Below, piece by piece: positions 1 to 64,000 of a stretch of 64,000 nt of DNA (positions within the stretch are counted from its first letter, which is position 1; each line of letters opens with the position of its first letter). A program made the translations under genes and the position numbers. A model generated the notes under the pieces. It had not been told where the DNA came from, made no database searches, and saw only the letters and a list, made by a program, of their open reading frames with translations. Source of the stretch: an uncultured Acidimicrobiales bacterium (lineage in GTDB: Bacteria > Actinomycetota > Acidimicrobiia > Acidimicrobiales > SHLQ01); NCBI GenBank assembly GCA_964390555.1, contig CAYMJU010000125.1, forward strand, positions 53,940 through 117,939, read 5' to 3'.

Positions 1-492
<492 letters not shown>

Positions 493-834
493 TCAGTAGT
501 TGAGCAACGTCTTGACGACGAGGGCCACTCGGCGGCCGTCTGCGGGACCGACGGCACCGATCCGATGCACCAGCCGTTTGCGGCTGATGGAGCGAAGCAG
601 CTCGCATTGTGCGTAGCTGATGTCCTCGAGCCCGTTGCTCGGCGTGGGATCGAGTTCGACGTGCAGTGACAGCCCGCGTCGAGTTGTCGTCAGCGGCGCC
701 ACGATCACGAACGGAAAGTCTGGTCCGAACGGATCGGACGGCCCGAGAACGAGCGCAGGGCGAAACGATGCCGGCTCGCCCGGGTACGGTGTGCCGAAAT
801 CGACGAGCCACAGCTCATCAACCGAGGCCATCAC
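493..834 (-). CDS. MazF/PemK-family type II toxin
   Basis: 113-aa ORF. ELWLVDFGTPYPGEPASFRPALVLGP and ISYAQCELLRSISRKRL fit the PemK/MazF pattern. It overlaps the upstream small ORF by 17 nt. Confidence 0.7.
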   Translation of the reverse strand: MMASVDELWLVDFGTPYPGEPASFRPALVLGPSDPFGPDFPFVIVAPLTTTRRGLSLHVELDPTPSNGLEDISYAQCELLRSISRKRLVHRIGAVGPADGRRVALVVKTLLNY

Positions 835-1051
835 CCACCGCGTCGTCGGCCTGGGTCGCGTAGCTCTCCCAGGAATCGGGGTCGTCGCGCAGGGTGGCGA
901 GCTCGAGAGCGACTCGATGGGCGAAGCGCTGACGGCGCAGCGCTTCCGCGGCCTCTCGAACCGTCTCGATCAGCGACGCACCCGCCGCCTTGCTCAGATC
1001 GCGCAGCTGGGCATGAGTCTCTTCATCGACACGGATCGTCGTGGTAGCCAC
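818..1051 (-). CDS. Type II antitoxin, ribbon-helix-helix-like partner of the MazF-type toxin
   Basis: 77-aa ORF directly upstream of and overlapping the toxin. MATTTIRVDEETHAQLRDLSKAAG resembles RHH/CopG N-termini, and the C-terminus is acidic. Confidence 0.6.
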   Translation of the reverse strand: MATTTIRVDEETHAQLRDLSKAAGASLIETVREAAEALRRQRFAHRVALELATLRDDPDSWESYATQADDAVGDGLG

Positions 1052-1094
1052 GCGTCGACTCTACATCGAGTAGATGAATCATCTACAACGACGT

Positions 1095-2126
1095 TCAGCC
1101 TTGGCCGCCCGATGCTGCGGTGACCGACTGCTTGCCGGCGGAGATCCACGGCATCATGGCCCGGAGCTTGCCGCCGACCTGCTCGATGCGATGGGTCTTG
1201 CCCTCGGCCTCGAGGCTGAGGAAGTTGGGCCGTCCGGCGCGGGCCTCGCCTACCCACTCCTCGGCGAACTTCCCGGTCTGGATCTCGGACAGGATCTGCT
1301 TCATCGTCGCCCGGACGTGGTCGTCGACCACCCGCGGTCCTCGCGTCAAGTCGCCGTACTCGGCGGTGTCCGACACCGAATAGCGCATCCCGGAGATGCC
1401 TTCCTCGTACATCAAGTCGACGATGAGCTTCAGTTCGTGGAGGCACTCGAAGTAGGCGATCTCGGGTTGGTAACCGGCGTCGACGAGGGTGTCGAAGGCG
1501 CTGCGGACCAGCTCGGTCAGACCGCCGCACAGCACGACCTGCTCGCCGAACAGGTCGGTCTCGCACTCCTCGGTGAAGGTGGTCTCGATGACGCCGGCCC
1601 GTGCGCCGCCGATGGCGTCGGCATAGGCCAATGCCAGCGCCTTGGCCGTTCCGGTGGCGTCGTTCTCGACGGCGATGAGGCACGGCACGCCGCCGCCCTC
1701 GGTGAACGTGCGGCGCACCAGGTGGCCGGGGCCCTTGGGCGCGACCATGGCCACGTCGACGCCCGCCGGCGGCTTGATCAGCCCGAAGCGGATGTTGAAC
1801 CCGTGGCTGAAGAACAGCGCCTTGCCGTCGGTGAGGTGCGGCTCGATCTCGGCCGCGTAGACCGCGGCCTGCTCGGTGTCGGGGAGCAGGATCATGATCA
1901 CGTCGGCCTCGGCACAGGCATCGGCGGTCGACAGCACCCGCAACCCGGCGGCCTCGGCTTTGGCCTTGGATCCCGACCCTTCTCGCAGACCGACCCGCAC
2001 GTCGATGCCGGAGTCCTTCATGTTGAGGGCGTGGGCGTGGCCCTGGGAGCCGTAGCCCAAGATCGCGACCTTGCGACCGGCGATGACCGATCGGTCGGCG
2101 TCGGCTTCGTAGTAGATGTTCGCCAC
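1095..2126 (-). CDS. ilvC: Ketol-acid reductoisomerase
   Basis: 343 aa. [35 protein letters not shown] matches the class I KARI Rossmann motif. GTG start at 2126 is preceded by AAGGAG. Confidence 0.95.
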
Positions 2127-2164
2127 AGCGGTTCTCCTTCTGCTCGTTCTCTGGGGACCTGGTC

Positions 2165-2671
2165 TCAGGCCGCCGGGGGCTCTTTGTCGAGGACGGAAAG
2201 GGCGATGCGGCCGGTGCGCTGCATCTCGACGATCCCATACGGTCGCAGCAGTCGCTCGAAGTCGTCCACCCGGGACGGCGATCCGGACAACGCCAGCATG
2301 ATCTTGTCGTGGCCGATGTTCAACGCCTTGGCCTCGAAGATCTGGACGATCTCGAGGATCTCGGACCGGACAGGCGGCACCGCTCGCACGGTGATGAGGA
2401 TGAGCTCGCGCTCGACCGAGTGGGCCGGGTCCAGCTCGCTGATCTCGACGACGTTGATCAGCTTGTCGAGCTGCTTTACCACCTGCTCGAGCGGCGCAGA
2501 TTCGACATCGACGGTGAACGTGATGCGGCTGAATCGCTCGTCGTCGGTGGGGGCCACCGCGAGCGACTCGATGTTGAACCCGCGACGGGCGAAGAGGTTG
2601 GCGACGCGGGCCAGCACACCGGGCTTGTTCTCGACCTTGGTGACGATGGTGTGGAACCGGGGAGCGGCCAT
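2165..2671 (-). CDS. ilvN: Acetolactate synthase small (regulatory, ACT-domain) subunit
   Basis: 168 aa with [33 protein letters not shown]. It lies between ilvB and ilvC. Confidence 0.93.
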
Positions 2672-2672
2672 G

Positions 2673-4418
2673 TCAGCCCTGCCCCCTCGGATCGGGCTGC
2701 GCCGGGTGCACCATCACGTCGCTGTTCGACGCACCCGCCGGGACCATCGGGAACACCTTCTCACCCGAGTCGACCCGGAACTCGAGCACGACCGGCCGGT
2801 CGTCGACCTCGTTGGCCTTGCGGATCGCCGGTTCGACCTCTTCGGGAGATTCGACGCGCAAGGCGAAGCACCCCATGGCCTCGGCCCACTTGACGTAATC
2901 GGGCAGGCTCGGCGACAGGTACACCTCGCTGTAGCGCTCCTCGTAGAACATCTCCTGCCACTGCCGGACCATGCCCAGGTAGCCGTTGTTCATCAGCGCC
3001 ACCTTCACCGGTATGCGCTCGGTCGACGCCGTCACCAGCTCCTGAGCGGTCATCTGGAAGCAGCCGTCGCCGTCGACGGCCCACACCATCTTGTCGGGTC
3101 GGCCGACCTTGGCGCCGATGGCCGCCGGGATCGAGAAGCCCATGGTCCCGAGACCGCCCGAGTTCACCCACGTGTAGGGGTGGCGGAACTTCCAGTACTG
3201 GCTGGTCCACATCTGGTGCTGGCCCACGCCCGAGCAGACGATTGTGTCCTCGGGGGTGTTGTCGCGGAGCTGCTCGATGACGAACTGCGGCTTGAGCGCC
3301 TCGCCCGGATCGGACGGCTCGTAGTGGAGTGGATAGGTCTCCTGCCACCCGCTTATGCGACTCTTCCACGCCGATCGGTCGGGCTGAGTCGACGGCCCGC
3401 CCATCTCGGCCAGGGCGGCGACCAGCCCCTCGATCGCGAGCCGGCAGTCGCCCTGGATTCCGACGTCGGGCCGGCGCACCTTGCCCAGCTCGGCGGGATC
3501 GATGTCGACGTGGATGATGCGGGCATCGGGGGCGAAACCACCCACCTTCCCGGTCACGCGGTCGTCGAAGCGGCTCCCCAATGCAATCAGCAGATCCGAC
3601 TCCTGCATCGCGGTGACGGCGGTGTAGTTGCCGTGCATGCCGGGCATGCCGAGACACAGCGGGTGGTCGTCGGGGAACGCCCCGCGTGCCATGAGCGTGG
3701 TGACCACGGGGATGCCGGTGAGCTCGGCCAGCTCCCGCAACGCCTCGGCGGCGCGGGCCTTGAGGATGCCGCCACCGGCGTAGAGCACCGGTCGGGTCGC
3801 CGAGCAGATCAGCTCGGCGGCGGCCCGGACCAGCTCCGGATCGGGCGTGTCGTTCGGGTGGTAGCCCGGCAGATCGACCGAGTCGGGCGTGTACCACTCC
3901 ATCGCCGACGCCGGGCTCCTCGGGTCGACGATGTCCTTAGGGATGTCGACGAGCACTGGGCCGGGACGACCGGTCGTGGCGATGTGGAACGCCTCGTGGA
4001 TCACCTGGGGGATGTCCTGGGCCGAGGTGACAAGGAAGTTGTGCTTGGTGACCGCCATGGTGATGCCGGTCGTATCGCACTCCTGGAACGCATCGGTGCC
4101 GATAGCCGCCAGCGGGACCTGGCCGGTGATGCAGACCATCGGCACCGAGTCCAGGTAGGCATCGCACAGTGGGGTGACGATGTTGGTCGCCGCGGGGCCC
4201 GACGTCACCATCGCGACACCAGGGCGGCCGGTGACGTGGGCGAACCCCTCGGCCATGTGTCCGGCACCCTGTTCGTGGCGCACGAGGATGTGGCGTATCG
4301 GCGAGTCGATGATCGGGTCGTACACCGGCAATATGGCGCCGCCGGGCAGGCCGAACATCACCTCGACGCCCTCGTGCTCGAGGGCCTTGACGAGTGCTTG
4401 TCCACCGTTCATCTTCAT
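2673..4418 (-). CDS. ilvB: Acetolactate synthase large subunit
   Basis: ORF 2673-4499 trimmed to ATG 4418 (MKMNGGQALVKALEHEGVEV). ThDP motif GLGTMGFSIPAAIGAK...DGDGCFQM is present. The stop abuts the ilvN start. Confidence 0.93.
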   Translation of the reverse strand: MKMNGGQALVKALEHEGVEVMFGLPGGAILPVYDPIIDSPIRHILVRHEQGAGHMAEGFAHVTGRPGVAMVTSGPAATNIVTPLCDAYLDSVPMVCITGQVPLAAIGTDAFQECDTTGITMAVTKHNFLVTSAQDIPQVIHEAFHIATTGRPGPVLVDIPKDIVDPRSPASAMEWYTPDSVDLPGYHPNDTPDPELVRAAAELICSATRPVLYAGGGILKARAAEALRELAELTGIPVVTTLMARGAFPDDHPLCLGMPGMHGNYTAVTAMQESDLLIALGSRFDDRVTGKVGGFAPDARIIHVDIDPAELGKVRRPDVGIQGDCRLAIEGLVAALAEMGGPSTQPDRSAWKSRISGWQETYPLHYEPSDPGEALKPQFVIEQLRDNTPEDTIVCSGVGQHQMWTSQYWKFRHPYTWVNSGGLGTMGFSIPAAIGAKVGRPDKMVWAVDGDGCFQMTAQELVTASTERIPVKVALMNNGYLGMVRQWQEMFYEERYSEVYLSPSLPDYVKWAEAMGCFALRVESPEEVEPAIRKANEVDDRPVVLEFRVDSGEKVFPMVPAGASNSDVMVHPAQPDPRGQG

Positions 4419-4457
4419 GTCAGAAAGGTCTTTCGCAGAGGGTGGTCGGCCCGGGGT

Positions 4458-4491
4458 GCAAAACGAGAACGACCTCCCGGTTTGGGAGGTC
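4458..4491 (-). terminator. Attenuator terminator of the ilvB leader
   Basis: On the minus strand the sequence is GACCUCCC-aaacc-GGGAGGUC (perfect 8-bp stem, 4471-4491) followed by GUUCUCGUUUUGC. It sits between the leader peptide stop and the ilvB ATG. Confidence 0.55.
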
Positions 4492-4523
4492 GGGAGCACG
4501 CGAACCGCCGGGCGGTCGGCGTG

Positions 4524-4565
4524 CTAACTGATTACTACGAGGAGGTCGGCTGGCGAATAGCGCAT
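4524..4565 (-). CDS. ilvB leader peptide MRYSPADLLVVIS
   Basis: 13-codon ORF (ATG 4565, TAG 4526-4524). It carries a run of five branched-chain codons (L-L-V-V-I) about 30 nt upstream of the terminator hairpin, the classic ilv attenuation layout. Confidence 0.55.
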   Translation of the reverse strand: MRYSPADLLVVIS

Positions 4566-4617
4566 AGCTGACCGCCAGTATGCCCGACACGACCCAAATA
4601 CGCCAACATGGGCGGCG

Positions 4618-5775
4618 ATGACTTCCGCGCCCGCGTCCGACCCAGTGCGGGCGGCGCTGCCGGCCATGATCCTCGGGCGGTTCGTCGGCAATGTGATGTT
4701 CCGGGCAGTGTTCCCGTACACGCGAACCATCGCCGACGAGCTCGGCACCTCGTTAAGCACGGTGGGTTGGTTGCTGAGCGCCCGCGAGCTCGCGGGCGTG
4801 TCGGCCTACCCGCTCGGACCGGTGATCGACGGTGGGCGCCATCGACGCTGGATGGTGCTGATGACCGGCCTGGGCGCGCTCTCGGGCCTGCTGCTCGCCT
4901 TCGGCACGTCAGTGTGGATCGTGGCCTCGGCCATGGTTCTGTTCGGCGTCGCCAAGCCCGTCTACGACACGGCGATGGGCGCCTGGATCGGCGAGAACGT
5001 CCCGTTCGCACGGCGGGGCCGAGTCGTCGGACTCACCGAGCTGTCCTGGGCGGGCGCGTTCCTCGTGGGTCTGCCTCTGCTCGCTCCTCTCGTCGAGCGG
5101 CACTCGTGGAGGGCGCCCTACGTGGTGCTCTTCGTAGCCCAAGCCGGAGCTGGGCTGTGGCTCTGGCGCCGGCTCGCTCCCGACCGACCGCGCGCCGCGC
5201 ATGCCTTCAGTTGGCGGTTCACGCTCACGCCCGGTGGCATCTGGCTGTTCCCGGCGGTCATGGCTCTGGTGGTCGGGCATCAGCTCACTGTGGTCACCTT
5301 CGGTGCCTGGCTCGACGATGAACACGGCCTCGACGCCGGGGGCCTCGGTCTGGTCGCGTTCGCCCTGGGGGTTGCCGAGCTCGTCGGCACGCTCGTCGTG
5401 GTCGCCGTCTCCGATCGGGTCGGCAAGCGTCCGACCATGATCGCCGGATGCCTGACGATGATCCCGGCCATGCTCCTGTTCGGCGCCGCGTCATCGACCA
5501 CAGCGAGCGTGGTCTTGGTGGCGATAGTGCTGGGCGGGTTCGAGGTCGCCTTCATCGCCTCGCTGCCGCTCACGACCGAGATCTCTCCCAACGCCCGAGC
5601 CGCCGTCCTCGGTGCCATGGCGACCGGGTGGACGCTCATGCGTGCGATCGGGTCGGTGGCCGGCACGGTGCTCTACGACAAGGCGGGCATCGGACCCGTC
5701 GGCGTCGTCGGGGCGGTCGCGGTCGGTATCTGCGTCGTCGTGATCGCCGTGATGTTCGAGGAGCCTGCCACGTGA
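4618..5775 (+). CDS. MFS-type transporter
   Basis: 385-aa multi-pass hydrophobic protein. The loop GENVPFARRGRVVGL resembles MFS motif A. Confidence 0.75.
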   Translation: MTSAPASDPVRAALPAMILGRFVGNVMFRAVFPYTRTIADELGTSLSTVGWLLSARELAGVSAYPLGPVIDGGRHRRWMVLMTGLGALSGLLLAFGTSVWIVASAMVLFGVAKPVYDTAMGAWIGENVPFARRGRVVGLTELSWAGAFLVGLPLLAPLVERHSWRAPYVVLFVAQAGAGLWLWRRLAPDRPRAAHAFSWRFTLTPGGIWLFPAVMALVVGHQLTVVTFGAWLDDEHGLDAGGLGLVAFALGVAELVGTLVVVAVSDRVGKRPTMIAGCLTMIPAMLLFGAASSTTASVVLVAIVLGGFEVAFIASLPLTTEISPNARAAVLGAMATGWTLMRAIGSVAGTVLYDKAGIGPVGVVGAVAVGICVVVIAVMFEEPAT

Positions 5776-6344
5776 GGCGCGGCGTGTACCCGGGATCGTT
5801 CAACCCGCCGACAGTCGGGCATCTCGCCATCGCCGACTCCGCCCGGAGCGAACGGCGGCTCGACCGGGTCGTGCTCTGCGTGTCGACGGTTCCCCTCGGC
5901 AAGGGTGTCGTCGACCGTCCCCGCTTCGACGACCGCATCGCCGTGCTGCGAGAGGAGGCGGCGGCCACCGATTGGCTCGACGTGCTGATCACCGACGCTC
6001 AGCTGCTCGTCGACATCGCGGCCGGCTTCGACGTGGTGATCATGGGGGCCGACAAATGGCACCAGATCCACGAGGTCGGTTTCTACGGCGGTTCGTCAGC
6101 CGAGCGCGACGCCGCTATCGCGGCTCTGCCCGAAGTCGCCGTCGCTCCTCGTACCGGCTACGAAGTGCCGCCGGTCCTTCTGCTGAGCACGCCCGAGTCG
6201 GCGTTGTCGATCTCGTCGACCGGTGCCCGCTCCGGCCGCATCGAGTGGATGACCCCGGCGGCCCGCCGCTTCGACCGACTCACCGGCGCCTGGTCCGATC
6301 CCGCCCGCTACGACCGCTTACCGCAGGGTAGACCGACCCTCTGA
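5772..6344 (+). CDS. Cytidylyltransferase-fold nucleotidyltransferase (CoaD/NadD-like)
   Basis: ORF 5448-6344 trimmed to GTG 5772 (GTGA overlap with the MFS stop). GVYPGSFNPPTVGHLAIA matches the (H/T)xGH motif, and SISSTGARS matches the ISSTxxR-like motif. Confidence 0.7.
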   Translation: MRRGVYPGSFNPPTVGHLAIADSARSERRLDRVVLCVSTVPLGKGVVDRPRFDDRIAVLREEAAATDWLDVLITDAQLLVDIAAGFDVVIMGADKWHQIHEVGFYGGSSAERDAAIAALPEVAVAPRTGYEVPPVLLLSTPESALSISSTGARSGRIEWMTPAARRFDRLTGAWSDPARYDRLPQGRPTL

Positions 6345-6349
6345 CCGCG

Positions 6350-6688
6350 TTGTGTGGGCGATTGGCGGATCTGGCCGGAATCGTTCAACCGCCGGCCTGG
6401 CCGACCGATCCGGTACCGGTGACCACCGACACTTCAACCGCCCTGGCCACCGACTTGACGACCAGCGTCGTCGACCTCCGCACTGCGGCGGCCGATCTCG
6501 TCATCTCCACCGACCGGGTCGTCGACGCCTTGCTCGACCTCCGCAACCTCGGTCGCGGGGTAGACCTCGGCCTCGAGTTCACGATCGACGAGCTGTTGGC
6601 CTGCGTGCCGGGGGCGCCGGTCGTCAGCACCGAGTGGTGGCGCTCGGCGCTCGCCGAGCTCGCCGACTACGCGAGCTACCTGTCGTGA
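6350..6688 (+). CDS. Hypothetical protein
   Basis: 112-aa ORF with a TTG start and plausible helical D/L/E-rich composition. Its stop overlaps (GTGA) the start of the downstream lipoprotein. The start is uncertain. Confidence 0.4.
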   Translation: MCGRLADLAGIVQPPAWPTDPVPVTTDTSTALATDLTTSVVDLRTAAADLVISTDRVVDALLDLRNLGRGVDLGLEFTIDELLACVPGAPVVSTEWWRSALAELADYASYLS

Positions 6689-7368
6689 GGCGTTCGTTCA
6701 TCGCGCTGTGCGTCCTCGCTGTCGCCCTCGCTGGCTGCGGCGGCGACGACGACACTTCGACCGAGACCGCCGAGTCCGATACTGGCGACAGCACGGCCTC
6801 CTCAGATTCCGACACGACCGAGTCAACCGTGCCCGACGGGTGCCCGGCCGAGCCGTTCACCGCGGAGATCCAGCTCGACAACGAGTTCGCGGGCGAGCCG
6901 TCGGTGCCGCTCACGACAATGGAGATCGTCGATACCTTCGCCATCCAGATCGACGAGGCCGGATCCGCCTTCACCATCTACTTGGCCGACTACGAGCTCG
7001 ATCGGGCCGCGTTCGACGACCCGTTCTACACACCGGAGCCGGGCGACGGTCAGACACTCGTGACCGTCTTCGTCACCGCGTTCAACGCCGAGGAGGCACT
7101 AGCGCCGCTCGCCGCCGGCGACGTCGTGACCGGGAGCAGCGAGTTCGACACCCGAGTCCTGAACGTGATCGCCCAGCAGGGTGCGGCCTTGTACAACTCG
7201 GGTAACCCCGACGGACAGATCGAGATACTCGCTGTCGACGACTCGTACCTGTGCGCCGCGATCGATTACTTCGACCTGGTCGACCCCAACGACCCGGCGT
7301 CAGCCCAACAGAAGATCGTCCGCGGCTCGTTCACCGCCGAGGTCACGCTCTGGCCCCTCGCCGACTGA
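6685..7368 (+). CDS. Secreted lipoprotein with acidic S/T/D linker
   Basis: In-frame GTG 6685 within ORF 6352-7368. The signal peptide plus lipobox is VRRSFIALCVLAVALAGC, followed by GGDDDTSTETAESD. Confidence 0.7.
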   Translation: MRRSFIALCVLAVALAGCGGDDDTSTETAESDTGDSTASSDSDTTESTVPDGCPAEPFTAEIQLDNEFAGEPSVPLTTMEIVDTFAIQIDEAGSAFTIYLADYELDRAAFDDPFYTPEPGDGQTLVTVFVTAFNAEEALAPLAAGDVVTGSSEFDTRVLNVIAQQGAALYNSGNPDGQIEILAVDDSYLCAAIDYFDLVDPNDPASAQQKIVRGSFTAEVTLWPLAD

Positions 7369-7408
7369 CCTCCTGTAGTTCCTCGGTGATCTAGAGGATC
7401 TGGGGTCC

Positions 7409-7487
7409 GTTCTGGCCGCGGAACTCGACCTTGGAGCGGCGATCTCGCGGCCAGAACGCGACCTCGCCTCCCGGGCGCACGCCCGGG
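7409..7487. terminator. Two hairpins between convergent genes (lipoprotein and ilvD)
   Basis: A perfect 12-bp inverted repeat GTTCTGGCCGCG (7409-7420) / CGCGGCCAGAAC (7446-7457) is followed by CCCGGGCG-ca-CGCCCGGG (7470-7487). No clear U-tract is present. Confidence 0.4.
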
Positions 7488-7542
7488 AAGGGCCGCCAAG
7501 TCGGCGCTACGATCAGCGGAACGGCGCACCGAGCCGCGGGGC

Positions 7543-9234
7543 TCAGGCCTGGGTGACGGCGCCTTTCTCGGCGCCTTGCGCGAGGCGGGCATACTTGGCC
7601 AGGAATCCTGACGTGTAGCGCGGCTCGGGCAGCTTCCAGTTGGCCCGACGTTCATCGAGCGTCGCGGCATCGACGAGCAGGTCGATGGTGTGGGCCAACA
7701 CGTCGATGCGGACGCGATCGCCCTCCTCGACGAACGCTATCGGCCCGCCGTCGACCGCTTCGGGCGCGACGTGGCCCACGCAGAACCCGTGGGTCCCGCC
7801 CGAGAACCGGCCGTCGGTGATCAGTGCGGCGTCGCCGCCGCGCCCGGCCCCCTTCATGGCGCCGGTGATGGCCAGCATCTCGCGCATGCCCGGGCCGCCC
7901 TTGGGGCCCTCGTAGCGGATGACCACGATGTCACCGGCCTCGATGCGGCCCCCGAGCACCGCCTCCATGGCCCCGTCCTCGCCGTCGAACACGCGGGCCC
8001 GGCCCTCGAAGAAATCGACGTCGAGGCCGGCCACCTTGACGACCGCGCCGTTCGGCGCCAACGAGCCTCGCAGCACCGCGATCCCGCCCAGCTGATGCAG
8101 CGGGTCGTCCCACCGGTGCACGACCTCGCCGTCGGGACCCGGCGGCTTGATCAGCTCGAGGTTCTCGCGCATCGTCCGGCCGGTCACCGTGATCTCGTCG
8201 CCATGGAGCACATGCTGGTCGAGCAACATCTGCATGACGACCGGAACGCCGCCGATGCGATCGAGGTCGACCATGTGGTATTTGCCGTGCGGTCTGGTGT
8301 CGGCCAGGTGCGGGACCTTGGCCGCGACCTTGTTGAAGTCGTCGAGCTCGAGCTCGACCCCGGCCTCCCAGGCAATCGCCAGGAGATGCAGCACGGCGTT
8401 GGTCGACCCGCCGAGGGCCATGGTGACGGCGATGGCGTTCTCGAACGCGGCCTTGGTGAGGATGTGGCGCGGCCGGATGTCGTGGCGAAGCAGGTTCATC
8501 ACCGCGGTGCCCGAGGCGTAGGCGTATTCGTCGCGCCGGCGATCGACGGCTGCGGCCGAGGCCGAGCCGGGCAGCGACATGCCCAGGGCCTCGCCGATCG
8601 ACGCCATGGTGTTGGCGGTGAACATGCCGGCGCACGAACCCTCGGTCGGGCAGGCGTTGCGCTCGATCGCTGCGAGCTCGGAATCGGGCAGGTTGCCGAC
8701 GGCGTGGGCACCCACCGCCTCGAACACCGACACGATGTCGAGCACCTGCCCGTTGTGGTTGCCGGGCAGGATCGATCCGCCGTACACGAACACCGACGGC
8801 AGGTTGATGCGCGCCGCCGCCATCAACATGCCGGGAAGTGACTTGTCGCAGCCGGCGAAGCTCACGAAAGCGTCGAGGCGCTCGGCGTGCATCATGCACT
8901 CAACCGAGTCGGCGATGATCTCGCGGCTCACCAACGAGGCGCGCATGCCCTCGTGGCCCATGGAGATGCCGTCGGACACCGCGATGGTCGTGAACTCGAG
9001 AGGGAATCCACCGGCGGCGCGCACGCCCAGTTTGGCTTGCTTGGCCAGCCGGTCGAGCGGCAGGTTGCACGGGGTGACCTCGTTCCACGACGACGCGACA
9101 CCGACCTGGGACTTGCCGAAGTCGTCGTCGGACATCCCAATGGCCCTCAGCATGGCTCGGGCCGGCGCCCGCTTGGGGCCCTCGGTGACCTCGTGGGAGC
9201 GCGGTTTCGGTGACGGTGCGGGCGAGTCGGCCAT
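7543..9234 (-). CDS. ilvD: Dihydroxy-acid dehydratase
   Basis: 563 aa. [32 protein letters not shown] and CDKSLPGM are IlvD/Edd family signatures. Confidence 0.95.
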
Positions 9235-9269
9235 GCCCCGACGATAATCGCCGGGTGCCGCCCTCCCGC

Positions 9270-10577
9270 ATGTTCAACACCACCGATCGGGAGATCTGGC
9301 GGCTGGCCCTGCCGGCGCTCGGCGCCCTCACCGCCGAGCCGCTGTACATCCTCGCCGACACCGCGGTCGTCGGGCACCTCGGCCGCGACCAGCTGGCGGG
9401 CCTGGCTCTCGCGGCCGCCGTGTTGTTGACGATCAACGCCGTTCTGACGTTCCTCGCCTACGGCACCACGTCGTCGGTAGCCCGCCTCATCGGGGCCGGC
9501 CGCGCCGAGGAGGCCACCTACCAGGCCGTACAGGCCATATGGATGGCTCTGGGCATCGGCCTCGCCATCACCGTGGTTGGTTGGCCGCTGACGCCCGTAC
9601 TCATCGGGCTGCTCGGCGGCGAAGGCAACGTGGCCGTGCAGGGCGAGATCTACCTACGGGTGAGCTTGCTCGGCGTGCCGGCGCTGTTGGTCATGTTGGC
9701 CGGCGTGGGCTTCCTCCGCGGCCGCCGGGACACCGCACGTCCCCTTCTCGTCGCCGTCGCCACCGCCGCGCTGAACCTGGTGCTCGAGCTGGTGCTGATC
9801 TACCGGTTCGACCAGGGCATCGGCGCGTCGGCTCTGGGCACCGTGATCGCCCAATGGACCGGAGCGGTCGCCTACCTGTTCTGGATCGTCCGGGCGGCCC
9901 GAGCGATCGGCGTTTCCCTGCGTCCGAGCCGAAGCCGCATCCGCCGGCTGCTTCAGGTGGCCTCTCACCTCATCGTCCGCACCACGGCGCTGCGGGCATC
10001 CCTCGTCGTCGCTACCGCTATCGCCGCCGGCATCGGCACCGACGACCTGGCCGCCCATCAGATCGGCTACGAGGTGTGGAGCTTCCTCGCCTTCGTCCAC
10101 GACGCCGTCGCCATCGCCGCCCAGTCCCTCGTCGGGCACGCCCTCGGCGCGGGCGACGTCGCCGGTGCCCGCCGGATCGGCGCTCGCACGTTGCGGTGGG
10201 GGGTACTGAGCGGCACGGCGCTGGCGCTGCCGCTCCTCCTCGCCGGCGAACCGCTCGCCCGGCTGTTCACCGACGACACGGCCGTAGCCGAGCTGGCCGG
10301 GTTCGTGTTGGTGTGGGTCGCCATCGTGCAGCCGGTCGGCGCGGTCGTGTTCGCCCTCGACGGTGTACTGATCGGCGCGGGTGATCTGCGCTACCTCGCC
10401 TACGCGATGGTGGCGGCGGCCCTGAGTTTCGGGCTCGCCGCCACCATCGTGGTCATCCTCGGGTTGGGCATCGGCTGGCTGTGGGCCGCCGTGGCCGTGT
10501 TCCTGGGCGTTCGCCTGGTCGGCCTGTCGTTGCGCTACCGCAGCGACGCGTGGCTGATCACCGGCGCCCGTGATTGA
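9270..10577 (+). CDS. MATE-family efflux transporter (DinF-like)
   Basis: ORF 9210-10577 trimmed to ATG 9270 ([38 protein letters not shown]). The protein has about 12 hydrophobic segments. Confidence 0.85.
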
Positions 10578-10580
10578 CGT

Positions 10581-11102
10581 TCAGCCGCAGTTCTCGCCGA
10601 CCCAGGTCTCGATGGCGACCTGGGACTGAATGAACGAGTTGACGTCGATCTCGGCGAGCTCCTGGGCTGCTTCGGGGTTGGCGGCGAATCCACCGAAGTC
10701 GTAGCCGATCGAATCGAACAAGTCGGCGTAGATCCCGAAGAAGTCGGCGGTCGTCTGCACATCGTCGGCGATGTCGTCGGGCGCGGCCGACACGGCGTCG
10801 TCGAAGAACTCCTCCGCCGTCGCGAATGCGTCACGCAGGGCATCGGGATCGGTCGTGGGATCGATTTCGCCGAGCGTGTCGAACGCTTCGTCACGCCCGT
10901 CGGCAACCTCGCAGAAGTCGCCACCGCCACCGCCGCCGTCGTCGCCGGACTCGGACTCCTCTTCGTCGGACTCGGTCTCGTCGGACTCGCTCGCCTCCGA
11001 GTCGTCGTCATCGGCCGTGGCCTCGTCATCATCGTCGCCGCCACAGGCGGCGCCGAACAAGGCGATCACCGCGAGTAGGGCGAGTAGGGCTCGATTGCGC
11101 AT
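10581..11102 (-). CDS. Lipoprotein with extremely acidic D/E/S linker
   Basis: ATG 11102 preceded by GGGAGGA. MRNRALLALLAVIALFGAAC (lipobox) is followed by GGDDDDEATADDDDSEASESDETESDEEESESGDDGGGGGGD. Confidence 0.65.
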   Translation of the reverse strand: MRNRALLALLAVIALFGAACGGDDDDEATADDDDSEASESDETESDEEESESGDDGGGGGGDFCEVADGRDEAFDTLGEIDPTTDPDALRDAFATAEEFFDDAVSAAPDDIADDVQTTADFFGIYADLFDSIGYDFGGFAANPEAAQELAEIDVNSFIQSQVAIETWVGENCG

Positions 11103-11168
11103 GGTCAGATCCTCCCGGACGCGACCGGTCCACCTGGACCGGTCGCACATCTATCGGCAGCCGATGAC

Positions 11169-12608
11169 CTAACCGTTAGCTCGCCGGTGCAGGATCTCGT
11201 TCACCGCGCGCCCATCGGCTTGACCTCTCGATGCCTTCATGATCAGCCCGGTGAAGAAGCCGGTGAGCTTCTTGCGAGCCCTGTCATCGCCGGCCACGAA
11301 ACGGCCCCACTCGTCGGGGTGATCGACCAGGATCGCGTCGACCAGCGACTCGAGCTCGTTCGTGTCGAGGGCCTGGATCCCGAGCTGGTCGGCCACCGCC
11401 GCCGGGTCCCCGCCCGACTCGACCAGCTCGGCCAGAACGGTCTTGGCCTGGGTCGCGGTCAGGCGACCCGACGCCTCGAGCCCGATTAGGGCGACGAACG
11501 CTTCGCTCGTCAACGCGCCACTACCGTCGGCCAGGTTGTTCTCGAGGTGGACCATAACCCGCCGGGCATCGGCGCCCGCGGCGATCGTGTCGAGCGCCAG
11601 GTCGTGCTGGCCGCGGGCGACGACCAGCGCGGCATCGGCTGGCTCGATCCCGGCCGCCGCGCCGATCGCGACCCTCAGGTCGGCCGGCAGCCTCGGCAAC
11701 GAGGCGTCGATGCGCTCTAGATCGGCAGCCGACGGAGCCAGCGGCACCAGGTCGGGCTCGGGGAAGTAGCGGTAGTCCTCGGCCTGTTCTTTGGATCGGC
11801 CGGCTCGGGTTCGATCCCCGGCCTCGTCCCAGTGCCGGGTCTCCTGGATCGGCGCCTGCCCGCTCTCGTAGAGGTCGACGTGACGGCGAGCCTCGTGCTC
11901 GATCGCCCGGCCGACGGAACGGACGCTGTTGATGTTCTTGATCTCGCAACGGGTCCGCAACTCGTCGCTCCCCACCGGGCGAACCGACACGTTGGCGTCG
12001 ACCCGCATCGAACCCTCCTCCATCTTGGCATCGGACACACCGAGGGCGACGACGATCGCCCGCAGCTCCTCGACATAGGCCTTGGCCTGATCAGCCGTGC
12101 GGATGTCGGGCCCCGACACGATCTCGACGAGCGGCACGCCGGACCGGTTGTAATCCACCAGCGAGTGGGCGGCGTCGTGGATGCGGCCACCGCCGCCGAC
12201 GTGGGTGGTCTTGCCGGTGTCCTCCTCGATGTGAGCGCGGACGATGGTGACCCGCATCCCGTCGGGCAGGTCGAGGTGTCCATCGGTGTTGGTCGGCAGG
12301 TCGTATTGCGAGACTTGGTAGTCCTTCGGCATGTCGGGGTAGAAGTAGTTCTTCCGCGAGAACACCGCCCGGTTCACGGTGCACCCCAGGGCCCGGCCCA
12401 GGCGCATGGCCGACTCGACCGCGGCACCGTTCACCACCGGCAGAGAACCGGGGAGGCCGAGGCATACCGGACACACGTTGGTGTTGGGCTCGTCGCCGAA
12501 CCGGTTGCGACACGAGCAGAACAGCTTGGTGTCGGTCGACAGCTCGCAGTGGACCTCGAGCCCGACGACCAGCTCCCACCCCGCAGGCAGACTCATCGCT
12601 TCGCTCAT
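11169..12608 (-). CDS. gatB: Asp/Glu-tRNA amidotransferase subunit B
   Basis: WELVVGLEVHCELSTDTKLFCSC... is GatB-specific. I prefer ATG 12608, but the ORF track allows 12650. A GC hairpin at 12617-12637 lies between the two candidate starts. Confidence 0.92.
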   Translation of the reverse strand: MSEAMSLPAGWELVVGLEVHCELSTDTKLFCSCRNRFGDEPNTNVCPVCLGLPGSLPVVNGAAVESAMRLGRALGCTVNRAVFSRKNYFYPDMPKDYQVSQYDLPTNTDGHLDLPDGMRVTIVRAHIEEDTGKTTHVGGGGRIHDAAHSLVDYNRSGVPLVEIVSGPDIRTADQAKAYVEELRAIVVALGVSDAKMEEGSMRVDANVSVRPVGSDELRTRCEIKNINSVRSVGRAIEHEARRHVDLYESGQAPIQETRHWDEAGDRTRAGRSKEQAEDYRYFPEPDLVPLAPSAADLERIDASLPRLPADLRVAIGAAAGIEPADAALVVARGQHDLALDTIAAGADARRVMVHLENNLADGSGALTSEAFVALIGLEASGRLTATQAKTVLAELVESGGDPAAVADQLGIQALDTNELESLVDAILVDHPDEWGRFVAGDDRARKKLTGFFTGLIMKASRGQADGRAVNEILHRRANG

Positions 12609-12696
12609 GGTTGTCGCTGGGGGCTGCGCGCCCCCAGACCCCATCGGCATCCGGGGAGCTGCGCTCCCTCGGCTGCACTCGCTCGCTCCGCTTCGC

Positions 12697-14115
12697 TCAT
12701 CGCTGGCTCGCTTCGAGGGCCGCGGCGACCCGGAACATCACGACCTCGCCCAGCGCAGGGGCGAGGACTTGCACGCCGACCGGCATGCCGTCGGCGCCGA
12801 CGCCGTAAGGCACCGAGATCGCCGGCTGGCCCGACAGGTTCGACGGGATCGTGCACACGTCGTTCAGGTACATGGTCATTGGGTCGTCGACCTTGGCACC
12901 GAGATCGAATGCCGTGGTCGGCGATGTCGGCGAGAACAAGACGTCGAAGCGTTCGTAGGCCGCCGCGAAGTCCCGGATGATCAGCGTGCGAACCTTCTGG
13001 GCCTTGCCGTAGTACGCATCGTAGTAGCCGGCTGACAGGGCGTAGGTCCCGAGCATGATGCGCCGCTTCACCTCGTCGCCGAACCCGGCGGTGCGGGTGG
13101 CTTCCATCATCTCGGCCGTGCTCGAGCCGTCGACTCGCAAGCCGTAACGCACGCCGTCGTAGCGGGCCAGATTGCTCGACGCCTCGGCCGGGGCGATCAG
13201 GTAGTATGCCGACAAGCCGTAGAGCGTCGACGGCACCGAGACTTCGCCGACCTGTGCGCCGGCGGCGGCGAGCGCCTCGGCCGCGGCCCGGACCCGCGCC
13301 GCGACGTCGGGCGCGATGCCGTCGCCCATCATCTCGGTGATGATCCCGACCCGCAGGCCCTTCACCCCATCACCCAGGGGTGGGCTCACCGCCTCGACAC
13401 CCGAGGCGATCGACGTGGAATCGGCCGGATCGTGGCCGGCGATGACGTCGTAGACCAGCGCCGCGTCGGCCACCGTGGCGGCGAACGGGCCGATCTGGTC
13501 GAGCGACGACGCGAACGCCACCAGCCCGTACCGGCTCACGGCACCGTAGGTCGGCTTCATCCCGACCACACCACACAACGCCGCGGGTTGGCGGATCGAT
13601 CCGCCGGTGTCGCTGCCGAGCGCGATCGGCGCAAAACCCGCGGCAACCGCGGCCGCCGACCCGCCGCTCGACCCGCCGGGGACCTTGGTGATGTCGAGCG
13701 GATTGCGCGTTGGTCCGAACGCCGAGTTCTCCGTCGAGCTGCCCATGGCGAACTCGTCGAGATTGGTCTTGCCGACCAGCACGGCGCCGGCGGCGGCCAG
13801 GCGCGTGACCACCGTCGCGTCATACGGTGGCCTCCACCCGTCGAGGATGCGAGAGCTGCACGTCGTGGGCACACCTCTCGTACACATGTTGTCCTTGAGC
13901 GCGACCGGCACCCCGGCCAGCGGGCCAGGGTCGTCGCCCGCGGCGACCCGCCGGTCGACCTCGGCCGCCTGAGCCCGCGCCTCCCGCGCCGTCACCAGGT
14001 TGAAGGCGTGGATCTCACCCTCGCGACCGGCGATCCGGTCCAGATGCTCCTCGAGAACGTCAGATGCCGTGCGCCGCCCGGCCCGAACCTCCCCCGCTAT
14101 GTCCAAGGCGCTCAT
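12697..14115 (-). CDS. gatA: Asp/Glu-tRNA amidotransferase subunit A (amidase signature)
   Basis: ORF 12697-14301 trimmed to ATG 14115 ([20 protein letters not shown]). The amidase signature [14 protein letters not shown] is present, and GGAGGGG lies upstream. Confidence 0.93.
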
Positions 14116-14137
14116 CGCGCCACCCCTCCGAGGGTGG

Positions 14138-14437
14138 TCATGGCTGCTCGCCGAGGATCTGCGGGACCTTGAACTGGGCGTCCTCGACGGCTGGGGCGGC
14201 GGCGAGCACCTCGTCGCGGTCGATCGAGCGGCCCACCACATCGGGCCGGAACACGTTGACCAGCGGCAGCGGATGCGCGGTCGGCAACACCCCTTCGACA
14301 TCGAGGGCCTCGACGTCTTCAGCGTGCTCGAGCACCGCCGCGAGCTGCCCGGTGAACCGGTCGAGCTCGGCGTCGGTCAGCCGTAACCGGGCCAGGGTGG
14401 CGACGTGCGCGACGTCGTCTCGTGAGATTCGCGACAT
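14138..14437 (-). CDS. gatC: Asp/Glu-tRNA amidotransferase subunit C
   Basis: [32 protein letters not shown] is typical GatC. An alternative ATG lies at 14446. Confidence 0.88.
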
Positions 14438-14494
14438 GGCCAGCATCGTAGAGCCGCGCCCAGCCCACCCCGCCGATCGTGGCGTCCGCGAGGG

Positions 14495-16009
14495 TCAGGG
14501 AGCCGGGTCGGTTGGTGGGGCGGGCGGGGCGGGGGGCGCGCTGGTCGGGGAGGCGAGGCGTTTGAACATGTCGGCGAGGTCGATGCCGAGGAGGTCCGAT
14601 GCCAGCTGCATGCCCTGGGTGACGTTGCCGGCCACGCTTCGGGTCAGTGCCGACGCGCCGTCGGTCGAGATCACGGTGACCTTGTCGATGGCGGCCATCG
14701 GGGCCGCGGCCTCCCTCACGAGCTTGGGCAACATGTCGGCCAACAGATCGAGGATGGCGGCCTGGCCATATTGCTCGTAGGCGTCGGCTCGGCGTTGCAT
14801 GGCGGTGGCCTCGGCCTCGCCCCGGGCGAGGATCGCGGCCGCCTCGGCCTCGCCCTCGGTCCGCAACGCGGCCGCGAGCGATTCGCGCCGGGCCTTCTCG
14901 GCGTTGCCGTGGGCGATACCTTCGAGCTCGACGGCCTTGGCCAGCTCCTCGCGGCGCTGCCGCTCGCCGGTACCCGTGAGGCGGTTCTCCTCCGCCGTGG
15001 CCTGCGCCGCCTCGATGGCCGCGATTCGCCTGGCCTCGGCCTCGCGGATGGCCCGCGACTTCTGCGCTTCGGCCTCCTGCTCGACGGCGTAGCGGGCGGC
15101 GTCGGCGGGCTTGCGAACCTCGGTGTCGAGCTGGCGCTCCTTGAGCGCAGCTTGGCGCTCGGCCACCTTCTCCTGGGCGGCGAACACCTCCTGGTCCTTG
15201 GCGGCCTTCGACAACGGCCCGGCGGCCTCGGCGGCTGCCGCCGCGGCGTCGGTCTCGGCGCGGATCTCGGCCTGACGCAGCTGGAGCGCGCGCTGGGCGA
15301 CGGCGATCTCCTCCTCGGCCTTGAGCCGGGCCTGCTCGGCTTCGCGACGGGCGATGGCCTCGGCGATGGCGGCCTCCTTCTCGGCTCGGGCGGCCTCGGG
15401 TCGGCCGAGGTCGTGCAGGTAGTTGCCCTCGGTCTGGATGTCCTGGAGCTGGAAGGTGTCGAGCACCAGCCCCTGGTTCGTGAGCGACGCCTCGGCCTCC
15501 TCGGCTACCTCGCGGGCGAACGCCGCCCGATCCTTGACGATCTCCTCGACCGAGAGCCGCCCGACGATGGCCCGCAGCGACCCGGCCAGCACCTCCTGGG
15601 TGAACGTCTCGATCTCGACCTGCTGGCCGAGGAACCGCTGCGCCGCAGCCCTCACGGCGTACTCGGTACCGCCGACCTTGACGATGGCCACGCCTTCGAG
15701 CGAGCACTTGATGCCCTGCGCCGACACCGCCGAACCGACCGAGATGCTGATCTGGCGCGACGACAGATCGAGCACCGCCAACTTCTGGATGACCGGGAGG
15801 ACGAACACGCTCGCCCCCATCACGACTTTTTGGCCCGACAGGTCGGTCGAGATCTGGCCCGTTTCGGGGTTGGTGACCGGCTTGCCTTTTCGGCCGGTGA
15901 TTATGAACGCCTCATTCGGGCCGGCGACCTTGAAGCGCGACAGCATCACCAACACGACGAGCACGACGATCCCGAGCAGCACCGCAATTCCGATACCGAC
16001 TGCACCCAT
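14495..16009 (-). CDS. Flotillin-like SPFH/band-7 protein
   Basis: ORF 14495-16207 trimmed to ATG 16009 (GAGGAG RBS). The protein has an N-terminal TM segment, an SPFH core, a long A/E/R-rich coiled coil (EAAIAEAIARREAEQARLKAEEE) and a PAPP tail. Confidence 0.85.
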   Translation of the reverse strand: MGAVGIGIAVLLGIVVLVVLVMLSRFKVAGPNEAFIITGRKGKPVTNPETGQISTDLSGQKVVMGASVFVLPVIQKLAVLDLSSRQISISVGSAVSAQGIKCSLEGVAIVKVGGTEYAVRAAAQRFLGQQVEIETFTQEVLAGSLRAIVGRLSVEEIVKDRAAFAREVAEEAEASLTNQGLVLDTFQLQDIQTEGNYLHDLGRPEAARAEKEAAIAEAIARREAEQARLKAEEEIAVAQRALQLRQAEIRAETDAAAAAAEAAGPLSKAAKDQEVFAAQEKVAERQAALKERQLDTEVRKPADAARYAVEQEAEAQKSRAIREAEARRIAAIEAAQATAEENRLTGTGERQRREELAKAVELEGIAHGNAEKARRESLAAALRTEGEAEAAAILARGEAEATAMQRRADAYEQYGQAAILDLLADMLPKLVREAAAPMAAIDKVTVISTDGASALTRSVAGNVTQGMQLASDLLGIDLADMFKRLASPTSAPPAPPAPPTDPAP

Positions 16010-16037
16010 GACTACTCCTCTCCGGCGGCGAGCCGGG

Positions 16038-16544
16038 TCAACTCCAGAACTTCTCGGACGATTCGACGACGACCTTCGTGGACGATTCCACCGCCACGAC
16101 CACGACCTGGTCGCCGACCGCGTGATCCGACGCCGACGTGGCCGTGAGCTTGGTGGGCTGTCCGGCGAGCAGGACCATGACCTCGCCCAGCCCTCCCGCT
16201 TGCACACCCGTCACCACACGAGCCTCGGCACCGACCAGCGTGTCGGTCTGGGGTGTCGGGTCGGTCGGGCTGTTCGCCAGGGCCCGGCCGAGCCTGACCG
16301 TGGCGAACCCCAGGACGACACCCGCCCCGGCCCCGGCCGCGGCCGCGACCCCGATCGGCGCGTCGCTCGCCTGGTCGACCATCCACCCCACGACGCCGAG
16401 CGCAGCAAGAAATGCGCCGATCGCGGGAGCCGAGATCCAGTCGCTCTCGGGCATGACCATGTCGAGCACGTCGTCGAACACTAGGGACACGACGAGCAGC
16501 ACGACACCGACCACCGCCAGCCCGATGAACATCGGCGACATCAT
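16038..16544 (-). CDS. NfeD-like membrane protein (flotillin partner)
   Basis: 168 aa with hydrophobic N-terminal segments and a C-terminal beta-domain (GEVMVLLAGQPTKLTATS). It lies directly upstream of the flotillin gene on the same strand. Confidence 0.7.
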   Translation of the reverse strand: MMSPMFIGLAVVGVVLLVVSLVFDDVLDMVMPESDWISAPAIGAFLAALGVVGWMVDQASDAPIGVAAAAGAGAGVVLGFATVRLGRALANSPTDPTPQTDTLVGAEARVVTGVQAGGLGEVMVLLAGQPTKLTATSASDHAVGDQVVVVAVESSTKVVVESSEKFWS

Positions 16545-16597
16545 GTCATTTCCGAACGGCGGGCGCTCCCGGGATTCGCCCGGTAGGTTGCGGCGCC

Positions 16598-17020
16598 ATG
16601 GCCCGCCACGTCTTCTTGAGCCCGGAGTGGGTCGAAGCCGCCCGAGCTCTCCGCGCCGAGCTCGAACCGGAGGCCGATACCCCGGCGCTCGCGGTGTCGA
16701 TTCGGTTGAACGTCGTCGTCACCGACGTGCCGTTCGCCGACGAACCCGCGCACGGCCACGTCGACACGCGGGGCGGCCTACTCACGATCGACCACGGGCA
16801 CCTCGACGACGAGGACGTGACCATCACCCTCGATCACGAGCTGGCTCGGTCGCTCTTCGTGGACCGCGACCTCCAGGCGATCATTCAAGCCTTGCTCAAA
16901 GGCCGGATCAGCGCCGTCGGTGACGTCATGAAGCTTCTGGCCCTCCAGCCACCGCCGGGCGCCCAGCATGACCCCCGCCTCGTGGAGACCTACCGCCGCC
17001 TCCGCGATCTCACCGAGTAG
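16598..17020 (+). CDS. SCP2 sterol-binding-domain protein
   Basis: 140 aa. FLSPEWVEAARAL...ITLDHELARSLFVDRDLQAIIQALLKGRISAVGDVMKL matches the actinobacterial SCP2-domain pattern. Confidence 0.7.
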   Translation: MARHVFLSPEWVEAARALRAELEPEADTPALAVSIRLNVVVTDVPFADEPAHGHVDTRGGLLTIDHGHLDDEDVTITLDHELARSLFVDRDLQAIIQALLKGRISAVGDVMKLLALQPPPGAQHDPRLVETYRRLRDLTE

Positions 17021-17036
17021 CACCAGGCCCGCGCCG

Positions 17037-17555
17037 GTGACCGAACCAGACGACGGTGACCCGACAGACTGGGACGACCTCGACGAAGACCTCGACGGGG
17101 ACGACGACCCACCGCCGCGGGAACGGTGGAAGACCTGGGCGCTGATCGCCGCCGCGGCTTCCGGGCTGGTCGCCATCCCGATCTCGTGCGCCGCGGTGCT
17201 CGGCGCGATCGCCGCGGACAACATCGAGCCCAGAGCGACCGTCGAGGACGCCGTGTCGCTCACGGCCTGCCGAGTCGGTGTCGACACCGTCGATGTCGAG
17301 TTGGCGCTCGACAACCCGTGGACCCGATCGATCGACGTTGCGATCGAGATCGTCGTAGAAGCCGACGGCGAATTGCTCGCTCGGGTGGTGAGTGACCCCA
17401 TGCTCGTGCCGTCGGGCGCCGCCCGTTCGGTAACGGTGACGGCGACCGCCGATCGTGTTGTCCCTCCGCAGGCCGCGTGCCGGATCCTCGACGTTCGCGA
17501 GCTGTGCGACGTCTCCTGCGAAGCGCTCACCGAGGCCGACGACGCCACTCCGTAG
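17037..17555 (+). CDS. Hypothetical single-pass membrane protein with acidic N-terminus
   Basis: GTG 17037 in ORF 16968-17555. The order is an acidic tail DWDDLDEDLDGDDD, a TM segment WALIAAAASGLVAIPISCAAVLGAIA, then an extracytoplasmic domain. Confidence 0.45.
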   Translation: MTEPDDGDPTDWDDLDEDLDGDDDPPPRERWKTWALIAAAASGLVAIPISCAAVLGAIAADNIEPRATVEDAVSLTACRVGVDTVDVELALDNPWTRSIDVAIEIVVEADGELLARVVSDPMLVPSGAARSVTVTATADRVVPPQAACRILDVRELCDVSCEALTEADDATP

Positions 17556-17601
17556 GCCGACCATGGTGCCCTCTCTGACATAAATGGGGCCCGGCCCACC
17601 A

Positions 17602-19455
17602 TCAGTCGAGGGCGATGGTGACCTCGCTACCGGGGGCCAGCAACGTGCCGGCGTCGGGGGTCTGACCAAACACCGCACCGCCGGGATCCCCGTTCACCTC
17701 GACCACGAACCCCGCACCCTCGAGCACCGCCTGGGCATCGGAGAGCGACAGGCCGTCGACGTCGGGCACCGGGATCGGACACAGACCATTGGACACGACC
17801 ACGGTCACCGGGCTGTCGGCGGGCAACTCGGTGCCGGCCGCCGGTTCGGTGCGCAGGACCAGGCCCGCGGCCACGGTGTCGTTGCACTCATCGAATCGGG
17901 TCGGTACGAGCCGCAATGCGATGAGCTGGGCGGTCGCCGTGTCGAAGTCGATGCCGACGACCTCGGCGGGCACCGCGCGGGGCTCGGGGCCCGACGAGAC
18001 GATCAAGCCGACGGTCGAATTGCGCGGAAGGTCGACGGTTCCCGCCGGGACATCGAAGCCGACCACGTTGCCGATCGGGACCGTCTCGTCGGCCACAGGA
18101 ACCGACCCGCCCGCGATCAGCCCCGCGTCGATCAACCGCTGGGCGGCCTCGTCGGGCGTGCTGCCGAGCACATCGGGCAACGGGACCAGGGTCAGCCCTA
18201 TCGACACGACGACGGTGATCGGCTGGCCCTCCTCGAGGTCGGTACCGGCGGCCGGATCGGTGCTGATCACCTGACCCTCAGCCACCACGTCGTCGCGACC
18301 GTCGACGGTCGTCACCACGAACCCGAGATCCTCGAGCGTGGTCACCGCCGCGGCCGCCGACTGCCCACCGAGGTCGGGCACCACGTGGGTCTCGGTTTGG
18401 TCGAGCGACGACCACATCGCCACGCCACCGACCGCGAGGGCGGCCAACAGGGCGAGCGCCAGCAGCACCTTGGGCCAGCGTCGCCGTCGGCGCGACTTCG
18501 AGTCGGCGCCAGCGAGGGAGGCGCCTTCGGCGGCGGACGGCGCCAGCACGGTGCGATCCCGATCGGCGCGCTCGGGTCGATCGTCTCCGGGCCGGATCGC
18601 CCCGGCCAGTGGCAGGGCTTTGGGTCGCGGCAGCCCCTCCCCCACCGCCATCAGCGCGGTGGCGAACTCGTTGGCGTCGGGGCGCAGCTCGGGATCGGGA
18701 TTCCCGGCGCGGGCGACGGCCGGGCCGACCAGCCCGAGCTCGGCCGGCGGTACGAGCGGCGTGTCGACCCGACCCATGAGGGTGCCGATGGCGGTGTCCG
18801 CAGCGAACGGGACCTCGCCCGATACCGCCTCGCACAGCACCAGGGCCAGCGCGTACACGTCGGAGCGAGCATCGACGGGCCGACCGAGCGCCTGCTCGGG
18901 CGACGTGTACCGGTAGGTGCCGATCACGGCGCCGGTCGGTTCGGTGGTCGACGCCTCGGCGATGGCTCGGGCGAGCCCGAAGTCGGCGATCCGGAGTCGG
19001 CCGTCGTCACCGAACAGCAGGTTGGCGGGCTTGATGTCTCGATGCACGAACCCGCGCTCGTGGGCGTGGTCGAGACCCCGAGCCGCAGCCAGCCCGACCA
19101 GCAGCGCCTGCGATGGCGACAACCGGTGACCGGCGTCGAGCAGGGCCCGCAGGCTGCCACCGCCCAAGTACTCCGACACGAGATACGGCCCACCGTCGTT
19201 GCCCCAGTCGTGAACGGCGAGGATGTGCGGGTGGTTGAGGGCCGCCGCGGCTTGAGCCTCGGCACGAAAGCGGCGCAGGAACGTGTCGTCTTCGGCGAGC
19301 GCCCGGTGCAGGATCTTGACCGCCACCCGGCGTCGCAGGGTGGTGTCGTCGGCCAGGTACACCTGAGCCGACGCGCCGGCACCGATGCGGGTGATCAGCC
19401 GGTACCGCCCGCCGAGCACGCGGCCGGCCTGGTCATCCGGTCCCGAGGCGGTCAT
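17602..19455 (-). CDS. pknB: Ser/Thr protein kinase with C-terminal PASTA repeats
   Basis: 617 aa. Kinase motifs VAVKIL, HRDIKPANLL and DFGLA are followed by a TM segment (WPKVLLALALLAALAVGGVAMW) and four PASTA-like repeats (VPDL/VPLPDV/VPAEV/VPDVDG). Confidence 0.9.
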   Translation of the reverse strand: MTASGPDDQAGRVLGGRYRLITRIGAGASAQVYLADDTTLRRRVAVKILHRALAEDDTFLRRFRAEAQAAAALNHPHILAVHDWGNDGGPYLVSEYLGGGSLRALLDAGHRLSPSQALLVGLAAARGLDHAHERGFVHRDIKPANLLFGDDGRLRIADFGLARAIAEASTTEPTGAVIGTYRYTSPEQALGRPVDARSDVYALALVLCEAVSGEVPFAADTAIGTLMGRVDTPLVPPAELGLVGPAVARAGNPDPELRPDANEFATALMAVGEGLPRPKALPLAGAIRPGDDRPERADRDRTVLAPSAAEGASLAGADSKSRRRRRWPKVLLALALLAALAVGGVAMWSSLDQTETHVVPDLGGQSAAAAVTTLEDLGFVVTTVDGRDDVVAEGQVISTDPAAGTDLEEGQPITVVVSIGLTLVPLPDVLGSTPDEAAQRLIDAGLIAGGSVPVADETVPIGNVVGFDVPAGTVDLPRNSTVGLIVSSGPEPRAVPAEVVGIDFDTATAQLIALRLVPTRFDECNDTVAAGLVLRTEPAAGTELPADSPVTVVVSNGLCPIPVPDVDGLSLSDAQAVLEGAGFVVEVNGDPGGAVFGQTPDAGTLLAPGSEVTIALD

Positions 19456-19499
19456 CGACGAAGAAGGCTAGGCGCTGGTGGGTGCGGTCGGGGTGAGGC

Positions 19500-19901
19500 T
19501 CAGGCCGCCTCGAAGCACCATTGCCGGGCTTGGGACTGGCCCGGCCCGTCCTGGATTCGCCAGAACAGGGCCAGCACACAGTTCCGGCCACCTCGCCAGG
19601 CCTCGATGATCAGCCCGTCCCCGGGTTGGTACTCGACGAGGTTGAGCGCCGGCGCCTTGATCAGCTCGTCGTCGGGGATCGGAACACCGTTCACTGCCAG
19701 CGTGGCGTCGTACCCGGGCGCCAGATCGATCCCCACCCGGGCCTGGGCGAGGATCTCGGTCCCCTCGGCGGGGATCAGCGTCTCGATTGCCGGGCCCAGC
19801 GTCTCGTCGCTGTCGGTGTCGGCCAGCGCATACGCCAGCACGAGGAATCCGAAAGCGACCGTGACCATCGTGATAACGATCAATCGCTGGTTGCCGGTCA
19901 C
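19500..19901 (-). CDS. Hypothetical membrane-anchored protein
   Basis: 133-aa ORF with an N-terminal TM segment LIVITMVTVAFGFLVLAYAL. It sits upstream of the kinase on the same strand, and I recognise no family. Confidence 0.5.
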   Translation of the reverse strand: MTGNQRLIVITMVTVAFGFLVLAYALADTDSDETLGPAIETLIPAEGTEILAQARVGIDLAPGYDATLAVNGVPIPDDELIKAPALNLVEYQPGDGLIIEAWRGGRNCVLALFWRIQDGPGQSQARQWCFEAA

Positions 19902-19934
19902 GCGGTCAACCTACCAGCGCCCCTCGGCCGCCGG

Positions 19935-20566
19935 TCAGCCGACGAGGGACTCGAGCTCGGCCATGGCGATGTCTATGTCGTCGCCCGCTATCACCCCGTG
20001 CATGCCCAGCTCGACGGCGGCGGCCACGTTGCTCGCCATGTCGTCGACGAACGCTGCTCGGCCCGGGTCGGCGACGCCGAGTCGCTCCATCGCTAGGAGA
20101 TAGATCGCCGCGTCGGGCTTGCGCAATCCGACGGCGCTTGAATCGACGATCGTCTCGAAAAGCCCCACGTCGATCAGCGTGGTCCACCGATCGGCGAACT
20201 CCTTGATGTTGTTGGTGATCATCCCGTGGCGGATGCCGCGCTCGGTCAGAACGTTGAGCGTGCGAAGCGAGCGTTCCCGCCGCCGTTCCCCGTCGGCGGC
20301 CGAGCCCATCGCGGCGAAGATCGACGCGGTATCGAGATCGAGGCCTCGGCCCGCGGCGTTGGCCGTGATCGCCGCCATGGTGTCGGCCAGAGTGGCTTCG
20401 CCGCGTTCCAGCCGATGCCACGGGTGATCGTTGTTGTGGTGGTACGCCCCGAACACCACGTCCCACAACTCGGGGGTCTCGATGCCGATCGTCTCAGCGA
20501 ACTGGGCCATGCCGCTGACCGGCGACGCGGTGAACACCCCGCCGAGATCCCAGAACACCACGTCGA

Positions 20567-20570
<4 letters not shown>
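19935..20570 (-). CDS. HAD-superfamily hydrolase (subfamily IA-like)
   Basis: 211 aa with motif I VVFWDLGGVF, MITNN, and FVDD near the C-terminus. Confidence 0.8.
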
Positions 20571-23928
<3,358 letters not shown>

Positions 23929-24017
23929 TCACCCGCGGGACTGCGGCGTCGGCTAGCTCGAGCGGAGGCGGCGCCGCGAGTGGTCAGCGCGGGCGGCGCC
24001 GCGCGAACGTGCGCGCC

Positions 24018-24932
24018 ATGGCGACAGAGCGACCCGGACCCAGCGTAGGGAGCACCGCCGGGCGTCGGGCCGAGCGGGTTTCGCTCTGGCTCCTTCGTGC
24101 CGGCTGGCTCGGCGCTCCGTTCACGGTCGGCGCCGCCCTGGCCGACGCCTTCCACGACCTCGACGAACCGATCCGTTCGACCGCCTCGTGGATCGCCTGG
24201 CTGGCGTGGGCCGCAGGCCTCGCCGCGCTCGCCGTGCCCCGGGCACCCTCGCTCACGGTCGTCCGGATCGTCGTGCCGGGCGCACTCGCGGCCGCCGGGT
24301 GGGCAAACATCGATGCTGATGTAGGCGCTCTCACGGTGGCATCGGTCGCGCTCGCGGCAGCGGCGACCGCGCTGGCGCTGAGCCCGCCGGTCACCGACGC
24401 GTTCGTCGACGGATCCTCGTACGGCCCCGAGCGTCGCGTCGGCTTGAAGGTACCGCCGATGCTCCTGCTCGGCCCGATTCCACTCACGTGGTCGGCGGCG
24501 ACCGCGGGGGTGGTAACCGGCCCCCTCCTACTGGCCGCCCGCCAATGGGTGCTCGGCGCGCTCGCGGTAGCTGCCGGTGGGGCCGTCGTGGTTGTCGCGT
24601 GGCGGGCGTTGAACCAGCTGTCTCGGCGGTGGCTCGTCTACGTCCCGGCCGGGGTCGTGGTCCACGATCCCCTCGCGCTACGAGAGCCGGTCTTGTTCCA
24701 ACGCCACACCATCGCCGGCTTCGGTCCCGCGCCGGTCGACGCGGCGACCGCGACCTTGGACCTCACCAAGGGTGCCGCCGGCCTGGTGCTCCATCTCGAC
24801 GTGCGGTCACCCGTCGACCTGCCCCTCGCCCGCAGCGACCGCACCGAACCGGCGGCGTCGCTCCTGCTCGCGCCCGGTCGGCCGGGGGTGGCGGTCGCCG
24901 AAGCCGCCGCCCGCCGCATCACCATCGCCTGA
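24018..24932 (+). CDS. Hypothetical multi-pass membrane protein
   Basis: ORF 23826-24932 trimmed to ATG 24018. It has several hydrophobic segments (WLLRAGWLGAPFTVGAALA, WIAWLAWAAGLAALAV), and I recognise no family. Confidence 0.5.
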   Translation: MATERPGPSVGSTAGRRAERVSLWLLRAGWLGAPFTVGAALADAFHDLDEPIRSTASWIAWLAWAAGLAALAVPRAPSLTVVRIVVPGALAAAGWANIDADVGALTVASVALAAAATALALSPPVTDAFVDGSSYGPERRVGLKVPPMLLLGPIPLTWSAATAGVVTGPLLLAARQWVLGALAVAAGGAVVVVAWRALNQLSRRWLVYVPAGVVVHDPLALREPVLFQRHTIAGFGPAPVDAATATLDLTKGAAGLVLHLDVRSPVDLPLARSDRTEPAASLLLAPGRPGVAVAEAAARRITIA

Positions 24933-24953
24933 GCCGCTCGCCAGCGTCGTCGG

Positions 24954-25991
24954 TCAACTGACGGCGATACCGCCGCCGAGGACCTGGTCGCCGTCGTAGA
25001 GCACGACGCTTTGACCCGGAGCGATGCGGCGCTGGGGCGTGGAGAACGAGATGGTGGAGCCCACGACGACCCCGGCGAGGGGCCGGCCGTGGGCGCTCGC
25101 CTGCACGATCACCGGACCGGTGACGGGCGTGGCCGCCCACACGAAATCGGTCAACTCGACGCGATCGGTCAGCAGTTCGGCACGCCGGCCGAGCCGAACG
25201 GTGGCGGTCGTCACATCCACCGCTACGGCGTAGCGACGCTCGCCGCTCGCCACCCCCAGCGCCTTGCGCTGGCCGATCGTGACCAGCTCGACGGCGGGCA
25301 CCGATCCGACGACGGAACCCGACTCGTCGACCACCCGTCCCGGCGTCAGAGGGATGCGCGACCCGAGAAACGACTCGCGGCCGCCGGTTGCCGTGATGAA
25401 GCAGACGTCTTGGCTATCGGGCTTGGCGGCGGTGCGGAGGCCGAGCACCCGGGCCCGGGTTCGGACCTGGTCCTTGGTGAGATGGCCGATCGGCAACCGC
25501 AGCCGCCCGAGCTGGCCCTGACCGAGCATGTAGAGCACGTAGGACTGGTCCTTGGCACGGTCGGCGCCGCGGGCGACGCGCCGCGTCCCGTCGGCGCGCT
25601 CGACGACCCGGGCGTGGTGGCCGGTCGCCACGGTGGCGAACCCGAGCGCGTGGGCTCGGTCGAATAGCACCGAAAACTTGAGGTGCCGGTTGCACTCGAT
25701 GCATGGGTTCGGGGTGAGCCCCGCCGCATGGGCGGCCACGTAGGGCTCGACCACGTGGCGCTCGAAGGCGTCGCCGAAGTTGAACACGTGGTGCTCGATG
25801 CCGAGGTGGTCAGCGACGCGGCGGGCGTCATCGACGTCGGACACGCTGCAGCAGCCCGAGTCGCTGTCGCCGCCCCACAGCTTCATGGTCACCGCGGTCA
25901 CCCGGTAGCCGGCCTCGAGCAACTCAGCCGCCGCGACCGACGAGTCGACGCCGCCCGACAAGGCGACCAGAACCTCGGGCGGGCCGGTCAT
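24954..25991 (-). CDS. mnmA: tRNA 2-thiouridine(34) synthase
   Basis: ORF trimmed to ATG 25991 (ATGA overlap with the upstream desulfurase stop). The PP-loop VLVALSGGVDSSVAA is present. Confidence 0.92.
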   Translation of the reverse strand: MTGPPEVLVALSGGVDSSVAAAELLEAGYRVTAVTMKLWGGDSDSGCCSVSDVDDARRVADHLGIEHHVFNFGDAFERHVVEPYVAAHAAGLTPNPCIECNRHLKFSVLFDRAHALGFATVATGHHARVVERADGTRRVARGADRAKDQSYVLYMLGQGQLGRLRLPIGHLTKDQVRTRARVLGLRTAAKPDSQDVCFITATGGRESFLGSRIPLTPGRVVDESGSVVGSVPAVELVTIGQRKALGVASGERRYAVAVDVTTATVRLGRRAELLTDRVELTDFVWAATPVTGPVIVQASAHGRPLAGVVVGSTISFSTPQRRIAPGQSVVLYDGDQVLGGGIAVS

Positions 25992-27121
25992 GCGGCCCGA
26001 TCGCGGAGTTGGTGGACCGACGCGACGAAGGCGTGGACGGCATCGTCGACATCGGCGGAGGTGCTGGAGTGACCGAGGGTGAGCCGCACCGACCCGGAGA
26101 TCTCGGCCAGCGGGACCCCCATCGCCGCCAGCACGTGGGATGGCTCGTTGGCCCCGCTCACGCACGAGGCCGCGGCCGATGCGTCGACACCGTGGCGTTC
26201 GAGCAGGAACAGCAGGGCCTCGCCCTCGACGTCGGCCAGGCGCACATGGGCGTGGCCGGGGAGCCGATTTGCTCGGGAGGCGCGGCCCCCGGTCTCTACC
26301 AGGCCCGGCACCTCGGCCAGCAACCGATCGGCGAGGCCGTCGCGTAGGGCGGACACGCGAGCCGTGGTCGCGACCCGCTGTTCGACCAGCTCGCCGATCG
26401 CCGCGGCCAACGCGACCACGCCGGGCACGTTGTGGGTACCGGCGCGGCGGCCCCGCTCCTGGCCACCACCGTAGGTGCGGCTGGCGATCACGACATCGGG
26501 GCCGACGGCCAGGGCGCCCACCCCCTGGGGGGCGCCGAGCTTGTGACCGCTGATCGACACCAGGTCGACGATCTCGCCGAGGTGGGCGAGGTCGAGCCAG
26601 GGCATGGCCTGGACGGCGTCGACGTGGATCAGCGCGTTCGGCGCCGCGCGGCGAACGATCGCCGACACGTCGGCCAGCGGCTGCACGATCCCCGTCTCGT
26701 TGTTGGCCGCCATGACCGACACGAGCGATACACCATCGTCGAGGTTCGCCTCCAGCGCCTGGAGGTCGACGGTGCCGTCCGAGATGACCGGAACGAGCTC
26801 TCCTCCGAGGGCGACGACCGCGTTGAGCACCGCGTGATGTTCGATGGCCGAGCAGAGAACCCGCCCGCCGCGACGGGCGTGCACGCCGAGGACCGCGAGG
26901 TTGTCGGCCTCGGTCCCACCCGACGTGAAGATCACCCCGCCCGGGTCGAACCCGAGTGCGGCGCCCACGACGTCGCGGGCATCGTCGAGTGCTCGCCGGG
27001 CCTGGCGAGCCACCCGGTGTGAGCCTGACGGGTTACCGGCCCGATCACTCATCCAGGGCAGCATCGCGGCGATGGCCGCCGCGCGCACCGGAGTCGTCGC
27101 GGCGTGGTCGAGGTACGCCAT
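25988..27121 (-). CDS. iscS: Cysteine desulfurase (NifS/IscS class)
   Basis: The track starts at TTG 27127, but ATG 27121 (MAYLDHAATTPV) is more likely. The PLP-lysine motif ISGHKLGAPQGVGAL is present, and the gene is coupled to mnmA. Confidence 0.9.
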   Translation of the reverse strand: MAYLDHAATTPVRAAAIAAMLPWMSDRAGNPSGSHRVARQARRALDDARDVVGAALGFDPGGVIFTSGGTEADNLAVLGVHARRGGRVLCSAIEHHAVLNAVVALGGELVPVISDGTVDLQALEANLDDGVSLVSVMAANNETGIVQPLADVSAIVRRAAPNALIHVDAVQAMPWLDLAHLGEIVDLVSISGHKLGAPQGVGALAVGPDVVIASRTYGGGQERGRRAGTHNVPGVVALAAAIGELVEQRVATTARVSALRDGLADRLLAEVPGLVETGGRASRANRLPGHAHVRLADVEGEALLFLLERHGVDASAAASCVSGANEPSHVLAAMGVPLAEISGSVRLTLGHSSTSADVDDAVHAFVASVHQLRDRAA

Positions 27122-27146
27122 ACCCAAAGCCTAGAACCCGCGCCAA

Positions 27147-27245
27147 TAGGTGAGTGCTCGAGGTCCGATCGGTCTCGCTCGCCTGCTGGCGCAGGCGACA
27201 AGTACCACTGTCACATTGGATGGCTCGCCTATCGGCTCGCCCTCT
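27147..27245 (+). repeat. Unclassified ~100-nt interspersed element, copy E1
   Basis: 27164-27245 matches the reverse complement of 39851-39932 at 76/82 positions with no gaps (hand alignment). The terminal TAGGTGA is shared. E1 contains the hairpin TCGCCTGC-tggc-GCAGGCGA (27179-27198) and the palindrome CCGATCGG. Confidence 0.85.
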
Positions 27246-27264
27246 TACGACCGCGCGGCGGCCT

Positions 27265-27278
27265 GTGACCTTGGCCCC
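27265..27278. promoter_or_regulatory. Candidate DevR/DosR-like operator
   Basis: GTGACC-TT-GGCCCC lies 63 nt upstream of the CBS-nirK operon ATG. It matches GGGACC-WW-GGTCCC at 10/12 half-site positions. Confidence 0.35.
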
Positions 27279-27340
27279 TACTCCCCCCATCGCCCCGCGG
27301 GTCCACTGGAGACACCACCGTTCACGAGGAGGAATCGCCG

Positions 27341-27976
27341 ATGAAGACGGTTCGAGATCTGATGACCGTCGATGTGTCGACCGTCGACCGCTCGGAGGTC
27401 GTCGGAACAGTCCGCGATCGACTGCTCGACCGTCGTATCCACGCCGTGCCGGTCGTCGATGCGGGCGGCCGGGTGGTCGGCATCGTGTCGTCGCTCGACC
27501 TGGTCGAGGAGTGGGCGCCGGAGCAGGGCATCACGACTGTGATGTCTACCGATGTCCGTTTTGTGGACTCCGGCGCCACAGTGGCCCAGGTCGCCAGCGC
27601 CATGCTCGACGAGCGGATCCACCACCTGGTGGTGGTCGATGGAACCGAGTTGGTGGGCATCGTGTCGTCACTCGATCTGCTGAGGGAACTCGCCCACCGG
27701 ATCCCCGAACAGTTGCGGCCCGCACCGGAGCGGAGCGACGAACGCGCCGAGCGCGGTGATCTGGTCGTCGTGCACGGCAAGGCGATCGGCACGAAGGAGC
27801 GCCGGGGCGTGATCACCCGCACCGGACCGGACGGCGAGGCGCCGTACTTCGTCACCTGGCTCGAGGACGATCACGACCCACCCCACGAGGTCATGTTCTT
27901 CCCCGGCTCCGACACCCACATCGAACACCCGGTGCGAAACGCGGCCGGAACCGGCGCGACCCAGGAGGCATCATGA
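27341..27976 (+). CDS. CBS-pair protein with C-terminal DUF1918-like domain
   Basis: 211 aa with a strong GAGGAGG RBS. Two CBS repeats (VRDLMTVDV...VGIVSSLDLV and VMSTDV...VGIVSSLDLL) are followed by GDLVVVHGKAIGTKERRGVITR...YFVTWLEDDHDPPHEVMFFPGSD. Confidence 0.8.
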   Translation: MKTVRDLMTVDVSTVDRSEVVGTVRDRLLDRRIHAVPVVDAGGRVVGIVSSLDLVEEWAPEQGITTVMSTDVRFVDSGATVAQVASAMLDERIHHLVVVDGTELVGIVSSLDLLRELAHRIPEQLRPAPERSDERAERGDLVVVHGKAIGTKERRGVITRTGPDGEAPYFVTWLEDDHDPPHEVMFFPGSDTHIEHPVRNAAGTGATQEAS

Positions 27977-29382
27977 CCACGACGCTGATCCCGCCCACGC
28001 CTCGAATCGATGAGGCGCCGAACCCCGGGGATGACCGGCAGGTGCGCCTTGAGGGGTGGCTGATCCTCGTCTCGTTGCTCGCGGCGGTGAGCATGATCGG
28101 AGCTATCGTCGCCGCCGGCATCGCCATCGTGCGAACCGACGACGAGCAGCCGGCAGCCGTCGGCACGCCGATGACCGTCGAGGTCACACTCGGCGAGTTC
28201 TTCGTGGAGCCGGCAACGCTCGAGGTCCCAGCCGGGACCGACCTGACCCTCGTGGTCACCAACGATGGGGCGATGCCCCACGACCTGAAGCTCGACGGCG
28301 AGCGCGGTACGGACATGCTCGACCCGGGCCAGACCCAGGAAGTGTCCCTCGGCGTGATCGAGGAGCCCGGCGAGGCCTGGTGCACCGTCCCGGGTCACCG
28401 AGAGGCGGGCATGTCGATGCAGATCACCGTCTCGGGTGATGCGCCCGGTAACGGGCCCCCAGCGCCTGGCTCCGGTGCGGCGTCGATCGATGCCGCCCTC
28501 GAACCCGGGCCGGAGTGGGTTCCGTTCGACCCCGCGCTCGAACCGGCACCCGGCGCCACTGAGCACGAGATCGAGCTGCACGCCTCCGAGGTGGAAGTCG
28601 AGGTGGCTCCCGGCGTGACCCAGCTCATGTGGACGTTCGGGGAACAGGTGCCAGGGCCGGTGCTGCGCGGTCGAGTCGGCGACCTGTTCACCGTCACTCT
28701 CGTCAACGACGGCGAGCTCGGCCACTCGATCGACTTCCACGCGTCGCGGGTCGCGTGGAACGACGAGATGCGCACGATCGAGCCCGGCGAGTCTCTCGTC
28801 TACCAGTTCCGGGCCGAGTACGCGGGCGCGTACATGTACCACTGCGGCACGCCGCCGGCGCTGCACCACATCGGCAACGGGATGTACGGCGCGATCATCA
28901 TCGATCCGCCGAACCTGGCGCCGGTCGACCACGAGTTCGTCGTCGTCCAGAGCGAGCTGTACCTCGGACCCGACGGCGAACCCGGTGACCTCACGAAGAT
29001 GGTCGGCGAGGACTGGGACGCCGTCGTGTTCAACGGTTACTACAACCAGTACCGCTACGCGCCGATCCGGGTGGAGACAGACGAGCGCGTCCGGGTCTGG
29101 GTCGTCGACGCCGGGCCGTCGGAGAACTCGGCGTTCCACATCGTCGGCACCGTGTTCGACACCGTGTACAAGGAAGGCGACTACCTTTTGCGACCCGGCG
29201 AGGGCCAAGGCGGTTCGCAGGTCCTCGACCTCCAGCCCGCGCAGGGCGGATTCGTCGAGTTCAGTTTCGCCGAGGGCGGTCTGTACCCGATGGTCACCCA
29301 CAAGTTCGCCAATGTGGGCAAGGGTGCCCTCGGCCTGTTCCAGGCCGGCGAGGTCCAGTCCGACTCCGGCGCCGAGCACTGA
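27973..29382 (+). CDS. nirK: Copper-containing nitrite reductase (NirK-type two-domain MCO) with N-terminal TM anchor and extra cupredoxin domain
   Basis: 469 aa with an ATGA overlap with the CBS gene. The N-terminal cupredoxin carries H..C..H..M (MPHDLKL...CTVPGHREAGM). The core has HSIDFH (T1/T2 His plus catalytic Asp), YHCGTPPALHHIGNGMYG (His-Cys...His...Met), AFHIVG and THKF. Confidence 0.8.
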   Translation: MTTTLIPPTPRIDEAPNPGDDRQVRLEGWLILVSLLAAVSMIGAIVAAGIAIVRTDDEQPAAVGTPMTVEVTLGEFFVEPATLEVPAGTDLTLVVTNDGAMPHDLKLDGERGTDMLDPGQTQEVSLGVIEEPGEAWCTVPGHREAGMSMQITVSGDAPGNGPPAPGSGAASIDAALEPGPEWVPFDPALEPAPGATEHEIELHASEVEVEVAPGVTQLMWTFGEQVPGPVLRGRVGDLFTVTLVNDGELGHSIDFHASRVAWNDEMRTIEPGESLVYQFRAEYAGAYMYHCGTPPALHHIGNGMYGAIIIDPPNLAPVDHEFVVVQSELYLGPDGEPGDLTKMVGEDWDAVVFNGYYNQYRYAPIRVETDERVRVWVVDAGPSENSAFHIVGTVFDTVYKEGDYLLRPGEGQGGSQVLDLQPAQGGFVEFSFAEGGLYPMVTHKFANVGKGALGLFQAGEVQSDSGAEH

Positions 29383-29414
29383 GCTGACAGTCTTCGCTCG
29401 ACTCGATCGTGCGA

Positions 29415-30206
29415 TCAGATGCCGGCTCGGGCGTCGGAGCGCTGCTGGTAGGCGGCGGCGACGCAGGCGAGGTACACGTCGGGCGGCAGCTCGCGCGGGA
29501 GCGATTGTCCGGTCCGTTCAGCGACACGCGTCGCCAGCTGGACAGCCAGGCTGCCTCGGGCGGCCGGCGTGAGCGATGCGCTGCGCAGCAGCAGCGAGCG
29601 CACCAGCGCATAGTCCGCCGGACGAAGCCGGGCCAGGTCGAGTCGCGCCATGAACGACTCGTAGCCGTAGGGCACCGAGAACCGCACCGGGGCCAGGGTG
29701 CCGGCCCCGAGCCGCTCACGAATGACCAGGGTGCCCGCCGCCATGTCACCGAGACGTTGCCCTCGCGACGACACGATCATCGAGGCCAAACCGATACCTC
29801 CGAAGCTGACGAACACGTCGATCAGGTCGAGCATGGCGCGGGTCGACGCCGCCCGGAATCCGACCGGCCCGCCCGCGGTGGTAACCACGCGAAGCCCGAG
29901 GGCGAGCTTGCCGATACTGCGACCCCGGCACCACAGCTCGAAGACGACGGGATAGGCGAACAAGGCCAGGAAGACTGCGACGACGAGCACGATCACGACG
30001 GTGGACTCGGCTTCGGTTCCGGCGAGCAGCGCGAGGCCGAGGGCGAAGAACATCGCGTAGAGCGCCGCCGCGATGACCATCAGGTCGATCAGGCGGGCGA
30101 GAATGCGCGACCCGACGCCGGCCAGCGAGAATTCGAGCAGCACCGCCTCGGGCGTGACAAGCCCATTCGGTCGGCCAGGCATGGCTCTACTGTGCACAGA
30201 GCCCAC
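29415..30206 (-). CDS. RDD-family membrane protein
   Basis: 263 aa. SRILARLIDLMVI, RGRSIGKLALGLRVV and RLGDMAAGTLVIRE are typical of the RDD domain. Confidence 0.75.
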   Translation of the reverse strand: MGSVHSRAMPGRPNGLVTPEAVLLEFSLAGVGSRILARLIDLMVIAAALYAMFFALGLALLAGTEAESTVVIVLVVAVFLALFAYPVVFELWCRGRSIGKLALGLRVVTTAGGPVGFRAASTRAMLDLIDVFVSFGGIGLASMIVSSRGQRLGDMAAGTLVIRERLGAGTLAPVRFSVPYGYESFMARLDLARLRPADYALVRSLLLRSASLTPAARGSLAVQLATRVAERTGQSLPRELPPDVYLACVAAAYQQRSDARAGI

Positions 30207-30223
30207 GGTAGTGTTCTCGCTGC

Positions 30224-31234
30224 TTGGACATCGACCGTTACATCGTCGAGAACAGCGCCTTCTGGAGCGAGCTCGAGGCCGCGACTGCGGCCACGCGGCG
30301 GCGGCGAAACCTGCATGGAGCGTCGATCGACCGGCTCATGACCCTCTACCAGCGCGCGTCGAGCCAGCTGTCCTATGTACGCGTCACCTTCGACGACCCG
30401 GCGCTAACCAGCCGACTCACCACCCTGGTCGCCAACGCGAGAGCGACGATCTACGGGACCCGACCGCGGTCGTGGCGTAGCGCGATCGATGGCGTCACCT
30501 ACGCGTTTCCGGTCGCGCTGTGGCGGATCCGCTGGTTCGTCGCCGCGTCGGCCGCGCTCTTCTTCGTCCCGGCCGTGATCTTCGGCGTGTGGTTGGCCAA
30601 CAGCGACGTGGCGCTCGATGCCGAGCTACCGGCGGAGTATCGCGAGGCGTTCGTCGAGGAGGAGTTCGAGGATTACTACTCATCGGCTCCGGCGGCCCAG
30701 TTCTCGACGCAGGTGCTGATCAACAACATCCAGGTCTCGTTCCTCGCCTTCGCATCGGGCATCGTCGTGTGCGTCGGCACAGCGTGGGTGCTCATCACGA
30801 ACGGTCGCCTCATCGGCGCGACCGCCGGCGTCTTTCACAACGTCGACCAGCCGGGCCATTTCTGGGGGCTGGTGCTCCCGCACGGTCTGCTCGAGATCAC
30901 CGCGGTGGTGATCGCCGGTGCGGCCGGCCTCCGCATCGGGTGGGCGATCGTCGACCCGGGGGATCGATCCCGAGCCGTCGCCCTGGCCGAGGAGGCCCAC
31001 AGCGCGGTGACGGTCATCATCGGCCTCGTCGCGGCGTTCGTGGTCGCCGGGATCATCGAGGGCTTCGTGACGCCGAGCGATCTGCCGACGGCGATGAGAG
31101 TCGGCGTCGGGGCGCTGGTCGAGTTGGCGTTTCTCACCTACGTCGTCGCGTTCCATCGGGGGCCACCGAGCCCGAACCCCGTCCGCGCACGACGGCAGGG
31201 TCAGAGGCGTCCCGTCGCCTTGGTCTTGATGTAG
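30224..31234 (+). CDS. SpoIIM-like (DUF95) integral membrane protein
   Basis: 336 aa. An N-terminal soluble helix region is followed by multi-pass segments with HGLLEITAVVIAGAAGLRIGWA, typical of stage II sporulation protein M-like proteins. The gene is divergent from the RDD gene. Confidence 0.7.
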   Translation: MDIDRYIVENSAFWSELEAATAATRRRRNLHGASIDRLMTLYQRASSQLSYVRVTFDDPALTSRLTTLVANARATIYGTRPRSWRSAIDGVTYAFPVALWRIRWFVAASAALFFVPAVIFGVWLANSDVALDAELPAEYREAFVEEEFEDYYSSAPAAQFSTQVLINNIQVSFLAFASGIVVCVGTAWVLITNGRLIGATAGVFHNVDQPGHFWGLVLPHGLLEITAVVIAGAAGLRIGWAIVDPGDRSRAVALAEEAHSAVTVIIGLVAAFVVAGIIEGFVTPSDLPTAMRVGVGALVELAFLTYVVAFHRGPPSPNPVRARRQGQRRPVALVLM

Positions 31235-32511
31235 GCGTCGGCCAGCCGGGCCGCCAGGAGGTGGGGCGGCTCTTCGATCACGGTGGCGCCGACGCGGCGG
31301 AGCCTCGCCGCCACCCGCTCACGCTCGACCAGCGCGGATCGCGCCGCTACGCTTCGATACGCCGCCGCTCCATCGACGGGGGGCTCGGCGGCCCACGCCT
31401 CGACCGCGGGGTCTCGCACGGCGGCAACGACGACCAGATGTGATCGCGTGACCAACGGCAGAGCGGGGATCAGGTGGAGCTCAATCGCCTGCTCGACCAG
31501 GTCGGTGAACACCACGAGCATCGTGCGTCGCCGGAACCGAGTGAGCGAGTGAACGAACGCCTGCCGGTAGTCGCTTTCCACCAGCCGCGCCTCGAGATCG
31601 AAACACGACTCCAGGATGCGCCCGAACTGGGCCCGTCCGGCGTGCGCTGACACGACCGACCGGACCTGGTGATCGAACGCGACCATGCCGAACCGGTCGC
31701 CGAGTCGGGTGGCGACGGTCGTCAACGCGAACACCGCGTCGAGGGCGTGGTCGAGTCGAGGCACCGCGTCGACGCGGCCCGCCATGAGCCGTCCGGTGTC
31801 GAGCAACGCCAAGACGGTCTGGTTGCGCTCGGCCCGGTAGGTGCGCACGATCGGGCGCCCGGTGCGGGCGGTCGCGGCCCAGTCGATCCGCCGGGTCTCG
31901 TCGTCGTCGGTCCATTCGCGGAGCTGATCGAAGTCGGTTCCGCCCCCACGGCCGCGGGCGGACCGCAACCCGACATCGAGCAACCGGGCCTGACGGATGC
32001 GCAACTCGGCTTCGTCTCGTGAACGAAAAACGGGGTGCACACGAATCGTGCCGGGCAGCGAGCGGGTGCGCTGGCGAGACGCCAGGCGTCCCGGGCCGTC
32101 GACCCGGACGACCACCGCGGTCGGCTCGAAGCGACCCCGGCGCGTCGGGCACAGTCGGGTGGCCGCGGTCGCCGACGACCCCGGTGGCAGGACCAAGCGG
32201 AACCGGCGGGTCGCGGCCAGGAGCGACGGGGCGAGCTCGTCGGCTACGGCCACGTGAACCACACGTCCGGTCGGGTTCACGACCGTCCATCGAAGCGACG
32301 CGGGCTGGTCGAGCACCGCGACCGACGGCGCCATTCGGGAAACCTCGATGCGACCAGGATCGACCGCAAGGGCGGCGTCGATCGCGCCGACGCACAGCAC
32401 GACCCCCGCAACGACGAACATCGTCGCCGGCTGATCCCACGGCGCCAGCGCGGTGGCGACCGACGTGACGGCCACCAACACCGCCAGGCGCCACGTGGGG
32501 ATCGGGAGCAC
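31201..32511 (-). CDS. DUF58 (vWA-like) protein
   Basis: 436 aa with two N-terminal TM segments and the motif GTDFDQLREWTDDDETRRIDWAATARTGRPIVRTY. It lies downstream of MoxR. Confidence 0.8.
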   Translation of the reverse strand: MLPIPTWRLAVLVAVTSVATALAPWDQPATMFVVAGVVLCVGAIDAALAVDPGRIEVSRMAPSVAVLDQPASLRWTVVNPTGRVVHVAVADELAPSLLAATRRFRLVLPPGSSATAATRLCPTRRGRFEPTAVVVRVDGPGRLASRQRTRSLPGTIRVHPVFRSRDEAELRIRQARLLDVGLRSARGRGGGTDFDQLREWTDDDETRRIDWAATARTGRPIVRTYRAERNQTVLALLDTGRLMAGRVDAVPRLDHALDAVFALTTVATRLGDRFGMVAFDHQVRSVVSAHAGRAQFGRILESCFDLEARLVESDYRQAFVHSLTRFRRRTMLVVFTDLVEQAIELHLIPALPLVTRSHLVVVAAVRDPAVEAWAAEPPVDGAAAYRSVAARSALVERERVAARLRRVGATVIEEPPHLLAARLADAYIKTKATGRL

Positions 32512-32515
32512 GGTT

Positions 32516-33469
32516 CTATCTCGGCGCCGGGACGGTGAGCAGCAGGCCGTCGAGCACGCCGTCGGCGGTCACGCCATCGAGCTCGGCCTCGGGGGTGAGC
32601 GAGATTCGGTGGCGCAGTGCCGGTTTGGCGACCGCCTTCACCTCGTCGGGACCGACATAGGACCGGCCGGCGAGCCAGGCCCACGCCTTGGCGGCGCGGA
32701 GCAGCGCGGCCGTTCCACGAGGCGAGACTCCGAGAAACACCGACGGCTGGGTTCGGGTCGCCCGGCACAGCTCGACGATGTACGCCACAACGGCGTCATC
32801 GACGGTGACGGCTTGGACGGCTTGACGGGCCCGGATCACGTCAGCCGCCGATGCCACCGGCCGCACGCCGGCACCCACCACGTCGTGGGGGTCGAGTCCC
32901 TGATCGTGGCGCCGCGCCACCATCCGCTCCTCGTCGGCCGAGGGGTAACCCACGACGATCTTGAACAGGAAGCGGTCGATCTGGGCCTCGGGCAGCGGGT
33001 AGGTCCCCTCGTACTCGATCGGGTTCTGCGTGGCGATCACGAAGTACGGCTCGGCCAGCGAGCGGGTCTCGCCCCCGACCGACACCTGTCGCTCCTCCAT
33101 GGCCTCGAGAAGCGCGGCCTGGGTCTTGGGTGGGGTGCGGTTGATCTCGTCGGCCAGCAGCACGCTCGTGAACACCGGACCAGGACGGAAGCGGAATTGG
33201 CCCGTGGCCTGCTCGAAGATCATCTGGCCCACGACGTCCGATGGCATCAGGTCGGGCGTGAACTGGACCCGAGCGAACGGTAGGTCGAGAGCGACGGCGA
33301 GGGTCTTGGCGAGCAGCGTCTTGGCCACCCCCGGCACGCCTTCGAGGAGAACGTGCCCGCGGGCGAGCAGGGCCGCGACCAACGCCGAGATCGCACCGTC
33401 CTGGCCGACCACCACCTTGGCGATCTCACCGCGGATGGCGAGGACTGGTGCTCGGCTGTCGTCGTTCAT
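32516..33469 (-). CDS. MoxR-family AAA+ ATPase
   Basis: 317 aa with Walker A LLEGVPGVAKT and Walker B VLLADEINR, plus IATQNPIEYEGTYPLPEAQIDRF. Confidence 0.92.
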   Translation of the reverse strand: MNDDSRAPVLAIRGEIAKVVVGQDGAISALVAALLARGHVLLEGVPGVAKTLLAKTLAVALDLPFARVQFTPDLMPSDVVGQMIFEQATGQFRFRPGPVFTSVLLADEINRTPPKTQAALLEAMEERQVSVGGETRSLAEPYFVIATQNPIEYEGTYPLPEAQIDRFLFKIVVGYPSADEERMVARRHDQGLDPHDVVGAGVRPVASAADVIRARQAVQAVTVDDAVVAYIVELCRATRTQPSVFLGVSPRGTAALLRAAKAWAWLAGRSYVGPDEVKAVAKPALRHRISLTPEAELDGVTADGVLDGLLLTVPAPR

Positions 33470-34623
33470 GGTGGACTCCTGTGGGTGCGGACGGTCTCGC
33501 GGTCGGTTCTGTGGGTGCCTCGACGGCCGAGCGCGCGGCGGACGTCGGCGACCGCGCGCCCATAGGTGACGAGGTCGCGTTCGGTTCGCACGACGCTCGG
33601 ATCGAGCGCGGCGATGACCACGGCCGGATCGAGAGCGGCCCGCGCCGCTACGGCGCCTGCGTCAGCGGCGCCGGCCCCCAGCCCCAGTGGCCCGAGAGTC
33701 GCCACGGCGAGGTCGGCATGGAGGCGCTGAGCGGCCTCGGTAGCGCGCCGGCTGCGCTGCCACAACGCCCCGGTTGCGACGATCAAGTCGGAGCCCTCCA
33801 GCAACACCGGTTGCGGTTCGGGCACCGGCCGGCCGAGGCGACGGCTCCGCCACCACATCGCGACTGCGACCGCGACCACGAGTTGCACGACCGCCCACTT
33901 CAAGCCGTCGTCGACGAGCGAGCCGAGGGTCCGGTCGCCGCCAACCAGGGCGGCTCGGCTCGCGAAGCCGACGCGGGTTCGGTCGGTCGGAGCAAACAGC
34001 GCGGCCGCCAGCTCCGAGTTGTCACCCTGGTCGAGGTGCTGGTTCACCAAGACGTAGGGCGACACGCCGACGATCGCTCCGTCGAGGCGCCCGTCGACCA
34101 CCACGGCCGGCCCGATGTCGGCCACGCCCTCATACGTGTCGAAACACCCCACGAACCCGTTCCCGGGATCATCGACGTCGAAGGAAACGAACGAATCCGC
34201 GACCAGCTCGTCGATGCCCGACAAGGCATCGATGGGGCAGAGCTCGTCGGTCGCGCTGATGCCCGACCGATCGATCGAACCGGTGACGACAGGGAGCAAG
34301 GCCGATGCGGGGTCGAGCACGACGACCACTCCCCCGTCGTTCACCCACGACCGCAGCCGCGTGTCGATCGACAAGTCGTCGGGGCCGTCCGCGACGACCA
34401 GCACGTCGACGGCGCCTCCGAGGCTGTCGTCGAGCGGAACCGACTCGTCGACATCGGAACCGAGCCCCTCGGCGAGCCGCACCAGTCCCTGGTATCCGAG
34501 CGGCCCGACGCTGCCGGGATCGAAAGCGGCCCGGTTCGTGCCGCCGCGCCCGATACCGACGATCACGGCGACCACGATCGCGATCAGCACCGTCGCCGCC
34601 AGCGCGCCACGACCACGGCTCAC
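33466..34623 (-). CDS. Membrane-anchored protein of the MoxR/DUF58 neighbourhood (DUF4350-like by position)
   Basis: 385 aa with a GTGA overlap upstream and an ATGA overlap downstream. It has an N-terminal TM segment (AATVLIAIVVAVIVGI) and a late TM segment. The family call is from context only. Confidence 0.5.
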   Translation of the reverse strand: MSRGRGALAATVLIAIVVAVIVGIGRGGTNRAAFDPGSVGPLGYQGLVRLAEGLGSDVDESVPLDDSLGGAVDVLVVADGPDDLSIDTRLRSWVNDGGVVVVLDPASALLPVVTGSIDRSGISATDELCPIDALSGIDELVADSFVSFDVDDPGNGFVGCFDTYEGVADIGPAVVVDGRLDGAIVGVSPYVLVNQHLDQGDNSELAAALFAPTDRTRVGFASRAALVGGDRTLGSLVDDGLKWAVVQLVVAVAVAMWWRSRRLGRPVPEPQPVLLEGSDLIVATGALWQRSRRATEAAQRLHADLAVATLGPLGLGAGAADAGAVAARAALDPAVVIAALDPSVVRTERDLVTYGRAVADVRRALGRRGTHRTDRETVRTHRSPP

Positions 34624-35351
34624 GTTGCCACCCCCTCACGCTCTCGCACCCGCGCCGCGGCGGCGCGCACCGCGGCAGCGTCGTCGGCAGTCGCCGGCCG
34701 CCCCGCGTACCAGACCTCCTCGAGAACCCGGCCAGCACCGTCGACGCAGTCGACCAAGCCAACACCGTCGACGCAGTCGACCAAGCCAACACCGTCATTG
34801 GTGGGTGCTTCGGTGCGCGCCGCGACGGCGGCGGTCACCTCGCGCGGCGTCCAGCCCGGCACGTCGTCGATGACTGCGCCGGCCAACAGTTCCGCGACGA
34901 GCACGCGGTACCACGCCCGAACCGCCGCCCGCCACCGCCCTTCGCTCTCGAAGAGCTCGGCGCGGCGCCGGAGAGCATCGACGTCGGCGGGACGGTCGAC
35001 CGAGATGTCGAGATCGCGGTCGCGGCGACGCCCCCTCGGCGCCCAGTTCTCGATCGCCCGCACGACCAGCCATACCACCACCACGGCGATCCCCGACAGG
35101 ATCAGCCAACCGAGGATCGACGAGCCACCGCTTCCACCACCGCCGCCGCCCACATCGATGTCCGGGAACAGGCCGCCGATCCAGTCGAAGATCCGTTCGA
35201 GCAGCGACGGCGACGGCTCGTCGAAGTCCGAGTCGGCGAGCACCCGACCGGCCAGCTCCTTGATGGATTCCGGATCGCGAGGCGGCTCGGGCGCGGGCAG
35301 ATCGGCCGCGGCTCCACGAGGTGCCGATGTCGTCGATCCCACCGATGTCAT
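34620..35351 (-). CDS. Membrane protein, DUF4129-like C-terminus
   Basis: ORF 34620-35801 trimmed to ATG 35351 (ATGA overlap with the upstream gene). It has a Gly-rich segment, the TM segment ILGWLILSGIAVVVVWLVV, and a C-terminal region RAWYRVLVAELL...PGWTPREV. It contains a 27-bp tandem repeat. Confidence 0.55.
   Translation of the reverse strand: MTSVGSTTSAPRGAAADLPAPEPPRDPESIKELAGRVLADSDFDEPSPSLLERIFDWIGGLFPDIDVGGGGGGSGGSSILGWLILSGIAVVVVWLVVRAIENWAPRGRRRDRDLDISVDRPADVDALRRRAELFESEGRWRAAVRAWYRVLVAELLAGAVIDDVPGWTPREVTAAVAARTEAPTNDGVGLVDCVDGVGLVDCVDGAGRVLEEVWYAGRPATADDAAAVRAAAARVREREGVAT
34736..34796. repeat. 27-bp tandem repeat, 2.3 copies, in frame in the DUF4129-like gene
   Basis: CACCGTCGACGCAGTCGACCAAGCCAA occurs at 34736-34762 and 34763-34789, followed by a 7-nt partial copy. 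It encodes GVGLVDCVD twice. Confidence 0.85.
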
Positions 35352-36208
35352 CGGGGTGCCGGGCCCATCTGCTCTATGACTCGAAGCTCGATGTCGAGAC
35401 CCTCGTGACGGCACCGGAGGTCGAGGTATTGCACGACCGCGCAGCTGGCGACGACAGCCGTCGTCAGAACGCTTACCGCCACCGACACCACCGCGGTCGT
35501 GACCCAACCGGGATCGACACCGGTCGCCACCCCGAACGCCTCGGGCAAGACGGTGAGGCTTCCCTCGATCACGATCGTCACGAGACCGACGAGGATGCAC
35601 GCCCAGAACACTTCGGCACTTCGGCCGCGCACGAGCCTCCACGAGCGCTTCATTGCCGCGATCGGCCCGATCCGCTCGATCGCCAGGGCCGGCGCGGTCA
35701 CCGAGTACCGGGTCATGGCGTACAGCGAGCCGATTCCGCACGTCACCAAGCCCGCGGCTTCGACGAGGTGGACGAGGAGCCAGGCCAGCGCCACCGCCCA
35801 CGAGAGACGGCCAAGCTCGACCATCGTCGCGCCGAACCGCGGTCGACGGTCCTCGTGCCAGCCCACGACCAGACGACCGAGGGCGGCGGCGGTCAGCGGC
35901 AGGACGAGGCTGCCGGCGGTGAGCGACCAGACCACCGAGGCCGTGGTGCGCTGGTCACCACCACCGGCTCCCGATGCACCCCAGATCGACTCGATCACCC
36001 CGTCGAAGCCTGCGGCGAGCAGATCACGGTTGAGCCAGGCCGCCACCAGCTCGACGGGCACGACGATCGCCGCGGTGACCGCGAGCACGATCGGGTCGGA
36101 CTTCACCAGATCGAACCCCGCGTCGATCACCTCGACCGGGCTGCGAGGTCGCACCGTCACCCTCGGCCGACGTGGGGAGCTGCTCGCCGCCATCATGCTG
36201 GCGCCCAT
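35348..36208 (-). CDS. Hypothetical multi-pass membrane protein (first gene of the MoxR operon)
   Basis: 286-aa ORF with about 6 hydrophobic segments. It is translationally coupled to the next gene. Confidence 0.55.
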   Translation of the reverse strand: MGASMMAASSSPRRPRVTVRPRSPVEVIDAGFDLVKSDPIVLAVTAAIVVPVELVAAWLNRDLLAAGFDGVIESIWGASGAGGGDQRTTASVVWSLTAGSLVLPLTAAALGRLVVGWHEDRRPRFGATMVELGRLSWAVALAWLLVHLVEAAGLVTCGIGSLYAMTRYSVTAPALAIERIGPIAAMKRSWRLVRGRSAEVFWACILVGLVTIVIEGSLTVLPEAFGVATGVDPGWVTTAVVSVAVSVLTTAVVASCAVVQYLDLRCRHEGLDIELRVIEQMGPAPR

Positions 36209-36281
36209 TCTGGATCATCAGCGACCGCCGGTTGTGATCACGGGGCCCGCGCGACCCGGAATCGCTCGGTGCCGGCGGCGT

Positions 36282-37262
36282 TCATGTGCGCGTCTCCAAG
36301 CACGGGTGGGCGGTCAGATGGTCGAGTAGCTCGCTCAGGCTGGCCTCCGCGACGCACACGACCGAGTCCGCGGCGCCGTAGTACATGCGCAAGGTGTCTC
36401 CGTCGTCGTCGACCACCCAGCCGCACGGAAACACCACGTCGGGGACGTCGCCGGACCGCTCATAGGTGGCGTGGGGCCCGAACACCCATTCGTTGCCCCG
36501 AGCCAGGACGGTCGTCGGGTGATCCCGGTCCAGGAGCGCCAGGCCGACCCGGTAGAGGGACCCCGAAGCAGTGGTGCGCACGCCGTGATACGCGATGAGC
36601 CACCCTCGATCGGTCGGCAATGGAGGCGGCCCCAGGCCGACCTTGTTGGCGTCCCACCAGCCCCCGCGACGGGCGGCGAGGAGGACCTGACTGTCGCCCC
36701 AATGACGCAGGTCGGGGCTGAACGAGATCCACATGTGCGCGCCGAGGCCCACCATCGCCGGCGCGGGCCGGTGGATGAGCGCGTAGCGACCGTCGAAGGT
36801 GACCGGGAACAGCGCGGCATCCTTGTCCTCGGGAGGCTGGAGAACACCATGCCGCTCGAAGGTGACGAAGTCACGCGTGGTCGCGCGGCAGACGAGAGGC
36901 CCGCCCTGCGAGAACCCGGTGTACACGACGTGGTAGAGCTCGCCGATCCGGGTGATGCGAGGATCCTCGATTCCCCAGTGTTCCTCGTATCGATCGAGAT
37001 CGGGGATAAGCCCGGCGTCGAGATCGATCTTCCAGCCGGTCAACCCGTCGGGGCTCGTTGCGACGGCAAACCGGGACAGGCCTGTGCGGTCCTCGATGCG
37101 GACCAGCAGCAACGTCGTGTCGCCGATCTGCACCGCTCCCGGATTGAACACCGCGTTGGTCATGATCGGGATGTCGTGCGCCGTGAGGATCGGGTTCCCG
37201 CTGTAGCGGCGGAACATCTCGCGCGGGTCACATCGAAGCATCGAATCCTCCGACTCGAGCAT
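36282..37262 (-). CDS. GH130-family glycoside phosphorylase/hydrolase-like protein
   Basis: 326 aa. NPILT...FNPGAV, WGIEDPRITRIG, YHGV and LRMYYGAAD match the GH130 beta-propeller pattern. Confidence 0.8.
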   Translation of the reverse strand: MLESEDSMLRCDPREMFRRYSGNPILTAHDIPIMTNAVFNPGAVQIGDTTLLLVRIEDRTGLSRFAVATSPDGLTGWKIDLDAGLIPDLDRYEEHWGIEDPRITRIGELYHVVYTGFSQGGPLVCRATTRDFVTFERHGVLQPPEDKDAALFPVTFDGRYALIHRPAPAMVGLGAHMWISFSPDLRHWGDSQVLLAARRGGWWDANKVGLGPPPLPTDRGWLIAYHGVRTTASGSLYRVGLALLDRDHPTTVLARGNEWVFGPHATYERSGDVPDVVFPCGWVVDDDGDTLRMYYGAADSVVCVAEASLSELLDHLTAHPCLETRT

Positions 37263-37268
37263 CGACGC

Positions 37269-38426
37269 TCATGAGGCCAACCGGTCCACGCCCACTGGCC
37301 GACGGTCGGCCGCCCGCTCGAGAAGACCCGAGTAGCGGTGGCCGACGTTCGACCAGTCGAGTTCGCCGGCCTGTCGACGGGCCGCCCGCTGCATGGCGAC
37401 CGATGCCGCCGGATCGGTGAGCACCCGTCCGAGGGCGAGGGCCATGGCCTCGGGATCGCGATGGTCCACGACGAGACCGCTTCCTGCTGAGAGCATCTCG
37501 ATGGCGTGAGGGAACGCGGTGGCGACGACCGGCTTGCCACTGGCGAGCGCTTCCACGAGGACACCGGACGTCACCTGATCGACAGACTCGTACGGCAGGA
37601 GTACCACATCGACAGATCGGACCAAAGCGCGAAGCGATTCCCAGTCGCGGTACGAGTCGTCGAGCGTGAGAGCATCGGCGACACCGTGCGATCGTGCGAG
37701 GTCGGACAGGCTGCTCCGATACTGCTCTCCATGAGCGGCGCGAACCCGGGGGTGCGTCTGCCCCGCAACGATGTAACGAGCATCGACGCCAAACCGCCGG
37801 AGCGACGCGAGGGCGCCGATCGCCGTCTCGATTCCCTTCCCAGGGCCGATCAACCCCCACGTCAGAATCGTCGGCCGAACGCCCGCAGGCGAGATGTCGG
37901 CGCCGACGTTGAGCGTCGCGCCGTGTGGCACCAACTCGACCTTCCCCGGATCAACGGCATGGGAGCGAAGCAGTCGCGACCGCGCGGTGCCACTCTGCGT
38001 CACGACGACCGCCGAGCGGTCGCAGAGGGTCTCGACGATCGTCTGCTGCCGCGCCGATGGCGACCGGAGGACAGTGTGTAGAACGGTGATCAGCGGAACG
38101 GTCGACCGCTCAGCGAGCTCGACGACATCGATCCCATCGGGCCCACCGAAGATGCCGAACTCGTGCTGCACGATGGCCACGTCGAATCGGTCCAGTCGGC
38201 GGGCGACACGATCGCCCGCATGCCGGTCGTCGATTGCCCAGACCATGTCGATCTCGGCTCGGTCCGAGATCGACGGATCGTCAGGGGCGACGATCCGAAC
38301 GACGCTGTGCCGCCAGCCGGGCCGATCGCCCATGAGCGCCGTACGAAGGTTCTCGCTGAACGTCGCCAATCCACACCGAGTCGGCGGATACGTACCGACC
38401 ATGACCGTCGAGAGGGTCATCGACAT
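37269..38426 (-). CDS. GT4-family (GT-B) glycosyltransferase
   Basis: ORF trimmed to ATG 38426 (AGGAG 6 nt upstream). MSMTLSTVMVGTYPPTRCGLATF is a typical GT4 N-terminus, and the C-terminal E-x7-E region is VLLPYESVDQVTSGVLVEALASGKPVV. Confidence 0.8.
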   Translation of the reverse strand: MSMTLSTVMVGTYPPTRCGLATFSENLRTALMGDRPGWRHSVVRIVAPDDPSISDRAEIDMVWAIDDRHAGDRVARRLDRFDVAIVQHEFGIFGGPDGIDVVELAERSTVPLITVLHTVLRSPSARQQTIVETLCDRSAVVVTQSGTARSRLLRSHAVDPGKVELVPHGATLNVGADISPAGVRPTILTWGLIGPGKGIETAIGALASLRRFGVDARYIVAGQTHPRVRAAHGEQYRSSLSDLARSHGVADALTLDDSYRDWESLRALVRSVDVVLLPYESVDQVTSGVLVEALASGKPVVATAFPHAIEMLSAGSGLVVDHRDPEAMALALGRVLTDPAASVAMQRAARRQAGELDWSNVGHRYSGLLERAADRRPVGVDRLAS

Positions 38427-38505
38427 AACTGCTCCTGTGTTGTCCGGACCGCGGTTCGCCCGCATCGCCCACCCCGAGCCTCACGTGACGCCCATCCGGC
38501 CACCA

Positions 38506-38519
38506 GGGACCTTCGGCCT
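38506..38519. promoter_or_regulatory. Candidate DevR/DosR-like operator
   Basis: GGGACC-TT-CGGCCT lies 80-93 nt upstream of the GT4 ATG. The 15-mer CAGGGACCTTCGGCC (38503-38517) is identical to 51577-51591. Confidence 0.4.
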
Positions 38520-38553
38520 CTTGACCGTTGCGACACCGCGCCGCTTCACCGGT

Positions 38554-38964
38554 TCACGAAGCAGGGGAGTGAGCCGTTCTGATCGCGTGGAGCAGCGGGG
38601 CCAGGCGTACCTGTTTGGGCAGGCAGGCGAACGCCCCGGCAGCCAGGCATCGCTCGGCGACCGCGTCATCGAGCAAGCCCGAGTGCACGATGTACGCCGT
38701 CAGTGGCAGTTCGGCTCGAAGCGCGTGGATCAGGTCCGCTCCCGTTCCGTCGGGCAGCCGGTAGTCGATGAGCATCACCGCTGGTGACAATGGGGGCGCC
38801 GCGATCTGGGCTGCGGCGATCGAGCCGGCCCAGCCGACGACATCGACATCGAGCTCGGCGCTCAGAACATCGACGAGCCCCTCGCGGGCCCGCAAGTCGT
38901 CCTCGACGATGAACAGCGAACGTACCGGTCGCGGTTCGAGGTCCGGCCGACCCGCAGCGTCCAT
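38554..38964 (-). CDS. Stand-alone response-regulator receiver (REC) domain protein
   Basis: 136 aa with the acidic pocket FIVEDD, the phospho-acceptor context VMLIDYRLPDGTG, and a conserved K in ACLPK. No output domain is present. The gene begins 5 nt after the devR-like stop. Confidence 0.75.
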   Translation of the reverse strand: MDAAGRPDLEPRPVRSLFIVEDDLRAREGLVDVLSAELDVDVVGWAGSIAAAQIAAPPLSPAVMLIDYRLPDGTGADLIHALRAELPLTAYIVHSGLLDDAVAERCLAAGAFACLPKQVRLAPLLHAIRTAHSPAS

Positions 38965-38969
38965 GGCCT

Positions 38970-39680
38970 TCAGAGTGCTCGGCGGCGACGCTCGGCCATC
39001 CGCGCCGCCGCCGCGGCGACCTCGGTCCGGCGGTCCATGCTCAGCTTGTCGAGCATGTTCGACACGTAGTTCTTGATCGTCTTCTCGGCTAGGTACATGG
39101 TCTCCGCGATCTGGCGATTCGACCGACCTTCTCCGATCAACTCGAAGATCCGCCGTTCCTGATCGGTCAGTCGAGCCAGCAACTGATCGTCCTCGTCGCC
39201 ACGGCTGGCGCGGGCTCGCGCTTGTTTGACCGTCGCGGCGTCGAGCGTCGGCCGGCCGGCCGCTATCGAGCGGAGCGACGACACGATCTCGTTGCTGCGC
39301 AACTCCTTCAACGCGTAGCCCTGGGCACCGGCTTCGGCCGCCGCGACCACCGCCTCGTCGTCGGCGAACGACGTGAGGATCAACACGGCGAGGTCGGGAT
39401 GACGCTCTCGCAACCGGCGGCAGGCATCGACACCGTTACCGTCGGGCAGTCGAACGTCGAGCACGGCGATGTCGACCTGACCGGGCCCGATCCGGGCCAG
39501 GGTCTGTTCAACCGTGCCCGCCTCGCCGACCACCCGGAACTCGCCAGTCGACTCGAGGAGCTCGCGCAGACCCTGGCGCACGATCTCGTGGTCGTCGAGC
39601 AGGAACACGCGCACCGGGTCTCGATCCTCGGCGTCGCCGGTGTCCTCCATTGCGGCCATTTCAGCGCTCGTCATGCCCAT
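38970..39680 (-). CDS. devR: NarL/LuxR-family response regulator, DevR/DosR orthologue
   Basis: ORF 38970-39731 trimmed to ATG 39680. VRVFLLDDHEIVRQGL, DIAVLDVRLPDGNG and LTDQERRIFELIGEGRSNRQIAETMYLAEKTIKNYVSNMLDKLSMDRRTE closely track M. tuberculosis DevR as I recall it. Confidence 0.85.
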   Translation of the reverse strand: MGMTSAEMAAMEDTGDAEDRDPVRVFLLDDHEIVRQGLRELLESTGEFRVVGEAGTVEQTLARIGPGQVDIAVLDVRLPDGNGVDACRRLRERHPDLAVLILTSFADDEAVVAAAEAGAQGYALKELRSNEIVSSLRSIAAGRPTLDAATVKQARARASRGDEDDQLLARLTDQERRIFELIGEGRSNRQIAETMYLAEKTIKNYVSNMLDKLSMDRRTEVAAAAARMAERRRRAL

Positions 39681-39715
39681 GGCGCAACTGTCGAGCACCA
39701 CATGTCGCTCACGTA

Positions 39716-39729
39716 GGGCCCAAAGTCCC
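39716..39729. promoter_or_regulatory. Candidate DevR/DosR-like operator in the devR / ATPase divergent region
   Basis: GGGCCC-AA-AGTCCC lies about 43 nt upstream of the devR-like ATG (39680) and about 110 nt upstream of the ATPase ATG (39833). Confidence 0.45.
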
Positions 39730-39832
39730 ACGGATCATCCCGGAGTTTGTTGCCCGGGTGACCATCGGCCCTGGCCCGGACTGGTCGCCCGACCCACGAT
39801 GAGCACCACCACGATGCAGAGGGGATGCGCGG

Positions 39833-42406
39833 ATGAACGATCCGGGGCTCAGAGGGCGAGCCGATAGGCGAGCCCTCCAATGTGACAGTGGCATTTCTCG
39901 ACTGCGCCAGCAGGCGAGCGAAACCGATCGGAAGCTGAAACAGTCACCTAGCGATCCGGGGCTCAGCGCACTGGAGGCCGCGAGGCGACTGGCCGACGAC
40001 GGACCGAACGCTGTCCCGCTGCCCTCGCCACCGCGGCTCCCGTTACAGATCCTCCACGCCGTCCGCCAGCCATTGTCCCTCGTGCTTGTCGCCGCGGGCC
40101 TGGCCACGGCACTCGTCCTCGACGAGCTCGTCGAGGGCCTGGCCATCGGTGGCGTGGTGGTACTGAACGTCGCCGTTGAGGTGGTGCTCCAGCGGCGAGC
40201 AACATCGGCCCTGGCTGCGCTCGCCGAGCTCACCAGCCCGAAGGCGACCGTCCGGCGCGCCGGTGTGGCGCGGGTCATCGACGCCGCCGATCTCGTCCGA
40301 GGCGATGTCGTCGAGCTGGCCGCGGGCGATCGGGCACCCGCCGACATCGAGCTCACAGAAGGCTCGCCCCTCGTCGTCGACGAGTCGATCCTGTCGGGCG
40401 AGTCGGCGCCGGTGACACGTCATGCCGATGGCGATTCTGAAGAAGCGCTCGTCCGGGGCGGAACGATGGTGCACCAGGGATCCGCCTCGGGTGTCGTGGT
40501 CGCCACCGGAGCCGCGACCGCGATCGGCAGCATCGCCCGATCCATCCAGACCGAAACCACACCGCCGCTCGTCGACGAGCTCCGCTCGATCGCGGTGGCC
40601 CTCAGCGTGGGAGCCATCGCGTTGGGAACGGTGCTCGGTCTACTCGTCGCCCGACGGGGAGACGCCGACGCGGGCGACGCTCTGCTGGCCGTCGTCGCCC
40701 TGTCGGTCGCCGCCATACCCGAGGGCCTCCCAACCACGGTGATCGCTGCCCTGGCCCTCGGCGCACGAGCGATGGCTCGACGCGGCGCCATCGTGCAGAA
40801 CCTGGCCGCGATCGACGCTCTCGGCGCCACTTCCGTGCTGTGCACCGACAAGACGGGGACGATCACGACGGGGCGACTCCGACTCGATGGAGTCCATCCG
40901 CTCGATGGTCGAGGTGACGACCTCTGGACGGCCATTGCCCACTGCCATGACGCCCACGACGGGCTCGGCGATCCGATAGACGTGCTGGTCGCGGCCGCGG
41001 CGGCCGATCGAGGGGTACCGGCAGGCGTCCGGCTGAACAGCCGCCCCTTCGACGGGTTGGCGCGGTCGATGGCCGTCGTGACGCTCGACTCGGACGCGAC
41101 GCCGGTCCTCATCGTCAAGGGCGCGCCCGAAGGAGTGTTGACGCGCTGTGACCCCGGACCGGACGCGGTGCGCCTCGCCGAAATGGCCGAGGGATTGGCC
41201 GCGGCCGGTCAACGAGTGATCGCCTACGCCAGCCGAGCCAGCGACGACCTCGACGCGGCGGGCCTGCGGCCGCTGGGCGTCGTCTCGTTCAGCGAGGAGA
41301 ACAGGCCCACGGCGGCGCGCACAGTGCAAGGGTTTCACGACGCGGGCATCCGCGTCGTCATGGCGACCGGTGACAGCCCGATCACCGCCACGGCGGTCTG
41401 CCGCCGTGTGGGACTTCCGGTGAGAACTGTCTATTCGGGCCTCGACGACCACCATCACGGCGCCGATCTGCGAGACGCCGATCTGGTCGCGAGGGTCGAT
41501 CCCCTCACCAAGTTGGCCCTGATCGACGCCCACCGCTCCGCGGGTCACGTCGTCGCCATGATCGGCGACGGGGTCAACGACGCTCCGGCCCTCAAGCGCG
41601 CTGACGTGGGTGTGGCGGTGAGCGGTTCGGGGACCGACGTGGCGCGGGCCGCGGCCGACGTCGTCTTGACCGATGGCGATCTCGAGACGCTGCTCGTCGG
41701 CATCCGAGAAGGACGGCGCATCTACCGGAACCTCAAGGTGGCGACGGGCTACCTGTTGTCGGGCAACGTCAGCGAGGTGCTGGTGTTCGTAGGGGCACTG
41801 ATCGTGTTCCCCGACGTCGCGGTGCCGCTCCTGCCGCTTCAGATCCTGTGGCTGAACCTGATCACCGACGGCCTGCCGGCGATCGTGCTCGGGATCGACG
41901 ACCCGCCGCACGAGCCTCTGCACTCGCGCCCGCGCGGGCCAGGTGATGAGATCCTGGCTCGACCGGCGCAGCTCCGGATCGCGGGACGAGCGACCGTCAT
42001 CACCGCGATCGTGCTGGCCTCGACGTGGCTCGTGACCGACGGTTCGGCTGAAGGATCGATCAGGACCCAGCTGCTGTTGTCGCTCGGCTCGGCCCATATG
42101 TTGCTCGCGCTGATCGCCCGATCCGAGCGCTGGACGTTCGAACGCGGCTGGGCGCGTTACAAGCCCGTGTTGCTCGCCATCTCCGGTTCGGCCGTCGTGC
42201 ACGCGCTCGCGTTCGTCACGCCCCCCGTGCGCTCGTTGCTGGACCTCGAACCCGTGCCCGCCGATGGGTGGTTGGCCGCCGTCGGTGGCCTCGTCGTCTT
42301 GCTGGTCGCGGTCGATGGCGCCCGCGCCCTCGACCGTCTTCGATCGAACCGCGGCGCTCGGTCAGGGCCAGACCTGGGTGCCGGCCAGACCGCGGCAGGC
42401 CGCTAA
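39833..42406 (+). CDS. P-type cation-transporting ATPase (P2, CtpF-like), N-terminus interrupted in frame by repeat element E2
   Basis: 857 aa with CTDKTGTITTG, MATGDSP and GDGVNDAPALKRADVG. Codons 7-44 are the inserted element plus the duplicated DPGL codons. Confidence 0.9.
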   Translation: MNDPGLRGRADRRALQCDSGISRLRQQASETDRKLKQSPSDPGLSALEAARRLADDGPNAVPLPSPPRLPLQILHAVRQPLSLVLVAAGLATALVLDELVEGLAIGGVVVLNVAVEVVLQRRATSALAALAELTSPKATVRRAGVARVIDAADLVRGDVVELAAGDRAPADIELTEGSPLVVDESILSGESAPVTRHADGDSEEALVRGGTMVHQGSASGVVVATGAATAIGSIARSIQTETTPPLVDELRSIAVALSVGAIALGTVLGLLVARRGDADAGDALLAVVALSVAAIPEGLPTTVIAALALGARAMARRGAIVQNLAAIDALGATSVLCTDKTGTITTGRLRLDGVHPLDGRGDDLWTAIAHCHDAHDGLGDPIDVLVAAAAADRGVPAGVRLNSRPFDGLARSMAVVTLDSDATPVLIVKGAPEGVLTRCDPGPDAVRLAEMAEGLAAAGQRVIAYASRASDDLDAAGLRPLGVVSFSEENRPTAARTVQGFHDAGIRVVMATGDSPITATAVCRRVGLPVRTVYSGLDDHHHGADLRDADLVARVDPLTKLALIDAHRSAGHVVAMIGDGVNDAPALKRADVGVAVSGSGTDVARAAADVVLTDGDLETLLVGIREGRRIYRNLKVATGYLLSGNVSEVLVFVGALIVFPDVAVPLLPLQILWLNLITDGLPAIVLGIDDPPHEPLHSRPRGPGDEILARPAQLRIAGRATVITAIVLASTWLVTDGSAEGSIRTQLLLSLGSAHMLLALIARSERWTFERGWARYKPVLLAISGSAVVHALAFVTPPVRSLLDLEPVPADGWLAAVGGLVVLLVAVDGARALDRLRSNRGARSGPDLGAGQTAAGR
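39838..39966 (-). mobile_element. Element copy E2 (39851-39950, inverted relative to E1) with flanking perfect 15-bp direct repeats
   Basis: CGATCCGGGGCTCAG occurs at 39838-39852 and 39952-39966, 114 nt apart. The interior is homologous to E1. No transposase lies nearby and I found no terminal inverted repeats. Confidence 0.6.
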
Positions 42407-43264
42407 CGCCTGGTCCAGCGCGCCGACGGCCGCCGATCTCCCGGTGTCGGTGACGAAACGGCATGCCGCTTCGACCTTTGGACCCATCGAACCCGGCGCG
42501 AACGATCGGGATCGCAACTCCTCGACGGTGGCGTCGGACAGCGGCGTCGCCCACTGGTCGTAGACGGCATCGACATCGGTGAGGAGCAGGAGCTTCGACG
42601 CGCCGAGCGCACTGGCAAGCAGCGCCGCGGTGAGATCATTGTCGATCACCGCCTCGACCCCGGACCGAAGGCCACATTCCGACCTGGTGACGGGCACGCC
42701 GCCCCCGCCCCCGCACACCACGACCACGCCGCGATCGAGGAGCAGCCGGATCACCTCGAGCTCCACCACCGACACCGGATCGGGCGATGCGACGACGCGG
42801 CGCCAGCCGTCTCCGTCATGGCCGATCGACCAGCCTCGCTCCCGGGCCAGGCGCTCCGCCTGGTCCTTGTCGAGCATCGCTCCGATCGGCTTCGTCGGGA
42901 TCGCGAATGCGGGGTCGTGAGGTTCGACCTCGACCTGGGTGAGCAGTGTCGCGACGTGACGACCGGAGAGCTGGTTGGAGAGTTCGATCGAGAGCAGGTA
43001 CCCGATCTGACCCTGGGTCTCGGCGTCCAGAACGTCGAGGGGCATCGGCGCGGGGCCGAGCTCGGATTCCTGCGCCAGCAGACCGACCTGGGGGCCGTTC
43101 CCGTGGACGATGGCGAGGTCAGAATGGCGGGCCAGCTCGCTCAGTGCCCGACCGGCCACCCGCACGTTCGCGACCTGGGTTCGGTGGTCGAGTGGCTGAC
43201 CGCGCCGGAGCAGCGCGTTGCCCCCGATGGCGGCGACGACCAGCGGCCGGTTCAGATGGTCCAC
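42362..43264 (-). CDS. arcC: Carbamate kinase
   Basis: 300 aa. VVAAIGGNALLRRGQ, AIVHGNGPQVG and VVVCGGGGGVPV are typical carbamate kinase motifs. Confidence 0.88.
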   Translation of the reverse strand: MDHLNRPLVVAAIGGNALLRRGQPLDHRTQVANVRVAGRALSELARHSDLAIVHGNGPQVGLLAQESELGPAPMPLDVLDAETQGQIGYLLSIELSNQLSGRHVATLLTQVEVEPHDPAFAIPTKPIGAMLDKDQAERLARERGWSIGHDGDGWRRVVASPDPVSVVELEVIRLLLDRGVVVVCGGGGGVPVTRSECGLRSGVEAVIDNDLTAALLASALGASKLLLLTDVDAVYDQWATPLSDATVEELRSRSFAPGSMGPKVEAACRFVTDTGRSAAVGALDQALAACRGLAGTQVWP

Positions 43265-44574
43265 TGCGCGATCAGCGGGCGAAGGACCGAGGACAAGCTC
43301 GGCTCGCCGACCTCGCGAAAGCTGTAGCTCGCGTGGCGGACGGGGGACGAGATGTCGATCAGTCGGCTGAGATCCATCGGCGTGCCGGTGACCACCACGT
43401 CGCAGTCGGTCGCGGCGATCGTCTTGGCCAGATCCTCGAGTTGCTGATCGTCATACCCCATCGCCGGAAGGACCGACTCGATGTGTCGGTACCGCTCGAA
43501 GGTCGCGGCGATCGAGCCGACGGCGTGAGGCCGGGCATCGACGAGAGCGGTCGCGCCCGCTTGCCGGGCGGCGACGGTGCCGGCCCCGAAGCGCATCCCG
43601 CCGTGGGTGATCGTGGGACCGTCCTCGACGACCAGGACCCGCCGCCCGACGAGCGAGGGGCCCGGGCCGAGCGTCACCGGCGACGCGGCCTTCACGATGA
43701 CGGCGTCGGGATTGACCGCCTCGGTGTTGGCGACGACGGTCGCGACCGACTCGAGCGATGCGGTGTCGACCTTGTTGACCACCACGACGTCGGCCATGCG
43801 GACGTTGACCTCGCCCGGGTGATAGGAGACCTCGTCACCCGGACGCAACGGGTCGGCAATCGTGATCATCAGATCGGGCCGGTAGAAGGGGAAGTCGTTG
43901 TTGCCACCGTCCCAGATGATGACGTCGGCCTCGGTCTCGGCGCGGCGCAGGATCGCCTCGTAGTCGACGCCGGCGTACATGATCATCCCGACCCTGACCG
44001 GCTCCTCGTACTCCTCGCGCTCTTCGATCGTCGGGTGCGATGCGTCGATGTCCTCGATCGTGGCGAATCGCTGAACGCGCATGGCCTCGAGGTCGCCGTA
44101 GGGCATCGGATGGCGAACCAACGCCACCCGTAGCCCGGCTTCGATCAGATGCCGGCCGACCCAACGGCTGGTCGGAGACTTGCCACAACCCGTCCTCGTC
44201 GCGCACACGGCGATCACCGGCTTGCTGCTCGGCACCATCGTCGATGCCGGCCCGAGCAGGCGGAAGTCGGCCCCCGCGGCCATGGCGACCGAGGCCTTGT
44301 GCATGACCTCGACGTGGGACAGATCGCTGTACGCGAGCACGACCTCGTCGATCTGTTCCCGGCGGACGAGCGTGGCCAACGTCGCCTCGGGGACGATCGG
44401 GATTCCATCTGGATAGCGCGTTCCGGCCAGAGACGCCGGGTAGCGCCGATCGTCGATACCCGGGATCTGGGCGGCAGTGAAGGCGACGACCCTTGCGTGC
44501 GCGTCGTCACGGTAGACCGTGTTGAAGTCGTGGAAATCGCGCCCTCCGGCACCCATGATCACGATGCGTCGCAT
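43252..44574 (-). CDS. P-loop protein of the family often auto-annotated as cyclic 2,3-diphosphoglycerate synthetase / GTPase
   Basis: 440 aa. MRRIVIMGAGGRDFHDFNTVYRDD is followed by the Walker A-like CATRTGCGKSPTS and by VVVVNKVD. Its 3' end overlaps the arcC start by 13 nt. The family assignment is from memory of annotation patterns. Confidence 0.55.
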   Translation of the reverse strand: MRRIVIMGAGGRDFHDFNTVYRDDAHARVVAFTAAQIPGIDDRRYPASLAGTRYPDGIPIVPEATLATLVRREQIDEVVLAYSDLSHVEVMHKASVAMAAGADFRLLGPASTMVPSSKPVIAVCATRTGCGKSPTSRWVGRHLIEAGLRVALVRHPMPYGDLEAMRVQRFATIEDIDASHPTIEEREEYEEPVRVGMIMYAGVDYEAILRRAETEADVIIWDGGNNDFPFYRPDLMITIADPLRPGDEVSYHPGEVNVRMADVVVVNKVDTASLESVATVVANTEAVNPDAVIVKAASPVTLGPGPSLVGRRVLVVEDGPTITHGGMRFGAGTVAARQAGATALVDARPHAVGSIAATFERYRHIESVLPAMGYDDQQLEDLAKTIAATDCDVVVTGTPMDLSRLIDISSPVRHASYSFREVGEPSLSSVLRPLIAQWTI

Positions 44575-44625
44575 GTCGGCTCCTGAATCTCAGATGAGCG
44601 TCCCGCTCGCGAGGTCGGCGCGACA

Positions 44626-44639
44626 GGGCCGAAGGTCAT
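44626..44639. promoter_or_regulatory. Candidate DevR/DosR-like operator
   Basis: GGGCCG-AA-GGTCAT (reverse complement ATGACC-TT-CGGCCC) shares 13 nt, GACCTTCGGCCCT, with the box at 51580. It lies 52 nt upstream of ATG 44574. Confidence 0.35.
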
Positions 44640-44768
44640 TCGACGAGTCGCAACGTCGATGGAAGGTCCATGCGGACCAGCCGGCGCACCATCAGCAGAG
44701 GCGCCAGCCCGACGGCGGCGGGACTTTGGACCATGTGACCCGGGCTACGGTGGCGATCGAATTGACCC

Positions 44769-45878
44769 ATGTTTGCGTTGCCGATCATCGTGGTCGTCGC
44801 AGTCGTCGTGGCCTACGAGGCCTGGCGACGCCGGCGTGGCGTTCTCGGTCTCTCGCCCAGCTCCGGTGGCGGCGGTCGATCCGCGATCGCGCCGAACCTG
44901 CAAGTCAAGCTCGGCGAGTGGGTCGATGCGGGGGTGATCGATGCCCAGCAGGCCACCGCGATCGAGACCCACGAAACGGCGCTAGCGAAGCCGGATCCCA
45001 CGCGTATCCCGCTCGCGTCCGAAGCCATCGGGTACCTAGGTGGGGCGCTGGTCCTCGCCGCGGTGATGGTGCAGTCGGGGCAGCGCTGGCACGAGCTCGG
45101 CTCGTCTGCCCGACTCCTGGTCATCGGGATTCCCACCGTGTTCGTCGGTGCCCTCGGTTGGCCGATTGGCCGGCGACCCGACGAGGCGTTCCAACGGCTG
45201 GGAAGCGTGCTGTGGCTGCTCGCCGGCGCCGGTGTCGCCGGCTTGGCCGCCGAGGTGTTCGTGGATGTGATCCATGACGGCGACCCGCCCGACCACGGCG
45301 GCGCTCTGTTCGTCGGGGGTATCACCACTGTGCCGGCGCTGGCGGCGTGGTGGTTGCGGCGTGAGCCGCTGCAGCAGTTGGGCCTGTACGCGACGGTGGT
45401 CGCAACCGTCGTCGGGGCGATCGATGCCTTCGGAGAGTTCGACAGCGACGGCTGGACGGTGGCCTCTGGCCTGGCTCTGTTCGCGCTCGGCACAGCGTGG
45501 CTCGCTCTCGGGGCCGTCGAGCGGATGACACCTGCGATCGTGGCGATGGTCATCGGAGGGCTGACGATCCTGTTCAGCCCCCAGATCGTGCTGGCAGGAA
45601 ACGAACACGCCGGCCTTTGGTTGGGGCTCGCCAGCACCGCGGCGCTGGTGGCTTACGGTGCCGCCCGGTCGCGGGTCGAGGTGCTGCTGGTCGGCACGGC
45701 TGGGCTGTTCCAGTGGGTGCCCCAGGTCGCGCTTCGGTACCTGGGCGACCGGCTCGGCACGACGGCAACGCTCCTCGTGATCGGCGTGTTGTTGCTGGCG
45801 TTGGCTGGTTCACTCAACCGGCTCGTCCCGAGGTTGTCCCGGCGTCATCGTCTCGGCCAGGTGATTCCCAGTTCCTGA
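44769..45878 (+). CDS. Multi-pass membrane protein (DUF2157-like)
   Basis: 369 aa. After an N-terminal TM segment comes a soluble helix GEWVDAGVIDAQQATAIE, then about 9 hydrophobic segments. Confidence 0.55.
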   Translation: MFALPIIVVVAVVVAYEAWRRRRGVLGLSPSSGGGGRSAIAPNLQVKLGEWVDAGVIDAQQATAIETHETALAKPDPTRIPLASEAIGYLGGALVLAAVMVQSGQRWHELGSSARLLVIGIPTVFVGALGWPIGRRPDEAFQRLGSVLWLLAGAGVAGLAAEVFVDVIHDGDPPDHGGALFVGGITTVPALAAWWLRREPLQQLGLYATVVATVVGAIDAFGEFDSDGWTVASGLALFALGTAWLALGAVERMTPAIVAMVIGGLTILFSPQIVLAGNEHAGLWLGLASTAALVAYGAARSRVEVLLVGTAGLFQWVPQVALRYLGDRLGTTATLLVIGVLLLALAGSLNRLVPRLSRRHRLGQVIPSS

Positions 45879-45915
45879 CGCCCGACGGGCCGCCATCGAA
45901 TCCCGAAGAGAATCA

Positions 45916-46713
45916 GTGACAACCAACCGATCAACCCGACCCCACCGTCGCGGACCACTCGTGGCCGTCGCGATTGTCGTTCTCGTGGCCAGTGCGTGTG
46001 GCACTGACGACGACTCCGCATCGACGACGTCGAGTGCCCCGGTCAATCCCGCGGATACTTCCACCACGCTCGAGTCGACCACCACGCTCGAGTCGACCAC
46101 GACAGCCGAGTCCACGACGACGGCTGAGTCGACCACGACCGTGACGCCGGGCCCGGTGCAACCCGCAGTGTGGCCCGCGGCGGGCGTGGTCTTCGATTCT
46201 CCCGAGTCGGCGGCCGAAGACTTCGTCGCCCAGGTTCTCGGTGTGCCACCAGTCCTCGGCGAGTTCGTACTGGGCGACTCGCGAAGTGGCGAGATCGAGG
46301 TCATCTTCCCCGGGGAGGGCGAAGGGGCCACGCGCATCGTGCGAGCCACGCTCTTCCTTCGCCAGCTCGGTCCCGACGACGGGTGGTTCGTACTCGGCGC
46401 GGCGAGCGACGGAGCGTCGATCGACTCGCCCCAGGCTGGGACCACCGTCGGTGCGGGAGCCTTGACCGTATCCGGACTAGCACGCGGGTTCGAGGCACTT
46501 GTCGTCGTCGAAGCCTTTGTCGCCGGCGACGCTGTCCGTCTTCTCCAAAAGATCGCGAGTGGCGGGTCGTTCGAAACCCCCGAACCATTCTCGGCCGAGG
46601 TCGATCTGTCGGGCGTCGCTCCTGGTGAGACGGTCCTGCTGCTCGTGCGCGGCGGAGTGGGACTCGAGACCGACCCCGGCGACTTCACCGCCATCCCGGT
46701 CGTGATCGGGTGA
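45916..46713 (+). CDS. Secreted lipoprotein with S/T-rich repeat linker and Ig-like C-terminal domain
   Basis: GTG start. The signal peptide plus lipobox is LVAVAIVVLVASAC, followed by GTDDD, an STTT(L/A)E repeat region and a beta-rich domain (Gmad2-like by impression). Confidence 0.6.
   Translation: MTTNRSTRPHRRGPLVAVAIVVLVASACGTDDDSASTTSSAPVNPADTSTTLESTTTLESTTTAESTTTAESTTTVTPGPVQPAVWPAAGVVFDSPESAAEDFVAQVLGVPPVLGEFVLGDSRSGEIEVIFPGEGEGATRIVRATLFLRQLGPDDGWFVLGAASDGASIDSPQAGTTVGAGALTVSGLARGFEALVVVEAFVAGDAVRLLQKIASGGSFETPEPFSAEVDLSGVAPGETVLLLVRGGVGLETDPGDFTAIPVVIG
46060..46140. repeat. 18-bp imperfect tandem repeat, about 4.5 copies, in frame in the lipoprotein linker
   Basis: The units are TCCACCACGCTCGAGTCG, ACCACCACGCTCGAGTCG, ACCACGACAGCCGAGTCC and ACGACGACGGCTGAGTCG, then ACCACGACC. 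They encode (S/T)TT(L/A)ES repeats. Confidence 0.8.
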
Positions 46714-46893
46714 GGCCTGACGCCATCCGGCGATCACCTCATCGGCGAGGTTCCAGGCTTGTGGCCGTCGATCGTGCTGGCGACTCCGGCCGCGCGGCTG
46801 GCTCAACGGCGCCGTCAACGGATTCCCCCCCCGGACCAGACCCGAACGCACGGATGTTGCTAGAAGATCTCGGAATCGGACAGATACCCGGCG

Positions 46894-48348
46894 TCAGAAT
46901 CCGCCGAGGGCCATCAGTTGCTCCGACACCAGCGCGGCGAGATCGCCGGGCGCCAGCGCAGTGTCGAGGACCCGAGCTTGCGGCCATGGGTCGCGTCCGG
47001 CGGCCAGGTGATCGACCAGATCGGGCGTGGCGTCAGACGGATTCCAGGGACTCGCGAGCCGGCGAGCGATGCGTTCGCGGGCCACGGTCGCATCGAGCCG
47101 ACACTCGATCTCGTGAAGCCAACCGCCGTGGCGCCAGGCCAGGGCCCGCGCCCGCTCGCGTTGTGACTCGCAACTCCACGTCGCGTCCAGAATCACACTC
47201 TCGCCCCGATCGAGCAGCACCTCGGCCTGGCGGATCATCTCGTCGTAAACTGCAGCGGTCATCTCGGTGGTGTAGATCCCCTCTCCCGGGGCGGCGAAGG
47301 CGTGGGTGTCGTGACCGAGACCGGCCAGGTCCTTTCGCACCTCATCGGACCGCACGGCCGACCAGCCGAGCCGCTCGCCGAGATCCAGCGCAAGGGTCGA
47401 CTTGCCGACACCGGCGCCTCCGCCCACGAGAACCAGGTGCACCTGACCCCGGGCCAGGTGATGGGCGCACAACTCGTGGTAGCGCTGGGCCAGCGACGCG
47501 GACTCCGCATCGCCCTGCTCGTAGCGAAGGCACGCGACCTTGGCCCGGACGTGAGCCCGATAGGCGACGTAGTGGTGGGCGAGCGAGCTCGGATGGTGCT
47601 CATAGGAGTGCTGCTGGTACGCGGCCATGAGTACCCGCGCCGAAGCCGGGCCGGACAGCCGATGCAGGTCCATGGCCAAGAAGGCCACGTCGCACAGCAC
47701 GTCGGCGATCCGCAAGTCGTCCCGAAAGGCCAGGCAGTCGAGGATCCGGGGGCCGTCATCGAGGCAGAAGATGTCATCGGCCAGCAAGTCACCGTGACCG
47801 TCGCGGACGAATCCCTCGGCAATGCGGTGGTCGAACAGTGCTTCGCGTCCGGCGAGGAACGCCCGGGCGAGCGCCGCTACCTGATCGATCGCAGCCCCAG
47901 CGATCACCCGGTCGCGGAACCGCTCGAGCGTGCGCAGGTTGTCCTCCCAATTTGCCGCCACCGCGTCGCGGGTCGCCGACGACGGATCGCTCGCCGGAGG
48001 TTGACCGGCGTGGAACGCGGCCACTCGCCGGCCGACCGCACGGACGGCGTCGGCGAACTCCGGCTTGTCGACCAGCGCGCTCAAACGGCGGTCGGCGGGA
48101 AGCCGCTTCATGACGATGAGCTGGTCGACCAACTCGCCGTTCTCGAAGACGTCGCCCAGACCCAGGTACACATCGGGCGCCATTCGCCGGTTGAGTTCGA
48201 GCTCGCGCTTCGCCGCGTGCAGGCGGACGTCACGATCGCGGTGGTCGAGGAACCCCATGTCGACGGGCTTGAGCAGCTTGTACGCCCGATCGGGCGTGAA
48301 GAAGACCCGAGAGATGTGGGTCTCGACGGCGTCGACCGAACTGGTCAT
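46894..48348 (-). CDS. Bifunctional aminoglycoside-phosphotransferase-like kinase / P-loop ATPase (Rv2004c-like)
   Basis: 484 aa. The N-terminal APH-like fold has [20 protein letters not shown] and [11 protein letters not shown]. The C-terminal P-loop is [14 protein letters not shown]. The start overlaps the ppsA stop. Confidence 0.75.
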
Positions 48349-50648
48349 CGCCGGGCGGCCTCCACCAACACCCGCTGCTCGGCCGCCGCTATCACCCGGC
48401 GAGTGGCCAGCGCGGCATCAGGGTCGACCGACACCGACCCGATGCCGAAACGCACCAGGTGCTCGGCGAACTCGGGGCGGTTCGACGGCGCCTGACCGCA
48501 CAGCGACGAGCTGAGCCCGTGGTCGCGGCACTGAGCGATGATCTGACCGATCGCCCACAACACTGCGGCGTCGGCTTCGTCGAACAACTCCGCGCAGATC
48601 TCAGAATCGCGGTCGACGCCAAGCATCAGTTGGGTGAGATCGTTCGATCCGATCGACACCCCGTCGATGCCTAGCGCGGCATAGTCGCCGATGCGATGGA
48701 CCACCGACGGCACCTCGGCCATGACCCAACGGTGCATTCCCCGATGGTTCCCGAGCGGGCTCTCATCCACCGCATCGAGGCACGCCTCGAGCTCCCAGGC
48801 CGTGCGCACGAACGGGATCATGAGGTGCAAGTTCGGGTGCTCGTCTCGCGCTCGGGCAAGGGCGCGCAGCTCCATGGCGAACGTCTCGGGCTCGCGGATG
48901 TAGCGGTAGCAGCCCCGGTACCCGATCATCGGGTTGGCCTCGATCGGCTCGAACGCGTCGCCGCCGGCGAGCTCGCGGAACTCGTTGCTGCGGAAGTCGC
49001 TTGTGCGGTACACGACCGGGCGCGGGGCGAATGCGGCGCAGATCGTCTTGAGGTCCCCGACCATGCTCGCCACGAACTCGTCAGACCGACCGTCAGCGAG
49101 AAGCGCCTTCGGGTGGCGGCCACCGAGCGCCGATGTCAACATCAGTTCCCCCCGCAGCAGGCCCACACCATCGACGGGGAGAGCCGCGGCGGCGACGGCA
49201 CCATCGGCCAGGGCGAGGTTGACGTAGAGGCGTGTCGCCAGCGGGGTGTACTCCGAAGCCGACGCCGAGACCGACTGCGTCGTCGTTGTGACAACGCTCG
49301 GCGTCGCGGCAACCGGAGCGCCCACTCGTCCCCGGTACACCACGCCCGCGGCGGCGTCGACCGTCACGAGGTCGCCGTCGCGCAGCACCTGGGTCGCCCG
49401 GCGGGTGCCGACGAGTCCCGCGATTCCCAGCTCGCGGCTCACGATCGCCGCGTGGCACGTCGATCCGCCCGCGTCGGTGATCAGGCCACCGACGCGTCGC
49501 AACACCGGCATCCAGTCTGGCGACGTCTTCTCGGCGACCAGGATCTCGCCATCGTTGAGACGCGCCCCGTCCTTGGGCGATCTGAGGATCCGTACCACCC
49601 CCGACCGTGAGGCCCGGCCGATCCCAAGTCCGTGCAGCACCGCCTCTGGGGCGCCGGTCGCCGGCTCGGCGAGCGTCGTGATCGGCCTCGACTGGAGGAC
49701 GAACAACTCGCTCCGCGCGTAGGCCCATTCGATATCTTGCGGGGAGCCGTAGTGATCCTCGATCCGGCGACCGACCCGAGCGACAGTGCCGATCTCGTCG
49801 TCGGACAGCACCCGCCGATCGGCATCAGCTGGGTCGAGCTCGACCCGCTCGTCACCACCTTCGACGCCTCGGCGCAGGAGGAACGCCTGATGCCCGACGC
49901 GAAGCTCGCGCATCGCCATCGTGGAACGCTCGACCCGGTAGGTGTCGGGTTCGACGGCGCCGGACACGACGACCTCACCGAGTCCGAAGGCGGCTTCGAT
50001 AACCAGGTGAGCGCGAGCGGGGTCACCGGGCTCGACGGTGAACATCACACCCGAGCGATCCGAGTCGACCATCTGCTGGACCACTACCGCGATCGCCGGC
50101 TCCGCGGCCAACGCCCGTTCGGCGCGGTATGCGACCGAGCGGTCGCCCCAGAGCGAAACCCAGCATCGGCGAACCCGGTCGAGCAACGCATCGGTACCCG
50201 TCACGTTGGTGAACGTCTCGTTCATTCCGGCAAACGAGGTCTCGGCGGTGTCTTCGGCGGTCGCCGAGGAGCGGACAGCGACCGACAGCCGGTCGCCGAT
50301 CTCGCGGTAGTGCCCTTCGATCGCCTGGGCTGCTGGCCCGGGGATGGTCACCGCACCGACGATCTCTCGGGCGCGGGCCGCCAGGCGAGCCAACGCGTCG
50401 GGGTCAGCGTGGATCGCGTCCTGGGTGATCTGTTGAAGTTCGGCCCGCGCGCCCGCGGCGACGATCGCGTCGATGTACGCGGCGGCGGTCACGACGAACC
50501 CGGGTGGCACGGGGAAACCGGCCGAGACGAGCTCGCCGAGGTTCGCACCCTTGCCTCCTGCCGATGCCACGTCGGCGAGCGTGATGCGGTCGAGTCCGAC
50601 CACGGCCTCGATCCGGAGCTCGGGGTCGGCGGTGCTTGCAACGCTCAT
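48345..50648 (-). CDS. ppsA: Phosphoenolpyruvate synthase (pyruvate, water dikinase)
   Basis: ORF trimmed to ATG 50648. The N-domain has [10 protein letters not shown], the swivel phospho-His motif is [18 protein letters not shown], and the C-terminal PEP-utilizing TIM domain has [10 protein letters not shown]. Confidence 0.88.
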
Positions 50649-50658
50649 GTCGTGATCG

Positions 50659-51552
50659 TCACGTATCCACTCCGGACTCCCCAGGGACCAAAGGCCCCCC
50701 ACGGCGCAGGTACGCCAGCCAGTACACGATCCCGACCAGCCCGGCGCCGCCTATCACGTTGCCGATCGTGACCGGCACGAGGTTGTCGACCACGAAGCCC
50801 GTCCAGCTCAGATCGGCGGTCCGGCCGGCATCGGCTCCCACCGACGCCAGGTACCCGTCGGGCGACCAGGAGCGCACGAACAACGCGGTCGGGACGAAGT
50901 ACATGTTCGCGACGCTGTGCTCGAAGCCCAGGGCGACGAACGCCGCGACGGGCGGAATGACGGCGACGACCTTGTCGGTCAGCGTTCGGGCGGCCAGGCT
51001 CAGCCACACGGCCAGGCACACGAGTGCGTTGGCGAGGACGCCGAGCAGGATCGCGGGCACGAAGTCGAGGTCGAGCTTGGCTCCCGCTATGTCGATCACG
51101 CGACGGGCGACGGCTCCGTCGCCTTGGCGGTACTGCTCCGCCCCGACCACGAGAGCGGCCGTAGCGACCGCGCCGGCAAGGTTGCCGGCGTACACGATCA
51201 CCCAGCTCCGGAGGAGCGTGCGGATGCGCACGCGTCGGCTCGCGACCGCCATGACGACCAGGGTGTTGCCGGTGAACAACTCGGCCCCGGCGGCGACCAC
51301 GAGGGCGAGGCCGAGCGCGAACGTCACGCCCCCGAGCAGCCGGGACACCCCGAACGCCGTGTCGCCGCCGGCCGTCACCACGGTCGAGAACGCCGCACCC
51401 AGGGAGATGAACGCGCCGCCGAGCACCGCGAGCACGACCATCCGATCGATGGGCATGGATGCCTTGGCGACGCCCACGGCCTCGGCGCGCCGAGCCATCT
51501 CGGGGGGTAACGGCGCGTCGCCGCCGGGTTCGGGCTCGTCCACCACCGACAC
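50659..51552 (-). CDS. Formate/nitrite transporter (FNT) family channel
   Basis: The ORF runs to 51612, but I prefer GTG 51552. [38 protein letters not shown] aligns with FocA/NirC N-termini, and there are six or more TM segments. The substrate (formate or nitrite) cannot be resolved. Confidence 0.85.
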
Positions 51553-51579
51553 GCTGCGCGCGGAGCCACGGGCGCGGCA

Positions 51580-51626
51580 GGGACCTTCGGCCCTTTTCGA
51601 ACCCGGCACCACGGGACCATCGTCCG
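51580..51626. promoter_or_regulatory. Two candidate DevR/DosR-like operators in the FNT / acsA divergent region
   Basis: GGGACC-TT-CGGCCC lies at 51580-51593 and GGGACC-AT-CGTCCG at 51613-51626. The intergenic region is only about 78 nt long. Confidence 0.4.
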
Positions 51627-51629
51627 GTC

Positions 51630-53369
51630 ATGGCGCGTGTGACACCGAACCTCGAGGACTACGACCGCGCCCGGCGAACCTTCTCCTGGGACCAGGCGCG
51701 AGCTGAGCTCCACGGGTCACGGTCGGGCGTGAACATCGCTGATCTGGCGGTCGTGCGCCACGCCGAAGGTCGGCGTCGAGACACCACGGCGCTGCGATGG
51801 CTCGGGCGATCCGGCGACCGCCATGACATCACCTACGGCGATCTCGAGCAGCGCACCGCCCGCTTCGCCAACGTGCTCGGGGCGCTCGGCCACGGTCCCG
51901 GCGTCCGCGTGGCAACGCTGGCAGGGCGGATCCCCGAACTGTACGTCAGCGTCCTCGGCGCGCTCCGGGCCGGCGGCGTGGTGTGCCCGCTCTTTCCAGC
52001 GTTCGGACCGGACCCCATCCGGCAACGGCTGAGCCTGGGTTCGATCGACGTGGTGGCCACCACACCGAGCCAGTACGAACGCAAGATCGCCCCGATGCGC
52101 TCGGCACTCCCAGCCCTCCGGACCGTGCTCCTGTGCGGCGGACCCGGGTCGGGACCGGGCGTCCAAGACCTCGACGAGTTGATGGCCGCGACATCGGACC
52201 GCTTCGACACAGTGGCGACCGGCGCCGACGATCCCGCCCTGATCCACTTCACGAGCGGGACGACCGGCACGCCAAAGGGAGCGCTCCACGTTCACGGAGC
52301 GGTCGTCGCCCACCACATCAGCGGGCAGATGGCACTCGATCTGCGCGGCGGCGACGTGTTCTGGTGTACCGCGGACCCGGGGTGGGTGACGGGGATGTCC
52401 TACGGCATCGTGTCGCCGCTCACCAACGGCGTCACCAGCGTCGTCGACGAGGGCGACTTCGACGCCGACCGGTGGTACCGCACGATCCAGGACGAGCGGG
52501 TCGACGTCTGGTACACGGCACCGACGGCGCTGCGGATGTTGATGCGGATCGGCGCCGATGCTGCCCGGGAGTACGACCTCGGCAGCCTCCGGCTGGTCGC
52601 GAGCGTCGGCGAACCCCTGAACCCTGAGGTCGTGCGGTGGGCCCAGGGCACCTACGGCGTGCCGATCCTGGACAACTGGTGGCAGAGCGAGACCGGCGGG
52701 ATCATGATCGCCAACTACCGGTCGATGCCCGTCAAGCCCGGGTCGATGGGAAAGCCTCTTCCCGGTGTGGACGCGACGATCCTCGAACGCGACGACGAAG
52801 GCGAGCTCACCACCGACGATGAGGGTCACCCGGCCGAGGTCCCGAACGATCAGGTGGGCGAGCTCGCCCTCCGGCGCGGTTGGCCGTCGATGTTCCGCAA
52901 CTACCTCGGAGCCGAGGACCGTTACGCCGGTTCCTTCGCCGGCGACTGGTACCGCACCGGCGACCTGGCCCGGCGCGACGCCGATGGCTACTACTGGTTC
53001 GTCGGGCGAGGCGACGACGTCATCAAGTCGGCCGGACACCTGATCGGTCCTTTCGAAGTTGAGTCGGTGCTGATCGAACACCCGGCCGTCTCCGAAGCAG
53101 CGATCATCGGCAAACCCGACCCGACCGCCGGCCAGGTGATCAAGGCGTTCGTACGATTGGCTCCGGGCATCGAACCAGGCCCAGAGGTGATCGCTGACAT
53201 CATCGCGTTCAGCCGGCGTCACCTGGGCACCGTCGCGGCGCCCCGCGAGGTAGAGCTCGTCGATCAGCTGCCCCGGACGCGCAGCGGCAAGATCATGCGC
53301 CGGCTGCTCAAGGCCCGCGAGCTCGGCCTACCCGAAGGTGACCTCTCAACGTTGGAGTCCGGCGCATGA
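51630..53369 (+). CDS. acsA: Acetyl-CoA synthetase (short AcsA type, AMP-forming)
   Basis: ORF 51459-53369 trimmed to ATG 51630. It is collinear with Bacillus AcsA as I recall it: [61 protein letters not shown] and [15 protein letters not shown]. Confidence 0.88.
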
Positions 53370-54349
53370 CCGCCCTGACGCTTTCGGCCGAGGACGCCAG
53401 ACATCTTCTCGGCGACATGATCCGGATCCGTGCCATGGAGGAACGGTGCGCCGAGCTGTACGGGGAGCAGAAGATCCGGGGCTTCCTGCACCTCTACATC
53501 GGCGAGGAGGCGGTGGCGACCGGCGTGATCTCGCAGCTCCGGTCCGACGACGCCGTCGTCGCCACCTATCGCGAGCACGGGCACGCCCTCCTCAAGGGCA
53601 TCCCGGTCGAGCGGATCATGGCCGAGATGTTCGGCAAAGTCACCGGCTGCAGCGGGGGCAGGGGCGGATCGATGCACCTGTTCGACGCTGAGCGGCGGTT
53701 CTACGGCGGCAACGCCATCGTCGGCGGCCATCTTCCGCTCGCCGCCGGGCTGGCCCTGGCCGACTCCATGCAGGCGCACGACCGCGTGACGGCCTGCTTC
53801 TTCGGCGAAGGCGCCGTCGCCGAGGGCGAGTTCCACGAGGCGATGAACCTCGCCGCGCTCTGGACGTTGCCGGTGCTGCTTTGCTGCGAGAACAACCTCT
53901 ATGCCATGGGCACCTCGCTGACATCGAGCGAGTCCGAGACGAACCTCACCGCCAAGGCCATGTCGTACGGGGTTCCGGCCTGGACCGTCGATGGCATGGA
54001 CGTGCTGGCCGTTCGCACGGCGACTGCGCGAGCGCTCGACGTCGTCCGCAATGGCGGCGGGCCGGTCTTCCTCGAGCTGCGTACCTATCGGTTCCGGGCC
54101 CATTCGATGTTCGACCCCGATCTCTACCGGGACAAGGACGAGATCGAACGGTGGCAGACACGCGACCCGATCGAGCTGTTCGGCGCCCGCTTACGAGACG
54201 ACGGGGTGCTGAGCGACGAAGACGTCGAGGAGCTGTGGGCTCTGGCCCGTGACGAGGTCGAGCGCGCCGTCGAGTTCGCGGAGGCTTCTGAGCTCGAACC
54301 GGTCAGCACCCTGACGTCGTTCGTATATCGACGCGAGGGTCGGTCGTGA
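53366..54349 (+). CDS. pdhA: 2-oxoacid (pyruvate/acetoin) dehydrogenase E1 alpha subunit
   Basis: 327 aa with an ATGA overlap with acsA. The ThDP motif is [31 protein letters not shown]. Confidence 0.9.
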
Positions 54350-55329
54350 CGGGGGCCGAGCTGACCTACCGCGACGCGATTCGCGACGCCCTTCGGGAGG
54401 TGTTGACCGCCGACGACCGGGTATTCGTCATGGGCGAGGACGTCGCCGACTACGGCGGGGCCTACGCCGTCACCCGCGACCTGCACCAGGAGTTCGGCCG
54501 CGACCGGATACGCAACACGCCGCTGTCGGAGTCGGGATTCGTCGGCGCGGGGATCGGCGCTGCCATAGGCGGCATGCGTCCGATCGTCGAGATCATGACC
54601 GTGAACTTCAGCTTGCTCGCGCTCGATCAGATCGTGAACACCGCCGCCACCCTGCTCCACATGTCGGGCGGCCAGGTGAACGTGCCGATCGTGATCCGGA
54701 TGGCGACCGGGGCGGGGCGACAGCTGGCGGCACAGCACTCCCACAGCTTCGAGGGATGGTACGCCCACGTCCCAGGGCTGCGGGTCGTGGCACCAGCGAC
54801 CGTCACCGACGCTCGCTGGATGCTTGCGACCGCGGTGGCCGACCCCGATCCCGTGATCGTCTTCGAGCACGCGTCGCTCTACAGCACGCGGGGAAGCCTC
54901 GACGGCGGCGATCCGGTCGACATCGACCGCGCTGCCGTGCGGCGCTCGGGAACCGATGTCACGATCGTGACCTATGGCGGCAGCCTGCCGAAATGTCTCG
55001 ACGCCGCTGGCTCCCTGGTCGCCGAGGGGATCAGCGCCGAGGTGATAGACCTCCGGTCGCTCCGACCGCTCGATCTCGAGACCGTCGTCTCGTCGGTGAC
55101 CCGCACCACGAGAGCGGTCGTCGTCGATGAGGCATGGCGCACCGGGGGCCTGTCAGCGGAGATCACGGCGTCGATCTCGGAGCACTGCTTCTGGTCGCTC
55201 GACGCCCCGGTTGCGCGGGTGTGCACCGCTGAGGTGCCGATCCCCTACGCCCGACATCTCGAGGAAGCGGCGCTGCCCCAGGCCGGCACCATTGCGGCCG
55301 CGGCTCGCGAGGTCGTCCGTGGCCGCTGA
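54346..55329 (+). CDS. pdhB: 2-oxoacid dehydrogenase E1 beta subunit
   Basis: 327 aa with a GTGA overlap. [15 protein letters not shown]...VFVMGEDV and [12 protein letters not shown] are typical E1-beta (transketolase-like) motifs. Confidence 0.9.
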
Positions 55330-56617
55330 CACCGAATCGAACCAGGACTTCCGGCTGCCGTCGCTCGGCGCGGACATGGAGGAAGCGACGATCCTCGAAT
55401 GGCGCGTGAAGCCTGGTGATCGCGTCGCGCGCGGCGACATCGTGGCCCTGATCGACACAGAGAAGTCCGAGATCGACCTCGAGATCTGGCACGGTGGAGT
55501 AGTCGAGGAGCTCGTGGTCGGCGTCGGCGAGGTGATCCCCGTCGGGACTGTCCTCGCCCGGCTCCGCAACGACGAGCAGTCGGTGACGGCGAGCCCGAAA
55601 ACCGGTTCGGCGCCGACTGTGCACCACGACAGCCCCCGCGTGCTCTCGCCACTCGTACGCCACCTGGCCGAGCAACGCCATGTCGACCTCTCCCGCGTCG
55701 CTGGGACGGGCCCCGGCGGTCGGATCCAGCGGAGCGACGTGAACCAAGCGACTGCGGTGACCGCGGCACCGGCAGCGACCGCGGTTCGTGCCTCGCCGCG
55801 GGCTCGGGCGCTGGCGCGCCGCATCGGCGTCGATCTGGCGTTGGTGACCGGCACGGGTCCCGCCGGCGCGATCGTCGCCGCCGACGTCGAGCTCGCCCAC
55901 TCCACCGCGAGCATTGCTCCAGCGGCATCGACCCCTCAGCCCGATCGGGAGCGTGCCACCTCGCCCCGGCGGGCGATCGCCGAGCTGATGTCGAGGTCGA
56001 ACCGCGAGATCCCGCACTACTACGTGGCGACCGAGATCGATTGCACCCGGGTGATGGCTGACCTGACCAGGGCCAACGAGGAGCGGCCGGTCACCGCTCG
56101 CGTACTCGGTGTCGTTCCCCTCCTGATCGCCGCGGCCCGAGCAACACGCGAACATCTCGAATTGAACGGGTTCTGGCGTGAAGGCGAATTCCAACCCGGA
56201 GACGGCGTCCACCTGGGAGTCGCTGTCGCCAAGCGCGGCGGCGGGTTGGTCGCCCCCGCGATCCGCGACGCTGACATGCTCGGACCCGACGAGATGATGC
56301 GAGCGCTGACCGAACTGGTCGGTCGGGCGCGCGCCGGTCGGCTGCGCAGCTCGGAGATGGAGTCACCGACGATCACCGTCACGAGCCTCGGCGACCGCGG
56401 GCCCACGCTCGTGCTCCCCATCATCTATCCACCGCAGGTCGCAATGGTCGGCTTCGGCCGGGTCGTCGAGCGACCATGGGTCGTCGATGGCGAGCTCGCA
56501 GTCCGCACGGTCGTCACCGCCAGCCTCGCCGGCGATCACCGTGCGACCGACGGCGATCGCGGGGCACGCTTTCTCACCACGCTCGCAACTGTCCTGACCG
56601 AGTTGGAGATCCCATGA
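55319..56617 (+). CDS. pdhC: Dihydrolipoamide acyltransferase (E2)
   Basis: GTG 55319 lies in frame in ORF 55127-56617. The protein has a lipoyl domain ([18 protein letters not shown]...[11 protein letters not shown]), two subunit-binding domains (SPLVRHLAE...GTGPGGRI and SPRARALAR...GTGPAGAI), and the catalytic DHRATDG. Confidence 0.85.
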
Positions 56618-56859
56618 ACCCCACCGATGCCCGAGCGATCGTCGTCGAGGCCGTCCGGTCGATCGCGCCTGGTGCCGCGATCGACGAGCTCGGCCCGGCC
56701 GACGACCTGATCGACGCGCTCGAGCTCGACTCGATGGATCTGTTGAACATCGCCGTTGCCGTCGCCGAGCGGACCGGCATCGAGATCCCCGAACGTGACT
56801 ACCCGAAGCTGACCAGCATCGAGGTGTTCGCCGCCTACCTGGTCGCCGCGGCCGGCTGA
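56614..56859 (+). CDS. Acyl carrier protein-like (phosphopantetheine-binding) protein
   Basis: 81 aa from ATG 56614 (ATGA overlap with the E2 stop). LIDALELDSMDLLNIAVAVAERTGIEIP contains the D-S-x attachment motif on a four-helix-bundle-like pattern. Confidence 0.75.
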   Translation: MNPTDARAIVVEAVRSIAPGAAIDELGPADDLIDALELDSMDLLNIAVAVAERTGIEIPERDYPKLTSIEVFAAYLVAAAG

Positions 56860-59501
56860 TCGTGGTGAGGCCGGGGCGGCCGTCGTCCCCGGTGCCACTT
56901 GTCGAAGCGGTCCGCCAGCAGCACCATCGGCGCCGAAGCGAGGGCGACCACCCAACCGGCCAGAGGGGGGTTGGCCTGCTCGAGCTCGTCGGCCACCGGT
57001 CCCGCGAACAACATCACCGCTGAGAGTCCGAGGCTGAACAGCACGGCCGGCGGCAGCAGTCGATTCGAGCGCCAACCCAACGACCCGATGCGACGCGTCG
57101 AGCTCCGGCACGCGAACGCGTTCGCAGCCTGCCCAATGACCACTGCCATGAAGGCCGCCCCCGACGCCGACTCGAGCGTCGCTCCCTCGGGGAACCCGTC
57201 TCCGGGCCGCCAGCCCGCGGCGGCGAACGAGACGAGGAACGCCATCATGCTCATCGCGGCCTCGGTCGGGCCGAGCACGCCGAAGGCTCGCCTGGCGACC
57301 GTCGCGTTGAGCAAGCGGCCGCTGACCGGTGGACCCTCGAGCAACGTCGGCGACGACGGCTCCGCACCCAAGGCAACGGCCGAGAGCGTGTCGGTCCCGA
57401 TGTCGAGGGCAAGGATCTGCATGACGCCGAGGGCCAGGGGGAACCGCCCGCCCGACAGCGCCCATACGACGAACGGGGTGAGCTCGGCCACGTTGTCGGT
57501 CAGGTGATAGGTGAGGAACCGCCGGAGGTTCACATAGCTGGCCCGGCCCTGCTCGACGGCACCCACGATCGAGGCGAAATGGTCGTCGAGCAGCACGAGA
57601 TCGGCGGCCTCGCGGGCGACGTCGGTGCCCGATCGTCCCATCGCCACCCCGATGTCAGCCTCGTGCAGCGCGGGGCCGTCGTTGACACCGTCGCCCGTCA
57701 TGGCGACGATGTGACCGCGGCGACGGAGAGCCTGGGCGATGCGCAATTTGTCCTCGGGCGACACGCGGGCCACCACCACCCCATCGTGATCGACCATCGT
57801 GGCAATCGCCCCCAGGTCGTCGGGCAGGTCGGCGCCGACGAGCACGGGATCGCCCCGACGTCGGAGTCCGACCTGGTCCGCGATCGCCGACGCCGTAACC
57901 GGGTGATCGCCGGTGATCATGGCAACCTTGATGTGTGCCCGCCGGCAGGCGTCGATGGCGTCGCGCACATCGTCGCGCGGCGGGTCTTCGAGTCCCACGA
58001 GACCGAGCAGATCGAGGTCGCGTTCGACTTGGTCGGGGTCGTCGCCATCACGCCATCGCCGACCGTCGCCGCGCGCGATGGCCAGCGCCCGCAGTCCCCG
58101 GTCGGTCATCGAACTGAGCGCGTCGCCGGCCTCTTCGACGCTTCGGCATCGGGGCAAGACGGCATCGGGCGCGCCCTTGACGAGGAGGGCGCCGTCGACC
58201 ACGACCGACATGCGGCGCCGCCGGGGATCGAACGGGAACCGGCGCGACGGCGGGTTCGCCAACCGGTCGGCGCCGGTATCGATCTCACAGCGCCGGGCGA
58301 GGACGTCAAGGGCCACCTCCATGGGATCACCGATCGGCACCCACTCGCCGTCGGTCAGCGCCGTCCGACCGTTCGAGCAGCGCGCCGCCGCCCGCGCCAG
58401 CTCGACCACCGCGGCTCGCGCGGCCGCAATCTCACCAGCGGCCGGCGCGGCCGCAACACACTCGACATGACCGGCGGGGTCGTAGCCGACGCCGTGAACG
58501 GTCGCCGAACCCGACGGCGTCCAGACCTCGATGACGGTCATCTGGTTCCTCGTCAGCGTGCCCGTCTTGTCGGTACATATGAACGTGGTCGATCCGAGGG
58601 TTTCCACGGCATCGAGGTGCCGCACGAGCACCTGGCGGCGAGCCATCTGCTCGGCGCCCCACGACAGCGACAGCGTGACGGTGGGCAACAGGCCTTCGGG
58701 CACGAGAGCGACGGTCACGCCGATCGCGAACACGAACCCCTCCGATGGCGCGGTGCCGAGCAGCCAGGCGAGTCCGAAGAAGCTCACGCCGACCCCAACC
58801 GCGATCACCGCGATCGTGCGCACGACGCGAGCGAGCTCGACCGTCAGGGGGCTCGTCGGATCCGGCGTGACGGTGGTGAGTCGGGCGATCTCGGCCAGAC
58901 GAGTACGGGTTCCGGTGGCGGTCACGACGACCGTCGCCTCGCCCTCCACGACGAACGTGCCGCCGAACGCCCGATCACCCTCGACCAGCGCCGTCGGCAC
59001 GCTCTCGCCGGTTAGCAAGGATGTGTCGACAAGCAACTGGTGGGACTCGGCGACCGTCACGTCGGCCGGGACACGATCGCCGGGTCCCAGCTCGAGGACG
59101 TCGTCAACGACGACCGAGTCGGCGTCGACCTCGACGAGCTGGCCGTCGCGGCGAGCGATCACGCGCCGCGGCAGCAGCGAACGAAGGCGGTCGGCCGCCG
59201 CGGTCGCGCGTCCCTCCTGCGCGAAGGCGAACGCCGCGTTGAAGACGATGACGACGATGATCGCGATGCCGAGCTCGGGAAGTTGAGCCACGAAGGCCAG
59301 CCCGCTCGCCACCCACAACATCAGAGCGAAGAAGTGGAAGAGCTGACCCGCGAACCGCCGCGACGCGCTCGGCCGGCGAGGTGACGGCAGACGGTTGGGG
59401 CCGTCCGTCGCGAGGCGGGTCGCTACGTCGGTCGCGCTCAGGCCCTGGTGACCCCGACTCGGGGTGCCGACCATCGATCGACCCGGGGGATCGGCGTCCA
59501 C
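56835..59501 (-). CDS. P-type cation-transporting ATPase (P2, CtpF-like), second paralogue
   Basis: 888 aa with the N-terminus QGLSATDVATRLATDGPN, plus CTDKTGTLTRNQM, MITGDHP and GDGVNDGPALHEADIGVAMG. Confidence 0.9.
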   Translation of the reverse strand: MDADPPGRSMVGTPSRGHQGLSATDVATRLATDGPNRLPSPRRPSASRRFAGQLFHFFALMLWVASGLAFVAQLPELGIAIIVVIVFNAAFAFAQEGRATAAADRLRSLLPRRVIARRDGQLVEVDADSVVVDDVLELGPGDRVPADVTVAESHQLLVDTSLLTGESVPTALVEGDRAFGGTFVVEGEATVVVTATGTRTRLAEIARLTTVTPDPTSPLTVELARVVRTIAVIAVGVGVSFFGLAWLLGTAPSEGFVFAIGVTVALVPEGLLPTVTLSLSWGAEQMARRQVLVRHLDAVETLGSTTFICTDKTGTLTRNQMTVIEVWTPSGSATVHGVGYDPAGHVECVAAAPAAGEIAAARAAVVELARAAARCSNGRTALTDGEWVPIGDPMEVALDVLARRCEIDTGADRLANPPSRRFPFDPRRRRMSVVVDGALLVKGAPDAVLPRCRSVEEAGDALSSMTDRGLRALAIARGDGRRWRDGDDPDQVERDLDLLGLVGLEDPPRDDVRDAIDACRRAHIKVAMITGDHPVTASAIADQVGLRRRGDPVLVGADLPDDLGAIATMVDHDGVVVARVSPEDKLRIAQALRRRGHIVAMTGDGVNDGPALHEADIGVAMGRSGTDVAREAADLVLLDDHFASIVGAVEQGRASYVNLRRFLTYHLTDNVAELTPFVVWALSGGRFPLALGVMQILALDIGTDTLSAVALGAEPSSPTLLEGPPVSGRLLNATVARRAFGVLGPTEAAMSMMAFLVSFAAAGWRPGDGFPEGATLESASGAAFMAVVIGQAANAFACRSSTRRIGSLGWRSNRLLPPAVLFSLGLSAVMLFAGPVADELEQANPPLAGWVVALASAPMVLLADRFDKWHRGRRPPRPHHDQPAAATR

Positions 59502-59585
59502 GGCAGCTACCGTCGCCGCGCCGGCCGAACGGCTCCAGAGCCTTTGGTCCCCCGCTCGCGATCGACGACATCCGCCGAGCGAACG

Positions 59586-60611
59586 TCACGAGGGCAGCGG
59601 TACCGACCAGTCGACGACGGTGCCCGTCGGTTGGTGGTGGCCGATGATCAGCCGACCGCCGTGGCGGGCCGCTCGCTCCCCCATGTTCCGCAATCCGTTC
59701 CCACCCGTGCGCTGGCGAACGAGGCCGACCCCGTCGTCGGTCACCACGATCCGTAGCTCACCGTCGCGAACGGACACGCTCACGTCGAGAGTCGATGCCT
59801 CCGCATGGCGAACGACGTTGGAGATCGCTTCCCGGAACGTGTTGAGCAGATCAACCCGTAGCTCGCCGTCGATGAAATCATCGACGGGACCGGAAAGTTG
59901 GAACCGTGGCTCGACGCCCATGAGAACGGCGGCATCTTCGACCACGCTCCGTAGCTCGGCCGAGATCGGTGACGACACGACGCGCGACTTGAGTCGAAAG
60001 ATCGACAGCCGCAGCTCACGAATTGCGTCGTCGAGCTGATCGACGGCGGCGAGCAGCCGGGCCGATGCAGCTTCGGGGACGGTGGCCGCAACCGCCTGGA
60101 GCCCGAGCCCGATCGAGAACAGATGCTGTATCACGGTGTCGTGAAGCTCACCGGCCATGCGCTCGCGCTCGGCGAGCAGGGTCGCAGCCGCGCGGGCTTC
60201 GGCCCGCGCTGTCTCACGTTGAGATTCGAGGGCTTCTCGCTCGGTCACATCTCGGACCGAGGCGACCACGACGACGGTCCCATCGAGATCGCCGGGACTG
60301 AGCGAGATCTCGGCCGGAAAGATAGAGCCGTCAGCCCGGCGGGCGAGCAACCGAATGCCTTGACCCATGGTCCGGACCGCGGGCTCCCGGGCGTACCGCC
60401 GACGGTGGCTCCGGTGTACGCGTCGATCCCGCTCGGGAATCAACTCCTCGACCGGTCGACCGAGCAGGTTCGAACGGTCGTAGCCGAACATCGCCTCGGC
60501 CTGCCGGTTCACGAACACCAGGCGACCCTCGCCGTCACAGACCACGACGGCGTCAGGCGCCGACTCGAGGACCTGCCACCTGTCGTCCCCACCCAGGCTC
60601 TCGACTCGCAC
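59586..60611 (-). CDS. PAS-domain sensor histidine kinase (HisKA_3/NarX-DevS output class), no adjacent regulator
   Basis: 341 aa with a GTG start and no TM segment. It has a PAS core (VVVCDGEGRLVFVNRQAEAMFGY...RRADGSIFPAEISLSP), the H-box ELHDTVIQHLFSIGL, and an ATPase domain with DDGVGL and GNGLRNMGERA. Confidence 0.85.
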   Translation of the reverse strand: MRVESLGGDDRWQVLESAPDAVVVCDGEGRLVFVNRQAEAMFGYDRSNLLGRPVEELIPERDRRVHRSHRRRYAREPAVRTMGQGIRLLARRADGSIFPAEISLSPGDLDGTVVVVASVRDVTEREALESQRETARAEARAAATLLAERERMAGELHDTVIQHLFSIGLGLQAVAATVPEAASARLLAAVDQLDDAIRELRLSIFRLKSRVVSSPISAELRSVVEDAAVLMGVEPRFQLSGPVDDFIDGELRVDLLNTFREAISNVVRHAEASTLDVSVSVRDGELRIVVTDDGVGLVRQRTGGNGLRNMGERAARHGGRLIIGHHQPTGTVVDWSVPLPS

Positions 60612-60678
60612 CCGGCAAGCTTGTCACCGCAGGTGGAACAGCACGAACTTTGCTACTCGACGGCCACCGATTCCGGTT

Positions 60679-60736
60679 TCCGATCGGCCTCTGCCTGCTG
60701 GCTCACGGTGCTCGCTCCGGTTCGTCACGATTGGAT
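60679..60736 (+). repeat. Degenerate third copy (E3) of the interspersed element
   Basis: Three collinear anchors are shared with E1: TCCGATCGG (60679), GCCTGCTGGC (60693) and TCACgATTGGAT (60725). The spacings are 14 and 32 nt, versus 17 and 30 nt in E1. The rest has diverged. Confidence 0.35.
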
Positions 60737-60767
60737 CCAGCGCGGGCGCGGTGACTCGCCACCGCCA

Positions 60768-60781
60768 GGGGCCAAGGTCCG
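60768..60781. promoter_or_regulatory. Candidate DevR/DosR-like operator
   Basis: GGGGCC-AA-GGTCCG. It matches the reverse complement of the 27265 box at 12/14 positions. Confidence 0.4.
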
Positions 60782-60814
60782 ATCCGGCCGGCGTCGGCCG
60801 CCGCGGCCAGCGAC

Positions 60815-60828
60815 AGGACCTAGGTCCC
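60815..60828. promoter_or_regulatory. Candidate DevR/DosR-like operator (best palindrome)
   Basis: AGGACC-TA-GGTCCC. The core GGACCTAGGTCC is a perfect 12-bp palindrome with symmetric flanks cgacag/ctgtcg. It lies about 87 nt upstream of the M50 protease ATG. Confidence 0.5.
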
Positions 60829-60913
60829 TGTCGTCGCGATGTCGCTGACGATCAGATGATCGAGTGACAAAGATGTGCCGGGTCGATCCGACGAACGAGA
60901 GAGGCGGCTCCCG

Positions 60914-62056
60914 ATGAACGGTCTCCTCCTCGGTCGAATCCACGGCATCGCGGTTCGCCTCCATTGGAGCGTGCTGCTCGTCGCCTGGCTGATCGCGTGG
61001 TCGTTGTCGACCGAGGTCCTCCCGGATTCCGCTCCGGGCCGCGCCGACGCCGTGTACTGGTTCACCGGCGCGACCGTCGCCGCAGCGTTCTTCGCCAGCC
61101 TCATCCTTCACGAGCTCGGCCATTCCGTGGTCGCGCAGCGCCGCGGGGTCGAGGTCGAGTCCATCACGTTGTGGTTGCTCGGCGGCCTGGCGTCGCTGGG
61201 ACGGCGCCCGGCACGGGCCGACGACGCGTTGGCGATCGCGGCGGCCGGGCCGCTTGTTAGCGTCGGACTGTCCCTCGGCTTCGCCGTTCTCGCCGGATCG
61301 CTGTCGTCTCTCGGCGGCGCCGACGTCGCGGTGGCCGGCTTGGCATGGCTGGCGGCGATGAACGTCATGCTCGCCCTGTTCAACCTGCTCCCGGCCTACC
61401 CACTCGACGGCGGACGCATCTACCAGGCGTGGACCTGGCGACGAACCGGGGATGACGATGTCGCGACCGACAAAGCGGCCCGGCTCGGGCGGGTAGTCGG
61501 CAGCGGACTCGTCGCGCTCGGCCTGCTCGAGGCAGCGATGATCTCATTCGTCGGCGGGCTGTGGCTCGTGATGATCGGCTTCTTCCTCCGCGAGGCCGGC
61601 CGAGTCGAAGCCGACGCGGCACGGATCGACGATGCGCTCGACACGTACCGGGTTCGCGACGTGATGTCGAGCGCTCCGCTGACGGTGAACATCGAGGGCA
61701 CCCTTGCCGAGGTCGTGCACGGACTGATCCTCGGCGGCCGGCACGCCGCGTACCCGGTACTCGAGCGGAGCGGCGCGCTCGCTGGGCTCCTCACCGTGAA
61801 CCAAGTCCGCCAGGTGGATCCGTCGCGGTGGCCCACCACGCGGATCGGCGAGGTCGCGACGAACATGTCGCACACGCCGGTCGTGTCGTCGACCGACCCG
61901 ATCCGGAACCTGGCCCACGCGCTCTCTCGCTCCCATGAGACGCGATCGCTGGTCGTCGATGACGGGCAGCTGGTCGGCATCGTGTCGCCCTCGGACCTCG
62001 CCCGCCTGCTCACCGCCGTGGACCTCGCGAGCGCAGCGACCGCAATCGGTAATTGA
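60914..62056 (+). CDS. Site-2 (M50) metalloprotease with C-terminal CBS pair (Rv2625c-like)
   Basis: The ORF starts at GTG 60875, but ATG 60914 is preferred (GAGAGAGG RBS). The motifs HELGH and NLLPAYPLDGGR are present, followed by two CBS repeats (VRDVMSS... and LVGIVSPSDLARLL). Confidence 0.85.
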   Translation: MNGLLLGRIHGIAVRLHWSVLLVAWLIAWSLSTEVLPDSAPGRADAVYWFTGATVAAAFFASLILHELGHSVVAQRRGVEVESITLWLLGGLASLGRRPARADDALAIAAAGPLVSVGLSLGFAVLAGSLSSLGGADVAVAGLAWLAAMNVMLALFNLLPAYPLDGGRIYQAWTWRRTGDDDVATDKAARLGRVVGSGLVALGLLEAAMISFVGGLWLVMIGFFLREAGRVEADAARIDDALDTYRVRDVMSSAPLTVNIEGTLAEVVHGLILGGRHAAYPVLERSGALAGLLTVNQVRQVDPSRWPTTRIGEVATNMSHTPVVSSTDPIRNLAHALSRSHETRSLVVDDGQLVGIVSPSDLARLLTAVDLASAATAIGN

Positions 62057-62084
62057 GTTCACCCGAGACTCTGGAGGTCCCGCC

Positions 62085-62516
62085 ATGTCAATCGAAGCCA
62101 CCGCCCCGCTCGACCGCAACGGCATGGCCGTTATCGGGTACGCCGAGTGCTGGAACCTCCTGGGCCAGGTCCCGATCGGCCGGCTGGCGTTCATCGACGC
62201 TGGCGAGATCGTGGTGCTCCCGGTCAACTTCGGACTCGACGGCCATACCGTCGTGTTCCGCACCGCGGGAGGCGCCAAGCTCGACGCCGCAGTACGCGAG
62301 CGAACCGCCACATTTCAGGCCGATCAGTGGGATCCGGTCAACCGTTCAGGTTGGAGCGTTCTGCTGCGCGGGTGGATCGAGGAGGAGATCGACCCCGTCG
62401 TCCTGCGGTGGCTCGAAAACCTCGACATCGAACCATGGGCCGATGCCATCGAACGACCGCGGTGGGTCCGGGTGCGCCCCGCCGAGGTGTCAGGCCGCTT
62501 CATCCCCCGTCACTGA
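62085..62516 (+). CDS. Pyridoxamine 5'-phosphate oxidase-fold (split-barrel flavin/F420-binding) protein
   Basis: 143 aa from ATG 62085 (GGAGG RBS). LLGQVPIGRLAFIDAGEIVVLPVNFGLDGHTVVFRTAGGAKL matches the PPOX-like pattern. Confidence 0.7.
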   Translation: MSIEATAPLDRNGMAVIGYAECWNLLGQVPIGRLAFIDAGEIVVLPVNFGLDGHTVVFRTAGGAKLDAAVRERTATFQADQWDPVNRSGWSVLLRGWIEEEIDPVVLRWLENLDIEPWADAIERPRWVRVRPAEVSGRFIPRH

Positions 62517-63284
62517 TGGTGGGGCGCCGGAGAGGTCGCCCACAGCACGGCCGGCGAGATAGTCGAGCACGGCGACGAAGGCGTCGGTGAGCCGGACTCG
62601 GGCCATGTTCATGTTGGCGACGAATTGCTCGGCCGTGGCGGTGTGGTGGTCGACGAGATCGGTGATCACCTTGAGCCCGAGCACCGGCACGCCGTGAAGC
62701 CCGGCCGCCCACGCCACCGCCGCCGCCTCCATCTCCTTGACCCGACCGTCGACCCGCTCGATCATGACCCGGTCGGCGTCGGACTCGTCGAGCGAGTTGC
62801 CGGTCGTGATCACGCCGACCTGCAGGCCGAGGGCGGCGGCCATGGCCCGCGCGTCGACACCCGGGTAGGAACCGATGCCGTACTCGTCGAAGGCGGGCAT
62901 GGCAATGCGACGGTCGTGATACACGAAGCGGTCGCCGTTCACGAACACGTCGCCGACCTGGGTGCCGTGGCCCTGCCAACCGCCGGCGGTTCCGGCGGTG
63001 ATCACCAGGTCGGGGGCCAGTTCGGTGATTGCCACGTGGGTGTTGAGCACCGCTGGTTGCGAGGCGATGAAATCGACGCCGTGGGTCGGGTCGACGCCGT
63101 TGAGGCTCACGGTGACGTCGATCCCACCGCGCCGGGCGCGGTGCCACCGGAACGGCATCGCCGCGACGTGGGCCGGTAGGTCGATCGGACGGGCATCGAG
63201 GGCGGCGAGGATCGGTTCCGCCTCGATCCGCATGGCCATGATCACGGCGACGCGCTCGATGGGTCGCCGCCCGGTATCACTCAT
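62490..63284 (-). CDS. MTA/SAH nucleosidase-family (PNP_UDP_1) protein
   Basis: ORF 62490-63647 trimmed to ATG 63284. VAVIMAMRIEAEPI, VITAGTAGG and VKEMEAAAVAWAA are nucleosidase motifs. Confidence 0.72.
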   Translation of the reverse strand: MSDTGRRPIERVAVIMAMRIEAEPILAALDARPIDLPAHVAAMPFRWHRARRGGIDVTVSLNGVDPTHGVDFIASQPAVLNTHVAITELAPDLVITAGTAGGWQGHGTQVGDVFVNGDRFVYHDRRIAMPAFDEYGIGSYPGVDARAMAAALGLQVGVITTGNSLDESDADRVMIERVDGRVKEMEAAAVAWAAGLHGVPVLGLKVITDLVDHHTATAEQFVANMNMARVRLTDAFVAVLDYLAGRAVGDLSGAPPSVTGDEAA

Positions 63285-63383
63285 CGGTCGCTCCCCTTCC
63301 CATGGCTTGCAGCATGGTTCAAAGTCGAACCGCCGGGCCAGGCGACTAGAACAGGTCGCCGACCTCGGCCGTAGGCTGAGCCC

Positions 63384-63839
63384 ATGGCGACGATCCGCGT
63401 TTCGACCGTCCTCCCGGCGCCACCAGAACGGGTCTGGGCCGACATCGAGGACATCGCGTCGCACGTCGAGTGGATGGCCGACGCGGTCACGATCGAATTC
63501 TTCACCGACCAGACCCGAGGCGTGGGCACCAGGTTCGACTGCGCGACCCGGATCGGCCCGTTCCGGAGCACCGACACCATGGTGATCACGGAGTGGGAGC
63601 CGGGCCGATCGATCGGCGTCGCCCACACCGGCGCTGTTTCCGGTCAAGGTCGGTTCACATTCGATCCTCTGGGCGCCGACGAGACCGAGTTCACCTGGCA
63701 GGAGTCGCTTCGGTTCCCGTGGTGGATGGGCGGTCGGGCCGGCGCAATCGCCGCGGCGCCAGTCTTCCGTTGGATCTGGCGCCGCAACCTCTCCCGGCTG
63801 CGGGCCCGGTTCGAGGACCGCGGGAGATCAGTTGAGTAG
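63384..63839 (+). CDS. SRPBCC (START/polyketide-cyclase-like) domain protein
   Basis: 151 aa. IRVSTVLPAPPERVWADIEDIASHVEWM is a typical SRPBCC N-terminus. Confidence 0.72.
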   Translation: MATIRVSTVLPAPPERVWADIEDIASHVEWMADAVTIEFFTDQTRGVGTRFDCATRIGPFRSTDTMVITEWEPGRSIGVAHTGAVSGQGRFTFDPLGADETEFTWQESLRFPWWMGGRAGAIAAAPVFRWIWRRNLSRLRARFEDRGRSVE

Positions 63840-64000
63840 CCCGAAGCCGTCGCCGACGAGGGGGTTGGTCCACGTTCCGGCCGCGACCACCGCGGCTGCC
63901 CCGAGGGCGACCGCCAGCACGGCGACGGCAACGGTCGGCGCGTGGCGACCCTTCAGCTGCGCACCACCCTCGTAGTAGATCCACCCGCACGCGAACCCGG
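63828..64000 (-). CDS. C-terminal fragment of a hydrophobic protein (5' part outside window)
   Basis: My translation of the minus strand ending at TGA (complement of 63828-63830) gives ...FACGWIYYEGGAQLKGRHAPTVAVAVLAVALGAAAVVAAGTWTNPLVGDGFGLLN. The frame choice is unverified. Confidence 0.3.
   Translation of the reverse strand, partial: GFACGWIYYEGGAQLKGRHAPTVAVAVLAVALGAAAVVAAGTWTNPLVGDGFGLLN

Follow-up and report, generated by a model that had tools for sequence, protein, structure and literature searches.

A low-copy family of small palindrome-rich repeats, probably mobile, with one copy read in frame near the start of a P-type ATPase gene in an uncultured Acidimicrobiales bacterium

Two near-identical copies of a palindrome-rich sequence of 99–100 nt, here called E1 and E2, lie 12.6 kb apart on opposite strands in a 64,000-nucleotide stretch of DNA (the window, that is, the whole stretch analysed) from an uncultured Acidimicrobiales bacterium, and a third copy, E3, is found on another contig, bringing the known copies to three. 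The element has inserted at three unrelated places, and the E2 insertion is young enough to have kept a perfect 15-bp target duplication. E1, E2 and E3 probably form a low-copy family of non-autonomous, palindrome-rich mobile elements of about 99 nt that resemble RPEs and MITEs, and as such they constitute a new family within an already known category of small selfish, non-coding repeats and not a new kind of system. The two copies in the window are the following.

27147–27245, minus strand: element copy E1, with sense strand 5'-AGAGGGCGAGCC...TCACCTA-3' corresponding to the minus strand of the window
39853–39951, plus strand: element copy E2, the 99 nt between the two copies of a direct repeat, with the plus strand as sense strand

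The two inverted copies had been reported in an earlier, sequence-only reading of the window, and they are real: the core of E1 (27164–27245) aligns without gaps to the reverse complement of 39851–39932 with 76 of 82 identities (92.7%), a result reproduced with both MAFFT and blastn. Over their full length (99 and 100 nt) global alignment gives 88/100 identities, with 11 substitutions and one indel in the form of a 1-nt gap. The homology to E1 spans 39851–39950, its first 2 nt overlapping the end of the direct repeat that brackets E2. Two blocks of the core, 25 and 20 nt in length, occur exactly twice each in the window, against 0.00 and 0.07 occurrences expected from shuffles, and nhmmer with all filters off found no copy or fragment beyond E1 and E2 within the 64 kb. 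The further elements of the sequence-only reading, namely an 8-bp hairpin (27179–27198), the palindrome CCGATCGG (27165–27172), a 26-nt imperfect palindrome (27219–27244) and the motif TAGGTGA at the outer end of both E1 and E2, are all present. The 11–12 nt beside TAGGTGA, which had been described as unrelated between the copies, can in fact be aligned and represent the most diverged patch of the element; the peptide encoded by E3 fits the version carried by E1. Terminal inverted repeats were sought by aligning the first 45 nt of each copy with the reverse complement of its last 45 nt, and none better than in shuffled sequence emerged, the local alignment scores of 14 for E1 and 12 for E2 being equalled or beaten by 134/500 and 273/500 shuffles, respectively.

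The window has a G+C content of 69%, and the lineage of the host is poorly sampled. Core genes lie to the left of E1 (ilvBN, ilvD, gatA/gatB, a PASTA kinase, ligA, an mnmA-like gene and a cysteine-desulfurase-like class-V aminotransferase), and from E1 rightward the window holds a DosR-type stress island comprising a CBS-DUF1918 protein, a cupredoxin/multicopper oxidase, a MoxR-DUF58 set, glycosyltransferases, a LuxR-type response regulator, two P-type ATPases, a PEP-utilising enzyme and a formate/nitrite transporter, among others. Palindromes like the DosR/DevR box, G(G/T)GAC(C/T)TTGG(C/G)CCCTAC, occur seven times at three or fewer mismatches, against 0.73 expected, five of them on the plus strand (27265–27281, 51580–51596, 8312–8328, 47534–47550 and 1729–1745) and two on the minus strand (39713–39729 and 60765–60781). 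Two of these boxes are perfect, one upstream of the CBS-DUF1918 gene and one at the start of the LuxR-type response-regulator ORF, and each stands on the inner (AGAGGG) side of an element copy, with the inner end of E1 at 19 nt from its box. The window further contains two tandem arrays, the first (21271–21364, 24-nt period, about 3–4 copies) inside the ORF at 20570–21904 that encodes a PUA/SAM-methyltransferase, and the second (46061–46132, 18-nt period, about 4 copies) in an unannotated stretch.

E2 is located within the reading frame of one of the P-type ATPases, immediately behind its first codons, where it is enclosed by a perfect direct repeat.

39838–39852, plus strand: left copy of the 15-bp direct repeat CGATCCGGGGCTCAG, of the target-site-duplication type, covering ATPase codons 3–6 (DPGL)
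39952–39966, plus strand: right copy of the 15-bp direct repeat CGATCCGGGGCTCAG, 100% identical to the left copy at a start-to-start spacing of 114 nt (38 codons)
39833–42406, plus strand: P-type cation ATPase gene carrying E2, 857 aa, with every ATPase domain intact

The left copy of the repeat begins with the third base of codon 2 and ends with the second base of codon 7, and the right copy encodes a second DPGL, after which follows the conserved N-terminal motif GLSxxEAxxRL...GPN. The repeat, matching at 15/15 positions, directly abuts both ends of the E1/E2 homology; the sequence-only reading, correct in recognising E2 as a copy, had overlooked it. Since short direct repeats within 200 nt are rare in the 64 kb (only 10 families, mostly tandem or coding repeats), and since no 15/15 match occurs in the background at the spacing of the E2 repeat, chance bracketing of E2 is effectively excluded. 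Because the perfect repeat brackets E2 alone, E2 must have been inserted as a unit of 99 nt. Element (99 nt) and one repeat (15 nt) together measure 114 nt, or 38 codons, and are stop-free in the ATPase frame, so that E2 is read through as 38 extra N-terminal residues: the insert follows codon 6, E2 itself occupies codons 7–40, and the protein begins MNDPGL-[RGRADRRALQCDSGISRLRQQASETDRKLKQSPSDPGL]-SALEAARRLADDGPN. Taking out the insert (element plus one repeat) restores an empty-site DNA sequence, ATGAACGATCCGGGGCTCAGCGCACTG, from which the ATPase N-terminus would read MNDPGLSALEAARRLADDGPN, in agreement with the short N-termini of this protein family, such as MTPDHGLTEVEAAERRRTHGPN at the start of its closest homologue (P0002, 57% identity). 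The ATPase is identical to a single NCBI protein (P0001, on a 119-kb contig), the next relative being only 57% identical, and the 38 extra residues are found in none of the 44 homologue N-termini inspected. There is no in-frame ATG, GTG or TTG between E2 and the conserved N-terminal motif, and E2 must therefore be translated if the pump is made. E2 is thus a stop-free, in-frame insertion that leaves its gene intact, as is the case for RPE-like palindromic elements. The earlier placement of both copies in divergent promoter regions holds for E1, which is situated in a divergent intergenic region, and fails for E2, which lies within the ATPase reading frame.

Two further observations concern the ATPase genes of the island. 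The second P-type cation ATPase (56838–59585, minus strand) has an open frame of 916 aa and a normal N-terminus without the element. The contig that encodes the 57%-identical ATPase (ERZ25039524 contig_6134, L003) carries the same island genes as window positions 39833–51627 in rearranged order, those in common being Usp, CBS-peptidase, the PEP-utilising enzyme, an AAA_33 kinase, the ATPase, the formate/nitrite transporter and DUF2157; on that contig the island genes form a co-directional operon, without the element, in which the ATPase start overlaps the preceding gene.

The inverted arrangement of E1 and E2 could be taken to mean that they are the two ends of a 12.8-kb composite or invertible segment (27147–39950) carrying part of the stress island, and the TAGGTGA/TCACCTA termini do face outward, with core housekeeping genes to the left of E1 and the DosR-type island inside. 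The 15-bp direct repeat that E2 has for itself largely refutes this arrangement. In addition, the sequences beyond the two outer ends are, by eye, not duplicates of each other, island-type genes continue past E2, and the interior ORFs scanned revealed no recombinase domain, and we consider such a segment very improbable.

The third copy was found at the protein level. Six-frame translations of E1 and E2 were joined into a two-row alignment, and a search with the resulting profile against 5.8 billion proteins gave a single match, P0121 (E=2.9e-5). The sensitivity of this search is imperfect, P0001 having been missed despite a 34-residue exact match, and because a word-indexed profile search of this kind can miss element-bearing ORFs, the one extra copy is a lower bound. 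P0121 is a 264-aa MacB-type ABC ATPase encoded on a different NCBI contig of 33 kb, and it begins with the element-encoded peptide MSRTRDDRRALQFDSGISRLRQQASETDRTPSVHPS, translated in the frame and orientation that the P-type ATPase also uses. Two proteins that are 80–81% identical to P0121, P0122 and P0123 (232 and 234 aa, respectively), are 30–32 residues shorter and begin at the ABC domain. As judged from these protein comparisons, E3 is likewise an insertion specific to its lineage, placed at the 5' end of a gene unrelated to the others; it is read only as protein, from which no clean target duplication is readable. In the genome of a relative the start of the ABC ATPase gene overlaps the stop of the upstream gene, which makes it operon-internal, and E3 thus appears to reside at an operon-internal gene junction. 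E3 is furthermore a mosaic, E2-like in its middle (…GIS…) and E1-like at its TCACCTA end (T-S-H as compared to TSSTH in E1), from which it follows that at least three lineages of the element exist and that E2 did not come about as a single duplicate of E1. Each of the three copies points in the direction of its neighbouring gene and lies within about 30 nt of the gene start; the common orientation toward the nearest downstream start that had been noted for E1 and E2 thus extends to E3.

That E2 arose in a single repair or recombination event, in which the ATPase gene was broken within its first codons and mended by copying about 100 nt from E1 or a similar template, the 15-bp repeat then stemming from fill-in of staggered ends, is in our estimation rather unlikely. 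The copies being only 12.6 kb apart and inverted, with no terminal inverted repeats and no transposase nearby, would suit such an event, and Ku/LigD end joining is common in Actinobacteria. It leaves unexplained the third copy, which stands on another contig before an unrelated gene and combines both sequence types; moreover, E2 is not a recent copy of E1, the two being 88% identical as against 15/15 for the repeat around E2, and E1 and E2 make use of the same element ends. The same third copy removes the alternative named in the sequence-only reading, a local segmental duplication with no further copies elsewhere.

E1 resides in a 219-nt divergent region between the ATG of the desulfurase-like gene (27121, minus strand) and the ATG of the CBS gene (27341), with its TCACCTA end 25 nt upstream of the former. 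The features at this site are as follows.

25988–27121, minus strand: class-V aminotransferase (cysteine-desulfurase-like) gene, downstream of E1, with the mnmA-like gene next
27131–27145, unstranded: outer copy, CTAGAACCCGCGCCA, of a candidate decayed target duplication of E1, in the register set by E2
27244–27258, unstranded: inner copy, CTTACGACCGCGCGG, of the same candidate duplication, in the register set by E2

In the E2 register the flanks of E1 match at 8/15 positions, which is marginally above chance (background P(>=8/15)=0.031), and this match is no more than suggestive of an older, decayed duplication. A TAGGCT motif is present at −12 to −7 of the desulfurase-like ATG (window 27122–27146, minus strand), with no convincing Shine-Dalgarno sequence there, which suggests a leaderless transcript driven from the TAGGCT box; should the gene indeed be leaderless, then E1 would occupy the −35 region, immediately before the −10 box, and would not belong to that mRNA.

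Assembly at this site deserves mention. Independent Logan contigs of SRR9952630 (k=31) match the window at 100% identity to the left and right of E1, yet they break inside it, one (L005) ending at 27162 and another (L002) beginning at 27188. Such a break can arise from a coverage gap at 27163–27187, from an exact 85-nt repeat (27133–27217) elsewhere in the sample, or from strain variation. The contig is of the metagenome type and E1 is evidently a difficult spot for assemblers, and with this in mind we considered a repeat-induced chimera as the cause of the element being found inside the ATPase gene. A perfect 15-bp duplication, joined exactly in frame to a gene that is intact downstream, is not what a chimera would produce, and the Logan contigs agree with the window on either side of E1, so that an assembly artefact can hardly be credited.

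The element is rich in palindromes, and RNAalifold applied to the sense strand returned two hairpins (A and B), a weak CCGAUCGG hairpin and a long-range stem around hairpin B.

27219–27244, minus strand: hairpin A in E1, GAGGGC-GA-GCC-GAUA-GGC-GA-GCC(A)UC, 6+3 bp with a symmetric tandem G.A internal loop
27175–27198, minus strand: hairpin B in E1, 8 perfect base pairs, UCGCCUGC-GCCA-GCAGGCGA
39888–39897, plus strand: 5' half of the long-range stem in E2, alignment columns 38–47, GUGG..UUUC
39937–39947, plus strand: 3' half of the long-range stem in E2, GAAA...UCAC, pairing with 39888–39897

Hairpin A has one broken pair in E1 and is fully paired in E2 (39852–39877); at the DNA level this segment can also be read as GGCGAGCC directly repeated every 12 nt. 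Hairpin B of E2 (39898–39921) has one A.G mismatch in the 8-bp register, and an alternative register of 9 pairs holds in both copies. The notion that substitutions spare the structured blocks was consequently half right: two of the six core substitutions fall within these blocks, the one at 27195 (G in E1, T in E2) disrupting the 8-bp stem of E2 and the one at 27221 (T in E1, G in E2) a single palindrome pair of E1. In the simple 8-bp and 6+3-bp registers each copy thus has one damaged hairpin, not the same in E1 as in E2, a pattern that resembles neutral decay of a master copy whose palindromes were complete. In the RNAalifold consensus, by comparison, none of the 11 substitutions breaks a pair, nor does the indel. 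The long-range stem (columns 38–41 with 94–97 and 44–47 with 87–90; in E1, 27199–27208 with 27150–27160) is the sole helix with compensatory changes: the two hypervariable patches of the element are the two halves of its inner helix, CUUG/CGAG in E1 and UUUC/GAAA in E2, with two compensatory pairs (C-G to U-A and G-C to C-G) and a U.G pairing that exists on the sense strand only. A helix of this kind arose in 0.25% of column shuffles and in 0.65% of random-mutation trials, rising to 8% when the positions of the substitutions were kept fixed, and these figures are to be read with the provisos that covariation cannot be established from two sequences (a control gave 127/500), that the structure was derived from the same two sequences, and that the sequence inferred for E3 predicts a C-C mismatch within the covarying helix. 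In folding, the sense strands (z −2.7 and −3.1) surpass both shuffled sequences and the antisense strands, for which z is −1.4 and −1.8. Taken together, this is no more than suggestive of the element requiring a folded strand.

These folding results bear on the proposal that the element is a portable structured RNA, either a cis-acting 5' module or an sRNA expressed from the sense strand, whose copies are kept for the effect of the fold on mRNA stability or translation, with spread as a secondary matter. The co-directional placement of all three copies close to a gene start, the strand on which the better fold is found, the intact consensus pairs and the complementary hypervariable patches would all be expected of it. 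Its case is weakened, next to the reservations about the helix given above, by the absence of a shared pathway among the genes beside the three copies (desulfurase-like, P-type ATPase and MacB-type ABC ATPase), by E2 lying inside an ORF, by E1 probably being upstream of a leaderless promoter and possibly outside the mRNA altogether, and by what the searches for RNA families and transcription signals returned. The Rfam search of the whole window gave no match at the gathering thresholds, in line with the sequence-only reading, which had recognised no Rfam family, and at E<=5 gave one noise match only, to a fungal snoRNA that scored 11.2 bits where the threshold is 48; no sigma-70-type promoter, no outward promoter and no intrinsic terminator was found in the element. 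The regulatory-RNA and sRNA options left by that reading are weakened accordingly, a purely regulatory RNA is unlikely, and we hold the structured-RNA proposal as a whole to be improbable, if worth keeping in mind. A riboswitch or other known RNA was rejected on the Rfam result, as was, on the signal search, an outward promoter or terminator within the element. The selfish, RPE/MITE-like option of the same reading is supported by the 15-bp duplication of E2, by the 38-codon in-frame insertion and by the third copy on the other contig.

Searches of larger collections were made with exact patterns and with profiles. The element gave no blastn match among plasmids and phages. The exact 21-mer CCACTGTCACATTGGANGGCTC, which is too strict a pattern in that E3 differs within it, gave among 185,579 species-representative genomes (GTDB) only a chance match, in a Bacteroidales MAG with unrelated flanks. 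Exact CAGCAGGCGAGCGANACCGATCGG and CCAATKTGACAGTGGNANTTNTCG gave 0 matches in JGI metagenomes, and a viral scan (IMG/VR) likewise gave 0 matches; these collection scans demand exact 21–24-mers, and the source genome is absent from the collections. No element copy was found by nhmmer with the E1/E2 profile in the loci of two relatives (L003 and L004). Among the window ORFs scanned, Pfam detected no transposase, integrase or reverse-transcriptase domain. A template/variable-repeat pair of a DGR was rejected on several grounds: the 11 substitutions are mixed and not adenine-specific, E2 lies at the 5' end of a gene, and the scanned window ORFs have no reverse-transcriptase domain. For an IS200/IS605-type hairpin element, the presence of the 15-bp duplication and the position of E1 and E2 on opposite strands 12.6 kb apart were reason for rejection.

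Taking the mobile-element interpretation as the preferred one, we propose that an enzyme encoded elsewhere in the genome moves the element in trans and makes cuts staggered by about 15 bp. This enzyme would recognise the sub-terminal structures (hairpin A, hairpin B and the long-range stem) instead of terminal inverted repeats. Copies may then persist only at sites that tolerate them, a short way before the 5' end of a gene or a short way into it, and the surviving orientation would be that in which the transcript is stop-free in the frame that is read. Afterwards the copies would decay neutrally, which could explain why each has one damaged hairpin. Set against this interpretation are the small number of copies, three with one of them as protein alone, the lack of terminal inverted repeats and of a transposase, integrase or reverse transcriptase among the scanned ORFs of the window, the unusual length of the 15-bp duplication, the marginal significance of the E1 duplication, the lack of a clean duplication readable for E3, and the failure of the exact-pattern collection scans to reveal a relative.

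A 15-bp target duplication is unusually long for bacterial insertion-sequence families. The absence of terminal inverted repeats in combination with a clean duplication of this length fits poorly with the usual MITE and insertion-sequence families, and the partner enzyme could reveal unusual integration chemistry. A bolder reading, which we regard as doubtful, has the element ride an undescribed insertion mechanism that acts on a folded single strand (RNA or ssDNA), does without terminal inverted repeats, generates 15-bp duplications and targets co-directional gene 5' ends. It could proceed by reverse transcription of a structured transcript, target-primed as in SINEs, or through an integrase resembling Cas1/casposase that takes a miniature element as its substrate. 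If this were true, the complementary hypervariable patches would be a structural requirement of the mobilising enzyme.

A P-type ATPase of a stress island has gained a 38-residue segment at its N-terminus without destruction of the gene. Elements of this sort cause wrong or over-extended start-codon calls, of which the ABC ATPase P0121 may be an example, and they may break short-read assemblies, a possible instance being the Logan contigs that are interrupted inside E1.

In the length of its duplication the element recalls casposons. Duplications of 15 bp are known for casposase/Cas1-type integrases and for a few insertion-sequence groups; casposons, which depend on a Cas1-type integrase, create target duplications of 14–15 bp, measure 8–20 kb, have terminal inverted repeats and encode Cas1 and a polymerase. 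Apart from duplication length, none of this (the size, the terminal inverted repeats, Cas1 and the polymerase) is seen here, and the likeness is only a lead on the class of enzyme that might cut with such a wide stagger. IS200/IS605-derived PATEs and REP/BIME elements lack terminal inverted repeats and have conserved imperfect sub-terminal hairpins as recognition features, both of which recur in the present element. PATEs and REP/BIME insert without target duplication and with a strand bias tied to replication, whereas E2 has its 15-bp duplication, E1 and E2 occupy opposite strands, and the window contains no HUH (TnpA/RAYT) gene. A third comparison is with the MIRUs, which are actinobacterial repeats of 46–101 bp, oriented with transcription and situated at gene junctions in operons, where their frames overlap the start and stop codons of the neighbouring genes, and which form tandem VNTR arrays. 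By description, the element shares with them the actinobacterial host, the orientation with transcription and, for E3, the apparent operon-internal junction; unlike MIRUs, its copies are single units in which no tandem structure was found.

MITEs such as Correia, ERIC, Chunjie and Nezha are small, non-autonomous and interspersed, have target-site duplications, are often co-transcribed with their neighbours and can fuse with them in frame (PMC10969869). The present element is likewise small (99–100 nt) and, with three copies known on two contigs, probably non-autonomous and interspersed, and E2 has a target-site duplication (15 bp); MITEs are, however, defined by terminal inverted repeats, which are absent here, and no parent insertion sequence was identified among the window ORFs scanned. 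Target duplications of MITEs are typically 2–9 bp, much shorter than 15 bp. RPEs, finally, are non-coding, palindrome-rich repeats without a recognised transposase of their own that occur in frame in unrelated genes and are translated as an extra peptide (PMC10969869). The differences are that the present element belongs to a high-GC member of the Actinomycetota and not to the Rickettsiales, that it is known in three copies as opposed to dozens, that E2 has a clear 15-bp target duplication, and that only one of the three copies lies inside a gene, the other two being located at a gene start or outside it. The likeness to RPEs is one of behaviour and not of sequence, homology being unexpected given the 69% GC and the phylum. 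It is a likeness nonetheless in size (about 100–150 bp for RPEs), in palindromic make-up, in being non-coding and without a recognised transposase, and in being inserted in frame and translated, as with the 38 residues that E2 adds to the P-type ATPase, and the element thereby provides an actinobacterial example of small palindromic repeats entering protein-coding genes in frame, a phenomenon best known from Rickettsia.

Follow-up and report, generated by a model that had tools for sequence, protein, structure and literature searches.

In an uncultured actinobacterium, Acidimicrobiia-like in its affinities, a chromosomal gene cluster with about 12 transcription units is likely to make up all or much of the regulon governed by a two-component system of the DevR/DosR(OsdR) type. 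This reading, first proposed from the sequence alone, is supported by the regulator encoded in the cluster, by Dev boxes in its promoters and their geometry, by recurrence of the arrangement in relatives, and by RNA from environmental samples.

Gene content and layout

Genes were called from codon-position GC in the 64-kb window, that is, the whole stretch of DNA analysed, and were scanned against Pfam, NCBIfam and the PDB. The cluster occupies 27.3-29.4 kb and 36.3-62.5 kb. The region between (29415-36208) holds an RDD/SpoIIM/DUF58/MoxR/DUF4350/DUF4129 cluster unrelated to the remaining genes, so the 35 kb do not form a single unbroken block. No GC shift, tRNA or integrase was seen in the window, and the cluster is therefore an "island" in the positional sense only. 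Thus the 35-kb DosR-type island of the sequence-only reading stands for its two outer segments, but not for the MoxR cluster at 29.4-36.2 kb or as a mobile element. The genes outside the regulatory system are as follows:

27341-27976, + strand: CBS pair + DUF1918 protein, gene 1 of the NirK operon
27973-29382, + strand: copper nitrite reductase NirK, membrane-anchored by a TM segment, with an additional cupredoxin domain at its N-terminus (2dv6)
36282-37262, - strand: GH130 beta-1,2-mannobiose-phosphorylase-like enzyme, gene 2 of the GT4 operon
37269-38465, - strand: GT4 glycosyltransferase
39833-42406, + strand: P2-type P-type ATPase 1, PEGLP motif, SERCA/PMR1-like, CtpF class
42362-43264, - strand: carbamate kinase (NF009008, 378 bits; cutoff 361)
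43252-44574, - strand: cDPG-synthetase-family P-loop protein (COG2403 'predicted GTPase'), gene 1 of the carbamate kinase operon
44769-45878, + strand: DUF2157 membrane protein, start identical to the database call
45916-46713, + strand: lipoprotein with Thr/Ser-rich linker and Gmad2 Ig-like domain
46894-48348, - strand: APH-like N-terminus + P-loop AAA_33 (484 aa), architecture like that of Rv2004c, gene overlapping the stop codon of PEPS
48345-50648, - strand: PEP synthase (PEPS; pyruvate, water dikinase; NF005057, 767 bits against 598), start as in the database call
50659-51543, - strand: FNT channel, FocA-like, proposed start GTG 51543
51630-53369, + strand: AMP-forming acetate-CoA ligase (ACS; NF003313, 830 bits against 729)
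53366-54349, + strand: PDH-type E1alpha
54346-55329, + strand: PDH-type E1beta
~55340-56617 (start uncertain), + strand: PDH-type E2
56614-56850, + strand: small ORF resembling acyl carrier proteins, overlapping the stop codon of E2
56835-59501, - strand: P2-type P-type ATPase 2, PEGLL motif, top NCBIfam match type IIC
60875-62056, + strand: M50 (site-2-protease-type) metalloprotease with C-terminal CBS pair (HExxH and LDG motifs), Rv2625c-like architecture
62085-62516, + strand: Pyridox_ox_2 (PPOX-family) protein, parallel to Rv0080

All genes that the sequence-only reading had listed were found at about the same coordinates. The Pfam, NCBIfam and PDB matches bear out NirK (top PDB match HdNIR 2dv6, 163 bits), PEP synthase, carbamate kinase and the AcsA/PDH genes, and domain scans recovered the two P-type ATPases and both the APH/P-loop and the M50-CBS architectures. 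The putative likenesses of the ATPases to CtpF, of the 46894-48348 protein to Rv2004c and of the M50-CBS protein to Rv2625c rest on domain architecture. The CBS pair exists, but its likeness to Rv2626c is generic, at 30 bits and under many unrelated CBS proteins. An FNT channel is likewise present; scoring 258 bits as FocA-like against 80 bits as NirC-like, it resembles channels for formate more than those for nitrite.

Genes absent from the earlier list are the PAS-HisKA_3 kinase, the lone receiver, the GT4-GH130 operon, the cDPG-synthetase-family gene, the PPOX gene and the ACP-like ORF. The PPOX gene parallels M. tuberculosis Rv0080, a DosR-dependent gene with a PPOX annotation. The hallmarks of the M. 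tuberculosis regulon core, in contrast, are USP, hspX and acg (nitroreductase), and none of the three was found in the 64-kb window. The closest relatives of the Rv2004c-like protein, at up to 62% identity, come from MAGs of Acidimicrobiales, Ilumatobacteraceae and Microthrixaceae, in agreement with the lineage guessed earlier.

The regulator and sensor kinase

Three genes of the cluster encode two-component proteins:

38554-38964, - strand: stand-alone receiver-domain protein, downstream of the RR gene
38970-39680, - strand: DevR/DosR-like NarL-family response regulator (RR), from PDB search and alignment to DevR
59586-60611, - strand: soluble sensor kinase made up, in this order, of a FixL-like PAS, a HisKA_3 and a DevS/DosT-like ATP-binding domain

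In the PDB, the RR scores 203 bits with its best match, DevR (3c3w), and 122 bits with the next family (VraR); over 208 aa it shares 50% identity and 70% similarity with M. tuberculosis DevR. Residues aligned to DevR D8, D9, D54, T82 and K104 are kept, as read from alignments, and so are those aligned to K179, K182 and N183 of the recognition helix, which reads AEKTIKNYVS where DevR has AEKTVKNYVS. The DevR-like regulator placed at this position by the sequence-only reading is thus confirmed by PDB rank, identity, and phospho-acceptor and recognition-helix residues.

The ATP-binding domain of the kinase is nearest to those of DosT and DevS (3zxq, 3zxo), and its PAS domain is nearest to 10jx and the FixL haem domains. 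The sensor domain of this kinase is thus a FixL-like PAS and not a GAF domain. The residues aligned to FixL His200, Arg206 and Tyr207 are kept; the O2-binding Arg220 is not kept in the alignment, which makes haem binding or O2 sensing uncertain. Since the kinase gene lies 20 kb away from the RR gene, their pairing is one that we infer.

Dev boxes in the cluster promoters

The 64 kb were searched blindly for the M. tuberculosis Dev-box consensus GGGACTWWAGTCCC with up to 3 mismatches. There were 7 matches, all in promoter regions within 39.7-60.8 kb: 6 within non-coding DNA, which totals 5,725 bp, and 1 at a distance of 42.5 bp ahead of PEPS. Shuffled non-coding DNA gave a mean of 0.6 and a maximum of 3 matches (500 shuffles), compared with the 6 observed. 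A scoring matrix trained on the consensus matches from the window added 4 untrained sites (38503, 39755, 44623 and 60765), each in a promoter belonging to this cluster, and found only 2 weak matches in 58 kb of coding DNA. The total is 13 boxes for the ~12 transcription units. The boxes, listed without strand, include the following (TSS, transcription start):

27265-27278: GTGACCTTGGCCCC, a weak palindrome resembling the Dev box, ahead of the CBS/NirK operon, 8.3 bits, predicted TSS 27314
38506-38519: GGGACCTTCGGCCT, outside the matrix training set, 47.5 bp upstream of the GT4 start, 15.1 bits
39716-39729: putatively autoregulatory, centre 42.5 bp upstream of the RR ATG, 17.1 bits
39758-39771: box no. 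2, oriented for ATPase 1, 10.5 bits, predicted TSS 39807, 26 nt before the ATG
44626-44639: 43252-44574/carbamate kinase operon, 11.5 bits, predicted TSS 44590, 16-nt leader with Shine-Dalgarno
44720-44733: DUF2157, centre 42.5 bp upstream of the ATG, 16.4 bits
50684-50697: PEPS, centre 42.5 bp upstream of the ATG, within the 3' end of the FNT gene, 18.0 bits
51580-51593: AGGGACCTTCGGCCCT, shared by FNT and ACS, 43.5 bp from the FNT GTG (51543) and the ACS ATG (51630), 20.3 bits
51613-51626: extra box 33 bp downstream of the FNT/ACS box, adjoining the ACS start codon, 16.1 bits
59538-59551: ATPase 2, centre 43.5 bp upstream of the GTG, 15.4 bits
60768-60781: facing the kinase gene, 12.3 bits, predicted TSS 60732, 121-nt leader
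60815-60828: M50-CBS/PPOX operon, 20.3 bits, predicted TSS 60864

The shared FNT/ACS box, taken as 51578-51593, matches experimentally supported OsdR sites of S. coelicolor (PMC5069765). Unlike M. tuberculosis promoters, which always carry at least 2 adjacent boxes with ~21 bp spacing, the cluster promoters have no recognisable ~21-bp tandem partners; where boxes come in pairs, 33-94 bp separate them, and the two mostly serve genes in opposite directions.

Box geometry and transcription starts

For RR, DUF2157, PEPS, FNT, ACS and ATPase 2, all of which lack a Shine-Dalgarno sequence, the box centre and the start codon are separated by 42.5 or 43.5 bp; for CBS, ATPase 1 and 43252-44574, which all have a Shine-Dalgarno, the distance is 58-70 bp. 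A point 42.5 bp beyond the box centre falls on the start codon in the first six genes, or 5-27 nt upstream of it where a Shine-Dalgarno exists. The proximal box of M. tuberculosis promoters is at -42.5 (PMC3177182), and the spacing is a reproduction of this geometry, with predicted leaderless mRNAs. The proposed starts of RR, ACS and ATPase 2 differ from public gene calls. We infer the exact transcription starts from this spacing; RNA contig ends at 27323 and 27325, 38461 and 39670 lie 9-11 nt inside the predicted starts 27314, 38470 and 39680, respectively, and another end near the RR start is at 39659.

Recurrence in relatives

At 80 related loci there were 83 boxes scoring at least 13 bits, compared with 15 in block-shuffled DNA. 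The box-to-start distance again had a sharp peak at 42.5 bp, the value in 10 of 110 pairs; every other distance occurred at most 4 times. Box-linked families were USP (17), PPOX (10), Rv2004c-like (7), CBS-DUF1918 (6), RR (4), NirK (2) and HK (2), and a DevR-like regulator lay within 10 kb of the Rv2004c-like gene at 19 of the 80 loci.

RNA in environmental samples

Four metatranscriptomes, two from ice and two from freshwater sediment, were searched. Ice RNA contigs of 170-830 nt with at least 98% identity covered parts of 27323-29646, 36053-39670, 43364-45384, 47832-50597, 51308-51882 and 58843-59081, and at an 85% threshold near-identical contigs also reached 61099-62682 (M50-CBS/PPOX). RNA contigs were present for GT4, GH130, the cDPG-synthetase-family gene and M50-CBS, and for the receiver protein (38713-38941). 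No ice RNA contig longer than 173 nt fell in 1-27300, and there were almost none in the MoxR cluster. The two sediment metatranscriptomes showed the same restriction, with NirK, GT4, RR, PEPS and HK represented. No near-identical RNA contigs were found for ATPase 1, most of ATPase 2, the PDH genes, the lipoprotein or most of the kinase.

RNA of box-linked operons was thus selectively detected, without that of flanking genes. In DNA runs, which were not matched to the same samples, housekeeping segments (0.14-0.16 of sampled words) and cluster segments (0.19-0.26) were seen to a similar extent, whereas the RNA runs, represented by assembled contigs at low depth, contained cluster segments only, without housekeeping ones.

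NirK had the top RNA share in the metatranscriptomes. The CBS/NirK operon combines a weak box (8.3 bits) with the strongest RNA signal of the operons, and another regulator may contribute there; both CBS-DUF1918 and NirK are box-linked in relatives (6 and 2 cases).

Proposed mechanism

In a DevR/DosR-type regulon, the FixL-like, probably haem-binding PAS domain would let the soluble kinase respond to a gas or to redox state, with low O2 or NO as the most likely signal, and the kinase would phosphorylate the RR at the Asp aligned to DevR Asp54. As a phosphorylated dimer, the RR would bind palindromes of 14-20 bp (type AGGGACC-WW-GGTCCCT) whose centres precede the transcription start by 42.5 bp, in the manner of a class-II activator; the start would coincide with the start codon in six leaderless genes and lie 5-27 nt upstream in those with a Shine-Dalgarno.

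In this way hypoxia or NO would be expected to induce the cluster, the RR activating its own gene together with a set of low-oxygen functions. Its targets would include nitrite reduction (CBS-DUF1918/NirK), the formate/nitrite-family channel, PEP synthase with the Rv2004c-like kinase, acetate-CoA ligase with the PDH-type complex and ACP, carbamate kinase with the cDPG-synthetase-family protein, the two P2-type cation ATPases, the M50-CBS protease with PPOX, the GT4/GH130 glycoside operon and the DUF2157/lipoprotein pair. The cluster would then be a non-mycobacterial instance of the "dormancy regulon" already known from M. tuberculosis.

Gene content and layout of the cluster

Genes in the window were called from codon-position GC, and their products were scanned against Pfam, NCBIfam and PDB. 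By gene calls and domain scans the first 27 kb are ordinary core genome, encoding a Cys/Met PLP enzyme, ilvBN, ilvD, MFS and MATE transporters, gatCAB, flotillin, a PASTA Ser/Thr kinase, a HAD hydrolase, a methyltransferase, ligA, mnmA and a cysteine desulfurase (iscS). A putative ORF between ligA and mnmA (23697–24932, +, about 410 aa) has no Pfam match and an atypical codon-position GC (0.77, 0.66, 0.78). From 27.3 kb onwards, the scans recovered every gene that the sequence-only reading had named, along with others that it had not listed.

Genes of the cluster and of the block that it encloses (window coordinates; assigned by domain scans unless a structure or family is named)
27341–27976, +, CBS pair with DUF1918
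27973–29382, +, NirK, membrane-anchored, with an extra cupredoxin domain (best structure HdNIR, 2dv6)
29415–36208, MoxR cluster: RDD, SpoIIM-like, DUF58, MoxR (AAA_3), DUF4350, DUF4129 and membrane-protein genes
38970–39680, −, NarL-type regulator (Pfam Response_reg and GerE)
39833–42406, +, P2-type ATPase (ATPase1)
42362–43264, −, carbamate kinase
46894–48348, −, APH-like and AAA_33 protein (Rv2004c-like)
48345–50648, −, PEP synthase
50659–51543, −, FNT (formate/nitrite-family) channel, more FocA-like than NirC-like
51630–53369, +, acetate-CoA ligase
53366–56617, +, PDH-type E1alpha, E1beta and E2
56835–59501, −, P2-type ATPase (ATPase2)
60875–62056, +, M50 protease with CBS pair
Absent from the sequence-only reading:
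38465 down to 36282, −, GT4–GH130 operon
38554–38964, −, lone receiver protein
43252–44574, −, cDPG-synthetase-family protein
44769–46713, +, DUF2157/lipoprotein pair
56614–56850, +, ACP-like ORF
59586–60611, −, PAS–HisKA_3 kinase
62085–62516, +, PPOX-family protein

The MoxR cluster is an unrelated housekeeping-type block that separates the NirK operon from the remaining cluster, and no Dev box, the palindrome recognised by Mycobacterium tuberculosis (Mtb) DevR/DosR, was found in 29415–36208. The region had been described as one 35-kb DevR/DosR-type island. This holds as far as a gene cluster with boxes is concerned (27.3–29.4 and 36.3–62.5 kb), but the MoxR block does not belong to it and the cluster is not mobile. 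A mobile-island reading was rejected on the even GC and the lack of tRNA genes: GC is about 69% across the window (range 0.67–0.73) with no step at the cluster borders, no tRNA gene was found in the 64 kb, and no integrase, transposase or mobility domain was found among the scanned window proteins. Domain scans of the 64-kb window also found no USP, hspX or acg (nitroreductase) gene.

The Mtb regulon includes ctpF, the Rv2005c–Rv2004c–Rv2003c operon and the Rv2626c–Rv2625c–Rv2624c operon, and Rv0080, annotated as PPOX, is DosR-dependent in BCG. The domain architectures of ATPase1, 46894–48348, 60875–62056 and 62085–62516 match those of ctpF, Rv2004c, Rv2625c and Rv0080, the comparison being one of architectures. 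DevR, Rv2626c and DevS/DosT fragments were compared through their PDB sequences. The CBS protein that had been called Rv2626c-like bears a generic likeness to Rv2626c, which it matches at only 30 bits, and the FNT channel, present as proposed, is nearer FocA than NirC.

Several members were observed to have features of their own. The 43252–44574 product (440 aa, no Pfam match) is distantly related to cyclic 2,3-diphosphoglycerate synthetase (9sxb, E = 1.9e-9) and shares 70–79% identity with thousands of ‘predicted GTPase’ proteins from actinobacteria; with carbamate kinase (42362–43264) it forms one box-linked operon, whose RNA was found in situ. The ACP-like ORF (DSMDLL motif) runs over the E2 stop codon and also overlaps the 3′ end of the convergent ATPase2 gene. 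An ACP behind an acetate-CoA ligase–PDH-type operon is unusual and hints that the operon is possibly not a plain pyruvate dehydrogenase. The GT4 and GH130 beta-1,2-mannobiose-phosphorylase-like pair (36282–38465), a box-linked operon with RNA in ice metatranscriptomes, could synthesise or recycle a storage or compatible mannoside. At position 29373, by the NirK stop codon, one source-metagenome contig has an insertion of 14 nt, GAGCACTGAGCACT, made up of two 7-nt units; this is a C-terminal strain variant. An SRPBCC (Polyketide_cyc2) gene lies just past the cluster (63375–63839), and a search upstream of it found no box; in two related loci, genes of this family are box-linked.

Regulator and sensor kinase

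The regulator had been proposed as a close DevR orthologue, and sequence comparison shows it to be DevR-like. Against all of PDB, its top match was DevR (3c3w) with 203 bits, followed by VraR (122) and Escherichia coli NarL (109), and FixJ scored 48 bits; by BLASTP, it is 50% identical and 70% similar to DevR over 208 residues. The residues aligned to D8, D9, D54, T82 and K104 of DevR, which form the phospho-acceptor pocket, are all identical. The recognition helix reads AEKTIKNYVS, compared with AEKTVKNYVS in DevR, and K179, K182 and N183 are kept. In DevR, these three residues contact the GGGACT half-site, and the roles of the phospho-acceptor residues are known from DevR structures. G4G5G6A7C8T9 has been confirmed as the half-site and contact motif of Mtb DevR (PMC3177182). 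NCBIfam has no DevR model, and its top match for the regulator was MadR, at 168 bits and under the cutoff.

The kinase encoded at 59586–60611 is soluble and consists of a single PAS domain followed by HisKA_3 and HATPase_c. Its ATP-binding domain is closest to those of DosT and DevS (3zxq, 3zxo), and the nearest structures to its PAS domain (residues about 10–135) are 10jx and the Bradyrhizobium japonicum FixL haem domain (about 60 bits, full-length alignment). Residues aligned to the FixL proximal His200, Arg206 and Tyr207 are kept in this kinase and in six related kinases, which carry the common motif LLPExLRxVHRxHRxxY with an invariant His; Arg220, which stabilises bound O2 in FixL, is replaced in the window kinase. 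The PAS domain may bind haem, and the kinase probably pairs with the regulator, whose gene lies 20 kb away.

No GAF (DevS/DosT-type) sensor kinase was found in the window, where only the ATP-binding domain of the PAS kinase is DevS/DosT-like. Elsewhere in Acidimicrobiia, kinases near DevR-like regulators are of two sensor types (loci L002, L014, L020, L025, L027, L035, L064 and L074), and DevS-type GAF kinases (GFPPNHPPM) adjoin DevR-like regulators in L002 and L035. Since PAS and GAF kinases both occur in relatives, this regulator family appears to receive input from both sensor types in Acidimicrobiia; the window kinase is of the PAS type. A literature search on the Rv2004c domain description and on haem-PAS/HisKA_3 kinases returned nothing useful.

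Dev boxes

The Mtb Dev-box core GGGACTWWAGTCCC was searched for in the whole 64-kb window with at most three mismatches. Seven matches were found, all within 39.7–60.8 kb. Six of them lie in non-coding DNA, which makes up only 5,725 bp (9%) of the window, compared with a mean of 0.6 and a maximum of 3 in 500 shuffles of the non-coding sequence; the seventh is 42.5 bp upstream of the PEP synthase start. The whole-window count is less striking, at 7 matches versus 3.75 expected, with 5 of 100 shuffles reaching 7. Two other probes were tried and set aside: the OsdR consensus AGGGCCGATCGGCCCT (up to four mismatches) was too GC-rich and unspecific in the window, giving 20 matches of which 14 were coding, and the minimal pattern GGGNCNNNNGNCCC gave four uninformative matches.

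A symmetrised matrix was built from the seven consensus matches. It found four sites on which it had not been trained (38503, 39755, 44623 and 60765), all in promoter regions of the cluster, and only two weak matches in the 58 kb of coding sequence. The CBS/NirK operon has a weaker site in front of it (27265, 8.3 bits). In total there are 13 candidate boxes in eight promoter regions, including that of the regulator's own gene, with the local consensus AGGGACC-WW-GGTCCCT. The site at 51578–51593, AGGGACCTTCGGCCCT, is essentially identical to validated Streptomyces coelicolor OsdR sites.

Promoter geometry

The distance from the box centre to the first base of the start codon is 42.5 bp for the regulator, DUF2157 and PEP synthase genes and 43.5 bp for acetate-CoA ligase, ATPase2 and FNT (GTG at 51543), and all six genes lack a Shine–Dalgarno sequence. 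For the CBS gene, ATPase1 and 43252–44574, which have Shine–Dalgarno sequences, leaders would be 27, 26 and 16 nt long, respectively, with a start placed 42.5 bp from the box centre. Taken together, the boxes predict transcription starts at 27314 (+), 38470 (−), 39680 (−), 39807 (+), 44590 (−), 44769 (+), 50648 (−), 51544 (−), 51629 (+), 59502 (−), 60732 (−) and 60864 (+). Relative to mapped transcription starts, the proximal Dev box of Mtb has its centre at −42.5 (PMC3177182). The simplest reading of the distances in the window would be a class-II-type arrangement as in Mtb, on leaderless or short-leader mRNAs. This geometry is supported by related genomes and by RNA. Among the 80 related loci (see below), box-to-start distances have a sharp mode at 42.5 bp, with 10 of 110 pairs, and no other distance occurs more than four times. 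Assembled RNA contigs end at 27323/27325, 38461 and 39670, which is 9–11 nt inside the predicted starts 27314, 38470 and 39680, and none of the contigs at these ends crosses a box. Public gene calls share the starts of PEP synthase, DUF2157, 43252–44574 and the Rv2004c-like gene; for the starts proposed here for the regulator, acetate-CoA ligase and ATPase2, these calls contain no exact product.

A single box (centre 51586.5) is 43.5 bp from both divergent starts, the FNT GTG and the acetate-CoA ligase ATG, and the two genes thus form a predicted symmetric, divergent, leaderless promoter pair on one site. A second box abuts the acetate-CoA ligase start codon. The remaining three divergent regions have two boxes each, one per direction. 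The kinase gene has its box 163 bp upstream of the start; an Rfam scan of the window gave zero matches, and so offers no riboswitch explanation for this long leader.

At every Mtb promoter, two or more boxes stand next to each other, about 21 bp apart (Chauhan 2011). In the window, no second box of at least 3 bits was found 18–24 bp from any primary box, and the recognisable box pairs are 33, 42, 47 and 94 bp apart. The secondary boxes of Mtb can be so degenerate that a sequence search misses them.

Conservation in related genomes

The window sequence has a near word-for-word copy in a freshwater-sediment metagenome and none among species-representative genomes. In the best 80 genome loci for the Rv2004c-like gene, the closest relatives of its product (up to 62% identity) come from Acidimicrobiales, Ilumatobacteraceae and Microthrixaceae MAGs, the next (46–52%) from Pseudonocardiales, Rhodococcus, Streptosporangiales and Streptomyces, and none of the 80 is mycobacterial. 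The best 120 of at least 6,500 homologues of the protein are environmental and Acidimicrobiia sequences only. Since the nearest relatives are Acidimicrobiia-type MAGs, the guess of an Acidimicrobiia-like lineage, made from sequence style, was right. The closest relative of all, L001 (62% identity), has M50-CBS, PEP synthase, ATPase and FNT genes nearby and is in a MAG labelled Acidobacteriota; this contig may be mis-binned or mislabelled.

In these 80 loci, cluster families were then searched for by tblastn at distances of up to 10 kb from the Rv2004c-like gene. A DevR-like regulator was present in 19, PPOX also in 19, a HisKA_3 kinase in 18, M50-CBS in 10, PEP synthase and P2-ATPase in 7 each, NirK in 6, and CBS-DUF1918 and carbamate kinase in 5 each. 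Gene order varies, the common parts recurring as a mosaic. The box matrix gave 83 sites of at least 13 bits in these loci, versus 15 in block-shuffled DNA. The commonest box-linked family was USP (17 genes), followed by PPOX (10), Rv2004c-like (7), CBS-DUF1918 (6), the regulator (4), flavodoxin and GAPDH (3 each), NirK, kinase, SRPBCC, phosphoribosyltransferase and CHAD-CYTH (2 each), and P-type ATPase and PEP synthase (1 each). The box linkage of USPs in relatives indicates that a regulon rich in USPs, as is typical of Mtb and Streptomyces, exists in this lineage; no USP is found in the window itself.

RNA in environmental samples

In DNA runs from several sediment metagenomes, a housekeeping segment and the cluster were present at similar shares, whereas metatranscriptome runs contained the cluster without the housekeeping segment. 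Of the words sampled from the CBS/NirK operon, a share of 0.70 and 0.47 was found in two ice metatranscriptomes and of 0.13–0.14 in two from sediment, NirK being the most strongly detected transcript. The RNA data are assembler contigs of low depth, with no DNA from matched samples. In the two ice runs, RNA contigs of 170–830 nt with at least 98% identity covered 27323–29646, 36053–39670, 43364–45384, 47832–50597, 51308–51882 and 58843–59081. Mapping at an 85% threshold added contigs with 0–4 differences over 61099–62682 (M50-CBS and PPOX). In the sediment runs, RNA was limited to NirK, GT4, the regulator, PEP synthase and the kinase. The metatranscriptome mapping gave no contig longer than 173 nt over 1–27300, near-identical contigs were almost absent over the MoxR cluster (29415–36208), and no RNA from ATPase1, the PDH genes or the lipoprotein was found in these metatranscriptomes. 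Uniform DNA contamination would not produce a pattern restricted to the cluster. One further run, X12 (‘metagenomic RNA-Seq’), gave scattered contigs that included housekeeping genes; being ambiguous between RNA and DNA, it was left out as expression evidence.

Discussion

The regulator, the boxes and their geometry, the relatives and the RNA agree with each other and, with the corrections made above, with the sequence-only reading of a DevR/DosR-type regulon. We consider it likely that the cluster is a largely clustered DevR/OsdR-type regulon in an Acidimicrobiia-like bacterium. Its kinship with the Mtb and Streptomyces systems is in the regulator, the box and its predicted position, the predicted autoregulation and some of the genes under the boxes. 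The physiological trigger, acting through the regulator, would presumably be low O2 or NO.

As in the Mtb DevR(DosR)–DevS/DosT system, a regulator that keeps half of the DevR sequence, with the phospho-acceptor pocket and recognition helix, is combined with a GGGAC..GTCCC-type palindrome whose proximal copy is predicted at −42.5, divergent promoter pairs, predicted autoregulation of the regulator and a kinase transmitter nearest DevS/DosT. By architecture, members parallel ctpF, Rv2004c, Rv2625c/Rv2626c and Rv0080. Unlike Mtb, the sensor is a single FixL-like PAS domain rather than tandem GAF domains, the kinase gene lies outside the regulator operon, tandem boxes about 21 bp apart are not recognisable, many promoters appear leaderless, and the genes are clustered where those of Mtb are scattered. 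The window lacks USP, hspX, acg, narK2 and tgs1, and adds NirK, PEP synthase, acetate-CoA ligase/PDH/ACP, carbamate kinase with the cDPGS-like gene, and GT4/GH130. The DosRS systems of non-tuberculous mycobacteria such as M. abscessus reportedly have the same regulator type with species-specific regulon content; they are mycobacterial, whereas the window belongs to another class of Actinomycetota.

S. coelicolor OsdR is a DevR-type regulator that recognises a 16-nt palindrome, AGGGCCGATCGGCCCT, and its sites AGGGACCTTCGGCCCC and CGGGACCTTCGGCCCT nearly equal the window site 51578–51593 (PMC5069765). The OsdR/OsdK regulon (SCO0167–SCO0219) is likewise mostly clustered around the regulator gene, and among its members, too, are a PEP/pyruvate dikinase (SCO0208) and genes for nitrogen-oxide respiration (PMC5069765). 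However, OsdK is DevS/DosT-like (41–42% identity) where the window kinase has a PAS sensor, the OsdR box has a CGATCG centre where that of the window is A/T-rich (WW) as in Mtb, and the Streptomyces cluster is USP-rich, with Nar nitrate reductase and nitroreductase, where the window has NirK and no USP. Rhizobial FixL/FixJ shares the haem-domain alignment of the PAS and a partner regulator with a LuxR-type HTH, but the window kinase lacks an Arg220 equivalent and has a DevS-like HisKA_3 transmitter, and the regulator is DevR-like (203 bits versus 48 for FixJ).

The region could instead be a loose neighbourhood of anaerobic metabolism and transport genes under several unrelated regulators, with a generic NarL/NreC/VraR-like regulator (nitrate/nitrite or envelope stress) and palindromes that are chance GC-rich repeats. 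The modest whole-window excess of matches, which 5 of 100 shuffles equal, would fit this, as would the missing DevR model in NCBIfam with MadR at 168 bits below its cutoff, and a window devoid of USP, hspX and acg. Against it, all the matches fall in promoters of one cluster, six of them in the 5.7 kb of non-coding DNA where 0.6 would be expected, and the distances from start codons are quantised at 42.5/43.5 bp in the window and in other genomes. The DevR match far exceeds those of NarL and VraR, with a near-identical recognition helix, the box precedes the same gene families in the 80 loci, and the RNA is limited to box-linked operons; we regard this explanation as very unlikely. Somewhat less improbable, though still unlikely, is that the boxes and the co-regulation are real but serve a denitrification, nitrosative-stress or fermentation switch (nitrite, NO, carbon status) rather than hypoxia or ‘dormancy’, so that a DosR-like label overstates the physiology. 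NirK as the strongest transcript, the metabolic content (PEP synthase, acetate-CoA ligase/PDH, carbamate kinase, FNT), a PAS domain without the O2-ligating Arg of FixL and the lack of chaperone or USP genes in the window are in line with such a switch. Yet the Mtb sensors DevS and DosT also respond to NO and CO, which makes this a difference of emphasis and not of kind; USPs are the commonest box-linked family in relatives, and the Rv2004c-like, M50-CBS, PPOX and P2-ATPase members parallel those of Mtb and have no obvious denitrification role.

Horizontal acquisition of a genomic island bringing in a DosR-type module would account for families that recur in varying order and combination across distant Actinomycetota, and for the close match (L001) in a MAG labelled Acidobacteriota. 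It is difficult to reconcile with a GC of 0.67–0.73 over all 64 kb without a border step, with the lack of tRNA genes and of any integrase or transposase among the scanned proteins, with the conserved housekeeping MoxR cluster embedded in the region, with flanks of core genes (ilv, gatCAB, ligA, mnmA, iscS), and with the similar representation of cluster and flank in DNA runs, and we think it highly improbable.

Beyond the likely DevR/OsdR-type regulon, a more specific picture is put forward tentatively, as a possibility that we rate below even chances. The cluster may represent a DevR-type programme in a basal actinobacterial class, in which a FixL-like haem-PAS kinase replaces the GAF input, almost all promoters are leaderless with one box at exactly −42.5, NirK is a core member, and the programme dominates the transcription that can be detected for the population in ice and anoxic sediment.

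To our knowledge, DevR/DosR has been studied almost only in mycobacteria, with Streptomyces OsdR as the single outgroup, and no paper in the literature library searched names both DosR and Acidimicrobiia. As a compact regulon with cleanly placed boxes, in a class of Actinomycetota that branches deeply, the cluster is a comparative anchor for separating ancestral from lineage-specific members. Candidates for the former are the regulator, USP, Rv2004c-like, PPOX, CBS and P2-ATPase; candidates for the latter are hspX, tgs1 and Nar in some lineages and NirK, PEP synthase, PDH and carbamate kinase in the window. With a single box at a predicted −42.5, often before a leaderless gene, regulons can readily be predicted in MAGs. 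Ecologically, it is the transcripts of this programme, and not housekeeping ones, that are detectable for the organism in ice and sediment. Current understanding is not overturned; a known system is extended, and its clean architecture, deep phylogenetic position and in situ RNA signal are what make the cluster useful. If the programme with PAS input and NirK at its core is as proposed, the Mtb ‘dormancy regulon’ would be a derived form of an ancient, phylum-wide low-oxygen/nitrite survival programme that is active in nature.

Follow-up and report, generated by a model that had tools for sequence, protein, structure and literature searches.

A DevR/DosR/OsdR-type response regulator and its probable operators in a gene island of an uncultured Acidimicrobiales bacterium

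Introduction

In a 64,000-nucleotide stretch of DNA from an uncultured Acidimicrobiales bacterium (GCA_964390555.1, CAYMJU010000125.1:53940-117939), which comes from a freshwater sediment metagenome and is called the window in this paper, short palindromes of the form GGGACC-WW-GGTCCC recur in the promoter regions of a gene island. A preliminary description pointed to eight of them, noted their likeness to the mycobacterial DosR box and proposed that a DevR-like protein encoded in the island binds them. This raises the questions of whether the palindromes are a genuine feature of the DNA or a product of its composition, which protein would read them, and what their positions relative to the neighboring genes suggest about their function.

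Results

The palindromes are concentrated in the intergenic DNA of the island

Genes in the window, where the G+C content is 67-73%, were called from third-position G+C and named with Pfam and NCBIfam. The first 27 kb carry housekeeping genes (ilvC, ilvB, ilvD, gatCAB, a PASTA kinase gene, ligA, mnmA and an iscS-like gene). The island that follows is interrupted by a box-free MoxR/DUF58 block at 29.4-35.3 kb. No Rfam family matched the window at the gathering threshold.

Because a matrix derived from the eight sites themselves would be circular, we used two matrices that contain no sequence from the window. Matrix 1 was built from the 26 OsdR sites of Streptomyces coelicolor in Table 1 of Urem et al. 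2016 (PMC5069765), and matrix 2 from 18 non-Streptomyces actinobacterial genomes, in which the best palindrome ahead of the DevR-like gene was taken (consensus caaGGGACCTAGGTCCCttg). At a score of at least 9, matrix 1 matched seven times in the 3.8 kb of intergenic DNA and five times in the 60 kb of coding DNA, one of the five being a site at 50684 just upstream of ppsA. With matrix 2, the eight sites scored 10.4-21.3, and further sites were added at 39758 and 50684, together with weaker ones at 59538 and 44720. The enrichment over coding DNA, which had previously been left unchecked, was borne out within the 64 kb: at a score of at least 10, matrix 2 gave nine intergenic and four coding matches (binomial p 5.5e-9; 6% of the window is intergenic), the mean after dinucleotide shuffling of the intergenic sequence was 0.18 matches, and none of 2000 shuffles reached nine. 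When the threshold was lowered to 8, the intergenic DNA at 1-27 kb (1.7 kb in total) still had no match and that at 27-64 kb (2.7 kb) had 11. The intergenic matches were confined to 27-61 kb and none lay beside the housekeeping genes on the left, so that the motif, within the window, scores neither equally often in coding DNA nor in promoters of unrelated genes. These palindromes are a real feature of the DNA.

Avoidance of a GGWCC restriction site was considered and rejected as an explanation of the pattern, because GGWCC is frequent in the coding DNA of the window (168 copies). A comparison of 5- to 7-mers between intergenic and coding DNA was underpowered at about 3.6 kb of intergenic sequence; stop-codon words dominated it, and GGACCT and GACCTT ranked only about tenth.

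Sequence and position of the boxes

In what follows, box scores are those of matrix 2 unless the OsdR matrix (matrix 1) is named, and positions are indexed so that the 14-bp core occupies index 0-13, read towards the gene. The regulator gene, on the minus strand, is preceded by GGGCCC-AA-AGTCCC at 39716-39729 (score 16.1), a putative autoregulatory box. On that strand, GACAGT occupies index 37-42 and the regulator ATG at 39680 is at index 49, with the box centre at -42.5. The newly found box GTGACC-AT-CGGCCC at 39758-39771 (11.2; OsdR matrix 12.1) is assigned to the gene for P-type cation ATPase 1 (39833-42406, plus strand), a candidate target with a 114-nt in-frame insertion; CACGAT lies at index 37-42, and the predicted start is near 39807. 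At a distance of 42 bp from each other, the boxes of this divergent region are each the proximal one for a different promoter.

On the far side of the regulator, GGGACC-TT-CGGCCT at 38506-38519 (14.0) is assigned to a minus-strand candidate operon for a GT4 glycosyltransferase, a GH130 phosphorylase and an unknown gene (35348-38426); the -10-like sequence GAGGCT is found at index 37-42, and transcription is predicted to start near 38470. The box GGGCCG-AA-GGTCAT at 44626-44639 (11.4) is assigned to a candidate operon for a cDPG-synthetase-like (cDPGS-like) protein and an amino-acid (carbamate)-kinase-family protein (42362-44574, minus strand), where GACGCT at index 37-42 is followed by a short leader with AGGAG. 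The only solved relative of the 440-residue cDPGS-like protein is cyclic 2,3-diphosphoglycerate synthetase (9sxb, E 1.9e-9). A weak box, GGGACT-TT-GGACCA at 44720-44733 (8.6), has the ATG (44769) of a plus-strand DUF2157 gene at index 49.

The next group of boxes surrounds genes for an FNT channel and, behind it, a PEP synthase/PPDK-family enzyme (ppsA) and an AAA_33 protein, all candidate targets on the minus strand (46894-51543). The last two genes stand behind a newly found box, GGGACC-AA-AGGCCC at 50684-50697 (14.5; OsdR matrix 11.7), which lies within the last FNT codons; on the minus strand, index 37-42 reads GACGAT, and the ppsA ATG (50648) is found at index 49, 42.5 nt from the box. 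Between the FNT gene and the plus-strand acs gene is GGGACC-TT-CGGCCC at 51580-51593 (16.6; OsdR matrix 17.3), whose centre is 43.5 nt from both the FNT GTG at 51543 (minus strand) and the acs ATG at 51630 (plus strand). A further box, GGGACC-AT-CGTCCG at 51613-51626 (15.9), is 33 bp from the box at 51580, overlaps the predicted acs -10 and ends 4 nt before the acs ATG. The candidate acs operon (51630-56859, plus strand) encodes an acetate-CoA ligase that scores above the NCBIfam equivalog cutoff, PDH-type E1 alpha, E1 beta and E2 subunits and a small carrier protein. P-type cation ATPase 2 (56835-59501, minus strand) is a candidate target of the weak new box GAGCCT-TT-GGTCCC at 59538-59551 (9.5), with GACGGT at index 37-42 and a GTG start (59501) at index 50.

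The divergent region between the PAS kinase gene (minus strand) and the M50-CBS protease gene (plus strand) contains GGGGCC-AA-GGTCCG at 60768-60781 (10.4), which is without the canonical -10 offset, and the best box of all, AGGACC-TA-GGTCCC at 60815-60828 (21.3). The latter is a perfect 12-bp palindrome upstream of a candidate operon for an M50 protease with a CBS pair and a PNPOx-family protein (60875-62516, plus strand), and its -10-like GACGAT is 5 nt nearer than at the other boxes. At the opposite end of the island, GTGACC-TT-GGCCCC at 27265-27278 (13.3) lies between the minus-strand iscS-like gene and a plus-strand candidate operon for a CBS-DUF1918 protein and a NirK-like copper protein (27341-29382). 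The CBS gene ATG is 69.5 nt downstream, a -10 at the canonical offset is absent on both sides, and a 113-nt repeat sits 20 nt off on the minus-strand side, between the box and the iscS-like gene.

All eight 14-mers of the preliminary description were recovered at the start positions that it gave, and the genes that it named beside them hold by domain annotation (CBS/NirK-like, GT4-GH130, regulator/P-type ATPase, cDPGS-like/amino-acid kinase, FNT/PpsA, acetate-CoA ligase/PDH and M50-CBS protease). Two of its coordinate ranges needed correction. The 15-mer CAGGGACCTTCGGCC is indeed identical at two promoters, at 38504-38518 and 51578-51592 rather than at 38503-38517 and 51577-51591, each of which was one base too far left. 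Likewise, GACCTTCGGCCCT does recur on the reverse strand, as the complement of 44625-44637 and not of 44626-44638. Since the two 15-mer copies have unrelated flanks, the promoter was not duplicated; each copy is a near-consensus site in its own right. The consensus of S. coelicolor OsdR (SCO0204) is AGGGCCGATCGGCCCT, and its EMSA-backed sites include GGGACCTTCGGCCC, which is listed as the OsdR site for SCO0167, SCO0216 and SCO5979 (PMC5069765). The box at 51580 with one flanking base per side (AGGGACCTTCGGCCCT) shares the 14-bp core of the sites at these three genes. That both window promoters carry the optimal site explains the identical 15-mer.

Conservation of the motif in related DevR loci

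When 5-mer dyads were counted without bias over 350 nt ahead of each of 80 DevR-like genes, the top-ranking ones were GGGCC-N4-GGCCC (30 of the 80 regions), GGCCG-N2-CGGCC (29) and AGGGC-N6-GCCCT (26), as compared with counts below one in shuffles. At a matrix 2 score of at least 12, the 80 loci gave 114 intergenic matches (the 18 training sites included) and 23 coding matches, which amounts to a 21-fold difference in density. The box at 39716 lies about 107 nt before regulator residue V21, and the corresponding distance is 98-119 nt in the nearest relatives. The site GGGACCTTCGGCCC recurs in four of the related loci (L005, L013, L044 and L065).

In Nocardioides, Marmoricola, Marinactinospora, Ilumatobacter and several uncultured genomes, the regulator gene is preceded by variants of GGGACC-WW-GGTCCC, whereas the Streptomyces and Kitasatospora loci nearly all have GGGCCG-NN-CGGCCC, often with a G/C centre. 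The window boxes, which favor GGGACC half-sites and have a strict A/T centre, resemble those of Nocardioides, Marmoricola, Ilumatobacter and other non-Streptomyces relatives. None of the 12 boxes in the window has GGGCCG on both sides, and those at 38506, 39758, 44626 and 51580 are hybrids or near-hybrids of GGGACC and GGGCCG; the window boxes are not of the Streptomyces subtype. In all 24 half-sites of the 12 boxes, core position 3 is G and position 5 is C. These are G5 and C7 of the 18-bp motif, which DevR binding requires, as mutagenesis has shown; the DevR half-site is GGGACT (PMC3177182). The preliminary description was right that position 6 of the window half-sites is C instead of the mycobacterial T. 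This position, mostly C or G in the window, is C or G in most non-mycobacterial relatives as well and is not special to this genome. The preliminary description mentioned neither the published Streptomyces motif nor the constant promoter geometry described below.

Promoter geometry

Of the 24 oriented contexts of the window, seven have a -10-like NANNNT hexamer beginning at index 37, and no other index has more than two. Six of the seven have been given above (those of the GT4, regulator, ATPase 1, cDPGS-like, ppsA and ATPase 2 genes); the seventh is CAGCGT of the FNT gene. A strict search for TANNNT at the expected distance from the boxes returned nothing, and the window -10 elements, which are NANNNT and mostly GACNNT, became visible only once the first base was freed. 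Four boxes (27265, 51613, 60768 and 60815) are without the canonical -10 offset. The start codon is at index 49 or 50 for six genes (regulator, ppsA, acs, FNT, ATPase 2 and DUF2157), which, from sequence alone, suggests that their mRNAs are leaderless; the remaining genes have short leaders with a Shine-Dalgarno sequence. From the -10 and start-codon offsets, transcription is predicted to start 42.5-43.5 nt after the centre of the box.

The same layout was seen in the 80 related loci. Among 228 oriented contexts, NANNNT starts at index 37 in 53 and at index 38 in 22, against a background of 5.2 +/- 3.3, and ATG/GTG peaks at index 49-50. A second NANNNT peak at index 59-60 corresponds to a box one tandem step further upstream. 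In M. tuberculosis, the primary DevR box is centred at -42.5 and the secondary box at -63.5 (PMC3177182), the hspX box is centred at about -43.5, and DosR contacts sigma region 4 and the alpha subunit (PMC13486717). As judged by the -10/start-codon proxy, the window and the 80 loci reproduce the M. tuberculosis box placement. On the strength of this match, we read the boxes as putative class II activator sites of a phosphorylated DevR-like dimer.

The tandem second box of M. tuberculosis, at 21 bp, is not recognisable in the window. Apart from a very weak match beside 59538, no second box was found at +/-19-23 bp among the top 1% of scores, and the box pairs of the window are 33, 42 and 47 bp apart as opposed to the M. 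tuberculosis hallmark of about 21 bp. Secondary boxes are poorly conserved in M. tuberculosis itself (PMC3177182), which may be why such a box went unrecognised here.

The island genes are transcribed in situ, as is shown by RNA contigs over many of them in metatranscriptomes of ice (two) and sediment (one). Over the GT4 and regulator genes, these contigs, which are assembled and directionless, end 9-10 nt short of the predicted starts; on the GT4 side, a contig from run X3 ends at 38461.

The regulator and its receiver neighbor

The gene at 38970-39680 (minus strand) encodes a DevR/DosR/OsdR-like response regulator of the NarL family, with REC and GerE domains. Translation probably starts at ATG 39680, because the longest open reading frame (from GTG 39731, public gene call P0001) would swallow the regulator's own box. 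The best solved relative is M. tuberculosis DevR (3c3w, E 4e-59; runner-up 3e-34). Residues kept in this alignment include the acceptor D54, T82 and K104, the DNA-reading residues K179, K182 and N183, and most of those that contact the backbone (Q153, N167, T180, Y184, R196 and R197); T198 is likewise conserved. In the structure of DosR with RNA polymerase, from which these residue roles are taken, K179, K182 and N183 read the GGGACT half-site (PMC13486717). A search of 5.8 billion proteins returned relatives annotated as DevR, none more than 66% identical, and the nearest named ones are from Acidimicrobiia genome bins. Taken together, the 3c3w match, the half-site G and C, the dyads upstream of DevR-like genes and the identity with OsdR sites support both the DosR-box geometry noted in the preliminary description and its choice of the island's DevR-like protein as the putative binder.

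Co-transcribed behind the regulator is a gene for a single-domain receiver protein (38554-38964, minus strand), in which the acidic pocket and the acceptor Asp are present, as are the Ser and the Lys. The annotated island genes include no second DNA-binding regulator.

A candidate sensor kinase with a FixL-like PAS domain

The island has a single histidine kinase, a 341-residue protein (59586-60611, minus strand) in which a lone PAS domain is combined with HisKA_3 and HATPase. For the PAS domain, the best matches are the haem-PAS domains of FixL and DosP (E 1e-15 to 1e-9); for the ATP-binding domain, they are DosT and DevS (E 3e-15). The window kinase and six full-length relatives all have a His at the aligned position of the FixL proximal haem ligand. 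These relatives adjoin devR, often together with a NirK-like gene, in Ilumatobacter-type loci (L038, L042, L043, L048, L053 and L055); most other relatives are kinases of 520-590 residues that can be aligned only over the catalytic core. In the window, 20 kb separate the kinase from the regulator. The position of its relatives beside devR in other genomes supports the pairing, and we regard the kinase, from its sequence, as probably the cognate sensor of the regulator. A literature search found no description of a FixL-like haem-PAS kinase paired with a DevR-type regulator.

Discussion

The results described above place the window boxes among the Dev boxes (DosR/OsdR boxes) by sequence, enrichment, nearby regulator, autoregulatory box and placement. 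They argue that the palindromes are very likely the operators of the island's own DevR/DosR/OsdR-type response regulator. We infer the following scheme, in which binding, activation, the signal, the kinase-regulator pairing and the transcription starts are all predicted. The sensor kinase would autophosphorylate upon a fall in oxygen or a change in NO, CO or redox state, and the phosphate would pass from this kinase, probably the protein encoded at 59586-60611, to the conserved Asp of the regulator. The regulator would then dimerise, its two recognition helices (with the equivalents of K179, K182 and N183) reading the GGGAC half-sites that flank the A/T centre. At most promoters, a box centred some 42.5 nt before the transcription start would stand in for the -35 element, and the dimer bound there would recruit RNA polymerase, in the manner established for M. 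tuberculosis DosR. This would turn on approximately ten transcription units in addition to the operon of the regulator itself. Their products would serve nitrite handling (FNT and NirK-like proteins) and acetate/pyruvate metabolism (Acs, PDH and PpsA), and the remainder of the regulon would comprise two cation ATPases, the M50-CBS protease, CBS and PNPOx proteins, and sugar and solute enzymes.

Not every box fits this scheme equally well. One could envision that the DevR-like protein binds them all but that some (51613 and the non-canonical 27265 and 60768) are repressor or roadblock sites. The box at 51613 covers -17 to -4 of the predicted leaderless acs promoter, and its position over the predicted -10 fits repression better than activation; at 27265 and 60768, the offset expected for activation is not occupied by a -10. 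We think that this scenario is unlikely. Repression by a member of the DevR family is not reported in the DevR/OsdR literature examined, and in-phase upstream sites usually serve cooperative binding (PMC3177182). Relative to FNT, the box at 51613 lies 33 bp, or some three helical turns, further upstream than the proximal box, and it may act as an in-phase site for the FNT promoter or, alternatively, as a brake on acs.

Another scenario is that the palindromes are real operators that belong to a different regulator encoded elsewhere, either a second NarL/LuxR-family protein or one of the Crp/Fnr type, and that the DevR-like protein binds something else. Only 64 kb of the genome are in view, the corresponding island of S. 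coelicolor also encodes Crp-like regulators, and the kinase is not adjacent to the DevR-like regulator. Nevertheless, this seems very improbable, given that the motif is the DevR/OsdR half-site base for base and not of the Crp/Fnr type, that it stands upstream of DevR homologues in dozens of genomes, and that the local regulator, next to which the annotated island genes include no second DNA-binding candidate, keeps all three of the DNA-reading residues. That the palindromes are a by-product of chance or composition in GC-rich DNA, short hairpins or restriction-related sequences has a negligible probability: although the original search was made by eye and covered intergenic DNA only, and although single k-mer tests are weak on so little intergenic sequence, the independent matrices far exceeded the shuffles, GGWCC showed no avoidance, six-base stems with two-base loops do not form stable hairpins, and fixed -10 and start-codon offsets cannot arise by chance.

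The operators proposed for the DevR-like regulator share with the M. tuberculosis Dev/DosR box the inverted GGGAC half-sites, the two-base A/T centre and the essential G and C throughout. The regulator likewise shares with M. tuberculosis DevR the DNA-reading residues, an autoregulatory box and a box centre near -42.5, which is predicted here. A cation ATPase, an M50-CBS protease, a CBS protein, a PNPOx protein and nitrite/nitrate transport are found in the M. tuberculosis DosR regulon also, and published DosR/OsdR regulons include an M50 protease (Rv2625c), Rv1997, a CBS protein (Rv2626c), Rv2004c, PNPOx and PPDK; these likenesses are drawn at the level of domain architecture. Unlike M. tuberculosis, the window has no universal stress protein, hspX or nitroreductase gene among its annotated genes, and many of its targets appear to be leaderless. 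With S. coelicolor OsdR, the island shares the 6+2+6 palindrome, the clustering of sites around the regulator gene, and, as targets or candidate targets, a PPDK/PpsA-family gene and a PNPOx gene.

The kinase differs most from the known systems. In place of the two GAF domains of DevS/DosT it has a FixL-like PAS domain, so that the tandem-GAF kinase of the DosRST system is missing from the island, and the long OsdK kinase aligns with it only in the catalytic core. The likeness to rhizobial FixL-FixJ is limited to the kinase, where the PAS aligns with the FixL haem-PAS at E 1e-15 and the proximal His is kept. The transmitter, in contrast, is HisKA_3 of the DevS/DosT type, the partner is of the DevR type, the motif is the Dev box, and haem binding is predicted at most. 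A bolder reading, which we put forward tentatively and with somewhat more doubt than belief, is that this is a DevR regulon run by a FixL-type haem-PAS kinase, with largely leaderless promoters and a cargo not known from mycobacteria or Streptomyces. The novel cargo may consist of the cDPGS-like enzyme with its carbamate-kinase-family partner, the GT4/GH130 pair, NirK and Acs-PDH. If this is true, then the sensor module of the dormancy switch was swapped in actinobacterial evolution, with the operator and promoter geometry staying fixed.

The system is of an already known kind, a hypoxia/dormancy regulon, and the understanding of how such regulons work is unchanged. What the analysis adds is that some ten transcription units of an uncultured sediment/ice actinobacterium, whose low-oxygen response would be readable from its sequence, can be assigned a putative regulator, operator and promoter layout. 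The DevR operator and its -42.5 placement appear to be conserved well beyond mycobacteria and Streptomyces, to Acidimicrobiia-type genomes, and conservation of that breadth would make DevR regulons predictable in metagenomes. At most, the kinase swap and the in-frame repeat are mildly surprising.

The repeat is a high-copy element of about 113 nt with two copies in the window, at 27133-27245 (minus strand) and 39853-39951 (plus strand), which are 88% identical. In the source metagenome its summed contig depth is 1000-6500, as compared with 9-10 on either side, and its ends coincide with contig breaks. Around the repeat, Rfam gave no match at E values up to 1, the element is absent from the 80 related loci, and it folds no better than shuffles (z -1.5 and -1.6). 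A metagenome scan with a 16-mer of the repeat gave, among the matches listed, chance matches only and no locus matching the whole element. The 114-nt in-frame insertion after codon 6 of ATPase 1 consists of copy 2 plus one of the two copies of a 15-nt direct repeat (CGATCCGGGGCTCAG, at 39838 and 39952), and removal of the insertion restores a canonical N-terminus, MNDPGLSALEAARRL. Rickettsia palindromic elements also insert in-frame into genes, and they are presumably the closest analogy to the 113-nt element.

The regulator gene and its promoter

The public gene call for the DevR-like response regulator (P0001) is a 253-aa protein that starts at the GTG at 39731 (38970-39731, minus strand), and its reading frame takes in the regulator's own operator. 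The geometry of the promoter points instead to the ATG at 39680 as the start, which would give a product of 236 aa. Directly behind the regulator gene lies the gene for a single-domain receiver protein (38554-38964, minus strand) that has a complete phospho-acceptor pocket and could serve as a phosphate sink or as a branch of the pathway.

The analysis also covered 80 related loci that carry DevR-like genes (numbered with the prefix L). At many osdR/devR promoters, two boxes (14-bp palindromes, the candidate operators of the regulator) abut upstream of the DevR-like gene (L035, L041, L052, L059, L061, L064-L066, L007, L011, L013 and L017); in one example, GGGCCGACCGGCCC is followed immediately by TGGCCGTTCGGCCC. 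The centers of the two boxes are only 14 bp apart, whereas the tandem spacing described in M. tuberculosis is 21 bp.

The probable cognate sensor kinase

The island kinase (59586-60611, minus strand) combines a FixL-like haem-PAS domain with a DevS/DosT-like HisKA_3 core. It thus differs from DosS and DosT, in which a GAF-GAF sensor occupies the place of the haem-PAS domain. The proximal His of this domain is invariant in the island kinase and in six full-length relatives, which adjoin devR in Ilumatobacter-type genomes (L038, L042, L043, L048, L053 and L055). Our literature search found no description of a FixL-like haem-PAS domain joined to a DevS/DosT-like core and paired with devR.

Candidate target genes and in situ transcripts

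NirK-like genes in Ilumatobacter-type loci are likewise located behind boxes and adjoin devR. The NirK-like protein predicted in the island (27973-29382, plus strand) bears an additional cupredoxin domain at its N-terminus, and its score of 158 bits falls short of 296, the equivalog cutoff set for copper nitrite reductase, so that its activity is uncertain.

Behind box 44626 lies the gene for a 440-aa protein (43252-44574, minus strand), whose only solved relative is cyclic 2,3-diphosphoglycerate (cDPG) synthetase (9sxb, E 1.9e-9). The next gene belongs to the amino-acid (carbamate)-kinase family (42362-43264, minus strand), and the AAA_33 protein encoded behind ppsA (46894-48348, minus strand) shows a faint likeness to 2-phosphoglycerate kinase (E 3e-6, far under the cutoff). 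Taken together, these three similarities could hint at the synthesis of a cDPG-like solute or phosphate store in an actinobacterium.

Many island genes (35000-64000) are matched at 99-100% identity by contigs of three metatranscriptomes, two from ice and one from sediment, and therefore the source organism, or a near-identical relative, is active in cold habitats. The RNA contigs cover the genes for the regulator, the receiver, GT4, GH130, the cDPGS-like protein, ppsA, the AAA_33 protein, FNT, the M50-CBS protease and the PNPOx protein.

Repeated sequences

A dispersed repeat of approximately 113 nt occurs at 27133-27245 (minus strand) and 39853-39951 (plus strand), the two copies being 88% identical. 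Its summed depth reaches 1000-6500 in the run of the source metagenome, compared with 9-10 in the flanks, and its ends are contig breakpoints. On either side of the second copy lies a direct repeat of 15 nt, CGATCCGGGGCTCAG (39838 and 39952). After its codon 6, the P-type ATPase gene carries an in-frame insertion of 114 nt made up of that copy and one unit of the direct repeat; removing the insertion restores MNDPGLSALEAARRL. The repeat had no match in Rfam, folded no better than shuffled sequences and was not found in the 80 related loci.

The heptamer TGACAGT has four intergenic copies and no coding copy in the window. Two lie inside the 113-nt repeat; the others, at 23908 and 29385, do not align with it.

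Separately, three tandem 18-nt repeats (CCACCACGCTCGAGTCGA; repeat family D3) are present at 46061-46132 (plus strand), within a Gmad2-domain gene (45916-46713).

Follow-up and report, generated by a model that had tools for sequence, protein, structure and literature searches.

A MITE-like repeat of Acidimicrobiia probably inserted in frame near the start of a P-type ATPase gene, with an atypical right end

In an uncultured Acidimicrobiales bacterium, codon 6 of a P-type ATPase gene is followed by a stop-free segment of 38 codons that lies between two perfect copies of a 15-bp direct repeat. This arrangement raises the question of what the segment is, how it came to lie within an otherwise intact gene, and whether its long flanking repeat reflects a new mode of mobilisation. 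We addressed this in the 64,000-nt stretch of DNA that contains the gene (the window, to which all coordinates refer) and in public genomes and metagenomes. The copy within the ATPase gene is referred to as E2, a second copy in the window as E1.

The ATPase gene and its direct repeat

39833..42406, + strand: P-type ATPase ORF (Ca2+-type, P2-like), 857 aa, 38 of them from the inserted codons (from the ORF list)
39819..39824, + strand: Shine–Dalgarno (SD)-like GAGGGG, 8 nt 5′ of the ATPase ATG (read from the sequence; function putative)
39838..39852, + strand: direct repeat copy 1, CGATCCGGGGCTCAG; belongs to the native gene, in which it encodes N-D-P-G-L, and the element starts with its last G
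39952..39966, + strand: direct repeat copy 2, CGATCCGGGGCTCAG; stands where the outer right inverted repeat would be expected and codes for D-P-G-L-S, with the conserved GLS motif

The ATPase ORF reads through the inserted segment without a stop codon. Its translation matches the Pfam families E1-E2_ATPase, Hydrolase, Cation_ATPase_C and Cation_ATPase_N, and the DKTGT, SGES and GDGVNDAPAL motifs are all intact. Identity to homologues reaches at most 57%, and a protein identical to the 857-aa product is present at NCBI (P0001). Beyond codon 1, the first in-frame ATG, GTG or TTG is codon 81, in the region of the first membrane segment, in agreement with the initial annotation, which had found no alternative start after the element until well inside the conserved region. 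In homologues, 0–23 residues precede the conserved GL[ST]xxEA motif, and the 38 inserted residues are absent from every one that we compared. Removing the element thus restores a canonical N-terminus, as had been claimed, and the insertion reading stands against the proposed counter-evidence of homologues with a conserved 38-aa segment. Because the homologues lack these residues and their N-terminal tails vary, the site is permissive; the insert lies where the N-terminal tail varies naturally. The SD-like sequence suggests that the ATG at 39833 is the native start, and with both retained, a functional ATPase with 38 additional N-terminal residues (predicted N-terminus MNDPGLRGRADRR...) is most likely still produced.

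The direct repeat is exact, as first described: CGATCCGGGGCTCAG has two mismatch-free occurrences in the window, offset by 114 nt, and no others. When the window was simulated as a first-order Markov sequence, an exact 15-mer recurred within 300 nt only 0.16 times per 64 kb. Both copies resemble native gene sequence, with the SD-like GAGGGG before the ATG on one side and the GL[ST]xxEA motif after copy 2 on the other.

A MITE-like repeat family in Acidimicrobiia

39852..39954, + strand: MITE copy E2 as far as it matches the family profile (positions 1–105 of ∼114; nhmmer, E = 3e-10)
39849..39851, + strand: left TCA of the 3-nt target duplication, within a C-TCA-G site (family statistics)
39852..39877, + strand: left terminal inverted repeat (TIR) and hairpin, GAGGGC-GA-GCC-GATA-GGC-GA-GCCCTC
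39898..39917, + strand: central GC-rich hairpin, TCGACTGC / GCCA loop / GCAGGCGA, one mismatch (from the fold)
39947..39951, + strand: what is left of the right inverted repeat on its inner side, CCTAG (alignment to the right-end consensus CCTATCCGCTCGGGCCC and end of the profile match)
39963..39965, + strand: right TCA of the 3-nt target duplication
27134..27244, − strand: E1, a full-length 111-nt intergenic copy of the same element (nhmmer, E = 4e-12, profile positions 1–113)

An nhmmer profile built from 40 copies detected two copies in the window, E1 and E2, which are 93% identical over 82 nt. The right end of E1 lies 13 nt 5′ of a cysteine desulfurase start codon (ATG), and the flanks of E1 are TAA and TAG. 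Both copies are sense-oriented at the 5′ ends of genes; the E2 hairpin begins 19 nt past the ATPase ATG.

The family-wide 20-nt core, which lies within the left TIR and hairpin (39855–39874 in E2), has >190 matches in public genomes and metagenomes, mostly from Acidimicrobiia. At least 71 of these loci come from species-representative genomes, chiefly MAGs of Acidimicrobiia, Ilumatobacteraceae and Iamiaceae, and at least 120 from metagenomes, ∼30 of the latter belonging to an unrelated eukaryotic repeat. Several MAGs carry at least 7–10 copies, every one differently flanked. The initial annotation had thus rightly taken the in-frame segment for a repeated, presumably mobile element. We analysed two sets of full copies (41 and 46), which are 108–135 nt long (mostly 110–114 nt) and contain no transposase ORF. 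Their ends form imperfect TIRs of ∼17 nt, GGAGGCGAGCCGATAGG and CCTATCCGCTCGAGTCC, that match at 12.0 of 17 positions on average, compared with 5.9 in controls (95th percentile 8); the earlier statement that the element lacks terminal inverted repeats therefore does not extend from E2, which scores 8/17, to its family. A central hairpin differs in sequence in every subfamily and is constant in position. RNAalifold on a MAFFT alignment recovered the invariant left hairpin alone, and we claim no formal covariation statistic because the alignment does not bring the central hairpins of the subfamilies into register.

A 3-nt flanking duplication was present in 19 of the 41 copies, compared with 5.4 ± 2.0 in permutations (maximum 12 of 1000), and the second set replicated this result (24/46 versus 10.5 ± 2.7, maximum 20); the perfect duplication is limited to about half of the copies. 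The duplicated triplets (TGA, TAA, TTA, TCA, TAG, TAT and CAA) vary from copy to copy and yet co-vary between the two sides, which identifies them as a target-site duplication (TSD). Most matched triplets are TGA, TAA, TTA or TCA, with TAG and a few non-TNA triplets among the rest, and the target is usually TNA or TAG within a C-TNR-G site. In a genome with 69% GC, targets of this kind correspond to stop codons, and this could simply account for copies piling up right after genes. Tandem arrays sharing a TSD are fairly common (L040, L055, L068, L155, L175 and L186). Outside such arrays, none of the ∼87 other full copies has a long flanking repeat. The flanking genes are different in every copy examined, and among ∼90 copies we found none besides E2 that is convincingly intragenic: ORFs spanning other copies are spurious frames in GC-rich sequence or start beyond the element. 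An insertion would be in frame and stop-free by chance with a frequency of about 0.44 × 0.47, that is, in ∼0.2 of cases. The initial annotation had proposed looking for flanking duplications and an in-frame bias among the other copies; the survey revealed 3-nt duplications and E2 as the single convincingly intragenic case.

With TIRs and a short TSD, the anatomy of the family is that of a classical MITE. The family is widespread in Acidimicrobiia and apparently undescribed, the core sequence having zero full-text matches in the literature. Rfam gave no match in the window at the gathering threshold or in 39700–40100 at E ≤ 10, blastn of the element against a plasmid collection gave none, and neither did a metagenome scan with the subfamily-specific pattern GAGCCNTCCAATGTGACAGTGG.

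The mobilisation mechanism, which the initial annotation regarded as unknown, can provisionally be placed for the family as a whole. IS1031 termini begin GAG or GGA, as do those of the family. The enzyme that moves these elements is most likely a DDE transposase generating 3-bp duplications of the TNA kind (IS5 family, IS1031-like, predicted to be of DDE_Tnp_1 type), an assignment drawn from TSD length and terminal bases only, because neither an autonomous element nor a transposase with the same ends turned up in the ∼1 Mb of fetched loci. In these loci, TIR pairs spaced 0.4–3.5 kb apart and ORFs beside copies without a right end led only to ordinary genes. The IS1031 group recognises a three-nucleotide target (PMC2516522), and a 3-bp TAA/TTA TSD is documented for Tourist/PIF-Harbinger MITEs such as mPing (PMC2836001).

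The atypical right end of E2

Against this background, a TSD of 15 bp, as had been supposed, is not supported; the repeat instead decomposes into the family-typical TCA, a single G and 11 nt that are anomalous, a composition seen in E2 alone. The left boundary of E2 is that of the family, as E1 and 40 further copies show. On the right, family homology stops a few bases past CCTAG, where the profile match ends at 39954; the outer right repeat is gone, and its place is taken by 11 nt that reproduce the upstream flank exactly. The E2 right end thus reads ...CACCTAGCGATCCGGGGC, and that of E1 CCTATTGGCGCGGGTTC. TIR complementarity, 12/17 in E1, is the lowest among 40 copies in E2 and falls within the control range, because the right end has been lost or has diverged. 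When upstream flanks were compared with the copy's own right end, E2 matched at 11/11 positions, a value reached by 0 of 4000 random comparisons. The family mean (∼5.0/11) is at the random level (5.06), and we therefore rejected flank/right-end similarity as a general property of the family.

Taken together, we consider it probable that E2 is a non-autonomous MITE-like copy that inserted at a C-TCA-G site in the ATPase gene and whose right end was aberrantly replaced by a copy of the upstream flank. The element would have entered this site in codons 6–7, with the left end and the TCA duplication forming canonically. During or after integration, the outer 11–12 nt of the right TIR would have been lost and 11 nt of upstream target copied in their place, giving the 15-bp direct repeat and a net insertion of 114 nt. 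The corresponding empty-site allele would be ATGAACGATCCGGGGCTCAGCGCA, i.e. ATGAACGATCCGGGGCTCAG joined directly to CGCACTGG. How the extra 11 nt arrived is conjecture: an aberrant or one-ended integration could have been resolved by host repair, or replication could have switched template from one TCAG copy to the other at the hairpin base. Having lost one transposase-binding end, E2 is probably immobile now.

It is doubtful, though conceivable, that E2 is the first example caught of a second, non-canonical integration route of the family, in which one TIR is stripped and 10–15 bp of target are duplicated. If so, one-ended or end-degraded insertions completed by host repair, or hairpin-driven template switching, would leave immobilised copies, and those in frame could become fixed as N-terminal peptide or mRNA-hairpin modules; E2 might then tune translation or regulation of the ATPase. 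We found no second clear case among the copies. Two were examined as possible parallels and rejected: L030 is a TIR-like fragment beside an internally deleted copy, and the 10-mer match at L111 occurs at chance frequency.

Alternatively, the upstream repeat could be the remnant of a tandem array, in which two head-to-tail copies shared a TCA and a deletion spared nothing of the upstream one but its final 11 nt. CGATCCGGGGC would then be the genuine right end of the E2 sub-lineage, and the 15-bp repeat would consist of this right end, the TSD and a G. The frequency of TSD-sharing arrays in the family fits this explanation, as does L030, whose fragment lies directly 5′ of the deleted copy. Moreover, E2 has the canonical length of 111 nt (+3), equal to E1, which could mean that its right end is genuine, and 10 of 17 positions of that end agree with the family consensus. 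However, the upstream repeat begins 5 nt past the ATG behind a well-spaced SD-like GAGGGG, and, joined to the downstream sequence, it specifies a natural N-terminus that includes the GL motif, all of which a deletion remnant would have produced by luck. Upstream of the repeat, there is no further element homology, local alignment scores equalling the shuffle mean, and the low TIR complementarity of E2, within the control range, also speaks against it. We therefore regard a tandem origin as unlikely.

Very unlikely, in our view, is an element without inverted repeats that natively generates a 15-bp TSD by some mechanism as yet unknown. The perfect repeat around E2, its lack of a convincing right inverted repeat and the failure to find a transposase in the fetched loci would all suit such an element, but the TIRs and 3-nt duplications of the family are clear, E1 is flanked only by its two triplets, and the ∼87 other full copies lack long non-tandem flanking repeats.

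We give still less credence to the possibility that nothing was inserted, the segment being an N-terminal extension of ancestral origin or a cis-regulatory leader RNA and the true ATPase start lying downstream. The E2 segment does fold stably (−39 kcal/mol, z = −2.6), and the position and orientation of E1 and E2 at gene 5′ ends would be compatible with a leader. Against this, nearly identical DNA is found in hundreds of unrelated contexts besides an unrelated intergenic site, no homologue has the 38 residues, and the earliest alternative in-frame start is codon 81, in the region of the first membrane segment. A riboswitch or leader RNA identity of the family was likewise rejected, given the lack of Rfam matches even at the relaxed threshold and the different flanking genes of every copy.

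Finally, mis-threading of the repeat into the gene during assembly, conceivable for what is probably a short-read MAG and for a genomic repeat that breaks contigs, has a negligible probability: two Logan contigs of SRR9952630, from an independent assembler, carry the left junction (...ATGAACGATCCGGGGCTCAGAGGGCGAGCCGATAGGCGAGCCCT) and the right junction (CCGATCGGAAGCTGAAACAGTCACCTAGCGATCCGGGGCTCAGCGCACTGG...), respectively, and match base for base 20–50 nt into the element, so that the arrangement is not an artefact of a single assembly, and a typical read is longer than the element, although both contigs terminate inside it without overlapping, which leaves continuity across its middle to the MAG assembly alone.

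Comparison with known mobile repeats

An in-frame MITE landing is a known kind of event, and fusions of this type have been called ‘not unusual’ (PMC10969869, PMC5896051); a 15-base flanking duplication is unusually long. The evidence from E2 points to no new mobilisation mechanism. Its value lies elsewhere: E2 is a clean natural case in which a mobile element would add 38 residues to the permissive N-terminal tail of an otherwise intact ATPase, and a small case study of a MITE becoming fixed coding material. For annotation, it means that the long N-terminus of this ATPase is not homologous sequence. The family itself comes from an abundant, little-studied class known mostly from MAGs, where it breaks assemblies and may mislead gene callers.

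The closest general likeness is to other bacterial MITEs, such as QMITE1 and QMITE2 of Coxiella, the Correia elements of Neisseria, ERIC and MITEAba12 of Acinetobacter. These are likewise small, non-coding and multicopy, with TIRs, short target duplications whose sequence varies and transcripts that form hairpins, and they too are mostly intergenic with occasional in-frame fusion to host ORFs (PMC10969869, PMC5896051). The present repeats differ in sequence family and host class, and E2 differs further in lacking one end and in its atypical 15-bp repeat. REP/BIME sequences and the IS200/IS605-derived PATEs are also short, hairpin-rich, highly repeated and intergenic, often just after stop codons, but they lie next to a fixed tetra- or pentanucleotide that is not duplicated. 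Since the variable triplets here match across the two sides far above permutation levels, we rejected a REP or IS200/IS605-type identity.

The resemblance to Rickettsia palindromic elements (RPEs) proposed in the initial annotation is a fair analogy for E2, which is similarly a palindromic repeat of ∼100–150 bp that lies in frame within a gene and would contribute a peptide at a permissive site. It does not carry over to the family, in which in-frame insertion is no habit: nearly half of RPE copies are in frame (PMC10969869), whereas E2 is the only convincingly intragenic copy of ∼90. TIRs and TSDs are evident in the present family, and the hosts and base composition are unrelated to those of RPEs. 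With IS1031-type IS5 elements and their MITEs, and with Tourist/PIF-Harbinger elements such as mPing, the family shares the 3-bp TNA-type duplication (TAA, TTA, TGA, TCA); it differs in also using TAG and a few non-TNA triplets, and its probable affiliation with this group is read from the TSD and the terminal bases.

Junctions of the ATPase insertion

E2, a MITE-like copy inserted just after the start codon of a P-type ATPase gene, is bracketed by a perfect 15-bp direct repeat. As described in the initial annotation, an exact search of the window found CGATCCGGGGCTCAG at 39838–39852 and again at 39952–39966, at a spacing of 114 nt, and nowhere else; first-order Markov simulations of the window put the chance expectation for a perfect 15-mer repeat at a distance of up to 300 nt at 0.16 per 64 kb. 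The frame opened at ATG 39833 was likewise found to read through the element, as a stop-free ORF of 857 aa ending at 42406, and the absence of an alternative start soon after the element also held, the next in-frame ATG, GTG or TTG being codon 81. The same 857-aa protein is present at NCBI (P0001, 119-kb contig). Each junction of E2 is real, since two contigs of an independent assembly (run SRR9952630) reproduce them base for base, one the left and the other the right. Both contigs end inside E2 without overlapping each other, exactly where a genomic repeat would interrupt assembly, and continuity across the middle of E2 comes from the MAG assembly alone. An intergenic difference upstream of the ATPase (G at about 39785, A at position 96 of L074, a Logan contig of SRR9952630) indicates that the two assemblies sample slightly different genotypes, with the insertion in both.

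E2 belongs to a family of MITEs

A profile search detected one other family copy in the window:

E1: 27134–27244, reverse strand, full-length copy flanked by genes for a cysteine desulfurase and a CBS-domain protein, with 93% identity to E2 across 82 nt

Common to E1 and E2 is the 20-mer GGCGAGCCGATAGGCGAGCC, found at no fewer than 120 loci in metagenomes and at least 71 in species-representative genomes, roughly 58 of the latter listed loci belonging to Acidimicrobiia, Ilumatobacteraceae, Iamiaceae or other Actinomycetota MAGs. Among the genome matches listed, single MAGs carry 7–10 or more copies. By comparing copies with their flanks, we defined a left end of GGAGGCGAGCCGATAGG or GAGGGCGAGCCGATAGG followed by a variable core, whose GC-rich hairpin differs in sequence among subfamilies, and a right end of ...CCTATCCGCTCGAGTCC. 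No terminal inverted repeats (TIRs) had initially been found; the family ends are in fact imperfect inverted repeats, with a mean of 12.0/17 positions matched (range 8–15) against 5.9/17 in the control (95th percentile 8), and E2 itself, at 8/17, is the lowest among 40 aligned copies. Furthermore, the triplet left of the element was repeated on its right in 19 of 41 copies (permuted pairs 5.4 ± 2.0, maximum 12 in 1000) and in 24 of 46 copies of an independent metagenome set (10.5 ± 2.7 permuted, maximum 20). As these triplets vary between copies (TGA, TAA, TTA, TCA, TAG, TAT, CAA) yet co-vary between sides, they represent a target-site duplication (TSD). Small size, no coding capacity, TIRs, TSD and copy number combined identify the family as a MITE. 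Rfam contains no family for the element, and a full-text literature search with its core sequence gave no match. Apparently, this is a previously undescribed Acidimicrobiia MITE family, one copy of which has become fixed within the reading frame of an ATPase gene and carries an atypical 15-bp flanking repeat.

The central hairpin keeps its structure and not its sequence between subfamilies (TTTCGGCTGC/GCAGCCGAAA, TTCGCCAGG/CCTGGCGAA, GTCGCCTGC/GCAGGCGAC, GGCGGC/GCCGCC; columns ~58–85 of the family alignment A3; window 39898–39917 and, on the reverse strand, 27180–27200), the MAFFT alignment there being too poor for a formal covariation test. Several fetched public loci (L numbers: L040, L055, L068 (JAUTXP01), L155, L175, L186) hold head-to-tail arrays with one 3-nt duplication in common. 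Since the element starts with G and ends with C, each insertion recreates C/TNA/G targets at its own borders, which may explain repeated insertions. For about 9–15 of 57 copies (e.g. L010, L015, L022, L042, L043, L052, L071), the left duplication (TAA/TGA/TAG) coincides with, or lies a few bases from, the stop codon that ends an upstream gene of the same orientation; genomes of 69% GC offer the preferred target chiefly at stop codons, a 'safe' landing site for the element. The right end of E1 is just 13 nt (27121–27133) upstream of the likely cysteine desulfurase ATG (MAYLDHAATTP...), so that E1 has replaced most of the 5′ leader and expression must begin within, or read through, E1. An internally deleted mini-copy (L030:3060–3125) has its left repeat fused directly to a right-repeat-like CCATCGGCACG and adjoins a second CCATCGGCACG, whose reverse complement holds the ATG of a DUF2510-like ORF (MADPAGWYSDP...); we dropped it as a parallel to E2 and read it as a TIR-like or tandem arrangement.

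AT-rich contigs (L012:1958–2011, L033 about 5085–5140 and some 30 loci from metagenomes, among them L076, L083, L087:6282–6345 and L159) show GGCGAGCCGATAGGCGAGCC in a second setting, capping a perfect hairpin of roughly 64 nt (GATCTGTATGGGCGTTTACAAT ... ATTGTAAACGCCCATACAGATC), with compensatory stem changes between copies and no Rfam match. The LINE-like reverse-transcriptase fragments also present on L087 make it probable that these contigs come from a eukaryotic host and that their repeat is a separate family; the MAG that contains L012 and L033, labelled 'bacterium', could then include eukaryotic contamination. In Flexivirga (Actinomycetes; L013 about 5440–5530, reverse strand; L054 about 4090–4150), GGCGAGCCGATAGGCGAGCC forms part of an element that is longer and palindromic (GTCGAGTAGGGCGAGCCGATAGGCGAGCCCGTATCGAGACC ... 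reverse complement), perhaps a related lineage of MITEs from beyond Acidimicrobiia. Two in-gene tandem repeats in the window (21271–21364, three 24-nt units; 46061–46132, three 18-nt units) have no relation to the element.

Origin of the 15-bp repeat

The left boundary of E2 is canonical (GGGGC TCA / GAGGGCG...), with TCA repeated on the right, and the family profile matches only as far as 39954 (positions 1–105 of about 114). Where the outer right repeat would be expected stands CGATCCGGGGC, the same 11 nt that precede the left TCA. The 15 bp, initially interpreted as a TSD, therefore consist of 11 anomalous nt, the 3-nt duplication canonical for the family, and one G, which opens the element in the left copy of the repeat and belongs to the flank in the right copy. 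Across the family, the upstream flank matches the element's own right end at a mean of about 5.0/11, equal to random genomic sequence (5.06/11), so the 11-nt copy is not a family trait; 11/11 was reached in 0 of 4000 random comparisons. Among about 87 other full copies, long flank repeats were confined to places where two elements lie in tandem with a common TSD (L040, L055, L068, L155, L175, L186).

Both copies of CGATCCGGGGCTCAG look like native gene sequence. The upstream copy begins 5 nt past the ATG, which has an SD-like GAGGGG 8 nt ahead of it, and the downstream copy supplies the G-L codons of a GL[ST]xxEAxxRLxxxGPN motif whose L is invariant, and whose G is nearly so, in 13 aligned homologues. 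Removing 114 nt yields MNDPGLSALEAARRLADDGPN, with a 4-residue tail like the MTPDHGL of the closest homologue, P0002 (57% identity), in agreement with the earlier view that excision restores a canonical N-terminus. Given these native-looking copies and the resemblance to P0002, we favour a true duplication of a 14–15-bp target around an element that would have lost its outer right end. The public protein set contains no empty-site allele, its nearest ATPase homologue being only 57% identical, and a metagenome scan with a subfamily-specific pattern returned no further copies of E2's own sub-lineage. The extra 11 nt could stem from one-ended or end-degraded integration completed by host repair, or from a polymerase template switch between two TCAG copies brought together by a hairpin; both routes are plausible, and the event is beyond reconstruction from one allele. 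It is quite improbable that the repeat is instead the remnant of a tandem element copy: although E2 is of exactly canonical length (111 + 3, as E1) and retains at its right end 10/17 matches to the family consensus, the SD, ATG, frame and motif would all have to be fortuitous, and no element homology occurs farther upstream of the repeat.

Gene consequence, mobilisation and known in-frame elements

The ATPase contains the Pfam domains E1-E2_ATPase, Hydrolase, Cation_ATPase_C and Cation_ATPase_N and keeps every P-type signature (DKTGT, SGES, GDGVNDAPAL). Since its homologues have variable tails of 0–23 unconserved residues ahead of the GL motif, the 42-residue N-terminal tail is likely tolerated. 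The insert is predicted to fold into stable hairpins (−39 kcal/mol, z = −2.6) that begin 19 nt past the ATG and could affect translation. The in-frame, stop-free state is not strong evidence of selection: with a mean of 2.65/6 frames open throughout and length plus TSD divisible by three in 20 of 43 family copies, its chance is near 0.2, before survivorship bias against disruptive insertions. Long ORFs spanning other copies are either arginine-rich GC artefacts or genes whose start lies after the element.

The TNA-type 3-bp duplication and the termini starting GAG or GGA, which we take to resemble those of the IS1031 group, point to mobilisation by a DDE transposase like that of this IS5-family group. 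The co-varying flanking duplications rule out mobilisation of the IS200/IS605 or REP type. The IS1031 group recognises a target of three nucleotides (PMC2516522), and eukaryotic relatives moving Tourist MITEs produce 3-bp TAA/TTA duplications (PMC2836001). As roughly 1 Mb of fetched loci contained no autonomous partner, membership of the IS5/IS1031 family is not established.

In-frame fusions of MITEs and ORFs are 'not unusual', as exemplified by Rickettsia palindromic elements (RPEs), ERIC, BOX and QMITE elements (PMC10969869, PMC5896051). E2's family differs from RPEs in anatomy and in behaviour, none of the other copies examined being convincingly intragenic; the RPE analogy drawn in the initial annotation thus holds for the outcome in E2, an in-frame insertion.
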